A stretch of 64,000 bases of DNA, from assembly GCA_951406725.2 (NCBI GenBank), contig OX597827.1:53878001-53942000 (forward strand), given 5' to 3'. The translations under genes were made by a program, and so were the position numbers. Below are positions 1-64,000 of the stretch, piece by piece. This DNA is from Octopus vulgaris (Eukaryota). The stretch's first letter is position 1. The number at the start of each line of letters is the position of its first letter. Under the pieces are notes generated by a model that did no database searches, had not been told where the DNA came from, and saw nothing but the letters and a program-made list of their open reading frames with translations.

Positions 1-751
1 CACACGAATATAATATCACACTATTTCTCTCTCTCTCTCTCACTCACACACACACACACACGTATTACAATGGTATGCTTTGATACTGTACACTTTACCA
101 GACGTTTCAACTCAGTGTTCAATTTCACATTCCACTTCTATATCCTGGTTGCATTATAACCTTAGTATCTTCATAAGGATAAGCTAGATTGTTATAAAGA
201 TGAGTTGTGTATTATCAGAAAAATCACATGACCAAGCATTATTTTGAAAGCATTTACTACATGTTTCAAGTTGTTACGTATATATCAGTTAGCATTTCAA
301 AACTGTGTGGGGGGGTGCAATACAATAAGTTGGCTGTTGTAGGAAAATATATTTATATGGCCAGACGTAATTGATGTATTGAATAATAGATAAAATTTAG
401 GTTAAAGTGTAGTTTTGAAAAATGTGTTTTTGCAAGACTGTGTTATTACTATTTGAAAACCCCAACAACTGACCAAATACATTTTTCTTTTTTTCGTAGC
501 TTGTTCCCTATTCTCTAACTTACCTGATGAGCTGAGAGGAGACTTTTCCAAAAGTATTAATAACATAAATGAAACAATCTTATGATAGAAGTGCTGTAGC
601 TTAGGAGTAAGTTTTCTGTATGTTGTCAACAATATGGTTTCAATTCTCAACTAAAATTATTTCACTTGTGTTGCTGAGATCTTTTGGAAAGTCTCCTCTC
701 AGTCCTTCATATAAATCAGAGACCAATAGGGGAAAAGCAAAAAGAAAAAAA

Positions 752-1150
752 AGATGTGGCTGTGTGGTAAGTAGCTTGTTTACCAACCACATGGTTCCGG
801 GTTCAGTCCCACTGCGTGGCACCTTGGGCAAGTGTCTTCTACTATAGCCTCAGGCCGACCAAAGCCTTGTGAGTGGATTTGGTAGACGGAAACTGAAAGA
901 AGCCCGTTGTATATATGTATATATATGTGTGTGCGTGTTTGTGTGTCTGTGTTTGTCCCCCTAGCATTGCTTGACAACCGATGCTGGTGTGTTTATGTCC
1001 CCATTATTTAGCGGTTCAGCAAAAGAGACCGATAGAATAAGCACTGGGCTTACAAAAGAATAAGTCCCAGGGTCGAGTTGCTCGATTAAAGGTGGTGCTC
1101 CAGCATGGCCGCAGTCAAATGACTGAAACGAGTAAAAGAGTAAAGAGTAA
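752..1150 (+). mobile_element. tRNA-derived CORE-type SINE (octopus OR-like), full length
   Basis: Box A-like TGGCTGTGTGGTAAG and box B GGTTCAGTCCC; CORE-like GTGGCACCTTGGGCAAGTGTCTT; internal (TA/TG)n; tail GACTGAAACGAGTAAAAGAGTAAAGAG. About 20 related copies or fragments occur in the window. Confidence 0.9.
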
Positions 1151-2762
1151 ATAAAGGTATCTATTAAGTCAGATTTTGTTTTTATCCTCAGCTTCAGAGG
1201 AATTTTCAAATAGATTTGAGTAACTCCCCAAATAGATCTGTAAACTTCCCTCTTCAAACTGGCAGGCAATGGCACAGTTTTGCAAAAACTCATTTTCTAA
1301 AACAACACTTTACTACTATCCAAACTTTATTTATGACTCTCAATATACTTCTGGCTACTATAAACATCTTTTCTTAAGAGGAACATTATTCATTCCATGC
1401 CCTTCCTATGGACATGTAACTATAGCAGTTCTTGTCGAAAATGGAGACTTAGATGCAGCAGTACTTGCCAAATTCTTACTACCAAATTGCAGACTGACTT
1501 AGTCAACTGACAGTTTGTACCTACTAGACTAACAAACTAAAATTGAAACAAAACTCCTGTGAAGCTTCTGCATCATGACTCAACTTGTTTGATTTATAGG
1601 ACAAATCTCTTGATAAAGTCCCAAATATCTTGAAAATAGTGACTCTGTATTTCAAGTGCATATTCGTGGGGCTGTATGATCCACAGTGAGGACAGCCTGC
1701 CCGCAGATAGGAGTTATCAACTCGATGTTATGTTATGATCCAAGTACTATGTCTATTTCAGTAGAGCTGATTGGTATTACACAGTAATATAGGCATGGTA
1801 TTTTGTTGATCTTTAACACAACCTAAAAAAAAAAATTTATTTTGTTTGGCTCTAGGTTTTACTTATCTTATCATTGCTCATGTTCAGCCCCAAATCAACC
1901 ATGACGGAGCAGATTTATGATAAAAACATTCTAGACATGAGCATCTCATTGTTAGGTGTTGCATGTCAAGGACTATATTACCCAATGTGTCCATTTTCAA
2001 GTTGATAGAACACTGTTTGAAGGAAACTTGGCTGTTATGTCTAGCACATTGAGTGACTACATATACGTTCCCTGGTATTGATTTTTATATAGGTTTTTGT
2101 TAAATATTTTGTGGTGGGAATAACTAACAGCACTTGACCCTTAATTATATCAACTAGTATTGTTTTTTCTACTCTCAAAGAGTTGTAATGAACTTCAGCT
2201 ATATTAGAACCTGAACTTGGAATCCTAAAGGGAATTTAAAAATAAATGCTGTAATAATTTAGTCTGGCATTTTGCTGATTAGATATTTTCCCTGCATTGG
2301 CATCTTTCATTATTAAAAATGCGTAGATTTACTTTTGATACCAGCCATTGCATATATTTAAAACCATGTTAAGCAATTCATTGCCATCTTTCCTCATAAC
2401 CTTGTGGTTCATGCTCCATAGTTATAGCTGTGTGCGTTATTTTAATTTTATTTCTTCTGTTGATGAGGAAGAACGGGAGCAGTATCAGTTGGTTGCCCCT
2501 TTCCGCCCCTTCCCGCCCTTCCTAATCATTCATAGACTTCATAGACCCTTTTAAAGATTTAAAGGCTTGCCCTATTTTTCAAATAGGTTGCTAGAGAGAA
2601 AAACCTGAAAAGAATATTCCAGAAAAGATGCTAAACAGTGGCATCTTTTATCATAGCCTTCACTTTAATCTAAGAAATTGTGAGTGAGATTTCATTGAAA
2701 GAAACTGTGTGAACTGTATTGAATGGATTGTACCTATAAAATACTGGTCATGCCTAGTTATA

Positions 2763-3874
2763 TACGAGGTGGTATCAGAAAGTTTTGGACTAGTTATGCT
2801 TAATAAAAAAAAAATTATTTACCTAAGTTTTAACATCATCTCCTTTGAAAATAGTCACCTTGCACAGCAGTACACCTGTCCCAGTGTTCCTGCTACTTTT
2901 GGAATCTGGTGAGTCAAGGACCTTCTGCAATTTGCTCTTGATCTCGACAATAGTGTTAAAATGCAATCTTTGAGTTGCATTTTCATCTTGGGGGAAGAGA
3001 TGGAAGTCTGCAGGTGAATAGGGTGGGTGCAGAAGTAATACCATGTTGATTTTTGGCAAGACACTCTTGAAGGTGACAGGGTGCATTGTCATGAAGAATC
3101 TAATTCTTCACACTCCAGATCCAGTCGCTTTCACCAAATGTCCTCCCTCAAATACTTCAAAACGTCGCAGTAGAACTCTTGATTGACAATTTGGCTCTGG
3201 GGAATGAATTCTTGATGCATTAAATTAAGATACAAGTGGCCAAGCAGAATTTGCTCTGCTCTACAGCTCTGAATGTTGGTCTTTTGTGATAACCTAACAG
3301 TAAGCACTAGATGGCTTATACACTTGACTCTTGCACAAGGCTTTTAAAATCTCTTATGCCAATCATTTTTCAAACAAGTTATTATATGAATCTTTCCCCT
3401 AGACAATTAAAGATGGCTAAAATTCATATGCCAGTGTTTTCATTGAACAGATCAACCTGTCACTGCACATTTTCTCTATAACCTTGTGAGGACATTAAAG
3501 ACTGGTGGTCAGATTCACAGGTGTCAAAAAAAAAAAAAACAATGAGCAGGCTCTCAATTGAGTAGCAACTCTGTCATGCCTTTTTTGGCCATGGAGATGA
3601 AGGGCTCTTCCAGTGTGACGACTGCTGATTCATCTTTGAACCTTGTTCTGTGTCTCTGTAGCAGACTTCCCAAGTTTAACACAAAATTTTACATTGGCCC
3701 TTTGTTCCAATTTCCTGTTCATTTCAAAAATCGCAGATTACATCATACACGTGATCACAAAAACACAAATTTCACAACTTTCAAAGTAAACAGCTCACTG
3801 CACATGCAACCATGTGCTGCCATCTGTTGGTGCACTACAGAACTAATCTGGAAACTTTTTGATATCACCTTGTA
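2763..3874 (-). mobile_element. Internally deleted mariner transposon remnant carrying a 300-bp internal insertion
   Basis: TA-bounded TIRs TACGAGGTGGTATCAGAAAGTTTT and AAACTTTTTGATATCACCTTGTA. Minus-strand peptides MNRKLEQRANVKFCVKLGKSATET, QQSSHWKSPSSPWPKKA, LLIVFF..D, HQEFIPQSQIVNQEFY and HPPYSPADFHLFP. Confidence 0.9.
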
Positions 3875-4227
3875 GTGTCAAGCTACTTCAGTCTGTGTTA
3901 AAAATATGTCTCTGAAATACTTTTCTTCTTTTCGATCGGTGGACCTGACCACCAGTCTTCAATGTCCTCACAAGCTTATAGAGAAAATGTGCAGTGACAG
4001 GTTGATCTGTTCAATGAAAACACTGGCATATGAATTTTAGCCATCTTTAATTGTCTGGAGGAAAGATCCATATAATAACTTGTTTGATATATGATTGGCA
4101 TAAGAGATTTTAAAAGCCTTGTGCAGAAGTCAGGTGTATAAGCTTGTTTTTGGGTTATCACAAAAGACCAACATTCAGAGCTGTAGAGCAGAGCAGATTC
4201 TGCTTGGCCACTTGTATCTTAATTTAA
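3220..4227. repeat. Long inverted repeat, arms about 3220-3518 and 3939-4227
   Basis: The arms are near reverse complements along about 290 bp, e.g. TTAAATTAAGATACAAGTGGCCAAGCAGAAT versus ATTCTGCTTGGCCACTTGTATCTTAATTTAA. Confidence 0.95.
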
Positions 4228-4468
4228 CTAGTAGGTAGTTCAGTTGTTTGTACAGATGATTGCTCATCATCAAAACTGATAGATGTATCATATAATAGTT
4301 TTACTTTAGTAAAATTGTGTTTGCTAGGCAGATAGCTTTTACTCGGATGTAAATGAGAGAGAGTGTGTGTGTGTGCAAGAGAACTGTATTTTATTAGGGT
4401 TTTGTATAGGTTTTACATACAAGTACAAATTTTAGTTCCCTTCAGGCAAGTCTAGTCTAGTACAAACT

Positions 4469-4696
4469 TTAACCCTTTAGCAATCAAACCGGCCGTATCA
4501 GGCCATAATATTTAGCCTGTTTTCTGTTGAAACGGACCATATCTGGTTCTTCACCTCAACCTTACAATATCATTCTAAAACTAAACAATCACATCATTGA
4601 AATCTCTCAACTACAAGATAATGCATCATTAATTCAAAACAATATAACGATACAAACATTATATTTGACAGAATAATCTGAATACTAAAGGGTTAA
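4469..4696. mobile_element. piggyBac-type MITE (family A)
   Basis: Ends TTAA-CCCTTTAGCA...TACTAAAGGG-TTAA; homologous copies at 22803 and 28310. Confidence 0.85.
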
Positions 4697-5681
4697 TCAT
4701 AACTTGAGCCGTTTTGTTTCATTTGCTTTGGAGGCAGTCATTAGGCTGCTAATAACACAAAGACCTCCTTTGGCTAACAATCTCTTAAGGTTTATAAAGA
4801 CTTACAAACTACTCAGTTCCCTGAAGAGAAACACAGCATGTGATGGTGCCTGATCATTATGGGACTTTCTAAAAATAGCTTCAGTGAGTTTTAAATGACA
4901 AGTCATTTTGAAGATTAGATATCTAATCATTTTTTGACTCATTTAATAAGTAACTCATGTTACGATATTTCTCTCAGGACTGGAGCCCTTCACCAACAAA
5001 TCTAGGAATATGATATCTCTCTCTCTCTCTCTCTCTCTCTCTCCGCCTATATATATAAGTACAAAGTGAGATAGGGGTTATGAGTGTAACCCACTATGGG
5101 ATATCAGTTATTCAATATACTGCTGGTGAAGCACCCAAATGCCAAATACATAAATGCTTATAATTGCAATGCAATTAATTAATTTATTGTATCAGATGGG
5201 CGAAGGTAAAATATTTTACCTCAAATTCATAAATAATATGAATTGGTAATATCTGTAAGTTGATGATTGAAATGAATTTGTTCCTCCATTTTCTTATTTG
5301 TATTATATATATATATATATATATCCCTACTATATCCAAGAGAAAGTAAGTTGATTAACAAGAAACATATTGTTAAAACTCTTCAGTATAATATTTATAT
5401 TAACATATTTTGTGATGATTTTTGTTTAATTACATATGAAAGATGATTTAATTGTTCACATAGCAAAATATATTGAATAGTGTTGATACTACTACATTTT
5501 CCCCAACTTCTATTCAGCTACTCATAGAAAATTTAAGTCTAGCATTAAAGGCTAATAAAACAATTGCCTCCTTCCTTTGCCTACAGTGGATAGCTGTACA
5601 TCCTTATTTTTCTGATTTACAGTGAAGTGAACCAAATTAATAATTGTTTGTTTTGCTGTTGTTTTTTTTTTTCTCCTTCAG

Positions 5682-5783
5682 GATGTAGCTCAACAGTGGT
5701 GATAAGATACTATGTATCTCACTTTATTCCACTCTTCTGACTCAGCTACAACTCCCTCCCACTGGAAATATTTGTTATTTCAG
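5682..5783 (+). other. Candidate non-coding 5' UTR exon of the zinc-finger gene
   Basis: Strong polypyrimidine acceptor (TTTTTTTTTTTCTCCTTCAG|G) and donor CAG|GTAGTG. A further acceptor lies at 6773 and another just before the ATG at 7210. Confidence 0.35.
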
Positions 5784-7217
5784 GTAGTGTCCCTGTAATG
5801 CAAAATCTAGGTAGAGAAGGTGAATGAGATCAATGAAACTAGTAGTGCATAAAAATGTTGTAGGTTGACAACATTTTTGCACTCTGAGAATATCTCTCGT
5901 AATGGCTACAGCATATTTCAACTGTATATCCTGTTGTCAGTAAAGTAAACTTATATGTGGGATGGTGACATAAAGTAAATAAAATCGAAAATTTGCAAGT
6001 GATTTTGTTGTCAAAAATGTTTTCCTTGTTGCTCTGAACTGGAACAACAGCAACAACAATTTTTACTATTAAAATTACTGGAATGTTTCAGTCAGTTGTT
6101 TCCTATACGCAAGGGTAGAAGCTAGCAAATGATAAAGCAAATATTGGTATGTACAAATTTAGGAAGCTATTTTATCTAACACAGTTAACTCAATATAATC
6201 AAACAACCACTTCTGTTGAAATGATTTTTTTCAATTCTTGTTAACTTTTATATGTCAGTAACTTAAGACTTAACTTATAAAGTATCATTTGCTTATCTTT
6301 TGTATGCACCAGTCACTCAACATTTAAAATAAACTGCATGTACAGGTATTTACTTTAGATGACCACTGTTCAGATAAATATTCTTTAACTGGTTCAAATG
6401 ATGTAGTGAACTCAAACACACGGAAAAATGCCTACAAGTTTTGAATTTAATCCTTCTATGTTCAGTATTTTAAGCTCAGAACCTCTCTGCCTTCATTGAA
6501 GGACAAATAGATAAGGAGAATATAAATCTAAACTTGCTAATGAGGTTTTAACTTTTTGAAAGACTCATCACTGATCAATGTGATGTGTTTTATATCTTAA
6601 TTCTTGACTGAATTAGAATTTTTTGAAAAAAGAATATCAAGCCCGCCTGAAGATTGTTCACCCATCAAAATTTTCTCATTTGAACCTCAAATGTTAGTTT
6701 TTATTTAAAATATATAAATGTAGTTTTTCATTTTTATTTGATATTAATTTTTCTTCTTTGAAATTCATTTCAGATTCCCGTTTCTGACCATATGGGTGTA
6801 TATCGAACAAATGCTGATATTTCATACCCTGTTAGAGTCTTTCCTTGAAGAGTATCCACTGCCTGTTCTAACAACAGAATACCAGTTAGCCATACTTCTC
6901 AACTATGGTATAGTCCTTTGATATGGTTGCTAGCCTGTTAAGAAGTAATTTCTGATATATCTAAGCCATATCTTGACTTCAGCTGCTATCTGTTCTCTGT
7001 ACACACCTACTGCTCCATTCTTGGCACCTATTCCATATATTACTCAACTCATGCCTTTACTTACTGTACTCACAAAGTGGAAAGTTACTCTACTAATATA
7101 CTCAGAGTAAAACTTTAGACGCATTTTCATGCTTTCAAGTCCTGTGTGATTTATCAAATACATACGTTCTTAGATATTCCATCCTTTTTCTTCACACTCT
7201 CTGAGTACAGATTGGAA

Positions 7218-10200
7218 ATGTCTAGTTTATTTTCTGTTGAAGACAAAAAACAGAGAATTATGAGAAACATCGATATAGAGCCAAGTTGTAGCCGGCCACA
7301 AGGTACATCGAGTAGAATTAATGATCCTGGAAATTATCAGTTGTCACAGTTAAGGCTCTCAGAACTGCCAGTTACTCTGGAGACCAATGAAGAACCTGCT
7401 CCACATCATTCCGCCCCCTCAACAGTGCCCCTTCATCGTGGTCAGACAGCATCATATTTACACTGTTACCCCCCACCAAAATCAGACTTTTTATCAACCC
7501 TTTCAACTGACATGGTCCGTCATAGTTCCAGCAACAGAGACAGTCATCGTAAAGATATTGGTCAGTCAAAAAGTTCCTATAGTATATACGAGAACAGTGA
7601 TTCTTCAAAAGAATGGAAAAGGAAACCAGTGTCACCGCCATCAACATCTCACGTAGACCCATGTAGTATACCTATACCAACTAGTATGGGAACTAATAAA
7701 AATAGCCATCATCATGGAGATTTTAACAGTGACTCTTTAACACCATTGGAGGTTAGGAAAAAAATGCCTGATGGAAGTGGCCCTAGTGATATATGTCATC
7801 GTCAGTGTATTTCTGATATTCCCTTTAAGAAAAGACTAGCCAATCGATCTGTGGATATTGGGATTGTTCAAAATCCTGTTGATGTTGCACTCATTGAGCA
7901 AGGACTTGAGAATCAAATAAATATTGGAATTGTTGAGAACCCTGTTAATATTGGAATATTAAAAAACCCTAACAGTATTGAAAATCTTGATAATTATATG
8001 GAGCCCCTCAACAAAGTCTGTGTGGAGAACGATCGGTCAAAACCAGTTTGTTGTAATGAATTGGTTTCCAAATGGCTCAAGAGCCATCCAGCTAGAATTA
8101 ACAATAGCAGTAGTGTGAAATATTCTCGGGATATACCAACCACACTGCCAAATAAAATGGCAGGGAGTTTGGAAAACCAAAAAGTCCATATGAAGCATAT
8201 TAGTATTCCTCAGAATTGTCATTCTTCTCTAAACAAATATGATAAGCCTGGCTGTAGTGGATTTTTGGAAAGGGAAGATCATCAAATGGGTATGAAAGAT
8301 CAAGCAGGAAACAGTAATGATTTCAGGAAAGCAACACGCCCAGAAGCTGCTAGTGTGTGTTCAACTTCAAAGTCAGACTGTGTTGACAGTTTAAGGATGC
8401 GTGAAATGGATGTCAGCCATAGTCACAACACAGCATCATTTCCAAATGGGTTTGAACATAGACTTAATAAATATAATAGTAGCAGCAGCAATAGCACATA
8501 TAACCTTAAAATATGCCACAGCAATAACAGCAGCAGCAGTAACACTTCAGAAAATAATTATAACTTTTCGCGGGTTGACATGTACCCTATAAATATCATC
8601 AAATTAGATGATTTTAAGGGTGTCTCAGATTTTCTTCGAACTCTCAATGAAGAACCTAATAAGAAAAAGAAGATTGGTAATATAGGTAATGCCATTCCAA
8701 TAGAGAGTTCTAGTAATAATAATTGTAATGGTTGTGGTGCCAGTAGTAGTAGCAGCAGTAGCAATAACAGCAGCAGTGTGGGTCCTAGCACTAGTGATGC
8801 TACACCAAATTCAAATACTGGTGCTCTTGTTGCTCCAGGTCCAAGTAGTCGATTTGCCAATGTCCTTAACTTGAGTTTTAATGAAAACTTGGACAGCTTC
8901 TCCAAAACGGGTAATAGTGAGTGTGCTGCAAGTAGTGGTGTTGGTAACGGCAGCAGCAGTAGTGATAGTAACCTAACTGCATCGGAACGCAGTGTAGATT
9001 GTGTGGTCAATCTCAGCCAAAATATCACTGACAACTGCAATAATGGAGCAAAAACTGTGATGTCTATAGATCGACCAAGTGGCAGTGGAACTAGCTCTGG
9101 CAGTATAATTAGCTCCACATCAAATGTCCATCCTTCTAGTAGCAGCAGTAGTAGCAGCCACAAAGCTGTTATTGTTAACGTGCCCAATCTGAGTGCAGAC
9201 AGTGGGATGAGGCCTACAGTCGAGAGCAATCAAAAAGGACATGGAGAGCAGCTGCCAAATCCAGGAGAAAAGGACCTTGAAATGGAATTCTATGAATCTG
9301 TCCTTGAACTTGAGAATGAATACAGTGCAACTAACGTGTTAGAAAACAATGTTGCTGTGACTTCAACACCTTCATTGTCAAATGGAACCAGTGTTGATTC
9401 TTCCACAACAACAGTCAGTGTTGATACTGTAAACAATGTCAGTGCTTCGTCCACTCCTGAAGGGACAAACTCCGATATTAAATGCAGATTGTGTCGCAAA
9501 ACATTTAAATATGAGAGCAACCTTCAATCACATATGAGTGCACACAAACGACGTAAATGCTTCAAGTGTGAACAGTGTACAAAAACTTTTACATTTTTGT
9601 CTGACTATTACCAACATACACTATTACATCATAGTGGCTTAACTCTTTACACTTGTGACTATTGTCAGGAACAATTCCTTAGTACCTCAGAGCTTGAATC
9701 GCATCGTGTTACACATGATGGAAAAAGACCCTACCAATGTCGTTACTGTGAGAAAAATTACATTCGCAAAGGGGACTTGAAAAAACATCTAAGAGTACAT
9801 TCAGGAGAGCGACCATATCAATGTGAACTGTGTGGTAAGTCTTTCAGTGCCGGTTCTGGCCAGTTGGCAAAACATCTCCGCATACATCTTGATGAGAAGC
9901 CATTCTCTTGTAACTATTGCAACAAAACTTTCACAGATAAGGCCAATGCCGACAAACACATGATGTTTCATGTAGGAGAAAAGTTGTTTAAGTGCACACT
10001 GTGTAGCAAGGCCTTCATGCAGAAATGTGATTTGTCACGTCATATTCGTACGCACACTGGGGAAAAGCCACACACTTGTGAATACTGTGGCAAGGCATTC
10101 AGTGATCAATCAGCATTCTCAAAACATCGGCGTATTCATACAGGAGAAGGGATGCTCAAATGCACACATTGTGACAAGACATTTAATAACCCCTACAACC

Positions 10201-10493
10201 GAACTAGGCACATGCGGCTTCATACACGGGAAAGAGCTTTTCCATGCGACTTGTGCGACAAAATTTTCACATGCAACTACAGCGTTAAAATGCACCGTCG
10301 CATCCACACAGGTGAGAAGCCTCACAAGTGCGACTATTGCTTCAAAACTTTTATCAGCAGCAGCAACCTTAATAAACATTTAAAGACACATCACCCTGTC
10401 AAAGCAGTGAAGTACGAGTGCTGTGGTACCATGTATGCAGACCCAGCTGCTCTCGATGAACATTTCAAGTCACATGGTGCAAAGCAGTCTTGA
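7218..10493 (+). CDS. Multi-C2H2 (Kruppel-type) zinc-finger protein, about 1091 aa from the first ATG, with a long Ser/Asn-rich disordered N-terminus
   Basis: Uninterrupted 3.3-kb ORF. Eleven CxxC-x12-HxxxH fingers with TGEKP/SGERP-type linkers at about 9480-10395, plus a terminal YECCG...HFKSH finger. The ORF track begins at a GTG at 7146; the first ATG is at 7218, just after a pyrimidine tract and CAG. Confidence 0.95.
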   Translation: MSSLFSVEDKKQRIMRNIDIEPSCSRPQGTSSRINDPGNYQLSQLRLSELPVTLETNEEPAPHHSAPSTVPLHRGQTASYLHCYPPPKSDFLSTLSTDMVRHSSSNRDSHRKDIGQSKSSYSIYENSDSSKEWKRKPVSPPSTSHVDPCSIPIPTSMGTNKNSHHHGDFNSDSLTPLEVRKKMPDGSGPSDICHRQCISDIPFKKRLANRSVDIGIVQNPVDVALIEQGLENQINIGIVENPVNIGILKNPNSIENLDNYMEPLNKVCVENDRSKPVCCNELVSKWLKSHPARINNSSSVKYSRDIPTTLPNKMAGSLENQKVHMKHISIPQNCHSSLNKYDKPGCSGFLEREDHQMGMKDQAGNSNDFRKATRPEAASVCSTSKSDCVDSLRMREMDVSHSHNTASFPNGFEHRLNKYNSSSSNSTYNLKICHSNNSSSSNTSENNYNFSRVDMYPINIIKLDDFKGVSDFLRTLNEEPNKKKKIGNIGNAIPIESSSNNNCNGCGASSSSSSSNNSSSVGPSTSDATPNSNTGALVAPGPSSRFANVLNLSFNENLDSFSKTGNSECAASSGVGNGSSSSDSNLTASERSVDCVVNLSQNITDNCNNGAKTVMSIDRPSGSGTSSGSIISSTSNVHPSSSSSSSSHKAVIVNVPNLSADSGMRPTVESNQKGHGEQLPNPGEKDLEMEFYESVLELENEYSATNVLENNVAVTSTPSLSNGTSVDSSTTTVSVDTVNNVSASSTPEGTNSDIKCRLCRKTFKYESNLQSHMSAHKRRKCFKCEQCTKTFTFLSDYYQHTLLHHSGLTLYTCDYCQEQFLSTSELESHRVTHDGKRPYQCRYCEKNYIRKGDLKKHLRVHSGERPYQCELCGKSFSAGSGQLAKHLRIHLDEKPFSCNYCNKTFTDKANADKHMMFHVGEKLFKCTLCSKAFMQKCDLSRHIRTHTGEKPHTCEYCGKAFSDQSAFSKHRRIHTGEGMLKCTHCDKTFNNPYNRTRHMRLHTRERAFPCDLCDKIFTCNYSVKMHRRIHTGEKPHKCDYCFKTFISSSNLNKHLKTHHPVKAVKYECCGTMYADPAALDEHFKSHGAKQS

Positions 10494-11046
10494 TTTAGGA
10501 TTTTTCAGATTTAAGAGTAAATTTAATTTTTAGAATTATATGATTCAATTTCCAACGGTATACCTGCATTTGGTAGTAAAAGAAAAATTTAATTTCAGGA
10601 TGGGGGCAAGTTTATCCTTTATAATTTTTTTGCTTAAATTCCTCCTTCACAGTTTCTCACCTGTCTATTCTTAAGAAAGAAAGAAAGAAAACATCAGCTC
10701 CAATAACAACAGAAATGAGGATATTCAGAAGTTTTTTTGTTTTTTTTTTGTTATTTTAGCACCTGGCAGATATTTCTTACAGGTGCTTTTTGAGTTTTTT
10801 ATTTTCAAAAGCATTCAAAAATTTTAATTAAAAAAATCACTTTTACTACCCCTTCTCAGTATATTGAAAATACAAAAAAAAAAATATCTGTCTGTCTGTA
10901 TGTATGTATGCATGTCGGTGTTTGTGTCTGTTATGTGAATGACATATTGGAAAAGTCTACAGGTTATCGAGTAAGGGATGCTTGATATAAGAAAATTCTT
11001 TTCAATTTATATATATATATATATATATACATAAGTATATATATGT

Positions 11047-11260
11047 ATCATCATCATCATCATCGTTTAACGTCCGTTTTCCATGCTAGCATGGGCTGGA
11101 CGGTTCAACTGGGGTCTGGGAAGCCAGGAGGCTGTACCAGGCACCAGTCTGATCTGGCAGTGTTTCTACAGCTGCATGCCCTTCCTAATGCCAACCACTC
11201 CATGAGTGTAGTGGGTGCTTTTTACCTGCCACCGGCACAGGTGCCGGGGGAAGCTGGCAG
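11047..11260 (-). mobile_element. RTE-clade LINE 3' UTR fragment with (GAT)n tail
   Basis: Reverse complement of ...AGGAAGGGCAT...CCATGCTAGCATGGAAAACGGACGTTAAACGATGATGAT; the same tail is joined to RT C-terminal coding sequence at 25034. Confidence 0.85.
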
Positions 11261-11282
11261 CGAAAATATATTGCGCCCCCAT

Positions 11283-11291
11283 AAATATATA

Positions 11292-11324
<33 letters not shown>

Positions 11325-11863
11325 TTATATGTGTGTGTGTATATATATATATTTATATATGTGTGTGTGTGTGTATATATATATTTATAAATGTGTATAT
11401 GTATATATATATGTGTGTATATGTATCCATATGTATATATTTGTATGTATATATATATCTATGCATATATATCTATATGTATATACATCTGTATGTATGT
11501 ATTTATATATATATGTCCATATGTGTATATATATATGTCTATGTGTGTGTATATAAATGTCTGTGTGTGTATATATGTATTGTATATATATGTGCATATA
11601 TATATGTATGTCTATGTATATATATATATATATATATAATGTATATCTATATATTTGTATGTATATCTATGTATTTGTATGTATATATATATGTATTTGT
11701 ATATATATATATATATCTATGTATTTGTATGTTTATATTTATGTGTATGTATACATGTGTGTATATATATATATATGTAGTATATAAATATATGTATATA
11801 TATAGTATATAGATATGTATATATACATATGTATAGATATGTATGTGTATATATATGTGTATG

Positions 11864-11900
<37 letters not shown>

Positions 11901-12090
11901 GTGTATGTATGTGTGTGTATATGTATGTATATATGTGTGTGTGTGTATATATGTGTGTGTATATGTATGTATATATGTGTGTGTGTATGTATGTATATAT
12001 GTGTGTGTGTATATATATATGTATATATATGCATGTGTATAAATGTGTGTATATATATATATGCATGTGTGTGTGTGTATGTATATATCT
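11283..12090. repeat. About 800-bp degenerate (TA)n/(TG)n compound microsatellite
   Basis: Almost pure purine-pyrimidine alternation; similar tracts at 12430-12760 and 18885-19060. Confidence 0.95.
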
Positions 12091-13512
12091 ATCACTCTCC
12101 CACCCCATAGTATGTGTTTTTCTACCCTGAACATCCTATCTTAACTACAAAACAAAAATTAAAATAACAAAAAAAAAATGCTAAATGTTTAATTGAAAAG
12201 AGAGAAAAAAAATTTCAAAGAAAGTTAATGGGGGAAAATGGGAATGTTGATATATTGGTTTTGAAAGAATGTATGGATATGTCTTGCTACCTGTACAGTC
12301 CACCTTGTTATCATGAAAGTGTGGATATTGTCATTATAATAATGTGATTCAACAGATAAAATATTCAGTCGAAAGAAAAGTTTGGAAAATATTCTTCTTT
12401 AAACTTCCCATTTCTCCTATCAATTGAATGTGCACACATACACACACACACACATGCACACTAAATATATACACAAATTATTGGTTATATATATATATAT
12501 ATATATATATGCATATATATATAATATAGGTCTTAATAATTTCTCTCTAGACTTTGAAATCTCCTTCAAATTTTCTCATGTACGTACATGTGTATATGTT
12601 TATGTATATGAATATAAGTGTGTATATGTATATACATATATACACATGTGTATATATCTGTGTATATGTATATACATATATACACATGTGTATATATGTA
12701 TGCATATATATCTATGTATGTATGTGTACATATTTATTTATGTATGTCTCTATGTGTGCATGTGAGCTGTAATTGGTCAGTGAAACATGAACAGCAAACT
12801 TACCTCTAAAATGTGAAAAGTAGACAAAAATATATTTATTTGATAGTAATGCTGGTTTAGATAAATGCAATAGCTACAGCTACACAGTTGTGAATAAGAG
12901 TACCCTACCATTTTTTTGTGTTCTCTGTAGCATCAAACAAACAGTTGATTTGATGTATGTGAAACAGACTGGAAAGAAGCATTCGGATATGATATGCTGA
13001 CATATGGAACAAAGGTGGCCTAAAAGACTTTGTAAATAGACTGAAATTGTATTTAATGCTTTTAGATCTGCAAGGGAGAGAGAGCGAAATTCTCTTAAAT
13101 CTGAGTTCTGCTTTGTAGACAATTTAGGCCAGTTTAGGAATTTAAACCATATTTATTAGGGACTGTTTTCAGCTGGAAAAAATATCTGAGAGTTTAGCAT
13201 TGATACTAAAGGTCTGTTTTTTCAGTATATGGCAGCAGTTTATTCGAAGAGTTTGAGCTGACTTAAACTCTGTTCAAAGTGGATGATAGCTATGGTTGAT
13301 AATGAATATTTTCATCTATATGCACAAACATATTTTAGACTTTGCTATGTACAAAATTTTGGTGAAAACTGAACGAATGTTATATATAGGAACCTATTTA
13401 AACTAGCTGTGTGTGAAATTGGTTTAACCTTAAATTTAACAAGTGATCATTTCCTTAACTGAATTCTTTAAAACTTTGACACTGTTTACATGGATTAAAC
13501 ATTTTGCAGTTT

Positions 13513-13553
<41 letters not shown>

Positions 13554-16500
13554 AATGTAATCCATGCAATATTAGTGCAAAATTGAGCAGATGATACAAA
13601 TTTAAGTGGTTATAAATGGCCAGTAACAAAGCTAATTCTTAAATTATACATAGACCAGGTGTTGATTTCTACCTTGTACATTGGTTTCTATTAACTCAGT
13701 GGCTAGATTTACTTTAAATACTAGACTACTGATCATGATGAAATTTTTACTACAACATTCTTGGCGAAGTATATTATACTACTTGCTTGTTCTTAGCTAC
13801 AAGCCATAACAATGCTTTCATTTCAGTTAACTGGTTAGCACTAGGAAGGGCATCTAACTTGAAAGACCATATTGTTTTAGATATTCATCTACAGATAGCT
13901 AAATTTTACAAAGTCCATCCCATCCATCTAAGGATCTATACATTGTGTTAGCACTGTTGATGTTTTTCATGCAGTTGGCATTTCCAAATTATTTAATTCC
14001 TTTCCCATGTTTAAATTGAAGTGGAAGCGATTTGGAGTTGACTTGGACCAAGATAAAGGTTCTCTTGTGTGAATTGACAAGAGATTCAATGAAATGTTGT
14101 AACCTGAGCCAAGAGATTCTTTTGAAAATGAATATGAAAGCTATAAGGTAATAATTTTTTAAAGATGTTTACCATTTATCAAAATTTCAAGTAGGTATTC
14201 ATTGAAACTCACTATTCTTGAGAAATAACAAGTCTGTGAAACAGTTATTTTACAGATCTGCAAAAGAAAATTTGGAAGTTATATAAACCATAGGTAAGAT
14301 ATTCCATAGCAGATAAAGCAAGCAAGATGTTATTTTACAGGCTCATTTTATACTTTAATTATAAAAAAGGAGTGGTGATGCTGTAATTGTTCCTTGCTGC
14401 AGTAATTCTTATTCTTGGTAATAAGATAGGAAGGAGAAGCAGTGATATATGCTCAGTTTCAATTCTTCGGTTTCATTTAATCACTGATACCCTTGAGGAA
14501 AGCTTGAATACCTTAACTTCATATAAGTCTGGTCCATTTCTATTTAAGAATAAAACCCCCTTTATGTTGAAAGCTAATGTTTTTTGACAAGTTGAGTTTA
14601 AGATGGAACATGTTTGCAAACATGAAAATAACAAAATTTCAGAATTCTCAACAGTTGCTGCATCATCTTCAAATGCTCCATTTTCATGTAATGTGTGTGA
14701 AGTACAAAGCAGCTTGACAAGAGCATAAGAAGTAAATTGGTTTAGCCAGAAATCAAATTGAACCTGTGTTGTTGACTTTGCTTGCCAAAGGCTCTTGGTG
14801 CTCACACTGGTATACAGCAAGTGTCAGTGAGAAATAGAATCTGCTTACATATCAGAAAAAGGGAAAAAGTGAAGGCTTCCCTTCTCTGATAAATGGAAAA
14901 ATTAAGTCAGCATGTTTTGAGAATGGATAGTATCTAGTAACTCAGTAAATACATAGACAGAATTAAGAAATTTGTGAAACTGTGACTAGCCAGTGTATGA
15001 TGTAGATCTGACAGATCAAAAGAAGTAGGTGAGATATACTGATTTGTTTTAGTATCATCTTGATGTGTGAGAACTGGAGATAGTTTTTAGTAACGAAAAT
15101 AGTTTTTTAAAGGGATTGACAAAAATTCAGGTTTATTTATTATCTGTTTCCCTTTTAAAATTATGGTTTCATTGATAAAGCTCTTTCTTAACTATAAAAT
15201 CCCTTACTGAGCACATGAGATTATGTATGTAATGCTCAGGTACTCAGTAAAAAAAAACCCAAAAGGGTTAATGTGCTACAATTGTTATAAGAATTGCATA
15301 GTACTTATGCTCTCCCTTGCACTTTTAGGTGATATGCTCAGATACACATGGACACAATGCCTTGCCTTATATTTCCAATTCAAATCCTATGTAATTGATA
15401 AAATGAATACCAGTCATGATCTGATGTCGACTAAGTTGGCGAACTGTCTACCCTGACAAGTCTGTGATCTTGTGATGATACAAGAAACCATTATCTGATA
15501 AATTTGGCTTCCTAATGGTGTTAATTCTTCATCTTTTATCCTAAGAAAAATAGTTTCCATTACAATATGTACTTTTGTTCATTTTCTTACTAAATATACG
15601 TCTTCTTTTGATTGGAGTTTTCTAGGAGCAATGAAATAGTTGTTTATTGTAGCAGCTAAATTTTCTCCATGCTCTTCAACATCTCTTTGAAATGAGATCC
15701 CATATTTTAAAAGTTTCAGACATGTTCTGAATATAGGATGAACATAGTAGGAAACATCAGGCTTACATATACACACCTGTAATATGACTGTTGTAAACTA
15801 CTTACCTATTAAAATCTGCAGGTAACTTTCTATCTTATTGTCTACTCAGTCACCTTGAAAATAAAAACTCATAGCCACTGAATAGAAGAAAATCTTTTCA
15901 AGAACTGTAGCTTTATATTACATAATTAACCACTTCTTTTTATAATACATATTATAAACAAACAATGACATCCATATGTAAAGTAAAATAGTTGAACATC
16001 AAATGTCTATTTTCTTCCTGAATATTTGCAACCAGCTGTTTTTATTAATGGATGATTTGCTCCATTAATTTCAAAGAACAATGAAAATGGGGTTGTGATA
16101 TTTTTTTTATGTATAATCTATAAACAGTAAAATATTTGAAAGTGATACAAAACTAAGAACATGAAACCATATTCTTTACTTATCCTTATCTGTCTCTTAA
16201 TTTTTTTTTTAATGCCCTGTAATCCTTCAGCTTTCAAGTTCGACTATAGTCAGATAATGCAAGTACAAAGAGTGAAGAATAATGCTACAACTGGAAATCA
16301 AACCAGTGACTTTATGGTTCTTGTATGTTTTAGTGTCCAAATTTCATTCTGGCCAACTTGATATTTGATTTCTTTACATCAGTTATTTCTGCTACCTTAG
16401 TGGTTTTGTCCATTAAAACAGGTCATCTCATTTTCCTATAATTAAAATTTTCTTTTCAAAGGTATCAGATGCTAAGATTTTTATCTATTACTGAATCTGT

Positions 16501-18938
16501 TAATGCATCTCTAAAGTCTGTGGATACATACATCATCTAGTGTCTGTTGATTAGAGAACACATTACACATACCTGTTCAGTGTTCTGCGAATCTAAGCTT
16601 CTACACCTGGAAAGTTCCCCTCTAAAGTGCGTCACTGGTAAAGGTTTTCTTCATTTCTTTTTTATGGAACACCATGAGGTGTCCATGCATGTATGTCTCT
16701 TCTCTTCATGCCACTGATGCTGTCGAGAAATAGGCAAGGGCCAGTACAACTTCCTAGAAATGCCAAATCAGATATTACCATCAGAATGCTAAGAGATGGA
16801 ACATGTACTGCAAGGCGTCTCCTAGAGCTCTAACAATTTTACCAATCTGCTTCTCTGAACTGGTATTTTATTTATCAACTTTAAGTGGCTGAAAGGCAAA
16901 GTCAATCTGGGTGGGATTTGAACACACAGACAATGATAGGGTTCACAATCATCCAGGAGTTAACTGTCCAATATTTAGATATCTGCTCTGCTATTTCATT
17001 TCTGTACTGTCCATCCAATCAGTCTAAATATAACACTGGTGTATCATCTATCTTGCTTTGCTTTTCTTCATGAATGAAAAAAAAAAGGAAAGACAGTGTT
17101 CCTATCTTATCTATACATGATACAATGGTTACTTCAATAAAACTTTATGGAGAGAGTATTGTTAATAATCTGAAAGTCTTGAAGGAACCATTTTTGTTAT
17201 CATTAGTTTTTTTTAAATAAATATGTGACTAAGAAACAAAATTTAAAATTTTATTTTATGAAACTTAACTAATTCTGGTTCAGATTTAATTTTAGTCTTA
17301 ATTTTATTTTTTAGTTTGGTAGATGCACCCCACTTTTTTTTTTTTTTTTTTCTGGATAGTGTTTTCAAATAACAAATATCAGTGGAGTATCTATTCTTCA
17401 CTCTTTTCTGTTCGCCTGTAGCTGCTGTTCATGTTATCCTCAAATTCCCTTCTTTGTCTCTTTGTCTTTTATATGCAAATTTTTTGAAGACTGATATCCA
17501 CCTAAAAACTACTGATATATGAAAAACACATTTTCACCTGCCTTCCTTGAAATCCTCATTAATTCTAGATCAGAGTTTGCAAATGGATTCTTAGAGATGA
17601 TGTTTAAATTTGCATTTTTGATCAGAAATCAAATATGATGTTGATTATTTTATGCAAGTCCTTGAATCGGATGCTGAAAATAAATAAGACTAATAATTCT
17701 CTCCCTCTCTCTCTCATCAAATGTACATGGTATATCAAGAAAGAAAATGTTATTATTTTGCATTGCTCTGTTCTGTACTGTAAACGTTCCAAATTTCTTG
17801 AACACTCATGAAAAAATATTTTGTTTAATTTGTTCTGTTAAATGTCACTGTGGTTGTAGATTTGGATTAAGTTTATTTGTCAAAAAGGAAAAAAAAAAAA
17901 ATAATGAATAAAATATCCCCTCTTTATATTTGAACTTATTTTAAGCTATTTATGAATTCCTGTTTAACTTAAATTTGAAATATAGTATTATTAATCCATC
18001 CTATCTTAACACAATTTACTTGTAAATTATTCTTCAAAAGCAAACAAATAACAAAAAGAAAGGAAGAAGATTTTAAGTTGGCTTCTATTTTAGAAGAGGA
18101 ATTCTAGTTAAAAATGCATTGCATAAAGAGAAAGAAGACAGGAATGTGGCAGCCATGATGATGTTCCATAGCACGAAATCAGGGATAAAAATAGTCGTGC
18201 TTTGGGTGCCTTGTTTCTATTCTATCCTCTTCTTATCCATTCTAGATTGGTGCGCTCAAAAGTAAATAGATATAAAGAAACTTATTTTGTTTACATTGCA
18301 TTATTTCAGCATTGTGAGTTGTAATTGGCAGAAAAAGTAGAGGTGCTTGACTGCTTTAAAGAATTTAGTCCTGTACCTCTACATTCTGAATTCAAATCCT
18401 ACCCAAGACTGATGAAATAAGTACCAACAGTATACAGCAGTTGATTCAGTTTGCTGTATTTTCCTCTTTTGCAAAAAAAAAAAAAAAATTCTCTTGTGAG
18501 ACAAAACTTATTTGATCAAATGAAGGTTATGGATTTAAATTATTTTATTTTCAATTAAAATAACAGCAAATGTTAAATTTCTCTCACTCACACATGCAGA
18601 CATACATTTTAAAATAATTTTAAGAATGAAAGTGTCTACATTAAGATTTATTTAAATTTTTTTTTCTTAAGCAAGTGTGAAGGCTTGTAAAATATTAATT
18701 TCTGGAAACCAGTTTAGAGAATGTTTTTCTCCTCATATCATTGATGTCTCTTGTTTTTTAATCATTCATGTTTTGTTTTCTATTTTATTTTCTCTATTGT
18801 CCATGTCTTTCCACTTTTTTATATTGTCTTCACTTTTTATGCCTTCTATTTAATTCATTTCATCAAGCACACTACCCTGTACACAAACATACACATATAC
18901 ATGTATATACACATACATATATACACACACACACATAT

Positions 18939-18983
<45 letters not shown>

Positions 18984-21519
18984 CACACACACACACACAC
19001 ATAGACACTCTCACACACACACATACCTATAAATATATATGTATGTGTATATATATATATGTCTGCCTGTCCAGAAATCAGTTAGTACAATCTTAGATAT
19101 TAAAAGAGGATATATATTATTTATTAATTACCATTATTTTACCAATCATCCCCTCCCTACAAAAAAAAACAACAAAAAACAAACAAAAGCAGACATTGCT
19201 GAGTAAATTGTGCTGTTATTCAACCAATCTTGTCTGCGCTTGAAACCAGTCGGATGTCAGTATAGCCGAATGAAAAGATATTTATTTGGCTCATACATAC
19301 AAAGTAGGGTTCTGTCATGGATTGTTGCTTTAAAGTTGACTCTACCCCCTGTTTAGTGACCATCTGTGATGTGAATCTGAAGTGTTAGAGAAACAAATTC
19401 ATTACAACTCAAGCCTTAGCTTCCAACCTTCATGTAGTCATAGAATATCAAACTTCTAAAAGATTATAAGTACATCCTATTTTATGAATGGAAATTATTT
19501 AAAACAACCAAACAAAAAAAATTAATAATAAAGAAAAGAAAACTGATAAATAAATAAATAAATAAATTCCTGCAATATTTTTATGTCATTTTTTTTTTTT
19601 AATTTTCTTTTTTTCATTGATTTATATAAAATTCTTCACAATATAATTGAGAAAGTTAATATATTGTCAATGAGTAAAAGCTTAAACTTTTTGTAAAAAG
19701 TGAAATATGAATTGCTTCCTTTGCACCAATCTTGATCCTCATCCTAAACTAAAGCTTCTACATTCACCATATCACCATATAGATTGTTTTCTAGCTGATT
19801 TGTTGTTTAACCACACTTTCTGTATTGTTTCTTTATATATGTATATTTAATTTTAATTCCCCATTTAAAATAAATCCAGAAACTCAGGTTGTGCCACTTG
19901 CTTGTCATCTAAAAGCTGCTTCAATATTACTAACCTTAAATTCCTCTGTATAATTAATAAGAAGGATCAGTGTTGTTTATAAAACTTATGGTCCACTTCT
20001 GAAAGAACTGCTTAATGCCGTATGATGGTTCAAAATTCAGATTAACATTGTTACACCATGAAACATTAGTAATTCCTACCTACTATTTTAATCTTAATTT
20101 TTTTTAATCACTAGAAGAAAGATGTGTTTTGTTTGAGAAATGATTTCTCCATTACAAAAAAAAATATATTTCCATTGATATTTGGCTGGAAACAAAAAAA
20201 CTCAAATTCAGAAGCTCAGAGTTGTCAATTCAATGTTTGTCTTAAATTGTATGAATGCATTTAGCACCCCACAAAAAATATGACTGTGTACAAAATTATA
20301 TCTCTATTTTCAATATTGGGGAAACTTTCTTTCAATATGAATGGACTTATCCTTGCCCCTAAATGAATTTTTTTAAAAATTTTGTTTTTAGATTTATTTT
20401 TTTTTCCTCAAAAAAGGGAATCTCACTCTCTTCCCTGTTTCCCTTACTCTCTACATGACCTAAACTTGAAGAATTGAGTAGGTGGGATATGTATATAAAG
20501 TGATATTTTATGATAATGTTCTTATAAGAAAGAAAGAAAGAACAATATATAATAATTTCAAAATACTAAATAATTTTACAAATTTTAAGTTTCAAGCCCC
20601 TCGTGTGGCAAAAAAAGAAAAAAAGAAGTTAACTGTAATTTTAATTATCTTCCCTTATAATCACTCAGTATTTCATTTGTTGTTAATAATCTGAATAGAT
20701 TATTTATCCTGTGAAACCAACAACAACAAAAATGACATCTAATCATCTCTATTTATGTTCTAAGAACATCTCATAACAATCTGATCATTCTGTTTCTTGT
20801 TCTTACACTACCCCCTTTTTTTTTTTTATAATTTCTGCATTTTTCCGTGTTTTTTTTTTCTTTGCTGGCTCCTATCTGTAATAAGAATGTTCAACAAATA
20901 TTTTGTTAGTTTTTAATTTTTTTTCAGTCATTATTTAATCCCTCATCCCCTTTTCTTTTTTTTATTTTTACCCTCACTGTTTCCATTTTCAAGTTTGTAT
21001 TTGAAGTGAAGTCTCATCAACAAACTGTTCACTCCCTTCCTCTTTTTCTCTGCCACTTTTTATGAGAAGAAAATTGATATAATTCCATGAATTTCAATCT
21101 TTCAATCCATTTTCTGTACACTTCAGCCATAATTAGTCACTATAGGTCATCATATTCTAATGCTTTATGGCTGTCCCTGTTTCTGTTAGTGCCTCTTTTA
21201 TCTTTGTCTTGTGTTTAGATGTCCTATTTGCTGGTGTGATAGATTCACTTTAATGACAGTCACCTAATTCTGTATTGGAATGTATTCTGACAGAAACCTG
21301 TTAGAGAATATTAAATGTATTCTGGAGAACAAATTTATATATGTTAAAGCTTTTTTTTAATATATATCTCTTTAAATGTATGTATGTTTGCATGGCTGTG
21401 TGTTAACGAGGGTTTTAAGTACCCAATGTGTAATTAGTTATAACTACACACAGACAAAAGAAGAAATATTTGAATATTTATTTGTATTAAATGGAGAAAA
21501 AATACACACACACACACAC

Positions 21520-21551
<32 letters not shown>

Positions 21552-21663
21552 AATATATATGTATTTATATATTATATATATATATATTCTTTTTTCAATA
21601 TTTGACAAAGGAAAACAGATTCCATTCTGAACGGTTTGTTATTTGGGTCTTACTTTAAATAGA

Positions 21664-21802
21664 AATAAATGTATTTTGTTTCAAAATGGTTTATATTTAT
21701 TCCCTGCACTTCCCACCCATCTGTGTGCTCTTCTATCTAACATTCATTTCAATAAATCTTGTTTTGTAACTCTACTAAACATTACAGGTTTTAAGGAATA
21801 AA
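21664..21802 (+). promoter_or_regulatory. Cluster of candidate polyadenylation signals (AATAAA at 21664, 21751, 21797)
   Basis: AATAAA followed by T/GT-rich sequence at the end of the repeat-poor block downstream of the ZNF stop codon. AATAAA is common by chance in this AT-rich DNA. Confidence 0.3.
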
Positions 21803-22802
21803 ATATAAAAATATGATATTTTAAAAAAAAAGTTAATCTTCCAGTTTGATGGATAGTTTTAGAAATTAATTGCAACGATATATGGATAATCTTGATTTCT
21901 TTCTCTCTCCTCTCTTTTTGCACAATTTTTTGCTTTTGAAATGTTTGTCTAGTCTAACGAATGAAAAGATCTTGAACACCCAACAAAAACATTGGTTGTT
22001 ATCTCTAAACAAGACACTCCTCTTCCTCATTAACACATTAGCAATCTATACAAATATTCTGCTCGAAAAGAATGCTTTATTTTACACATCGTCTTGTTAA
22101 TTTCATTTCATTTTATTTATTAATTTTTTGTCTTGCATTGGTATTATGTGGTGAAAGAACTTCACCTAACAACTGTGCAAAGCTTTCTTATAAATTTTAA
22201 TCCTTTATAGGTGCAAGCATTGCTGACTGTTTAAGAAGTTCACTAAGCAACCACATGATTCTAAGTTCAGTTTCCCTGAGCTGTCACCTTTTGCAGTGTC
22301 TTCCATAGCCTCAGGTTGACCAGTATACTTTGTGTTGAATGTGGTGGACAGAAACTTCAGAAGCCCATCTTATTTGTATGTGTCTATGTATGGCACGATA
22401 CTACCAGCTAAAATACCACTGTTGTAACAAAAGTAACTTGGCCAATTGGTAAAGTAGACATCAAAAATAAGTACTGGATTCAATGACGATTGACTGCAGT
22501 TCTTGAAAGGTGATACACTTCAACACGGCTATGATGCAGTAACTGAAACTAATGAAAGGAAATGATACATATGAAAATTTTCTCTTTATTTTTGATGGGG
22601 AAAGTTGGATTCTCTGTTCTTCATTTTGAAGTTTTAGATGATTTAAATTATCATGTTTCTTTGAATATGGTTGGGTTTTGTACGATGTTCAATAATTGCC
22701 ATATCCAATCTTTCTCTGTGAAACAAATCAGTGTTGTATGGTAACTGTAGAGATAAACTCTATTATTTACTAAATCTATTTTACTAAATACCTTACCAAT
22801 CT

Positions 22803-23019
22803 TTAAACCTTTTAGCATTTAAACCAGCCATATCTGGCCAAAATATTTTACCTGCTTTTATGTTCATATTAGCTAAATCTAGCCTATATTATCAGTCTAA
22901 AAATTAACAATCACAATTATTAAAATCTCAAATTCACAAGATAATGCATGATTAATTCAAAACAATGTGAATATATAAGCACTACATTTTACAGAGTAAT
23001 ATGAATGCTAAAGGGTTAG
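22803..23019. mobile_element. piggyBac-type MITE (family A)
   Basis: Colinear with 4469-4696; ends TTAAACCTTTTAGCATT...AATGCTAAAGGGTTAG. Confidence 0.8.
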
Positions 23020-25033
23020 ATGAACATTTTGATAACTTTAAAGATACCACATTTAGTTACAAGATTTCAAAATGTTATCTTGCACTTGGTTCATTTGTTA
23101 AAGGCGATGTTCTCAATTGTCCTTTTTGTAATTTACCCCATTCATTAGGTAATAACTAAATATATAATCTGTTCTGCAATGTTTTGAAACACTGCATTCT
23201 TGTCACCAAACGATTGCTCCATTTGTTACTTACGCTAAATCCTGAAAAAAAAAGTTATTTGAAAACCTTTTAAAATTTGATAATCACACTTTTCCAAGAA
23301 AAGTGTAGCTTACTGGCTGAATAGAAAATGGCTCAGACTTCATTACTTGAGCTCCATTTGCATCCTTGGTTAAGACACTTGACCTTCCATGATTCAGTCT
23401 CCTAAGTAGTGAAGTTCATGAATTTGGGATAATTTTACATTGCATCAGAGGAGGGATCTGATGTTTTAGGACTGACTTTCCATCCCAAACAAAGAAATTT
23501 CTTAACTCAGATGGAGGATCTGAATTTTTTTTTTTTTTTTGCCTTGATGGCGGCAGAAATTATCTAAACTCAAGACACTGTATAATTTTTGCTGACAAAG
23601 ACCACCAACAGTTTCTGAATCTACTGTGTTTTACACATAGATAGATATCTATAGTTTGTAGTAGTGATTCTGTTTGTGTTCATAAGCAGCAGGAATACTG
23701 TGTAATTGACTCTACTCAGCTGAGATTAAATCTCCCATGAAGAAAGCCTGCTGATGAAGTAATGACTTAACTGGGAAACAGTGGATTAAAAAAACGGGAA
23801 AGGAAAAAGCATCACATAAGTTTATAGAAAAGAGTCTGATTTCCTTTTTGTATACGCCTAAACTTATTTATTTAAACTGCAGTATTGCACCTGATATTAC
23901 ATTTTCCATGTTTTATTCATGTGGATCACTGATACAGCAGCTAACATTTTTATTGGTCAGGTTTCATAATATTAAGTTATGAATTTTACAATGGCTCCAT
24001 ATACCAGTGAGGTACTTATAATTGTGTCCTTGCACATCGATCAATTCTATATTATCTTTATTTTTCACAAACAAAATTCGCTATTCTAAAACATCTCCCT
24101 CTCGAAGAAATGTTTGTAATTTTGCTATATGAGCTTACTTTTCCACTCCTTATATTTTTATTTTCTGTAGCTTTTTACCATGACATCTAAAGCCATGCTG
24201 GAGCAATACTATCATTTATAACTAAATTGTTGGTTTCTTAAATTTACAGTTACTACCTATAGATAGATTTAAATCAGTAATGGAAACAAAATTGGATAAA
24301 TGATGATGTGGTGGGGTTTTAAGATCTTAATAGTCCTTAGTTGTTTAAATCTGAAATATATGAACATTTGTACTCCGGTACTGTTATAGATCTGTGGACA
24401 AGACATTTAACTTCTTAGTTTAAGTCATTTAGCTGGAAATATTTCATGTGTAAGTATAACATTATAATTAACCACTGCACTTTCTGCAATAGATATTGAA
24501 ATTAGCAGGATCCCTATTCCTTGAGCTTCAAAGGTATAGAGAAAAGATAAGAGGAAAGCAAATTTGGAAGCCAAACATAAGGTACACTTTCTCATCCTGT
24601 ATCACTCTTGGTTTATTAATTTTAATATTTTCATTTGCAAATGAAAGGAAAAGTAAGTTTTAATACTTCTACATGATTACTTCACCTGCAAGAAATAGCA
24701 GTCAAGTTTCTATTACATGCTAAGTTTTGGAAAGAGGAAGGACATGCAATAATATGGTTCTTCAGACAGCCTGGAAAGAAAAGAAAAGAAAAGACTGGAT
24801 GATCTCATCTGGAATGCCTTTAAGCTAAACAATAGCAAATGTGTTAATTATGCATTCTTCTCAACAGATGATTATAAAGAGGCCTAGTAAGTCTGGTATA
24901 ACTTTTCACTTCGTCTATTCTAGTTAATGTAAGATGGCTTCACTAACCTCACCAAGCTCTAACTACAGAGCTGAGCTTGGCACTATAAGCTAACAAAACT
25001 GTTTATTGTACTTACTAGTACTGATCTCTAATT

Positions 25034-25440
25034 GTGGAGGGAACGTATGGAAGGGGTAGACCCAGGAAGACATGGAACAAAGTGCTGAGAAAGGATCTTC
25101 AGATGTTGGGCCTCACAGAGGGGATGACTGGACAGATTTCTGATGGCTTGCTGTGCTGTAGAAGACACGTCAAGCTAAGTAAAATCATGGTTGTCATTAC
25201 ATACAGGCATGTTCCCTACATCCCTTTGCAGCTGAGCGATCCTAATTTTGCAGACTCATGGGTGCTGGTACCATGTAAAAAGCATCCGTGCTGGTGCTAC
25301 ATAAAAGCACCTAGTATGCTCTATACAAAGGTTGGCATTATGAAAGGTATCAAGCTGTAGAAAACAGACATGGAGTCCAGGCAGCTTCTGTCAAACTCTA
25401 ACCCATGCTAGTATGGAAAAACAGACGTTAAATGATGATG
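25034..25440 (+). mobile_element. 5'-truncated RTE LINE (RT C-terminus plus 3' UTR)
   Basis: Peptide EGTYGRGRPRKTWNKVLRKDLQMLGL, typical of the RTE ORF C-terminus, then CCCATGCTAGTATGGAAAAACAGACGTTAAATGATGATG. Confidence 0.85.
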
Positions 25441-26101
25441 TTTATTGTACTACTAGTTTATCAGGTTGTTTTTACATATGACTAGGTTGATTTAGCCATT
25501 TAGATTAAAATGCCTTTTTCATGGGTATCATGTGGTGCAAAATGTTTTGGTAGTTCAGTGTTGCCTGATAATCTATTAACTTTGTTATCTGCACACTGAA
25601 TTACATAAATACTATATCTGTTAGCAAGTTTTGGGTAGTACTACTTACCCATAGTTCTTTCATATTTCTGTAAAACTACATAAAATAATTTATGATTGGC
25701 CTGGTCAGCTCTTTTGAAGCAGATGCATAATCTAAGTAGCTAGCCAAATATTTGGGAGTAGCTTGTCAATCATGTTCTATGTTTCATCCAAAGAAGACTT
25801 TTCTGTATATTACTTGCTTGACAATTTCAACGTTGCAGTCAAACCTTTCTCTAGCACCTAGTTAGAAACTGAAGCAAGCAAAAATCTCACAAGGCATGAT
25901 GGACAGAATTATTTCAGGTAGAAAACTAATCAGATGATTCAAGAAAACAAATCTGTACTGATTGATTGCTGTTAAAAGAAATGGAAAGCAATAAGATGTA
26001 TCAACCTGACATTCAACAACCAAAGCATACCATACACAGATGAAAATAGAAGCTACATACAACTCCTCCAGAACATTTCCAACATGTAGAAGGCACAAAG
26101 T

Positions 26102-26347
26102 GGAGGTGCAATGGCCCAGTGGTTAGGGCAGTGGACTCGTGGTTTCGATTCCCAGACCGGGCGTTGTGTGTGTTTATTGAGCGAAAAAAGCTGTTGTACT
26201 CTTCTGCCCCAACTTTCTCTCACTCTTCCTGTTTCTTGAGTAACGCTGCGATGGACTGGTGTCCCGTCCAGCTGAGAGGAACACATACGCCATAGAAACC
26301 GGGCCCATGAGCCTGGGTAGGCTTGAAAAGGGCACATAAATAAATAA
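26102..26347 (+). mobile_element. tRNA-derived SINE with Meta/V-like central motif
   Basis: Head TGGCCCAGTGGTTAGGG...GTTTCGATTCCC; motif CTGCGATGGACTGGTGTCCCGTCCAG; (TAAA)n tail. Related sequence at 34185-34420. Confidence 0.75.
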
Positions 26348-27063
26348 GAAGGCACAATAAAGCCAAACAACATGAGCAGTAACAAGTGGGAAGAAATAAT
26401 AACATGCAAACAATTCATTTGATTTATCATAAACTATGCCATATCAAACTAGACCCCACTGCTCTCACCCCAATATATAGAAACAACATAAAATTATACA
26501 CTACAGATAAGTATATAGACCACTAGCACTATGAAACAAAAAATTCTAATGAAAACCAGGCAGTCCCTCACAGATCACTATTTTCACCAAACGTTGCCCT
26601 CCACATTCCTTGTTATTGCATGGAAAATTACCTCCAAATATGCCAGAACACTACATCATCAGGAAAATATCTTTCCCATTCAGTCCGGATAAACATAAAG
26701 TACAAACACGCACAGAAATAAGTACATCAATAACCTTTATACACCTACTGCAGGGATGCGCACACCATCACCAGATATAGAGAAACTGCAATTATCATAC
26801 TATAGCCAAATCTACCTTACCTGCCACCACCAGTCTGGGCAAATGGAGGATAGTAGGTCATGGTGAAAGTGCAATGTGCCCAAGCTGTCCTGCTATTGCC
26901 CAGAGGAATCATCATAAACAGCATGGCCCTCAGCTAGGAAGGTGAATCTGTTACACCCTATTGCTTGACTAACTGTATATCATAGGATCACACATATAAG
27001 TATGGCCTAGAATTCAGTGTTTGCTGTAATTTAGAGAGAAGTGAATGTGTGTCATTGATGTCA

Positions 27064-27445
27064 AAGCTTGGCCTTTCTAGAATTTTTGATGATGTACATA
27101 GGAAGGTGATGGGTCTGAATGATTTTACTTCGCTTGAGATTTCTTGGACTTTGGAATTAAGCTTGGCCTTTCTAGAATTTTTGATGATGTACATAGGAAG
27201 GTGATGGGTCTGAATGATTTTACTTCTCTTGAGATTTATTGGACTTTGGAATTAAGCTTGGCCTTTCTAGAATTTTTGATGATGTACATAGGAAGGTGAT
27301 GGGTCTGAATGATTTTACTTCACTTGAGATTTATTGGACTTTGGAATTAAGCTTGGCCTTTCTAGAATTTTTGATGATGTACATAGGAAGGTGATGGGTC
27401 TGAATGATTTTACTTCACTTGAGATTTATTGGACTTTGGAATTAA
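27064..27445. repeat. Tandem repeat, 4 x 95 bp
   Basis: Unit starts AAGCTTGGCC at 27064, 27159, 27254 and 27349; copies differ at only a few positions. Confidence 0.97.
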
Positions 27446-28309
27446 AATTTTATACAAGATTCCAAATTCTGTGAATTTTAGTGTTGGTATGAGTAGTTGT
27501 AGATGTTGGTGAGTGCAGTGATTTCAGAAGCCCCACACGCACGCACACCTAGAAATATACTTGTGACTTTGGCACTGAGACTTTTTAAAAGTTTTTCTTA
27601 ATGACTTTTTTCCTGTGAAAGGGATAATCAATGGAAGGAAGAGGAAAAACTTGAGGTTTATTGTTATTTGATAGAAAGATGAAGTAAAAATTGTGGTTAA
27701 AGTGTATATTTTTTATTTCATGTTCCTGTCTTCATTGCATGGTTTTGAGTGGCTGATTCAGATAAAATGTCTAAGGATGTTTGCTTAGCCTTACAGTGTA
27801 AGTGTTATCTGAGTGTGTGTATGTAACATAGGTTGTTGATGATGTTAATTAGCCCAACATTTTGTGGCTAATTTCGTGCTTTAGGGTGGATACAAATTAT
27901 TGTCAGGTCTAACAAAGCATGATTAAAAAACTTTTTTTTTGTTATTTGATAATGAGTTTTATTTCAGTTGTCTGGTTTTGGTGTATTGTGTTGGAGATTG
28001 ACTATTTCTGGGATGTAATTGGGGTTATATTTTGTTATGTGGTATTGTGGTATGTGTTTAATTTGTTAAGTATGTTCTGCTGTATTGATGTTGAGGATTG
28101 GGGTGTTGTTGAATTCCAAGAACATTTTTCCAGGAACATGTTCTGCAGTACTTTTTTTGAAGTTTGCATAAACAATGATAACTGGTAGGTAATCGAAAGA
28201 AAATTGAGGATTAGTTTGTCAGGTGGTTGTGCTAGCTTGGTATACGGAGTGATATCTATGGAGGAGTTATTGGATTTGGATTGATTAAGTACGTGTTTGT
28301 GAGTATTGC

Positions 28310-28529
28310 TTACCCTTTTAGCATTTAAACTGGCCATATCCAGCCCAAATATTCTACCTGTTTTTCGTTGAAACTAACTAGATACGACTTCTTACACTTA
28401 CCCTACAATGTTAGTTTAATAATAAACACATCTTCAACATCTCGAAGCTACACGATACTACATGATTAATTTTAAAAAATGAGAATAAACATTACCTTTG
28501 ACAGTGTTATCTGAATGCTAATGGGTTAA
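28310..28529. mobile_element. piggyBac-type MITE (family A)
   Basis: Colinear with 4469-4696; ends TTACCCTTTTAGCATT...AATGCTAATGGGTTAA. Confidence 0.8.
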
Positions 28530-28584
28530 GATGTATGAAACTGTAAAAGTAGAGATGTAATGATATGTTACCTCTTGTTGCTTA

Positions 28585-28957
28585 TTATTTCTTTATTGCC
28601 AATAAGGGCAGACAAAGGGATTAAGTCGATTACATCTACCCCAGTGTGTAACAGGTACTTTATTTATCGACCCCGAAAGGATGAAAGACAAAGTTGACCT
28701 CGGTGGAATTTGAACTCAGAACATCAAGACAGACGAAATACCTATTTCTTTACTACCCACAAGGGGCTAAACACAGAGAGGACAGACAAAGGGATTAAGT
28801 CGATTACATCTACCCCAGTGCATAACAGGTACTTAATTTATCGACCCCGAAAAGATGAAAGGCAAAGTCGACCTTGGCGGAATTTGAACTCAGAACATAA
28901 AGACAGACGAAATGCCGCTAAGCATTTCGTCCGGCATGCTAACATTTCTGCCAGCTC
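28585..28957 (-). mobile_element. Dimeric tRNA-derived SINE with Nin/Deu-like domain (octopus OK-like)
   Basis: Two head-to-tail units, each containing a match to the reverse complement of the consensus GCCTTTCATCCTTTCGGGGTCGATAAA and box B GAGTTCAAATTCC. Confidence 0.85.
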
Positions 28958-30207
28958 TTGTTGCTTCTACTCTTTGAATACTAGGAGGTGTTGTAAGCAT
29001 TGAAATTCGTGGTGAGGGGTTGCTGGTAGAATGATTGAAGATGGTGAGCACTAATCTAGTGGTGGAAATGCAGTTGCCTGGAATTCCATAGAATAGAGAT
29101 TTAGTCCCTGTCAGAAAGCTAGCTTTTCTGTATAAGTTTCATACTTATACTGGTCAATATTATTTATGCTTGCAAAGAGTGCTGTTTGGAGACAAGCTAG
29201 AACTTGATCATTCCCAACTGGGTCAATCTACAATCCCAAGAACATCACTGATAATGCAAGCATGTGATGTATTTTGGAACTTAAGTAAATAATTTGGAAT
29301 ACATGGACAGCAACGTATTATTCAATATATCACCATTAACTTGTTAATATAATCCTCTGCTTACAACACCCGAAATCAATGCAAGTGATCTTAAAAGAAC
29401 AAGATCTTTTCTAAATTTTAAGACTGGGGTCATCTTAATCTGTCAATTTCCTTCTAGGTCAGATAAAATATTCAGTTTTTATTTTTAGATAAAACAGAAA
29501 ACTAAGAAACTCATTTGATTTTGTAACAAAAATTTGTGTCAAGGAATTTAGGTTTTAAATAAGCTGCTTCGTAGATATGTATTAAATGATCTTTTTTATG
29601 TTCTTGGCTGACTTTAACAACTAATTTTCTGATAAAGTTATTTCCCTTAGATTCGTACTCAGGAAGTAGCTTATAATTACTTCCCTTGCTTGTGTTATTG
29701 AAATGAAATAGAATTTGATGAAATGTGTTCACCGATATTTTAGTATGTCCAAAGAGCCTTGATGGTTTTGCTTTAAAATGTATAACTTTCTGATTACAAT
29801 ACATTAATATTTATATTTTTAAAGTGACTACAAATTTCAAACGTTCTTATTTTTGATCTGCGATATTAGCTTATGCTTGTATATATTCTTACACTCAATA
29901 AATCGCAGCTTACAAGATATGCGAACATGACATTTAAGCAATGTTTTATCATATTGAATAAACATATAAATGGATCCAAGGCTCACTTGTCCGAAAGTTG
30001 TTTCTTATTTTACGACCGCGGAGTGAATTGTAAAAGGAAAACACACTGCTATAAAACATTTTTCTTAAAATTTTACATGTGTTTTTCTTACCACTTTGAT
30101 AGGAATTCAAAGGCGTTCCATTCTTGACCACCTAGCCAATAGAACGTTAAATTCAGTTAATTATATGAAAGGAACTGATTTTATATAAATTGTGTATTCG
30201 TATGTCT

Positions 30208-30545
30208 ACTCTTTTACTTGTTTCAGTCATTTGACTGTGGCCATGCTGGAGCACCGCCTTTAGTCAAGCAAATCAACCCCAGGACTTATTCTATCGGTCT
30301 CTTTGCCGAACCGAACACACCAGCATCGGTTGTCAAGCGATGTTGGGGAGGGGGAAACATATACACACACATATATATATACATATATACGACGGGCTTC
30401 TTTCAGTTTCCGTCTACCAAATCCACTCACAAGGCTTTGGTTGGCCCAAGGCTATAATAGAAGACACTTGCCCAAGGTGCCACGCAGTGGGACTGAACCC
30501 GGAACCATGTGGTACGTAAGCAAGCTACTTACCACACAGCCACTC
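30208..30545 (-). mobile_element. OR-like CORE SINE
   Basis: Reverse-complement match to 752-1150 with internal deletions. Confidence 0.9.
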
Positions 30546-30869
30546 CAAAGCTAGTCATTTGATTCGAAAAATTAGATCCTATAGACACGTGGCAAGTTAT
30601 TTATTGCTCCGTGCCTATGTGTTCAGTCCTGGCAATCTACTGAAGAAGCAGCACCAGGTATAGACTGAAATTGTTTTATTTCAGTCTGTATTTAAGTCTG
30701 CAGAAACCTTGCAGGGTCTAGGATTAAGGTAAAAGTTTTTAGTTTCCAATCACTTTTGGAATTACAACAATTGGTGGCTTGGAGTTTTAACTGCTCTTTC
30801 TAGCGAGTCAGATATCCTATTCTTCGGGTATCTCTTTTGTGTTTGAACGTACTCTGTGGTCTTCTTTAT

Positions 30870-30984
30870 GGCCTGCTCGCTTAGCCAGCGGGGTGGCATC
30901 ATTCGAAGGCTAAAACAATGCTAACACATTGTGACCAGCGATGTGTAAAACATCTGATGGTCTGGTCGGTCACGCGATCACGTG

Positions 30985-31018
<34 letters not shown>

Positions 31019-31251
31019 TTTGGCGCAATGGCCCAGTGGTTAGGGCTGCGGACTCGCAGTTTTGATTCCCCGACCGAGCATTGTGAGTGTTTATTGAGTG
31101 AAAACACCTAAAGCTCCACACGGCTCTGGCAGGAGGTAGTGGCAATCCCTGCTGTACTCTTTCGCTACATCTTTCTCTCACTCTTTCTTCTGTTGGCCTG
31201 CTCGCTTAGCCAGCGGGGTGGTGTCATTTGAAGGCTAAAAACAATGCGAAG
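30870..31251 (+). mobile_element. tRNA-derived SINE in permuted order (3' half, then head and body)
   Basis: Direct repeat GGCCTGCTCGCTTAGCCAGCGGGGTGG...GAAGGCTAAAA..CAATGC at 30870 and 31195; tRNA-like head GGCGCAATGGCCCAGTGGTTAGG at 31022. Confidence 0.8.
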
Positions 31252-31448
31252 CTTTGGTCTACATGAGGCTATAGTAGAAGGCAGTGACCCAAGGTGCCAT
31301 GCAGTGGAAATGAACTCAGAACCTGTGCCTATTAGCATTTTACACATTGAAGAGAGAGTAGCAAATTTCAATGTTTTGGGCATCTTTGTCATGATGAAAG
31401 AGACAAAAATACAAGAATTAGAAAACATTATTTGACATATAGGCGTAG

Positions 31449-31800
31449 GACCACATGGTTCCGGGTTCAGTCCCAAGGCATGGCACCTTGGGCAAGTGTC
31501 TTCTACTATAGCCTCGGGCCAACCAAAGCCTTGTGAATAGATTTGGTAGACAGAAACTGAAAGAAGCCCGTCGTATATACGTATATGTATATATGTGTGT
31601 GTGTTTGTGCTTGTCCCCCCAATATCGCTTGACAACCGGTGATGATGTGTTTACGTCCCCATAACATAGTGGCTCAGCAAAAGAGACCGATAGAATAAGT
31701 ACTAGGCTTACAAAGAATAAGTCCTGGAGTTGATTTACTCGACTAAAGGCGGTGCTCCAGCATGACCACAGTCAAATGACTGAAACAAGTAAAAGAGAGA
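31449..31800 (+). mobile_element. OR-like CORE SINE (5'-truncated)
   Basis: Match to 752-1150. Confidence 0.9.
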
Positions 31801-32384
31801 TATGTTGTTGAATGCATATAGTTTACGAAGAGAAAAAAAGGAATATCTTTGTACTTTGTACTTCTGTTTTATTGATGTTGTTCTTTTAATTCTAATAGGA
31901 AAGGCAATGAGCTGTCAGATTCTTTCTGCACCAGGCAAAATGCTTCACAGCATTTCTTCTGGCTTTATGCTTTGAGTTCAAATTTTGCCAAGGCTGACTT
32001 TTTGTCTATTCAAGGTTAGTAAAGTACCAACCAAGTACTGAGGTTGGTGAAATCGACTAGTCCTTGTCTCACAAAAAAAAAAAAAAAAAAAATTCAGAGT
32101 AAAAGAGAGAGAGTTCTTTTGCTTATTGTAGAAAGAATATTGTCTGTCCTGATTTTATTTTTACTGATGCTGACTAAAACCTGGATTCCTTAGGTTCTGG
32201 GTTAAATATCCATCAATGCTACATGGAGTACATTGCTTATTTAAGCCCTTCATGTATGCTGTCAATGACTTTTCTTCACTCTGACCTGTCTTTTCAGCTT
32301 CTCTACAATTGGATCCAGTACATCCTTCTACTTTGGGTACATACCCAACATTATACTGGAATTGAAATTAAAAAAATATCCAAA

Positions 32385-32790
32385 GTAGGCATGGCTGTGT
32401 GGCAAGAAGCTTGCTTCTAGACCACATGGTTCTAGGTTCATTCCCACTGCATGACACTTTGGACAGGTGTCTTCTATTATAGCCTCAAGTCAACCTAAGC
32501 CTTTTGAGTGGATTTGGGAGACAGAAACTGAAAGAAGCCCATCATATTTATATATATTTATGCATGTGTGTCTTTGTGCCCATGTTTGTCCCCCACCACT
32601 GCTTGACAACCAGTGTTTGTGTGTTTACATTCCCATAGCTTAGCAGTTCAGCTGAGACCAACAGAATAAGTACTAGGCTTTAAAAAGTGGTACTGGGGTT
32701 GATTCCTTTAATTCAAAATTCTTCAAGGTAGTGCCCCAGCATGGCCGCAGTCTACTAATTGAAACAAAAAAAAAAGATAAAAAGTAAGAT
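32385..32790 (+). mobile_element. OR-like CORE SINE (older subfamily)
   Basis: Match to 752-1150 with more substitutions. Confidence 0.85.
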
Positions 32791-33384
32791 AAACCCTCTG
32801 GTTTTCAAAAGTAAGCAAAATGAAATACTCCAGTGACGACTTTCTAAAATGCATTTTGTACTGATGGATCCTAAGATAATGCATTGTATCAGATAAAATA
32901 CCCTCAACCAGCTATCTTTCAAATAACTACTTAATTTCTACAGGTAAAGAAAAGCAATATTTTATATCCTCTTATTCACTCTCTTACCCTTAGGTAATTC
33001 CTTTTTTTCACTACTTTTATCACATCTTTTAGGGAACATGCACATAAATTTCATTGGTGAATAAATAATACAGCGACCCTCTGCTTAGGTACTAGAATCC
33101 AGTTGACCATTTGGCAATGTTTTCTTGATTAAAGCAATAATCCTTTCCGAAATCCTTCCATAGATACCATACCATCAATACTACACTATTAAGTTTTTCA
33201 TAAGGAAAATTTTAATCACTTAATGGGCACAAGTCTTTGATCTTGGTGAACCACTTAATTATATAAAGACCAACTATGGGTAGTTCCCAAGCATGAATTT
33301 CAAAGCAAGTTAATCATGTGCATAAAGTTTTACTGTTATCCTATCAACATATATATATATTCCACTTGCTACATTTATTATATA

Positions 33385-33756
33385 CTAGCACTATGACCCG
33401 GTAACGCCAGGTCATAGGGTTAGTGCATGCATATTCAGCTGCGTGTGTGTGCACATACACGCGAGTACTGTACAAATCTCCGACCAGTCACATACAGCTA
33501 GCTGGCATTCAATTGGCGTATCAAGTTTCAGGCATTTTGATTGGGTTTTGGATAGAAAATTCACAAAAAAGTCACTTCTATTGATTTTTTAATGGCTTTG
33601 CGGGGTGACTGGGGAAATGTAAAGATGTGCACAACCACCCTTGGATGGTTTTGAATGACCATAGAAAGTGCGAGCCCTCTAACTGAAAAATTGTGGATTT
33701 GTATAAAGGATACACACACACACAAACAGACATTTTGCCGTTTATATATAGAGAGA
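33385..33756 (-). mobile_element. Complete non-autonomous Helitron (372 bp)
   Basis: On the minus strand: 5' TCTCTCTATATATAAA, subterminal hairpin CTATGACCTGGCGTTACCGGGTCATAG, 3' CTAG, inserted between A and T with no TSD. Confidence 0.9.
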
Positions 33757-34789
33757 TGTTGTGACAACCTATACAATGCTATTGAATAAAACACAGATTC
33801 TGATTCTGCTTGTTTCAAGGACATTTGGCTGTCATTAGCAATCAGAAACTGTTTCTCTGAGAAACTAATATTCTCAATCTGTCATTTGCTGAAATTAAAA
33901 TTTGTTCAATAGCAACTACACACCACTCTTAAACAAACCTGTCTTTATTGTGTGGTTTCACTGTTTCAGCAATTAGTTCACGTACTTTATAGCTTACTTG
34001 CATTCTGGAAGAATTTTCATTAACATGTTTTTTGAAAAGAGAATGCTGTTTGCATAAATATTTAAAGAATACTGCCTTGCCTAAAATGCAGAGACCCTTT
34101 CAGTTTTCCATAGTCCATATGCTTGATCTCATTTTGGTATTTGAGATTCTATTTTTTCACAGGTTGCAATCAATATAGTACACAGAGCCATGTAGCTAAG
34201 GAATTAGATTGTTGGACTCATGATTGTAAAATTGTGGTTTTGATTCCTGGACCAATCAACACATGTTCTTGAGTAAAATACTTCATTTCATGTTGCTCCA
34301 ATCCACTCAGCTGATGAAAATAAGTAACCCTACGATGGACTGGTGTCCCATCCAGGGGGAAATATATGCACCACAGAAACTAGGAAACCAGCCCTGTTAG
34401 TCTATATAACTCTGGAAGTATCTTTATCTTTTATCTGCTTCAGTCATTAGACTGCAGCCATACCAGAGAATTTTTAATCAAATGAATCAACCCTGGTACT
34501 TACTTTTTGTTAAGCCTGGCACTTATTCTATCAGTTCCTTTTTTCCAAACTGCTAAACACACCAACACCAGTTGTCAAGCAGTGATGGTGAACAAATACA
34601 GACACAAGACACACACACACATATTTATTTACAATAGGCTTTCAGTTCCACTCACAAGGTTTTGGTTGACCCAAGGCTAGAGAAGAAGACATTTGCCCAA
34701 GGTGCCACACAGTGGAACTGAATCCAGAACTATGTGGTTGGGAAGCAAGCTTCTTATTACACAGCCATGTCTGTGCTTATCTTTTTTTT

Positions 34790-35283
34790 TTAAGACCTGT
34801 TGGGGCAAGTGAAATCGAAATTGAACCAAATTCAATGACTGGCACCCGTGCCAGTGGAGCGCTAACAGCTCCATCTGTGTGGGATCACTGCCAGAGCAGC
34901 TGTCTGGCTTCTGTGCTGGTGGCACAATAAAAAGCACCATTTGAGCATGATCATTACCAGCGTCGCCTTACTGGCACGTGAACAAAACATTCGAGTGAGG
35001 TCATTGCTAGTGCCACTGGACTGACTCCTGTGCAGATGGCACATAAAAAACACCATTTCGAGCGTGGCCGTTGTCAGTACCACCAGACTGGCCCTGTGCC
35101 GGTGGCATGTAAAAGCACCCACTACACTCTCGGAGTGGTTGGCATTAGGAAGGGCATCCAGCAGTAGAAACCCTGCCAGATCAGATTGGAGCCTAGCGCA
35201 GCCATCTGGTTTGCCAGTCCTCAGTCAAATCGTCCAACCCATGCTAGCTTGGAAAACAGATGTTAAATGATGATGATGATGAT
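34790..35283 (+). mobile_element. RTE LINE 3' UTR with internal sub-repeats and (GAT)n tail
   Basis: Same tail as 25034-25440; repeated GTGCC(A/G)GTGGCAC..AAAAGCACC units. Other copies at 37481-37660, 55440-55596, 59738-59948 (-) and 62352-62627. Confidence 0.85.
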
Positions 35284-35680
35284 ACTCTTTTATAAATAAA
35301 ATACTCACACTTAACATCTACTTGCAGGAAAAAGATAATCATGTTTTCATTATGCAGCAACAAAGAATTTTCTGCTGCAACTCTTTTCTTTTCTTAGTAT
35401 GAGCCATAGCAGAAAGAATAATTTTTATGTTCTTTACAATATGAATATAAAATCTTTAATAGAAATAAGCAAATGAAGCATGAATATTGCCAGAATTCAA
35501 GATTATCTCACTTAAATTGTAATAACATAAGTGACAACCTATTGACACAAAACATATATTCTTTCTGACAATTCATCACCAATAACAATATAGAATAATA
35601 CAATATATATGCATAGCTACGGGGAAGTAGGAAACAATTGCTAAATGATAATTTACAGTAATATGACTTTGATAACTCAA

Positions 35681-35726
<46 letters not shown>

Positions 35727-35843
35727 TGTATATTCAGACTTGTGATTAATATTGGTTTCAAATTTTGGCACAAGGCCAGCAAGTTCAGGGGAGAAGATAA
35801 GATGATTACACTAACCCCAGTGCTCAACTTGTACTTATTTTAA

Positions 35844-36080
35844 TACAGTTCTATATTTAAGAGATGAGGGATTATGTACATTACTTACATTATTTACACT
35901 TGGTTAAGGGCGTGGGCTACTAGTCCCAAGATTCCGAGTTCAATTCCAGGCAGTGACCTGAATAATAATAATAATAATACTCCAGAAGGTGCTCGAAAAA
36001 TAAGAGGTGTTACTTTAGTTCACTGGAAGTGAACAGCTGACACTGTAGTACATCTCCAGTGTTAGAAGCTGTGTAAAGGC

Positions 36081-36114
<34 letters not shown>

Positions 36115-36260
36115 TCAAAAAATACCTTAGGAATGAAAACCCAGGTTTGGAATTTCCCCCAAGACACCTGATAAAGGCTGGAGGGTACATCAGCCGAAAC
36201 GTTGTGTTAACAACAAACAAGATGAGGACAAATATTCATCAAATGTAAATAATGTAAATA
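35844..36260 (+). mobile_element. Composite non-autonomous retroelement: tRNA-like head, (AAT)n, hammerhead-like motif, inverted 3' piece at its 5' side; inserted in an OK-like SINE
   Basis: Box A TGGTTAAGGGCG (35901) and box B GAGTTCAATTCC (35936); hammerhead-like motif at 36163-36208; TACTTACATTATTTACA (35882) is inverted to TGTAAATAATGTAAATA (36244). Host SINE halves lie at 35750-35843 and 36265-36366. Confidence 0.75.
36163..36208 (+). ncRNA. Minimal type-I hammerhead ribozyme-like motif (G8>A in this copy)
   Basis: GACAC-CUGAUAA-A-GGCUG/CAGCC-GAAA-CG-UU-GUGUU. Confidence 0.65.
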
Positions 36261-36984
36261 TTCTAATTATTTTATCGACATCAAAAGAATTTGGACTGAG
36301 AATGTAAGAACGAACAAAATGCCGCTAGGTATTCTACCTGGCATGCTAATGGTTCTATCAGCTTGCAAAACAAATATTTCAGCCACAGAAATTTGCTTGT
36401 GCCTTAATGGATGTTGAAAGCAACTTCTATTAAATTAATGTTTTGGCTTTGATGTTTTGCAAACATTTCATCAGGGGCATTTCAAATTTAAATACTGGTG
36501 AAATTTCACTTGCAGACAAGAAGTTCCCCATACCTTGTCTAAGTATTAGACCGACAGCTAAAAATAGAAGCCAAATATTCCTCAAACTCACCATACCTTC
36601 TCATAAAAACAAAGTATATAGTGGACAATATAGTTGTAGATGGAAAATTAGGATGGATACCTCATGACCTGAATACCTTTGATTAAACATCCACTCAATT
36701 AAAGCTGACTTGGTGATAAACAGCAACACCAATTCTTTGTTGATGAAAACTATCAATTCATATTTGGCTCTTTTCCATGCAAAAATAGTTCCAAGTTTTC
36801 TCAAAAGCAAGTTTATGTAACAAAACCTAAATTTCTGACACTTAATATCAGTTTTAAAATATTTGCCAATTTTGAACACCTCTCCCTGGCCCATACATAT
36901 TGGTTTCAAATTTTGGAATGGACCCGGCAATTTTGGGCTTTTTGTGGGACCAGTTCTTAATGCATATAATATGTATGAGCCAAA

Positions 36985-37200
36985 GAAGGCAGCAAGCTGG
37001 CAGAATCATTACCACGCCAGGCAAAATGTTTAGCGGCATTTCATTCATCTTTATGTTCTAAGTTCAAATTCAGTTGAGGTCAACTTTGTTGTTCATCCTT
37101 TCAGGGTCTATAAAATAAGTACCAGTTGAACACTGGGGTCGATGTAGTCAATTTATCTCCTCCCCCAAAATTGCTGGCCTTTTCCAAAATTTGAAACCAT
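36985..37200 (+). mobile_element. OK/Nin-like SINE with (ATT)n tail
   Basis: Head AGGCAGCAAGCTGGCAGAATC; TTCATCCTTTCAGGGTC..TAAAATAAGTACCAG. Similar copies at 31900, 40488, 43580 and 58340 (-). Confidence 0.8.
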
Positions 37201-37670
37201 TATTATTATTATTATTATTATTATTATCATTATTATCATTATTGTTGTTGCTGTTGTTGTTAAGATTATATAGGACTGAGGTAACTCCTCCAGAAGTTAT
37301 ACAGAAATAAAAAATAGAAGAGTGCCATAGTTATCATGTGAAATTGGTTGAACAATATTTTGGCATCTAGCATGCCTTCCACAGGATCAAACATTACATG
37401 TCAGTCTACTTCATTCTTTGTTAAGATTATATAGGACTGAAGTAACTCCTCCAGAAGTTATACACAAATAAGAAATAGAAGAGTGCCAGTGGCATGTAGA
37501 AAGCATCATCCGAACATGGTCGTTGCCAGCCCCGTCGCCTCAACTGGCTCCTGTGCCAGTGGCACATAAAAAGCACCATCTGATTGCGGTTAATGCCAGC
37601 CCCCTCTGGCCCGTCCAACCCATGCCAGCATGGAAAAAGGACTTTAAACGATGATGATGATACATACATA

Positions 37671-37725
<55 letters not shown>

Positions 37726-38089
37726 GCATGATGGACTTCTTTATAGTTTCTGTCCACCAAATCCTGATTCCAAGGCTTTGGTAAGCTTCTTACCACACAC
37801 ACATGCCAGTATATATATATTTGCTTATTTATTTTTGATTACAATTTCTGACTAATAAAGTTACTGGTTGCAGTTACCCAACTGAACAGTCAAACTGGTT
37901 CACTACATTTCCAATGACATGAGTGTCAAAAAAAAATCTGTCGAATTTGATGCGCAATAAATATTTCAAGGGGCTTTGTACATAAAGAATTAACTTCAAA
38001 AATAGCCTGTTCATGTTGAAATATTAATGAAGGATCCTTGGATCTAGGTTTGTTAAAATATTTACTTCCAGTTTTCTAGCATCAGTGAC

Positions 38090-39687
38090 GTCTATATCTC
38101 TCTATATCTATCTATATCTCTCTATCCATCTATATCTCTATATCTATTTGTCAATATCTTATCTATCAATATCTTGTTAGTCTAACTAGCTAGCTCTCTC
38201 TCTCAAACTCACTCTCTTATTGTTTTCACTTTCATTTTTGAAACACTATTGTTTTCACTATAAGTTTCGATTGCTATTTACAAACAACAGCGACAAATTA
38301 CTGACAGAAAGAAGTTCACAATTACTGACGAAAGTAATTTCATACATAATTTACTGACAGAAGTAACTTCATAAATTTCAATTCAATCCGTACACTTCAT
38401 TAAATTTAACTACATATTTCCTATTTACTTTTGCAATGTTTTGTGGGGGTTTTTTTTGTTGTTGTCGACAGAATTACTGATAAAAGTAAGTTCATAATTT
38501 ACTGACAGAAGTAACTTCAAAAATTTCCCTTAAATCCTTAAACTTAGTTAATTTCGCTAAAAATTTCTTATTTACTTTTGCAACGGTTTTGTGTTTTTCT
38601 GTTGTTAATGGCTTTTTTCTGGTTCCTTCAACACTGGCTCTTTGATTCACTGACAAATTTCACTTCAAACTGAACAATTCTCTATTTTCCGTAAAAATTT
38701 CTTATTTACTTTCTGCCCATCATATTAAGAAAAATAATTTCCGTTACCCAATTATTTTCATTGTTTACTATCTTCTGCGCCCATGTATTTCTGTATACAT
38801 ATATAACAATGCCTAGAAGGAAAGTGTCAAATTTGTCTACAATGTCAAGATAAGCCAAAAGAATGTCTCTGTCCAGAGAAAGAGAAACAGCTGCAGAAAG
38901 GGAAGCATACTAAGAAACGAAAGATTGTGCACTACAAAAAGCCAGAGCATCTCAGAGTGATGAACAGAGGTATGCATGGCTGACAAGAAATAGGATCTCC
39001 ACTGCAGAATGAAAAGCAGTTGCAACAGCTCAGAGAAGCAACTTTGAATTATGATCCAGCAGTTCATTATGCAGATGACACTAGAGTTTCCATTAGTGCA
39101 CTGACAACTGAGTGCATACATTGTAAAGCAAAGAAGTGGCCTGGAGAGACACCTGCACAGTGCTGCAGTGGTGGAAAGGTTAAACTACTGCAATCTGCCA
39201 ACCTCCAGAGCCATTGAAGAAACTGTTGTCATCAACTGACCAAGATTCCAAGCATTTCCAAAACAAAATTAGACAATACAATACTGCACTATAGATGACA
39301 TCATTTGGAGTCACAAGAGATTTAACTGAGCCAGGATTTATGCAAACTTTCAAGATCCAAGGTCAGATTTATCATGGGATTGGCTCTCTATGACCTCTTT
39401 CAAATGAATCACCAAAATCAGCCTTCATTGTTTGTAATCTATACCGCTTTCTTGGTTACAAAATAAGCTACACAAAATGTGTTTTTACTTTATATACATA
39501 TATGAGTTGAAAACTTCCTTTTAAGATTTCACTTAACGTCTATATTCCATACTGGCATGGGTTGCAGAGTTATTAATGTAGAAAGTTGGTATCTCAGCTA
39601 CTAGCAGTTGAGATCTAAGTAACCTAGAGGATGTTTTAAAATTTCATTCTTCTCTTCAACCCAGGCAATGCCGGATATTTCTGCTAG
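38090..39687 (+). mobile_element. Internally deleted Helitron with a pseudogenised Rep/helicase N-terminus
   Basis: From ATG 38809: MPRRKVSNLS..., CIHCKAKKWPGETPAQCCSGGKV, HFQNKIRQYN, MTSFG, GFMQTFKIQGQIYHGIGSL, with stops and frameshifts. 3' end CCCAGGCAATGCCGGATATTTCTGCTAG|T. The 5' boundary is uncertain. Confidence 0.88.
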
Positions 39688-39725
<38 letters not shown>

Positions 39726-40807
39726 TAGTTATCGCCAAGCTAACATGGCAATCCAGAAAAATAACATGAATGCTGCCGTTGATTAGCTCCAAGAGGCCAT
39801 TGGTGTCTTTTACCAAACCGCTAAGTTATGAGGATGTAAACACACCAGCATCGGTTGTCAAGCGATGTTGGTAGGGGGAGGGGACAAACACAGACACACA
39901 CACACATATATATATACGATGGGCTTCTTTCAGTTTCCGTCTGCCAAATCCACTCACAAGGCATTGGTCAGCCTGAGGTTATAGTAGAAGACACTTGCGC
40001 AAGGTGCCACGCAGTGTGACTGATCCCGGAACAATGTGGTTGGCAAGCAAGCTACTTACCACACAATAATATATAAATGCATATATATATTATTTAAATT
40101 GTTATATGATTGAATGCCACACATCCTTTTCCAAGTAAGTTTTATCTACCTACCCGCCTACCAACCTACATACATACGTATTTATATAAGGATTTCACAT
40201 AGTTTTCCCTCTTCAAAATTCCACACACAAACCATGTCAACCAAAGTTTATGATAGAAGCCCATAACTTTGGTCGTCTGTGCTCAAGATTGAATTTGCAG
40301 ATATCACCTTGCAGGGCACGAACTTGCAATGTAAATGTCTTGCTACTATCTAAATAAAATACCACAGGAATTTTGTTCGACGCTCTGACGATTTTGTGAA
40401 GGAAAACAAAAAAGCAAAGGCTTTTTATCACAGGGGTGGAGTCTAGGACTAACCAACAAAGAATATCTTTCCTAATTTTCTTCTAAAGGCGGCAGAAACG
40501 TTAGTGCATCGGGCGAAATGTTTACAGTATTTTGTCTGTCTTCATGTTCTGAGTTCAAATTCCGCCGAGGTTGACTTTACCTTTCACCCTTCGAGCTTAA
40601 TAAATTTAGTACCAGTTGCGTACTGGTATCAATCTAATCGACTGGCCGCCTCCCCCAAAATTTCGGGCCTTGTGCCGAGAGTAGAAAAGAATATTTTTCT
40701 ACCGCTCCTCTCTCTATGTTCTGTTTAATTCTTTCAGCTGTTTTTAGTCTTTTTCTTCCTTCTATTTCACTGTTTTCCCCTTTCTTCTCTTCCAGCCTCG
40801 TATATTC

Positions 40808-40845
<38 letters not shown>

Positions 40846-41288
40846 CCACTTTTCCTCCCATTATTTCTTCCTACTTGCCACTTCATTCACTCCCCTTTTA
40901 CTGTCCATCTTTAACTTTTCTTTGTTTTCAATGATCCTCCCTTATCACATCCTTTCTCATCTCACTCGTATGCTACCCGCCCCGTTCACTCTTTCTGTTT
41001 TGCTTACTTTCTTTCCTGCCTTGTCTCTTTTCTTCCTTACTTCTTTCCATTTTCACTCCCCTTCCTCTATTCATCCATCTTTCTCTCTATATTTTCTGTC
41101 TTTCTATGATTACCTCTTCTTTGCACATCCCCCCCCAAACTTTCTATTCTGTCTTTTTCTCCTTACTCTTTCTCTTTATCTTCTTACCCCCTTTATACTC
41201 TTTTTCCTCCCCTTCTCTTTCTGTCTTTTCTTACTCTCTTACCACCTCTGTTAAGGAGAAAGAGTCCAATATAAGTTGACAACAACGT

Positions 41289-41324
41289 CACATGGGTGAC
41301 TGAGTCACCCACGTGGTTTGCTAG
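41289..41324 (+). mobile_element. Helitron-like 3' terminus (hairpin plus CTAG)
   Basis: CACATGGGTGAC-TGA-GTCACCCACGTG followed by GTTTGCTAG. Confidence 0.55.
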
Positions 41325-41999
41325 ACAAACGCAGTAACTCCACCCACTTCTCCATATGATCAATGTTTTCATTTTAATGTGCTTTCGTGATCGTCTTCAT
41401 TCCGTTTTATTTTCCTTTCCTCTTTCCCCCTTACGCTTCATAGCAACAAAACCTTTTAACAGTCGCGCGCCTCTTGATAATGTGTGAAAAATCCAAGCGC
41501 ATAGGAACAGACATCGGTGTTTACGAGTGTCTGCGTACGTGTGTATGAGCGCACGTTTCTGTATCTGTGTGTGCGATTGTATCATGTATAAACAAAATAC
41601 AATGAACCAATATCTGTTTCCAAACACCAATGAAAATTTAAAATATATTAACAAATAAATGCCTCAGCATGGCTGCAAGTCTAATCATTGAAACAAGTAA
41701 AAGAAATATATTAAAAAAGAATGCAAAGTTAATTGAAATACTTAATTTAAACACTCAGTTCTCAAAATGATTTTAATTAACACTTATGTATTGCTTCGGG
41801 AATAATCTATGCACATTTCTTACACTTCTGAATGTATAGGGATCGAAGAATCAGTAAAATACCGGAGAAAATATTGCATTACATCCCTATGTTCTGAGTT
41901 CAAATTATGTCGAGGTGACTGCCTTTCTTCTTTCTGAAATCGATAAAATAATGTACGCCTTTCTATCACCTCTATGAAGTGTATGTGTAGTTTATCAGA

Positions 42000-43056
42000 T
42001 TGCTAGAAATAGCAGTCAAGTCTTCTTTAAACTTCTCTTCACTATCCTTAGAGAAGGAACACATTGGTAATGTAGTCCTAGATGCACAATGTCTCTATAA
42101 GATGGAATGATCATAACTGGAACTCTTTCAATCGAATATATGAAGAATAAAGGGCTAACTTTGAAGTTCTATATAAAAACATTCGCGGTCGTCTGCCAGT
42201 TAGAAATATTACTCCATGCTGTCATAGCTTCTTCTTTTTTTTTTTTTTTTTTTACTTTGTCCTCGTGTTATATATGGTTGTGCGCGTGCGAGAGAGATGA
42301 CATTCTATCTATTTTGTTTTGCTCGTGTTGGTCTGGTTTCGCAGTTCCTTTGTATTTCAGATTACATTTACCAAGAAAAATATTTCAAAAACAATATTTT
42401 CCCTTCCCCCAGTCTAAATGTTTTGACAATGTGAAAGAAAAATAAAAGCGCTCAACTCGCCATCTTTATTCCCGTGAGAGACGTGGTGGTGGTAAGGGCT
42501 CTATGTAGCCATTCAACCAGCCAAATTTTTCTCCAAATACCACTTTACTGTCATAACAAGGTACACGTTGAATAACAAGATCTTGAGTTTCTTGCATACA
42601 AAGAAGAGACTGCATTTTCCCGGCTGGAATGCATCATAAGTCTCCACGATCAAGGTTGACAATAATACCTTCCATGAGGCAACGGGGAAGACCTCCGGGT
42701 AATCTCTAGAAATAGCAGTCAAATCTCTTTGTAATCACAACCGTCTTCAATGGGGGAGAGTCCTAAATACACCATTTAAATGACAGGATAGTCACAGCTG
42801 GAACGCCTCTGATCATCGTAGATCAATCCGAAATTAGGTGAAACAACAACTCCATCATCAAAAACCAATGAACAATCCTCTACTGCTACTCGACTTGCAA
42901 GAAACTGCAGCCAAGTCTTCAAATCACATATCCTATTGAAAGAAGAACACATTGTTTAATAGCGTCGTTGATATGTAATTCCAGAAAGAAGAACATCTTT
43001 GATCAAAGATCTGCTCAGTTAGGACTAACCTAGCGTTAAATAACAACAACAACAAC
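42000..43056 (+). repeat. Three diverged copies of an old interspersed repeat with (AAC)n tail
   Basis: Variants of CTAGAAATAGCAGTCAA... at 42003, 42706 and 42897; also at about 1860-2050 (-), 24690, 36510, 46700-46960 (-) and 50349. Confidence 0.7.
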
Positions 43057-44056
43057 CATTAACATCAAAGAAATACGAGCGTTGACAAGCGAAATGACAA
43101 ATAATGATGACAAGGAAAACCTGTGAGGGAAGAGGCGGATCCTGATAGAGTGACAGACAGACAGGTGGGCTGTACCAACATAAATTGATAGGCGTGAATT
43201 AAGCTGGTGACATCCTCCTCGCTTTAAATTTCTCGTGTTTTTTTTTTACTTGTTTCAGTTTTTTTTAAGCTTGGTACCTATTCAGTTGGTTTTTTCTGCT
43301 GAACCGCTAAGTTATTGGGGACGAAAACAAACGGTGGTAAAGGACAAAAACAAAGATACACATATAGACACACACACTCACAGACACATACTTTACATAC
43401 TCACACGCACACACACACATGTATATAATTCATATAAATATATCTTACATATAATACAACGTAATGCGAGCGCTCTCGGTCCCACTGGTAGAGGGAAACT
43501 GAAACAACACATGGAGTAGGAGTGAGTGACACCCAGAGTCGCTAAATGCAGGCGAACTGTAATAAGAGGTTTTGGTCGACTTTCGGGGTCGATAAATTAA
43601 GTACCAGTTACGCACTGGGGTCGATGTAATCGACTTAATCCCTTTGTCTGTCCTTGTTTGTCCCCTCTGTGTTTAGCCCCTTGTGGGTAGTAAAGAAATA
43701 GGTATTTTAATCAAAATAAAATTGCAAATTTTTATCGTACATTATATTTAATTTAACAGTTTCATACCCACACACACGTATATAAATATAAGAAACTGAA
43801 TATTAAACTCTTTTGTTTTCAAAATATTATCGTCTGCATAACGATTTTATAAGAGCATACTTACACAAGTGTGCCCCCAACTTTGTTTCCTTGTAACTCC
43901 CAGAAGAATGGATATTTTTAAATGAAAATTTTCAAATACACTCCAGATGGTATAGATTCCGGTTATATCGGAATTTATTGGGGGAAAAAATTCTGTGAAT
44001 GGGGAGAGGAGTTTCGGAAAATTCACATATGTCAGATTTGTTTCCTTATAACTTTC

Positions 44057-44196
44057 TGTTGTGTGGGCGCCCCCAGACGATGAAGTAGGTTAGCCCAATA
44101 CGTAGATATAGAGGGAGAAGTCTAGACGTCGGGAGTGGAGAGTAGAATAGAGTAGAGAGGGGTTGAGCAGAGGTCATCCGAACGTGCGACATAACA
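44057..44196. mobile_element. 140-bp solo LTR with 5-bp TSD
   Basis: CTTTC-TGTTGTGT...ACATAACA-CTTTC: TG..CA ends, imperfect 8-bp terminal inverted repeat, exact TSD; GC-richer than its flanks. Confidence 0.85.
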
Positions 44197-44795
44197 CTTT
44201 CAGAAAAATTGATATCTTTTCAATGAAAATTTCTACAAATAGCTCTGAGACTACGTAGGTTACGATTATATTGCAATTTAATAAAAAAAAAAACAAAAAA
44301 AAACAAAGAAAAAAGGTTGGCTCGCACCACATACATACTGACATCACTATATCTACAAAATGAAACTTGAAATTTCGAAAAAAAAAATGCGATATACGTC
44401 AGCATGTATGTGTGTGCTCACCATTTTTCTTTCAATTACCGTCTATGAAATTTAATCACGCGCTTTTGGTGGACCTGGGACTAATGATAGAAGACACTTG
44501 CCGAAGGTGCGACACAGTGGGACTGAACCCAGAATCATATGGTTAGGAAGCGAGCTTCCTACCACACAGCCATTTTTGCGGCTATGTATGTATGTATGTA
44601 GGTATGTGTGTGCGTGTGATTTTTGTTTGTGTTTAAATTGCTAGAAGAACAAGACTTTTTGAGTTAAGAGAGTTCCCGGTGTTTGTAAATATGCATCTAC
44701 TAACGTAAGAATCTCACATGGAAAACTTTTGTAATGTTTCACAAAACTTCACTGTGCCACAAATAGATTAGATTTGGAGAAACCCAATCTATTAG

Positions 44796-46689
44796 TGTAT
44801 TTACCGTTGGATGCAGTATTTTGGTACAATATGTCGCCCCAATCAGGACAGGCCGAAGAGTCAGTGTCACACAGTGATAGTCAAATACGAATGGCGGCAT
44901 GGGCAGCATCCGAGTAAACCATCAGAATGGCCTGTGGAAAAAAGAGGACCTGCCTTCGTGCAGGTTGGACATGAAGTCTGGGTCAAGCCCCTGAAGGCAC
45001 AGTGTACATCTCAGAGGAACAGTAACGGCTGTTAATTCCAAAGATAACGTCTCTATGTGACACTGACTCTTCAGCCTGTCCTAATTGGGGCGACATTATT
45101 GTACCAAAATACTGCTTCCAGTGGTAAAATGCATCCCCTCTCCGCCGTGGTCTTGATTGTTCGATGATGTTTTTCCACAATACCATTTTCACTCGACCTG
45201 TATGCTGTTCTAAAGAAGAGGTGCACGTTCCACTTATGAACTATCTCCCTCAGTGTCTTCGAACGAAATGCAGTGCCGTTGTCAATCAGCAATTTGTCCA
45301 CAGGACCCAGCTCCAGGAACAGCTCATTCAGGATACGTGCAATCTCGTCTGCAGTGCTCGTCTTCATTTCCCTCGAAATCGCCATCCACCCGGCCTACCG
45401 TCGACCATCGAGAAATACGCCTCCTGCCCGTAGTGCGTCAAATCCATCGCCAATAGTCTCCAGTTGTGCTCTACCAAGTTGTTTCCCTGCTCATGCACAC
45501 CCTGCACATGACACCTCTGCATCACCAAACGAAATCACATCTCCACCAACACTGACACCTCCAAGGCAGTTGATCACGTCCATGCCCATCACCATGTCAA
45601 TTCCGTCTACCACATGGTCAATCACAATCGCCTCCAACATCAGTACTGTGTGCCGCACTACTATCTCCACGTCGTTGCTACCTTTACAATCTCATTTCGC
45701 GGCCGTCAACCGCCTGAACACTACTCGGTCCCTTCTATTTTCATATCATCCTCAGGGTCACGAGAGACGTCATACAGTCCATATCCATGAGGGCTTTGAG
45801 TGTTTTTGCCCCAACCAAGACTGCAGCTACGAGCGCCTCTACTTGCTTGCGGGGGAAGTTTGAGAGACAGCAACTTCCTCATGGCTTTTTCCCTGGCTGT
45901 AGTTTTGAGCGATATGCCCAGTCTGCTTGCACCGGTAGCAAACAGGTCCAGGTTTCGTCTCCGCGCAGTCCCTTGCTATGTGCGGTCCCTGGCACTTGAA
46001 GTCCCGATCCATGAACGGTCGCTGTCGCTCCACAGCAGTTTTCTTCCCCTCGTTCTTTACCGGTCATTGCACTATGCCGCAGGCTTCGACAGCTGCCATC
46101 AGCACTGCCTTCGACATGCGGACTTGAACGATGAGCTCGCTCATAACCATTTTCTCGATGTCTAGCATTTATTGCGGTCGCACTGATATGTCATCGAAAA
46201 AGTCATTTACGAAGGCCAGTCATGCCGCCTTCTCTAGACCCTCTCCGGTAAAACCGGATAGCATGGCCAGTCTCCGAACCTCCGTGGCATACTCATCAAC
46301 CTATTCCTGTCCACCTGACCGTTCCTAGCTTAGCAAACGCGGTATATGTTCCTTCTGTAGGCTTCCTTCAAGCGCTGCTCAATTTTCGCCGACATCTAGT
46401 AGAAATGGGACAACAATGGGAAAATATATTTATACACGAGAGCCGAAATAGCTTGTGGTACGAGGGAATTATAATGCGAGGAAATAAGATACGGTCCACC
46501 TACCTCTCAGTGTCGGCTGTCCAGCTGTGCTAAGTCGGCGATGTACCGTAAGTTTGCCCCAAAAAGTTCATAAAAGAGCGACGACCCTAGTTTTGCCCCC
46601 CTCGCTTCTCTCTCACCCTTCCTGTTCCGGTCGGGTCCCTTGACCGTTGACGTCACATCCCTTTCCTTCCGGCTCATCCCATCGTCACA
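44796..46689 (-). mobile_element. Gypsy-type LTR retrotransposon remnant (gag-protease-integrase; RT/RNase H deleted)
   Basis: Gag zinc knuckles (FKCQGPHIARDC, CYRCKQTGHIAQN); protease-like KALMDMDCMTSLV; integrase WRLLAMD...LLIDNGTAFRS...NGIVEKHHRTIK. LTR-like non-coding block at about 46398-46689 ending in TCACA. Confidence 0.9.
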
Positions 46690-47196
46690 TTTTTTTTATA
46701 ATGGTCGAGCTTGTTGTTGCGTCCTAGATCCATACTGATTAAACAGAAACTGTCGAAGAAATTCAAACCATAACCATTGTGTGTTTTAGACATAGTTCTT
46801 CTGAGAATCCCCTGTCCATTTGCTCTATGACTGATGAGTTTTAGTCGTTTACATCCGGTTGTATTTTCAGAAAATGTATTGGAGACTTTATTATCTAGCG
46901 TGTCTTTTCTATTTTAAGAGGGTAATGTGTGGTTGAAAAGAGATATGGCTGCTATTTCCTAAATTGAGCAACTATGTATAGTTTTTGGTTTTTGTTGTTG
47001 GAGTTGTTTGTTTTTATATAGTCCTTCATCGCATGGCTAAGACAATAACAGAAACTGAGACGCACTTCAACACATGTATTTATTAATGTATGTATGTCAT
47101 TATTTAGTTTTATTTCGAAATTTCATACCAATAGAAAAAAAGCCGGTTTCTAACCTAGATCCAAGGCGCCTTCATTGGAATTTCAACATCATCAGG

Positions 47197-47227
<31 letters not shown>

Positions 47228-47346
47228 TGTATGTATGTATGTATGTATGTATGTACGTATGTATGTATGTACGTACGTACGCACGCAAGTATGTACGTAC
47301 GTATGTATTATATATTTGTATGAATGCAAGTCCGTATGTACGTACG

Positions 47347-47920
47347 TACAGAGTCTCTCAAAAACGGATACACACATTGAATGATTATTAAAGTCAGCAT
47401 TTATTAGAATACATTTCATTTTCAAAATTTAATAGAATCTATGGACAAATTTTTTTTTTTTTTTTTTCATGAAAGCCAGTTTTCAGACTGATGACTGTTC
47501 TGTCCCACAAAGCATTGTTGGTGACAAAGCAAATGGAATCGAAAACATCAAGATATATTTCATTCAGTATTTGCGTGCATTCTAGTTAAATGGCTGCCCT
47601 CAATTTGTCAAATGTTGCCAGTTTTGTACTGTAAAATTAATTAAGTATCCTCATGACAAAAAAAATAGTTTAGTGGTGCTAAGTCCAGTAAATGTAGAGA
47701 ATATTCTACTGACCTCTTTGTCTAATCTACCAGTTTGGTAAAGTCTCATCATGGCGGGCACTTGGGTTAATATAGAAGTGTGGAGGTGCCTCATCTTGCA
47801 AGAAATAAAACTCCACATCTTTGAAGTCCTCTTGAATGCTTAACATGATACATTGTGGCAGCATGTTCAAGTAAATGGGACGAGTCACAGAGCAATCAAA
47901 ACAAGAATAGACTAGGTTAA
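47347..47920 (-). mobile_element. Tc1/mariner-superfamily transposase remnant
   Basis: Terminal TACAGAGTCTCTCAAAAA; minus-strand YLNML...FYFLQDEAPPH (QQDGAPPH-like). Confidence 0.7.
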
Positions 47921-48427
47921 CTGTGGAGGTTAATTGAGTTAATGTACAAGGGGGTGCTGAACAGTTCCTGACTTTGGGTAAAAGACTTTGGAAGACAGAG
48001 AAACATGTCCAGGAAGTTACTACTGAGAATCGAATACTGTATCTCTCAAATTCTCAGCTGGAATTTAAGAGATACAGGGTTCGATACTCGAGTTGCTCTT
48101 AAAAGACAGGAAAAGTTTTCTAAGCCGTTTTCACAGCTATTCTATGTTTGAGATTTACTTTATTTTATATATATATTTTATCTTTTAATTGCTCTAGTCA
48201 TTTGGTTGCAGCCCTGCTGAGACACCATGTTGAAGAATTTTTAGTGGAATAAATCGATCGCAGTACTTTTGTAAGCCTGGTACTTGTTCTATCATTCTTC
48301 TTTGCTGAACCGTCAAGCCACAGGGATGCAAACAAGCCAGCATTGGTTATCAAGCAGTGGTGAGCGGAACAAAGACACAAACACACACATTTATGTACGA
48401 CGGTCTTCTTTCAGTTTCCATCTACTA

Positions 48428-48712
48428 AGTTGATCCAGACCTTTTTTTGAAGGTCATCACCAGTGACGAATGCTGGTGCTATGGAATTTACAGATGTGGA
48501 AGAGGTCAAAGAAAAAAAAAAAAACCATGGAGGCATTAAAAGGCATCACTTTGGAAGAATTTCAGCACTACTTCAAATAGTGGAAAACACACTTGGACCG
48601 ATGCATTGCTTCAAATGGAGAATACTTTGAAGGCGATAAAAGCATAAGCATATAAAACTAAGTGGTTAAAATAATATTGCGAAATTCCAGTCTCTTTTGG
48701 GTACCCCTTGTG
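48428..48712 (+). mobile_element. Internally deleted mariner 3' remnant
   Basis: KVITSDECWCYG fused to FTDVEEVKE...[19 protein letters not shown], followed by a TIR-like end. Confidence 0.8.
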
Positions 48713-49295
48713 TGTATACATACATACATACATACATACATACATACATACATACATACATACATACATGCATACATACATACACACAGACAGACAGATA
48801 GATAGATAGAAGGTCTTGGGTTCAATTCCTGGTCCAGGTGGTATGTTGTGTCCTTCAGCATCCATGTCATTTTCCATTGCTCTTGTTCAATCAACTGAAA
48901 ACAAGTCTCACTTGTCTACTAATGCAGGCCTCATGGAGGCAATGACTACAGACGAAAACCTAGTGTATGTTTGCATATATGTTTGTATGTAGTGTATGTT
49001 ATTTTGGGTTAAAACCTCACTGTGTGTCACATTTGACAATTGCCTGGAACTAAACAATGCCTTGTGAGTGGAACTTGTACATAAAAACTTCATAGAAACC
49101 TGTCATACATACCTATCAAAACTGGAAGTTAGAAAAATTTATTGGTATTCTCTATTTCACCATTACACATGTTTCATTTGCTAATAGGAATTACAGAGTT
49201 TTGCATGCTAGATAGACATGTAAGGAATTTCTTATTAGAAATTCTTCAGACAGAGAAATCAATACATGTATACATTACATATATACATATATGCA

Positions 49296-49326
<31 letters not shown>

Positions 49327-49609
49327 TTGCATACATATATATGTATGTATATGTATATACTCGTAAACATACATACATATATACATAAGCATACATACAC
49401 ACATGCATGCACATGTGGAGACATATAATCACCTATTTATACACACATCTATCTGTTTTTTAGGGCTTTTTGCTTGTTCTAACAGACATAAAGACACATT
49501 CTTCTTTCTGTATATATGAGGAAATAAGAATAATGATGAATATATAATAAAAATAAATTAACATATTTGATATATGAATATATAATGCATAATAAAAAAT
49601 AATTGGAGT

Positions 49610-50008
49610 AAAAGAAGAGGGAGAAGGAGGAAGAGGAGAAGGAGGGGGTGAGTGGATGAAAAAGAATATGATGTTGAAAAAGATGAAAGAGGAGAAGAAA
49701 AAGAAGAAGAAGAAGGTTAAAGAAGAAAAAAGAAAAAGATGATGGAGAAGGAAAGGAAGGAGGATGTCAAAGAAGAAGTCAAGGAAGAAGAAGAAGAAGA
49801 AGAAGAAGAAGAAGAAGAAGAAGGAGAAGAAGAAGAAGAAGGAGAAGAAGAAGAAGGAGAAGGAGAAGAAGAAGACGGAGAAGAAGAATACAAGGAGAAG
49901 GAGAAGAAGAAGATGGAGAAGAAGAAGAAGAAGAAGAAGAAGAAGAAGAAGAAGAAGAAGAAGAAGAAGAAGAAGAAGAAGAAGAAGAAGAAGAAGAAGA
50001 AGAAGAAG
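49610..50008 (+). repeat. (GAA)n-rich purine tract
   Basis: Long pure GAA run at 49918-50008 plus degenerate units. Confidence 0.95.
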
Positions 50009-50519
50009 CCATTAAGGCCAACTAAACAGTTCAGATAACAGCGTAACTTCCATACATGAATGTGGCCCCCATTTTTTTTTTTTTTGTTAATAAATGGAAG
50101 AATGTTGAGAATCTTCTTGCACATTTCATCCCGTTCATTTCTGCATAATTAATTTCTTGTCTATCAGTCTCGTTTCATTTCTTTCCCATTGAATTAGGCC
50201 ATCGATAAATAGCTGACCATCCCTGTCTAACAAAGGCGGCATTGAACTATAAAGGGAAATTCTGTTTAATAGACTGTACTGTCTCCCTGCATAAATGTTA
50301 GCTACTGTGACTGAGGAAGGGATTCATTACCCCTCAGGCAGTGGTCATGCTAGAAATAGCTGCTGGGTATTCTTCAAAGCAGACCACCCTAATGTCTGAA
50401 TAAAGGAGGATATATGTATAGCAGATCATACATGAAAGATGAAATGTGCTCAGGGAAATGGCTTGGTCAAAGGTCTGCTTCATTAAGGTGACATGGGACC
50501 AAACAACAACAACACAGCA

Positions 50520-50850
50520 TCATCTTTCCCCTCCCCCTCCTTTGCTTCTTTGATGTCCTCTTCCTCTTCTATCTCTTCCTCCTTCTTGTCCTTTTTGACA
50601 TCATCTGTCTTGTCTTTTTCTTCTTCTTTGCCCTCCTCCTTCTCCTACTCCTCCTTGTATTCTTCTTTGGTGTCATCTTCTTCTTTCTTCTCCTTCTTTG
50701 TCTTTTTCTTCTTCTTTTACTTCGTCTGTCTCCTCCTCCTCCATCTTTTTATTCTTCTTCCTCCTCTTCTTCCTTGACTTCTTCTTTGACATCCTCCTTC
50801 CTCTCCTTCTCCATCATCCTTTTCTTTCTTCTTCTTCTTCTTCTTCTTCT

Positions 50851-50885
<35 letters not shown>
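50520..50885 (+). repeat. (TTC)n-rich pyrimidine tract, an inverted relative of 49610-50008
   Basis: Contains the reverse complement of the non-periodic segment GATGATGGAGAAGGA.AGGAAGGAGGATGTCAAAGAAGAAGTCAAGGAAGAAG. Confidence 0.9.
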
Positions 50886-51431
50886 AGCTGCTGCTGCTGC
50901 TTCAGGAGTAATGTTTTATGGTTTCCAAATATAATTAATAAAAAAAAAAATAACAAAAAAAAAACATCATTTGATTATTGTAGGGGTCTGATGAAGCTTT
51001 TGTTTCTGCCAACAGCACCAATTCCTCATCCCCATTACCATTGCAGCTAACACCACCACTACCACCACCACAAGCAGCAGCAACAACAACAACAATAAGT
51101 GCAATTGTCAGCCTTCCAACTCTTTAATGATCACTCAACTGTTCCACCGACACCAAAACTAAACAGCTGGGACTGGAAGAAATAAAAACAAAGAAGGAAG
51201 AGAGAAGCGGAAACAAGAAGGAAGGCAGGTTAAGAAAAACATGGCGATAAAAGAACTACTGCTCCTTGTGTTGTTAATGCAGCTTTGTTGTCATAAACTA
51301 TTGTCCTTTTGATGGTTGGTTATTATGCTGTTTCCATTGCATGGAAGTGGAACCATTAATAACCATATTGATTCTTCAGGCTAGACGTGATACAAGGCCA
51401 ACTCTTCTGTAGGGAGAAACTATAGTTGAAG

Positions 51432-51475
<44 letters not shown>

Positions 51476-51527
51476 GATAGATAGTCAGACAGACAGATAG
51501 ACAGATATGTGTGTGTGTGTTTACATG

Positions 51528-51578
<51 letters not shown>

Positions 51579-51643
51579 GCGTGTGTACCGTTGGCGATTT
51601 TTTTTCCTCTGTTTTCTCTTCTCTGGATCTTTCCTTCTCCTGT

Positions 51644-51678
51644 GTTTCCGACGAAGCGCTCTGCTCGAAACGTTAAAC
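51644..51678 (+). ncRNA. Minimal type-I hammerhead-like motif (degenerate) in a roughly 210-bp repeat at 51572-51780
   Basis: GUUU-CCGACGA-A-GCGC/GCUC-GAAA-CG-UU-AAAC; U4>C and one stem II mismatch. Confidence 0.6.
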
Positions 51679-52051
51679 CCTCCTTCTTTCCTTCTTTCTT
51701 GAGTGTCCAATAATACTATATTTGTTCCACGTCCTTGCGTTGTTGTGTTTTTTTGTGCTTTCATGTTTGGATTAACTTTATGTCTGTATGTATGTATGTA
51801 TGTATGTATGTATATATATATCGGTGCGATTGGTTTTGTTAAGCGGTGTCGAGTTTTACACTTCAGTAAATAATAATAATGGTATTTTTTATAAGCTTAA
51901 ATTTTTATAGCGATCATCGTGCAAATGATTAAGGAAAATAGTCTAGTAATGGGGCATATAAGCCCTCGACAGAAAAAAGTGTATATATATATTCTTTTAT
52001 TCTTTTACTTGTTTCAGTCATCTGACTGTAGTCATGCTGGAGCACTGCTTT

Positions 52052-52765
52052 TATCAGGTCATCCCATAAGTTCTGTCCAATTTTACCTTTTTTAAAATTG
52101 AATGAAATTTAATAGTATTTTAGAATGTCTAATGAAATTAAAAATTATTATTTTTATGCATTTGTGTACATTTAAACTAATTAAATATTTTTTTACAGAA
52201 TAATAGAATTAAAATTTCTTTGATTAAAACCCTTTGTAACATAGAAGTATCCAAAGAGCATTTGAGGCACATAATGCTTTATGAGTACAAAAAAGGAAAC
52301 TCTGCAGCCAAAGCAACTCGAAACATACACTCAGTTTATAGGAAAGAATGCTTGAATGAAAGAACTTGTAGAAGATAGTTTGCAAAATTCAGAAGTGGAG
52401 ATTTCAGTCGTGAAGATGAAGATCGAACAGGACATCCAGTTGAGTTTGATGACAAGCTCCTTGAGGCATTACTTGAAGAAAATCCTGCATTATCAGTTGA
52501 AGAATTGGCAATAAAGCTTAGTTTAAACCACACAACTGTTCGTCGTCATCTTCAACAACTTGGAAAGATTCCTAAACTTGGAAAAGGAGTTCCTCATGAA
52601 TTGTCCAAAGGCAACTGCAAATCCCGAGTTGACATCTGTTCTTCTCTCCATTCTCGCAAACTCATTTCACCCTTTTTGGATAGAGTTGTGACTGGTTACG
52701 AAAAATGTATCTTCTATCAAAATGTTAAAATCGTAAAAGGGAAAAAGCTCAACCTCAACTGAGAA
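52052..52765 (+). mobile_element. Mariner transposase pseudogene, 5' half
   Basis: HLRHIMLYEYKKGNSAAKATRNI...FAKFRSGDFS...GVPHELS...FLDRVVTGYEK (WVPHEL and TGDEKW motifs). Confidence 0.92.
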
Positions 52766-52844
52766 GGGTTAAATTAAAAAGTAAATAAATAAAAATGATA
52801 GTAACGTAGTTCTATATGGAACAGCTATGTTGAAGTGGCAACAA

Positions 52845-52889
<45 letters not shown>

Positions 52890-53352
52890 AACATCCACCT
52901 AGACATCTATCCATCTAACTCGATGACAGAAATAAAAGAAAGCAAAATAAAGAATTAAAAATATAAATAATGCATAGATACATCTATTTGTATATGCATA
53001 TATATATACACGCCCATTACATACATTCTCATCATTTATAAAATATGGAGATAGATAATACAATATGACGTAGTTAAATAGAAAAAAACAAAAAAATGAT
53101 ATACAGACATAACATTCTATACATTATATACATATTTTTTGTTTTATTCTGTTTAACTGCATCGCTATTATATCTATTTCTGAATTTTATAAATGATGAG
53201 AATGCATATAAGAGGTTTGCTTTCCAAACACATGGTTTCAGGTTCAGTCTCACTATGTGGCACCTTGGACAAGTCTATCCTATTATAGGCTTGAGCTGAT
53301 CAAAGCCTTGTCAGTGGATTTCGTAGACAAATTGAAAGAAACCTATCATATA

Positions 53353-54381
53353 TACAGGGGGCCATGAATAGACTGTTGTTTAAATTATACAGAAATGAAA
53401 ATAACACTGACATCTCATTTTAACAGATATATTTACCTATATATATATATGTGCGTGTGTTTGTGTGTCTGTGTTTGTCCCCCCAACCTTGCTTGACAAC
53501 CGATGCTGGTGTGTTTATGTCCCCGTAACTTAGCGGTTTGGCAAAAGAGATCGATAGAACAAGATAAGTACTAGGCTTACAAAGAATAAGTCCTGGGGTT
53601 GATTTGCTCGACTAAAGGCGGTGCTCCAGCATGGCCACAGTCAAATGACTGAAACAAGTAAAAGAGTAAATACTAAAGAGTAAATTTATTCAATAAAATT
53701 GCCATTGGCTTCAATGACGGCCTCCAGACGACTTCGGAATTTCCAGCAACTCTTCTGGATGGTCTCTTTGTTTAAGTTGGTGAATGCTGCCATAATCCTT
53801 GCCTTTAATTCATCTTTGGTGTTACAAAGAGTTTTGCTGGTCTCTCACACAATTATACCACATAATAATCAAGAGGTTTGCAGTCTGGGGAGTTAGATGG
53901 CCAAATGTTAGGGGTGATGTTGTTTCAGAAATTGTCTGACAGCCATGACTGGATTCTCCTGCTTGTGTGGCATGGTGTTGAATCTTGTTGCCAGACATAG
54001 GGTCTTCCAGCAGCCATCCTCTAGACCCAGGGCAGCACTACCTCCTCCAGGTACTGGATGTTTGATTTTTATCAGTCTCGGTACATGTCCTCAGATTGCA
54101 CTGTCCTCAGATTGACACCCAAACACTCTGAAATGTTTGTATAGGAGCTTCCAGTGTAAATGCCAAGCAGTACAGCATGTTGTTACCATATTTCTGGCAA
54201 AGTGAATTACATCATGGTGCTGTTTTTCTCATAGATGGTGCCTAACTGACACTCCTCTACTGTGTAGTCAACAAAATCAAAAACAAGCAATGCACATGCA
54301 TGAAATTAAAAATAAAAAGGGCAACAATTTTGCATGAAATTAAAAATAAAAAGGGCAACAATTTACCCATCGCATCCTGTA
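53353..54381 (-). mobile_element. Internally deleted Tc1/maT-like element nested in a SINE and containing another SINE (53440-53680)
   Basis: TA-bounded TIRs TACAGGGGGCCATGAATAGACTGTTG and CAACAATTTACCCATCGCATCCTGTA; peptides WPSNSPDCKPLDYYV and FRSRLEAVIEANGNFIE*. Host SINE halves at 53208-53350 and 54385-54610. Confidence 0.85.
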
Positions 54382-55799
54382 TGCATGTGTGTGTGTATGT
54401 GTGTGTGCATTTGTGCTTGTTTTTTCCCTCACCACTGTTTGACAACCAGTGTTGGTTTGTTTGCATCCTCATAAGTTAGTGGTTTGGCAAAAGAGACCAA
54501 TAGAGTTTCAAAAAAAAAAAAAAAAAGACCAAGTCCTGGAGATTAAAACCCTTTCAAGGCAGTGTTTCTGCATGGCAGCAGTCTAATGACTGAAACAAGT
54601 AAAAGACAAAAAAAGAATCAAACTTTCCATCAAAATTTCCAATTGATTTATATTCCAAATCCCAAGAAGCTGATATTGACAAAATCGTTTTACTAAATAC
54701 TTCATTATTTCCAAAATCAATCGCAACAAAAGCAGTGTATTTTGGAAGGAATAAGAATTGGAATACTGTGTCACTGCATGTTATAAGAAGCAGCTAAAAG
54801 AGTTGTAGACAAGAAAGGTATCTTCTTGTATGACATTGCCTTAGAAAATTAGTTGTCATTGTTCTTTCAGATTATTTCGGCATAAAAGACTGAATCTATT
54901 TATTAAGATTTGATAAAGCAAAAATGTGTAGTTACTACTAAATTTATCTTTTATGTGTTTTCTCAAAGAATTAAAGTTTCCATCAAATTCAGTTTTTTGC
55001 GATTAACTTTTATGTCCTGTTTTGCAAGTAATTGCAGCTATTATTATGTCCTGAACTGCTTGTAAACACAATTCAAAATGTATAATTGCTTAAGGTTAAA
55101 AAATCAGGAACTGAATCCTTTTCTGTGCAGAAAAGTTTAACCTAATTTTCCAGAACATCCTGTTTACACTATTTTTGTTTATTTTTGTGTTTTATCTTTT
55201 ATCTTTTACTTGTTTCAGTCATTAGACTGCAGCCATGCCTGGGCACCGCCTTGAAGGGTTTTAGTTGAATCAACCTAAGTAAGTTTTTCTTAAACCTGGT
55301 ACTTATTCTATAGGTCTCTTTTGCCAAAACATTAAATTATGGGGATGTAAACATATCAACACCAGTTATTAAGTGGCGGTGGTGGTGGTGGTGGGAACAA
55401 ACACAGACACAAAGACATGCACACATACACACAGAGACATGTAGTGGTTGGCGTTAGGAAGGGCATCCTGCTGTAGAAACTCTGCCAGATCAAGACTGGA
55501 GCCTGGTGCAGCCATCTGGTTTGCCAGTCCTCAGTCAAATTGTCCAACCCATGCTAGCATGGAAAGCGGACGTTAAACGATGATGATGATGATGATGTGT
55601 GTGTGTATATATATATATGTTATAATTTGTTTCAAATGTTGGAGCAAAGAGCTATGATGAATTCTCATTGGCTGTTAATACAACAGACGCTATGAAAATC
55701 CATTGAATAAAAAGGAACTTACTCTAATAGGTAGAAAAAGGAGAAAAAAAAGATAAAAATACACGCTACCATATTCTCACAATACATAGACATAAACCT

Positions 55800-56108
55800 T
55801 CATGTTGTGTTGCATTGTGTGTAATTATGTTTTTAAAGTTTGGGGTTGAACTGAAACTAATTTTTAGGTTATGTCTATTGAAGAGTTTCCTATATTTATG
55901 ATGTATAGGAAAATGTCTATCTATATGTGACAAGAAATATTTACCTATATTAAAGGTCACTTTGGAGAAGTAAGGGTGTGTGAACCAGATAATTTTCCTG
56001 TGTCTATGTTTTATTTTCTTTATTTCTGGCCTAATAGTAGGTGTGTAAGCTATTTCCTCTTTAAATCCACTAGCTTTAAGGGCATTGTTATATAATGGGG
56101 CAGCATTA
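55800..56108 (-). mobile_element. Penelope-like element ORF fragment (region C-terminal to the RT core)
   Basis: NAAPLYNNALKASGF...RKIIWFTHPY...NIGKYFLSHIDRHFPIHHKYRKLFNRHNLKISFSSTPN. Confidence 0.85.
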
Positions 56109-57022
56109 TATGATTTAACTTATTAAACAAAGTTCAACAAATTCATTCATATTTATGTAATGGAGATTAGATGTTAAAATGGATTATAGTTTTTATTTTT
56201 CATGTTGCTATACAATTTGTTTTATGCAAAAAGATTCAGATTGTCATAAATAGAAAATCGTAAATTTCTACTCGTCAATAACTGATATAAAAACTAAAAA
56301 AGACATTAAAAGTACATAAATTTTCTCTTAGTTATCATTTTGAGATTAGTATATTCATTCTTGCAGTCATGTCTATTTGAATCAAGGCTGAAAAAATATG
56401 TATTAAGTGGGTACTAATATATGTAATATTAAAAACTGACATTCTGTCTATGAAATCCAATATATGTCTCTATTTAAAACTCTTTAAATGTCTCTTATTA
56501 CTGGTCAAACTGTATTTGTATGTACATTGAGAAATTCCAAATAAGGAGGTATATGTATTTTCAAATACAAATTTAGTTTTAATCTAACTGTCAATTCTCC
56601 TTTCGATTTAAGATATTTTTAGAGAAAAAGGTGCTTAATAATGATATTGAAGAATAATTTCTGGTTTATAATATATATAAATTAAGTATTTATATATGAC
56701 AAGCTTCTTTCAGTTTCAACTGCATTCACAAGGTTTTGGTCAGTTCGAGTAGAAAAAAACCTTTGTTCAAGATGCTATACAGTGGAACTGAGCTGGAAAC
56801 CACGTCGTTGGGAAGCAAACTTCTTACCACACAGCCACACCTACATCTATATTGTGAGTGATTTTCTTTTTATTATTTTCACTTTTTATTATTTTCACTT
56901 AAAAATGTGTGACATGTCACTGCTGGACAAGTATATTATAAGTTCATCTTCACTGTTCTAGAGTATAGTCAATTACTGTGTCTCCAGCTCTTCTCTATCA
57001 ATTGGCATCTATCTTATTAGCC

Positions 57023-57251
57023 TTAACCCTTTCATTACCATATTTATTTTCAGATGCTCTGTGTGTCTTTCAATTATTTTAAATATAACAAAGAATTTTG
57101 TAAAATAACTTAGTTGTCATTAAGCTAGTGTTAGGAACATAAATTGTGACTCAGGTTCGCAGGAAGATTTTAATTCAAAACTTATGAAAGCAAGACATTT
57201 GTACTACAGAGCTAGAGGCAGTTTCAGCCAGGCTGGTAACAAAAGGGTTAA
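57023..57251. mobile_element. piggyBac-type MITE (family B)
   Basis: TTAA-CCCTTTCATTACCA...TGGTAACAAAAGGG-TTAA. Confidence 0.85.
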
Positions 57252-57317
57252 AAGGATGAAAGGCGAAGAGGACTCTTGCAGAATTTGAAATTAGAATGTA
57301 AAGAGATATAACTCTCC

Positions 57318-57530
57318 TTACTCTTTTTACTCTTTTACTTGTTTCAGTCATTTGACTGCGGCCATGCTGGAGCACTGCCTTTAGTCGAGCAAATCGACCC
57401 CGGGACTTATTCTTTGTAAGCCCAGTACTTATTCTATCGGGCTCTTTTGCCGAACCGCTAAGTGACGGGGACGTAAACACACCAGCATCGGTTGTCAAGC
57501 AATGCTAGGGGGACAAACACAGACACACAA

Positions 57531-57563
<33 letters not shown>

Positions 57564-57733
57564 CATATATACGACAGGCTTCTTTCAGTTTCTGTCTACC
57601 AAATCCACTCACAAGGCATTGGTCAGCCCGGAGCCATAGCAGAAGACACTTGCCCAAGATGCCATGCAGTGGGACTGAACCCGGAACCATGTGGTTGGTT
57701 AGCAAGCTACTTACCACACAGCCACTCCTGCGC
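57318..57733 (-). mobile_element. OR-like CORE SINE, full length, young
   Basis: Close reverse-complement match to 752-1150. Confidence 0.92.
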
Positions 57734-58657
57734 CTTGCCACAAAATATTTTGAGTGACACACTACTGATATTATTGTCCTTCCATATGACATTTGGTAAA
57801 ATTTAATATATTTTTGTAAATTAGTTTATCATCTGTGTAAAAATCTTGAATAAAGAATTACCCACCTCCACTAAACTTGGCAATTTTCCTACTCACTGTC
57901 AATACGTAGTTGCAACAATGTATATAATTGGGTGTTAAATTTACCCCCTCATTCACTACTAACTTCTATTCCTATTCCTAGTTTTGCATAATTTCCTAAG
58001 TCAGGTGGCGACTTCATTTGCATTTTAAATCTCATTTTAGATATTGCTCCCACAAGACGTCTATTTAATGTTCTCGTAATTTGTTTGCCTTGAGAATTGG
58101 CTTTTTCTCAAGCGATTGCATTTTGTAGCATGTATTAGACTTTCAGCTAATGCTGAAGCTGCACTTGGCTTGATACTCATCTAATTATGTTACATTAATC
58201 ACAGATTTGGAGACATTTCAGTTTGTCTGTCAGCTTCTCTCTCTCTCTCTCTCATTTCTTCATCTCTTCCTTCTTCTTTCATTTCTATTCCTCACAGACA
58301 TTATATAAGCATTTTATTTCCATTTGGACTGGCCATATGAAATATTGGTTTCAAATTTTGAAACAAGGCCAGCAAGTTAGGAGGAGAGATAAGTTGATTA
58401 CATTGAATTCAGAGTTCAGCTGGTACTTATTTCATTGAAACTGAAAGGATGAACGGCAAAGTCGTTCATCCTTTCAGGTTAGTGTACTAACAATTCAACC
58501 AGTTTGCCACCTTTAAACCATATGAAATATTGATAAAGGGCAAGACGAAAATTCACCATACACCACTGTATCAAGGCACAAATATTATAAAGGAGTGCTA
58601 TTGCAGTTGATCAACCAACAAGAGATAGCAGCTAAATTTACAAAATTCACACCTTGT

Positions 58658-59374
58658 CTTATGCTAGAAGTAGATCTGCTATGGTCTTACCTCTAAGAAA
58701 TGTTCTCAAGAAAAATTTAGTAAACAACCAATAGTATACAATTTTACTGAACTTTCAAATTTTTATATGCTAGACCACTGGTGTGAAATTGATGTTAATT
58801 AAATTAATATCAAATTTCTCACCCTCATTTTAAATCTAAATTTAAATTAATATGTTCTCAAACAGGCAAAAGCCACTGCAGTAAATTATTTTCTGCAGTA
58901 TCATTTTTTCTGATAGTTTAGCACGCCAAAACAAAGACATTTGAACAGTAACCACGAGTGTAAGAGGTAGAACTATATACAGATCTGACTTTGTGCGGAC
59001 ATCCTAGTATATAGTTCTGCAAATTATATTTACTTGGACGGTCACACTGAAGATCTACGGGCATTTATGTAAGTAAAATTATGTAATATATTAATAGTGA
59101 AACATGTATGTGAATAATCCATATTTTCATTGCTTTTTTTTGTCTTACATGATTACGTTTTGGTTGTTTGCTAAATTTTTCTTGAGAACATTTCTTAGTG
59201 GTAAGACCATAGCGGATCTACTTCTAGCATAAGGGTTGTCCACATAGTGGTCATCCTTCTCATATGTATATAATACAATTTTACTGAACCTTCAGATTTT
59301 TATATGCTAGACCATTGGTGTGAAATTCATGTTAAATTAATATCAAATTTCTCACCCTCATTTTGAATTTAAAT
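58658..59374 (+). mobile_element. Non-coding PLE-type element: 537-bp unit plus partial tandem copy and an inverted terminal piece
   Basis: Direct repeat 58736-58847 / 59273-59374; inverted repeat 58658-58731 / 59160-59233; hammerhead core inside. Confidence 0.75.
59042..59113 (+). ncRNA. Minimal type-I hammerhead ribozyme motif with intact catalytic core
   Basis: UCACA-CUGAAGA-U-CUA...UAG-U-GAAA-CAUG-UA-UGUGA; perfect 5-bp stem I, palindromic ACAUGU stem III, GUA triplet, weak stem II. Confidence 0.7.
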
Positions 59375-60074
59375 ATATATATATATATATATATATATCT
59401 ATATCTTATCTGAAATGTACAGTATTATATATCCATCACAGCTGATCCTACCAAATGGTTTTGCACTAGGAATACAATGGAGTGTTAGGTAACAATCTGA
59501 TTATATAACCTTACACTCATTAGATTTAGCTGATATTGTATTCCAGCATGAAACCAATTAGTAAGATCACCTGTGATGGATATATAATACTGTATATAAT
59601 ATATCCACTCTATTAGCAGATATATGAGTGCAGCTCTTCGCGGACTTATGAACTCTTAGAAGACTCACACGTATATACATATGTGTGTGTGTATGTGTAC
59701 ACAAACATACATACATATATATAAATATATATATATATATCATCATCATCATCATTTAGCATCCGTTTTCCATGCTAGCATGGGTTGGACGGTTTAACTG
59801 GGGTCTGTGAAGCCGGAAGGCTTCATCAGGCCCAGTCAGATTTGGCAGTGTTTCTACAGCTGGATGCCCTTCCTAACGCCAACCACTCCGTGAGTGTAGT
59901 GGGTGCTTTTTACGTGCCACCTGCACAGGTGCCAGACAGAGCTGGCAATATATATATATCATTATAATCAAGGCTAAAATCTATATAGGATTTTATCAAG
60001 TAGCTAGCATATAATAAACCATTTAGGTAAAAATTAATACAAAGTATATAATAAAATTGTGGCACAATAAAAGC

Positions 60075-60815
60075 GCAAGTGTATGGTAAGTAGCTTGCTT
60101 CCCAACCACATGGTTCCAGGTTCGTTGCCACTGTGTGGCACCTTGGGCAAGTGTCTTCTACTATAGCCTCAGGCCAACCAAAGCCTTGTGAGTGGATTTG
60201 GCTGAAGGAAACTAGAAGAAGCCCATCATATATATATTTGTATGTGTGTGTGTGTGTGTGTTTGACCCCCTGCTATTGCTTGACAACCGATGCTGGTGTA
60301 TTTACGTACCCATAACTTAGCAGTTTGTCAAAAGACACCAATAGAATAAGTACTAGGCTTACAAAGAATAAGTCCCGGGCTCGATTTTTGTTCAACTAAA
60401 ACCCTTTAAGGCGGTGCTGCAGCATAGCCGCATTCAAATGACTGAAACAAGTAAAAGAACAAAAGAATACATATATATATTTTACTTGTTTCAGTCATTA
60501 GAGTGCAGCCATGCCAGTGCGCTGCCTTGAACAATTTGCGTTAGTTGAATGAATCAACCCTAGTACTTATTTTTTTGTTAAACCTGGAACGTATTCTATC
60601 TGTTTCTTTTGTCCAACAGCTAAGTTACAGGGACTTGAACACAAAAACACCAGTGGTCAAGAGGTGGGGGATAAAAACAGACACAGAGAGACACACACAC
60701 AAACTCACACATATATAGTAGAAGACATTTGTCTAAGGATGCCACACAGTGGGACTGAACCCAGAACCATGTTATTGGAAGCAAGCATCTTACCACACAG
60801 CTACACTTGTGCCTT
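60075..60815. mobile_element. Tail-to-tail pair of OR-like SINEs (+ 60075-60465, - 60480-60815)
   Basis: Both match 752-1150, in opposite orientations. Confidence 0.85.
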
Positions 60816-60827
60816 GTATATGTATAT

Positions 60828-60915
<88 letters not shown>

Positions 60916-60932
60916 ATATATAGATAGATAGC

Positions 60933-60966
<34 letters not shown>

Positions 60967-61259
60967 TGTGTTAGTATACATACACACCCACATATTTTCA
61001 TGCATACAAAACTATACATAAATATATACATGCATACATACATCTGTACACATATATGAATATATATTTATATATGAATGTATCTAACTCATGGGAATTT
61101 TGTAAGAATATCATTTTTCAATGTGTATGTCTGTTTTATAAATGGATATGTGCTGTGAGACATTTTGATATGGATTTTGAGAGTATTCCTTTATTTGTCT
61201 ATCTGTCTATTTGTCTAACTCTCTGAGTATCTGTCTGTCTGTCTCTCTCTCTCTGTTTC

Positions 61260-61333
<74 letters not shown>

Positions 61334-61353
61334 CTTTCTACCTATCACAACCT

Positions 61354-61397
61354 GGGACCTTGAAGACTGCTTCAATGCAAGAAAGTATACTAGTCCC
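61354..61397 (+). ncRNA. Minimal type-I hammerhead-like motif
   Basis: GGGAC-CUUGAAGA-CUGC/GCAA-GAAA-GUAUAC-UA-GUCCC; one extra base in the core and a palindromic stem III. Confidence 0.6.
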
Positions 61398-61641
61398 TTA
61401 ATATTTGATATTCAATATTTCATCTATTCAATAAGACAATCAATACTTCATTTCATTTTATTATATATACTATTTATACTATATATTCTATATTCTACAT
61501 TAATATTATAAAGAATATAAATAAAACATAAAAAACAGAGTTGGAATTCCTTTGAATAATATATATCCCTCTATACACAATCATACAAACTCCTTTATGT
61601 ATGTATGTATGTATGTATGTATATTTATATATGTGTATATA

Positions 61642-61675
<34 letters not shown>

Positions 61676-61974
61676 GCATATTCTCTTTTGCAATTCTCAG
61701 AGAACACACATAAAATTATAAATAATTGCATGTAAATAGTGAGACATAAGACCGCTTTGGGTAGTGGAAGTCGAGATGTAGATTCTAATTCCCATGAATA
61801 GTCTTTGATATTTTTCTATCCAAAAGGATTCTTAAATCCAGTATTTACACATTATTATTTATAGCTTCATGCATGCGCTACAAGAATTCCCAAAAAGTGT
61901 GATTGTATGCGTGTGTGTGTACACAGATACATACGCACACACAACATGTACATACATACTTTATTTGTATAGAA

Positions 61975-62020
<46 letters not shown>

Positions 62021-62624
62021 GTATGTATACATATACACACATATATATGTATACTTATAAATACATACATACATACATACATATATATATATTTATAGAT
62101 GTGTATGTAAGTAAAATTACATATTACATTAGTAATGAAACAATTTGTTCAGGGTCAATCTATCTATTCGTTATATTTCACTTTCCTTCCGTTAAATGTA
62201 TGTTACTTCTAGTTGGAAACATCTTTTTTCTGTGGCTATACTATCGGGGCTATTTTTAGCACTAGAGTTATCCACATAGTGGTTAACTCTCTAATAATTT
62301 ATATATATATATATATATATATACATATATGTACACATATATATATATATGCGTGATCATTACCAGCATCGCCTTACTGGCACCTGTGCCGGTGGCATGT
62401 GTAAAAGATTCAAGCAAGGTCGTTGCCAGTACTGCCTGACTGGCACATAAAAGCACCCACTACACTCTCGGAGTGGTTGGCGTTAGGAAAGGCATCCAGC
62501 TGTTGAAAATCTGCCAGATCAAGATTGAAGCCTGGTGCAGCCATCTGGTTCACCAGCCTTCTGTCAAATCGTCCAACCCATGCTAGCATGGAAAGCAGAT
62601 GTTAAACGATGACAATGATGATGA

Positions 62625-62679
<55 letters not shown>

Positions 62680-62767
62680 CATACATTTATATACATATGT
62701 ATATATATATACATATTTATATATATGTATATAAATATACACACATAAATAAATATACATAAACATG

Positions 62768-62828
<61 letters not shown>

Positions 62829-62936
62829 TCACATACATATATTACATGTATATATATATACATATACATATATTACATGTATACAAATATACATGTGTGC
62901 ATATATATATATATACACACACACAAACACACATAT

Positions 62937-64000
62937 ATTGGGTCTTCCCATAAATAATGCAGTCTCTTCAATTACATGAACTAAAAGTTGGATGAGGGAC
63001 AAGATAAACTACTTGCATCAACTTGCTATTAAAGCAGGTAGTAATTTTACCTTGTACTTATTCTTAGTGCAATTTTTGAAGAGTGTGGTTAACACTTATT
63101 TTTTCAAAGCTATAATAGAAAAAACAAATGAGCATATTTTGCATTATGAGTTCAATAAAGGAATATTAATGCAGTGTATGGGGAGTGGACAATAAGCATA
63201 AGCCAGTGTTAGCATTGGGTCCAAAAATACTGAGCCAGAAACTACAGCCTAGAAAATGAGCCTCATCCTGGAAGACCTGTAGAGCTCAGTGATGATGTTC
63301 TACAAACTCTGGTGGAACAAAATCCCATTGTAACTGTTGAGGAACTAGCAGAGAAACTTATAATTGCTCATTCAACCATTCATTGACACCTGCATGCCAT
63401 CAGAAAAGTTAGAAAATTGGGTCAATGGGTTCTTCACAAACTTTCCGAATCTAATTGCATGCAGAGAGTGAATGTGTGCTCTTCTTTGTTGTCACATCTC
63501 AAGAATGAACCTTTGTTGGACTGAATAGTGACTGGTGAGGAGAAATGGGTTCTCTATAAAAAAAGTCAAGAGCCAAAGACAGTCGGTGGGAAGAAACACT
63601 GGTACACCAGGCTAAAGAAAGTTTTACCCATGTAAGGTATTGTTATCTGTTTGGTGGGATATGAAAGGTTTAGTCCACTTTGAACTTTTAAACCCCAACC
63701 AAACATTAACAAAGGATGTGTACTGCAAGCAGCTTGAATGGCTTAAGTCAGTGCTAGAAGAAAAATGACCATATTTGGTTTCAAGACGAAAGGTTTTCTT
63801 CTATCAGGATAATGCTTGGCCACATAAAGCAAGGATGACATTCCAAAGGCTGGCTCAGTTTGAATGGGGAAACTATGGTATTACCCCATCTGATTACCAT
63901 TTATTCTGCAGTCTTCAAAATCATTTGGATGGGAAAAATATGAATTCTGTAACTGAGGTCAGAATGGTGCTAGAGAAGCATTTTTCACCACAGACAAGTG
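62937..64000 (+). mobile_element. Mariner transposase pseudogene running off the window end
   Basis: TIR TATTGGGTCTTCCCATAAATAATG; HILHYEFNKG, GQWVLHKLSE, VTGEEKWVLY, VLLSVWWDMKG, FYQDNAWPH and PSDYHLF, with stops and frameshifts. Confidence 0.92.

Follow-up and report, generated by a model that had tools for sequence, protein, structure and literature searches.

Minimal hammerhead motifs in the window

The window, i.e. the whole 64-kb stretch of Octopus vulgaris DNA analyzed here, contains four minimal hammerhead patterns. They were located with a motif descriptor and by reading of the window, all on the + strand and at the positions reported in a first-pass annotation, whose description of a real, minimal type I architecture was confirmed. 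The motifs and their families are designated F1 to F4:

36163..36208, + strand: F1 minimal hammerhead; core from 36168 (CUGAUAA), one extra A, 7-bp stem II, palindrome CG
51644..51678, + strand: F2 minimal hammerhead; core from 51648 (CCGACGA), extra A, palindrome CG
59042..59113, + strand: F3 minimal hammerhead with extended stem II; core from 59047 (CUGAAGA), long loop II, palindrome CAUG
61354..61397, + strand: F4 minimal hammerhead; core from 61360 (C-UUGAAGA), palindrome GUAUAC

Each of them has a type I core, helices I and II, and a helix III that is short and palindromic. Cleavage is predicted after 36203 (F1), 51674 (F2), 59108 (F3) and 61392 (F4).

The descriptor allowed at most one core mismatch, one extra base and one stem II mismatch, and its matches in the window were exactly these four motifs. 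An earlier, stricter descriptor without extra bases recovered none of them. Shuffled versions of the window gave a mean of 0.27 (global) or 0.17 (local) matches against the four observed, and none of the 100 shuffles of either kind reached four; this control is optimistic because the descriptor was tuned post hoc on the four motifs. A control independent of the window motifs came from 600 kb of the genome, sampled as 60 segments of 10 kb with fixed coordinates. Here 22 matches were found, seven of them in one array, compared with 0-4 in each of ten local shuffles, and the excess over shuffled sequence expected in the first-pass annotation was observed. The probability that the motifs are chance matches in AT-rich, repeat-rich DNA is practically nil. 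Although the descriptor was fitted afterwards and shuffles yield about two matches per 600 kb, chance is refuted by the sample and palindrome controls: perfect cores numbered 12 in the sample and 0 in the local shuffles, and with the palindrome requirement dropped, 12 of 17 perfect-core matches were still palindromic, compared with 0 of 13 matches in 20 shuffles. In three families the motif is moreover placed just behind PLE ORFs.

Finding four motifs in 64 kb is within the ordinary range here, where 1.6 would be expected (P ~0.08). The net dispersed matches, about 13 per 600 kb, extrapolate from this small sample to some 60,000 in the whole genome. Every motif is a member of its own dispersed family with more than 1,300 candidate places, as the earlier claim of several unrelated, abundant families had it. 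Among the 150 matches listed of the 158 obtained with Rfam on the window no hammerhead was present, and most were microsatellite matches to miRNA models.

Elements surrounding the motifs

The following features were assigned around the motifs:

35845..35898, - strand: inverted F1 3' end fragment with a ~30-nt tail, by sequence; the same tail occurs at one end of other F1 insertions
35901..35961, + strand: tRNA-like segment of the F1 3' UTR, 5'-truncated in this copy; A-box-/B-box-like motifs found by eye
35980..36080, no strand: ~100 bp of foreign sequence inside the F1 copy, flanked by two (AAT)n runs; not common to 24 other F1 loci
36112..36260, + strand: F1, 3' end of a Penelope/Poseidon-type PLE, by sequence comparison and profile match
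51573..51781, + strand: F2, 3' end of a Neptune-type PLE whose 3' UTR is long and CA-rich; flanked by (TA)n runs; by sequence comparison
55769..56119, - strand: fragment (thumb/linker region) of a fifth, separate PLE family, by sequence; no Pfam match
58658..58731, - strand: inverted F3 fragment on the 5' side of the insertion, by sequence
58736..59272, + strand: full F3 unit of 537 nt, non-coding, 31% GC, strongly self-paired, by unit mapping and folding
59273..59377, + strand: start of the next F3 unit (partial tandem), ending in (TA)n, by sequence
61341..61566, + strand: F4, 3' end of a Neptune-type PLE, by sequence comparison and linked ORF

In longer copies F1, F2 and F4 were tied, on the same strand, to RT/GIY-YIG-type ORFs. 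The F4 hammerhead lies about 230 nt behind a GIY-YIG ORF (PF01541, 2.4e-6); at least 19 of 45 rows span the whole 891 nt with both ORF and hammerhead, and an RT ORF was found upstream at one locus (L163). In F1, the stretch from the ORF end through the hammerhead is covered by at least 27 of 42 rows (the query counted), at least 12 of 19 loci have PLE-type peptides upstream, and the linked ORF matched RVT_1 in Pfam (3.3e-11). The endonuclease piece of F1 had no Pfam match and was assigned by motif reading and BLASTP to the F4 ORF. The F2 unit was found downstream, on the same strand, in 17 of 20 loci chosen by their RT-thumb segment and was missing from the other three. Neither of the two F2-linked ORF pieces had a Pfam match, and the assignment is based on motif reading together with BLASTP to the F4 ORF (1e-10 to 1e-20). 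The order of RT followed by a C-terminal GIY-YIG endonuclease was thus read from matches in F4, from Pfam (RT) and motifs (endonuclease) in F1, and from motifs and BLASTP only in F2. The clade labels Poseidon (F1) and Neptune (F2, F4) are presumptive and were read from motifs.

The insertions showed variable 5' truncation, inverted 5' fragments and (TA)n targets. Inverted copies were rare in F2. An apparently fixed F2 5' end, with 38 of 40 rows beginning at one place, was an artefact of a query taken from a copy with an internal deletion; graded truncation was seen with a more suitable query. The tRNA-like segment of F1 was rejected as a tRNA, with no ARAGORN call in 30 loci and no Rfam call in two. 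The ORF fragment at 55800, previously put forward as a candidate partner of the motifs, was likewise rejected: in 24 of 24 other copies of its family none of the four motifs occurred downstream on the same strand within 1.5 kb, a span that a longer UTR would escape. The proposed PLE connection stands through the ORFs of F1, F2 and F4; the fragment belongs to a separate fifth family.

The F3 unit is of a different kind. Its longest open frame is 53 aa and its folding z is -6.7. Among 62 loci, neither the unit nor the sequence upstream of it contained an ORF, and no autonomous parent was found. The unit is circularly permuted: 29 other loci fit within a 537-nt circle, many continuing upstream into the last part of the preceding unit, and their 3' ends fall mostly at two TA-like sites. 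One locus (L338) carries two motifs 539 nt apart, yet comprises only ~1.55 units; no longer multimer was found among the scored places. Siblings of F3 (74% over 235 nt) maintain both the palindrome and stem I with different letters, i.e. these covary, and siblings with canonical cores exist in this non-coding lineage. F3-like sequence was found in assembled contigs of four runs presumed to be RNA, although none is recorded as such, with the unit-to-unit joint in three. The same joint is also present in DNA, and the contigs show no RNA ends.

Core variation and helix III

All 11 core positions were canonical in 30 of 65 F1 copies, 1 of 95 F2 copies, 11 of 64 F3 copies and 0 of 36 F4 copies; the commonest family core is canonical in F1 and one position off in F2, F3 and F4. 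G8A in the 36163 copy is a minority state within F1. F2 carries C at position 4 family-wide, the stem II mismatch of the 51644 copy being a minority state. Most F3 copies have C4, and U4 in the 59042 copy, whose 'perfect' core had been taken as intact, is itself the minority state. F4 has a non-canonical position 3 region family-wide. The G10.1-C11.1 pair, termed highly conserved in PMC4209133, is present in F1 and F2 and is replaced by U.U in F3 and, family-wide, by C.A in F4. The first-pass annotation had regarded three copies as possibly inactive by core deviation; of these, 36163 departs from the commonest state of its family, whereas the deviations at 51644 and 61354 are family-wide and do not reflect decay of the individual copies.

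Selection on the cores after insertion was not seen: in copies picked for their likeness to the window copies, departure rates of core and other non-CpG columns were similar, namely 0.042 vs 0.040 (F1), 0.008 vs a median of 0.011 (F2), 0.031 vs a median of 0.031 (F3) and 0.013 vs 0.019 (F4).

Estimated energies of helix III as a self-duplex were -1.7, -1.7, -4.6 and -7.2 kcal/mol for F1 to F4. As a monomer no hairpin was obtained for F1 or F2, and values were +6.0 (F3) and +2.9 (F4) kcal/mol. The minimum-energy folds of F2 and F3 did not have the hammerhead shape.

Origin and activity of the motifs

The motifs at 36163, 51644 and 61354 are very probably hammerhead patterns in the truncated 3' ends of three PLE families, with the motif at 59042 in a non-coding 537-nt unit likely copied by Penelope enzymes. 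It is most improbable that all four are retrozymes, i.e. non-coding tandem repeats cut to monomers and circularising. F3 largely fits such a description with its non-coding, permuted and self-paired unit, and a true canonical tandem hammerhead array exists elsewhere in the genome (L101). However, F1, F2 and F4 run upstream into ORFs with graded truncation, and no head-to-tail hammerhead units were found in the first 75 loci of these families. For these three the retrozyme reading is refuted, unless separate short circular sub-families exist. Of the retrozyme-like families claimed earlier, F3 alone keeps the name.

If the motifs are PLE-derived 3' ends and a PLE-copied unit, the endonuclease would nick AT-rich DNA and the RT would prime near the RNA 3' end and usually drop off early, so that insertion would be limited to the hammerhead-bearing tail. 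In a monomer helix III presumably cannot form in F1 and F2 and barely can in F3 and F4; cleavage would therefore need two palindrome-paired motifs, as in a tandem precursor, and the single copies in the window would for that reason likely be inert. Tandem transcripts or an RNA circle may have served as the F3 templates longer than the unit.

An explanation sharing this origin and differing only on function has a somewhat less than even chance: F2, F3 and F4 could be catalytically dead relics, or protein-binding folds, spreading without cleavage. The scarcity of fully canonical cores outside F1 points in this direction, as do genomic copies that read through the predicted cleavage site, the reduced in vitro activity of U4C (PMC3088659) and the lack of effect of hammerhead mutants on in vitro insertion by an anole PLE (PMC11167929). 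Against it, every family keeps both stems and the palindrome along with the remaining core, F3 siblings covary, and U4C is still compatible with viroid infectivity (PMC3088659).

More speculatively, and rather unlikely as a whole, F3 and its siblings could be viroid-like circular RNAs of 537 nt that form a cephalopod lineage and parasitise PLE enzymes via a dimer-dependent variant hammerhead (C4, U.U at 10.1:11.1). F2 and F4 would be PLE families whose cores are non-canonical and whose copy numbers reach thousands to tens of thousands, and the 3' UTR of F1 would contain an internal polymerase III promoter from which a hammerhead RNA resembling a SINE is made. If so, F1-F4 would jointly offer a natural way to test the importance of hammerhead cleavage for PLEs.

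Comparison with known systems

The interpretation in the first-pass annotation was partly supported overall. Its view of a little-described layer of self-cleaving RNA did not hold, since such hammerheads are already well described in animals (PMC4209133; PMC7229834; bioRxiv 10.64898/2026.07.22.740005). Judged by sequence, the four motifs extend a known class, the minimal PLE hammerheads as described in PMC4209133, to an octopus-type genome, in which this class is very abundant. No octopus-specific study of PLE hammerheads was found in the literature, and supplements of the cited papers may list cephalopod families. The cited papers do not settle what PLE hammerheads do. Families that amplified with a canonical core (F1) or with non-canonical ones (F2, F4), together with a non-coding F3 lineage that has canonical siblings, offer a cheap comparative assay.

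With the minimal hammerheads in pLTRs of metazoan PLEs (Cervera and de la Pena 2014, PMC4209133) the motifs share the type I topology, a helix I of 4-5 bp, a palindromic or absent helix III and, in F1 and F2, an additional base after A9. Also shared are the many divergent families in one genome, the prevalence of single truncated copies and opposite-strand pairs 100-700 bp apart. Unlike those described there, they show family-wide C4 (F2, F3), the F4 position-3 variant and the 10.1:11.1 mismatch (F3, F4). The sampled density corresponds to tens of thousands per genome compared with 2,000-9,000 in PMC4209133, obtained with a different descriptor. 5' truncation, partial tandems, an inverted 5' fragment, a 30-40 bp tail at one end and microsatellite targets are shared with the EN+ PLE insertions described by Craig et al. 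2021 (PMC8557442) and Frangieh et al. 2024 (PMC11167929). The F1 3' UTR with tRNA-like segment and (AAT)n, and the CA-rich F2 UTR of ~1.8 kb or more, differ from these accounts.

Only F3 resembles the animal non-LTR retrozymes (Cervera and de la Pena 2020, PMC7229834; Li et al. 2026, bioRxiv 10.64898/2026.07.22.740005), as they are described, in its non-coding, low-GC, self-paired unit, type I hammerhead, head-to-tail repeats and PLE-type insertion marks. Unlike them, it carries a variant core of the minimal kind and is mostly present as 1-1.5 units; the unit is 537 nt, compared with circles of 170-400 nt in PMC7229834. A diminished palindromic stem III and dimer cleavage are features in common with the dimer-cleaving PLE hammerhead variants of Lunse, Weinberg and Breaker (RNA Biol; as cited in PMC6765202), dimer cleavage being predicted for the motifs here. 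None of the four motifs fits the canonical type I hammerhead given in PMC7229834 (6-bp helix I, 4-bp helix II, loop-loop contact), while the L101 array has those helix sizes.

Abundance of hammerhead motifs

The four hammerhead motifs reported by the first-pass annotation, at 36163, 51644, 59042 and 61354 (families F1 to F4), were all found in the window. A strict descriptor recovered none of them there. A relaxed descriptor, tuned post hoc to tolerate one extra base and a single mismatch each in the core and in stem II, returned precisely these four (shuffle means 0.17-0.27; 0 of 200 shuffles reached four). In an independent 600-kb sample, made up of 60 fixed-coordinate stretches of 10 kb each, hammerhead density exceeded that of ten shuffled controls, with 22 matches vs 0-4 per shuffle and 12 perfect cores vs 0. 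When the palindrome requirement was dropped, 12 of 17 perfect-core matches were still palindromic, vs 0 of 13 in shuffled sequence. One tandem array supplied seven of the 22 matches; the remaining 15, minus about two expected by chance, extrapolate to a rough figure of 60,000 hammerheads per genome (assembly size 2.8 Gb, 227 contigs).

All four motifs were dispersed repeats, with 3174 (F1), 2554 (F2), 1816 (F3) and 1370 (F4) candidates at first look, 40 of which were scored per family. The families matched 5, 7, 0 and 1 of the 60 sample stretches, respectively. Matches in a wider set of 347 loci (1.6 Mb, biased sampling) formed 21 clusters, some single-member ones being chance, and the palindrome began with C in 18. 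Further hammerhead families were seen at nine loci (L084, L044, L073, L094, L103, L134, L153, L154 and L308), several with a 10.1:11.1 mismatch and 6-nt palindromes.

F1, F2 and F4 as ends of Penelope-like elements

F1, F2 and F4 are 3' ends of Penelope-like elements (PLEs), each with its own ORFs, and good evidence points to 5'-truncating PLE retrotransposition as their origin. In longer F1 copies the ORF end is followed, after about 45 nt, by a tRNA-like segment, then (AAT)n, the hammerhead, the 3' end and the tail; at least 27 of 42 rows fully cover this stretch. PLE-type peptides lay upstream in at least 12 of 19 loci, with an RVT_1 match in one. The F2 unit was found downstream, on the same strand, in 17 of 20 loci picked by an RT-thumb segment, and 1.8 kb behind a PLE ORF at L318. 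Upstream of it the sequence is CA-rich and non-coding, truncated to graded extents in different copies; the same stretch follows a PLE ORF's stop codon. Three loci (L063, 560-1235; L194; L259) carry internally deleted F2 derivatives, with ORF pieces fused straight to the hammerhead tail. For F4, the 891-nt stretch from GIY-YIG ORF to motif was fully covered in at least 19 of 45 rows; the ORF stops about 230 nt ahead of the motif at L085, and L163 has an RT upstream as well.

An ORF fragment near 55800 had been put forward as a sign of a candidate partner enzyme family. The fragment, at 55769-56119, belongs to a separate PLE-like family with 443 candidates, and the partnership was unsupported: none of 24 other copies had F1-F4 downstream on the same strand within 1.5 kb.

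The F1 3' UTR contains the following segment:

35901-35961 (window; likewise at loci L174 and L012): tRNA-like A/B-box segment

Across the window and 1.46 Mb of loci picked for reasons other than F1, it turned up in seven places, each beside an F1 tail. In eight of the first 25 F1 loci the copy begins between -6 and +5 relative to the 5' end of this segment, and its hairpins are the start or inversion point in many copies. Since this 5' end is also a hairpin joining inversions, the clustered starts are no proof of a promoter. An inverted F1 copy lies 150-600 bp upstream at many loci, and a piece of the tail, inverted, accompanies the window copy. Literature searches on tRNA-like segments at PLE ends turned up nothing specific among the papers listed.

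The non-coding family F3

The F3 unit has 537 nt, 31% GC, a longest frame of 53 aa and a folding z of -6.7. PLE protein matches occurred in 4 of 62 F3 loci, in no case as a continuation upstream of the unit. At 29 other loci, homology was confined to the 537-nt circle, with variable start points; most 3' ends lay at position 537 of the unit or near position 105 in the following one. The window copy consists of an inverted fragment, one unit and 105 nt of the next, ending in (TA)n; L338 holds two motifs 539 nt apart. Some copies reach upstream beyond the predicted cleavage site, so their templates had not been cut there. Three loci carry F3 sibling hammerheads whose cores are canonical and whose stem I is compensated:

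L262:2366 (-)
L275:2501
L117:900

Stem I and the palindrome are kept with changed letters, and 10.1:11.1 is a G-C pair. All three share a loop II sequence, two also flanking homology; the shared stretch resembles a splice donor consensus.

A retrozyme-like array was found on another contig:

L101:2090-4750 (G000:C1:20000001-20010000): non-LTR retrozyme-like array, canonical

Its 359-bp units (folding z -4.3) carry a perfect type I hammerhead with stems I and II of 6 and 4 bp. Five forward copies and two inverted head to head are bordered by (TA)n at both ends.

Core variants and the role of cleavage

Core deviations had been noted in three of the four window copies, with possible inactivity; they differ in standing. 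G8A at 36163 is a minority state, the commonest F1 core being canonical (all 11 positions in 30 of 65 copies). At 51644, C at position 4 is the state throughout F2 (1 of 95 canonical), and at 61354 the non-canonical core start and C.A mismatch at 10.1:11.1 are shared by the whole of F4 (0 of 36). The canonical core of the window F3 copy is likely CpG decay, judging from the copies compared, as C4 within CpG is the commonest F3 state and 23% depart from it.

Energy estimates indicated that a monomer cannot form helix III, or forms it only unstably, and that pairing of two copies favours it, so self-cleavage may take place between paired copies, as proposed for PLE minimal hammerheads in PMC4209133 and summarised in PMC6765202. 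A required role of the hammerhead is counted against by the non-canonical cores of F2-F4, by the lack of any sign of post-insertion selection on cores among F1-F4 copies, and by PLE hammerhead mutants that still insert in vitro (PMC11167929).

F1-F4 add members to an already known class. The hammerhead class, the dimer model, many divergent families per genome and animal retrozymes derived from PLE pLTRs are in print, and 235 Rfam hammerhead matches appear in the giant squid paper. Literature searches found no dedicated study of hammerheads in octopus Penelope elements. F3 and the core variants that run through whole families are of modest interest.

Other features of the window

The window, G000:C14:53878001-53942000, is AT-rich with many microsatellites, and also contains:

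3314-3536 and 3921-4143: inverted repeats of 223 nt, MITE-like, spaced 384 nt
7119-10493 (+): open frame of 1124 aa, C2H2 zinc-finger array at the C-terminus
27064-27445: four copies of a 95-bp unit, 98% identity
45071-45394 (-): integrase-core fragment of an LTR-type element (rve 1.6e-5, under the curated cut-off)
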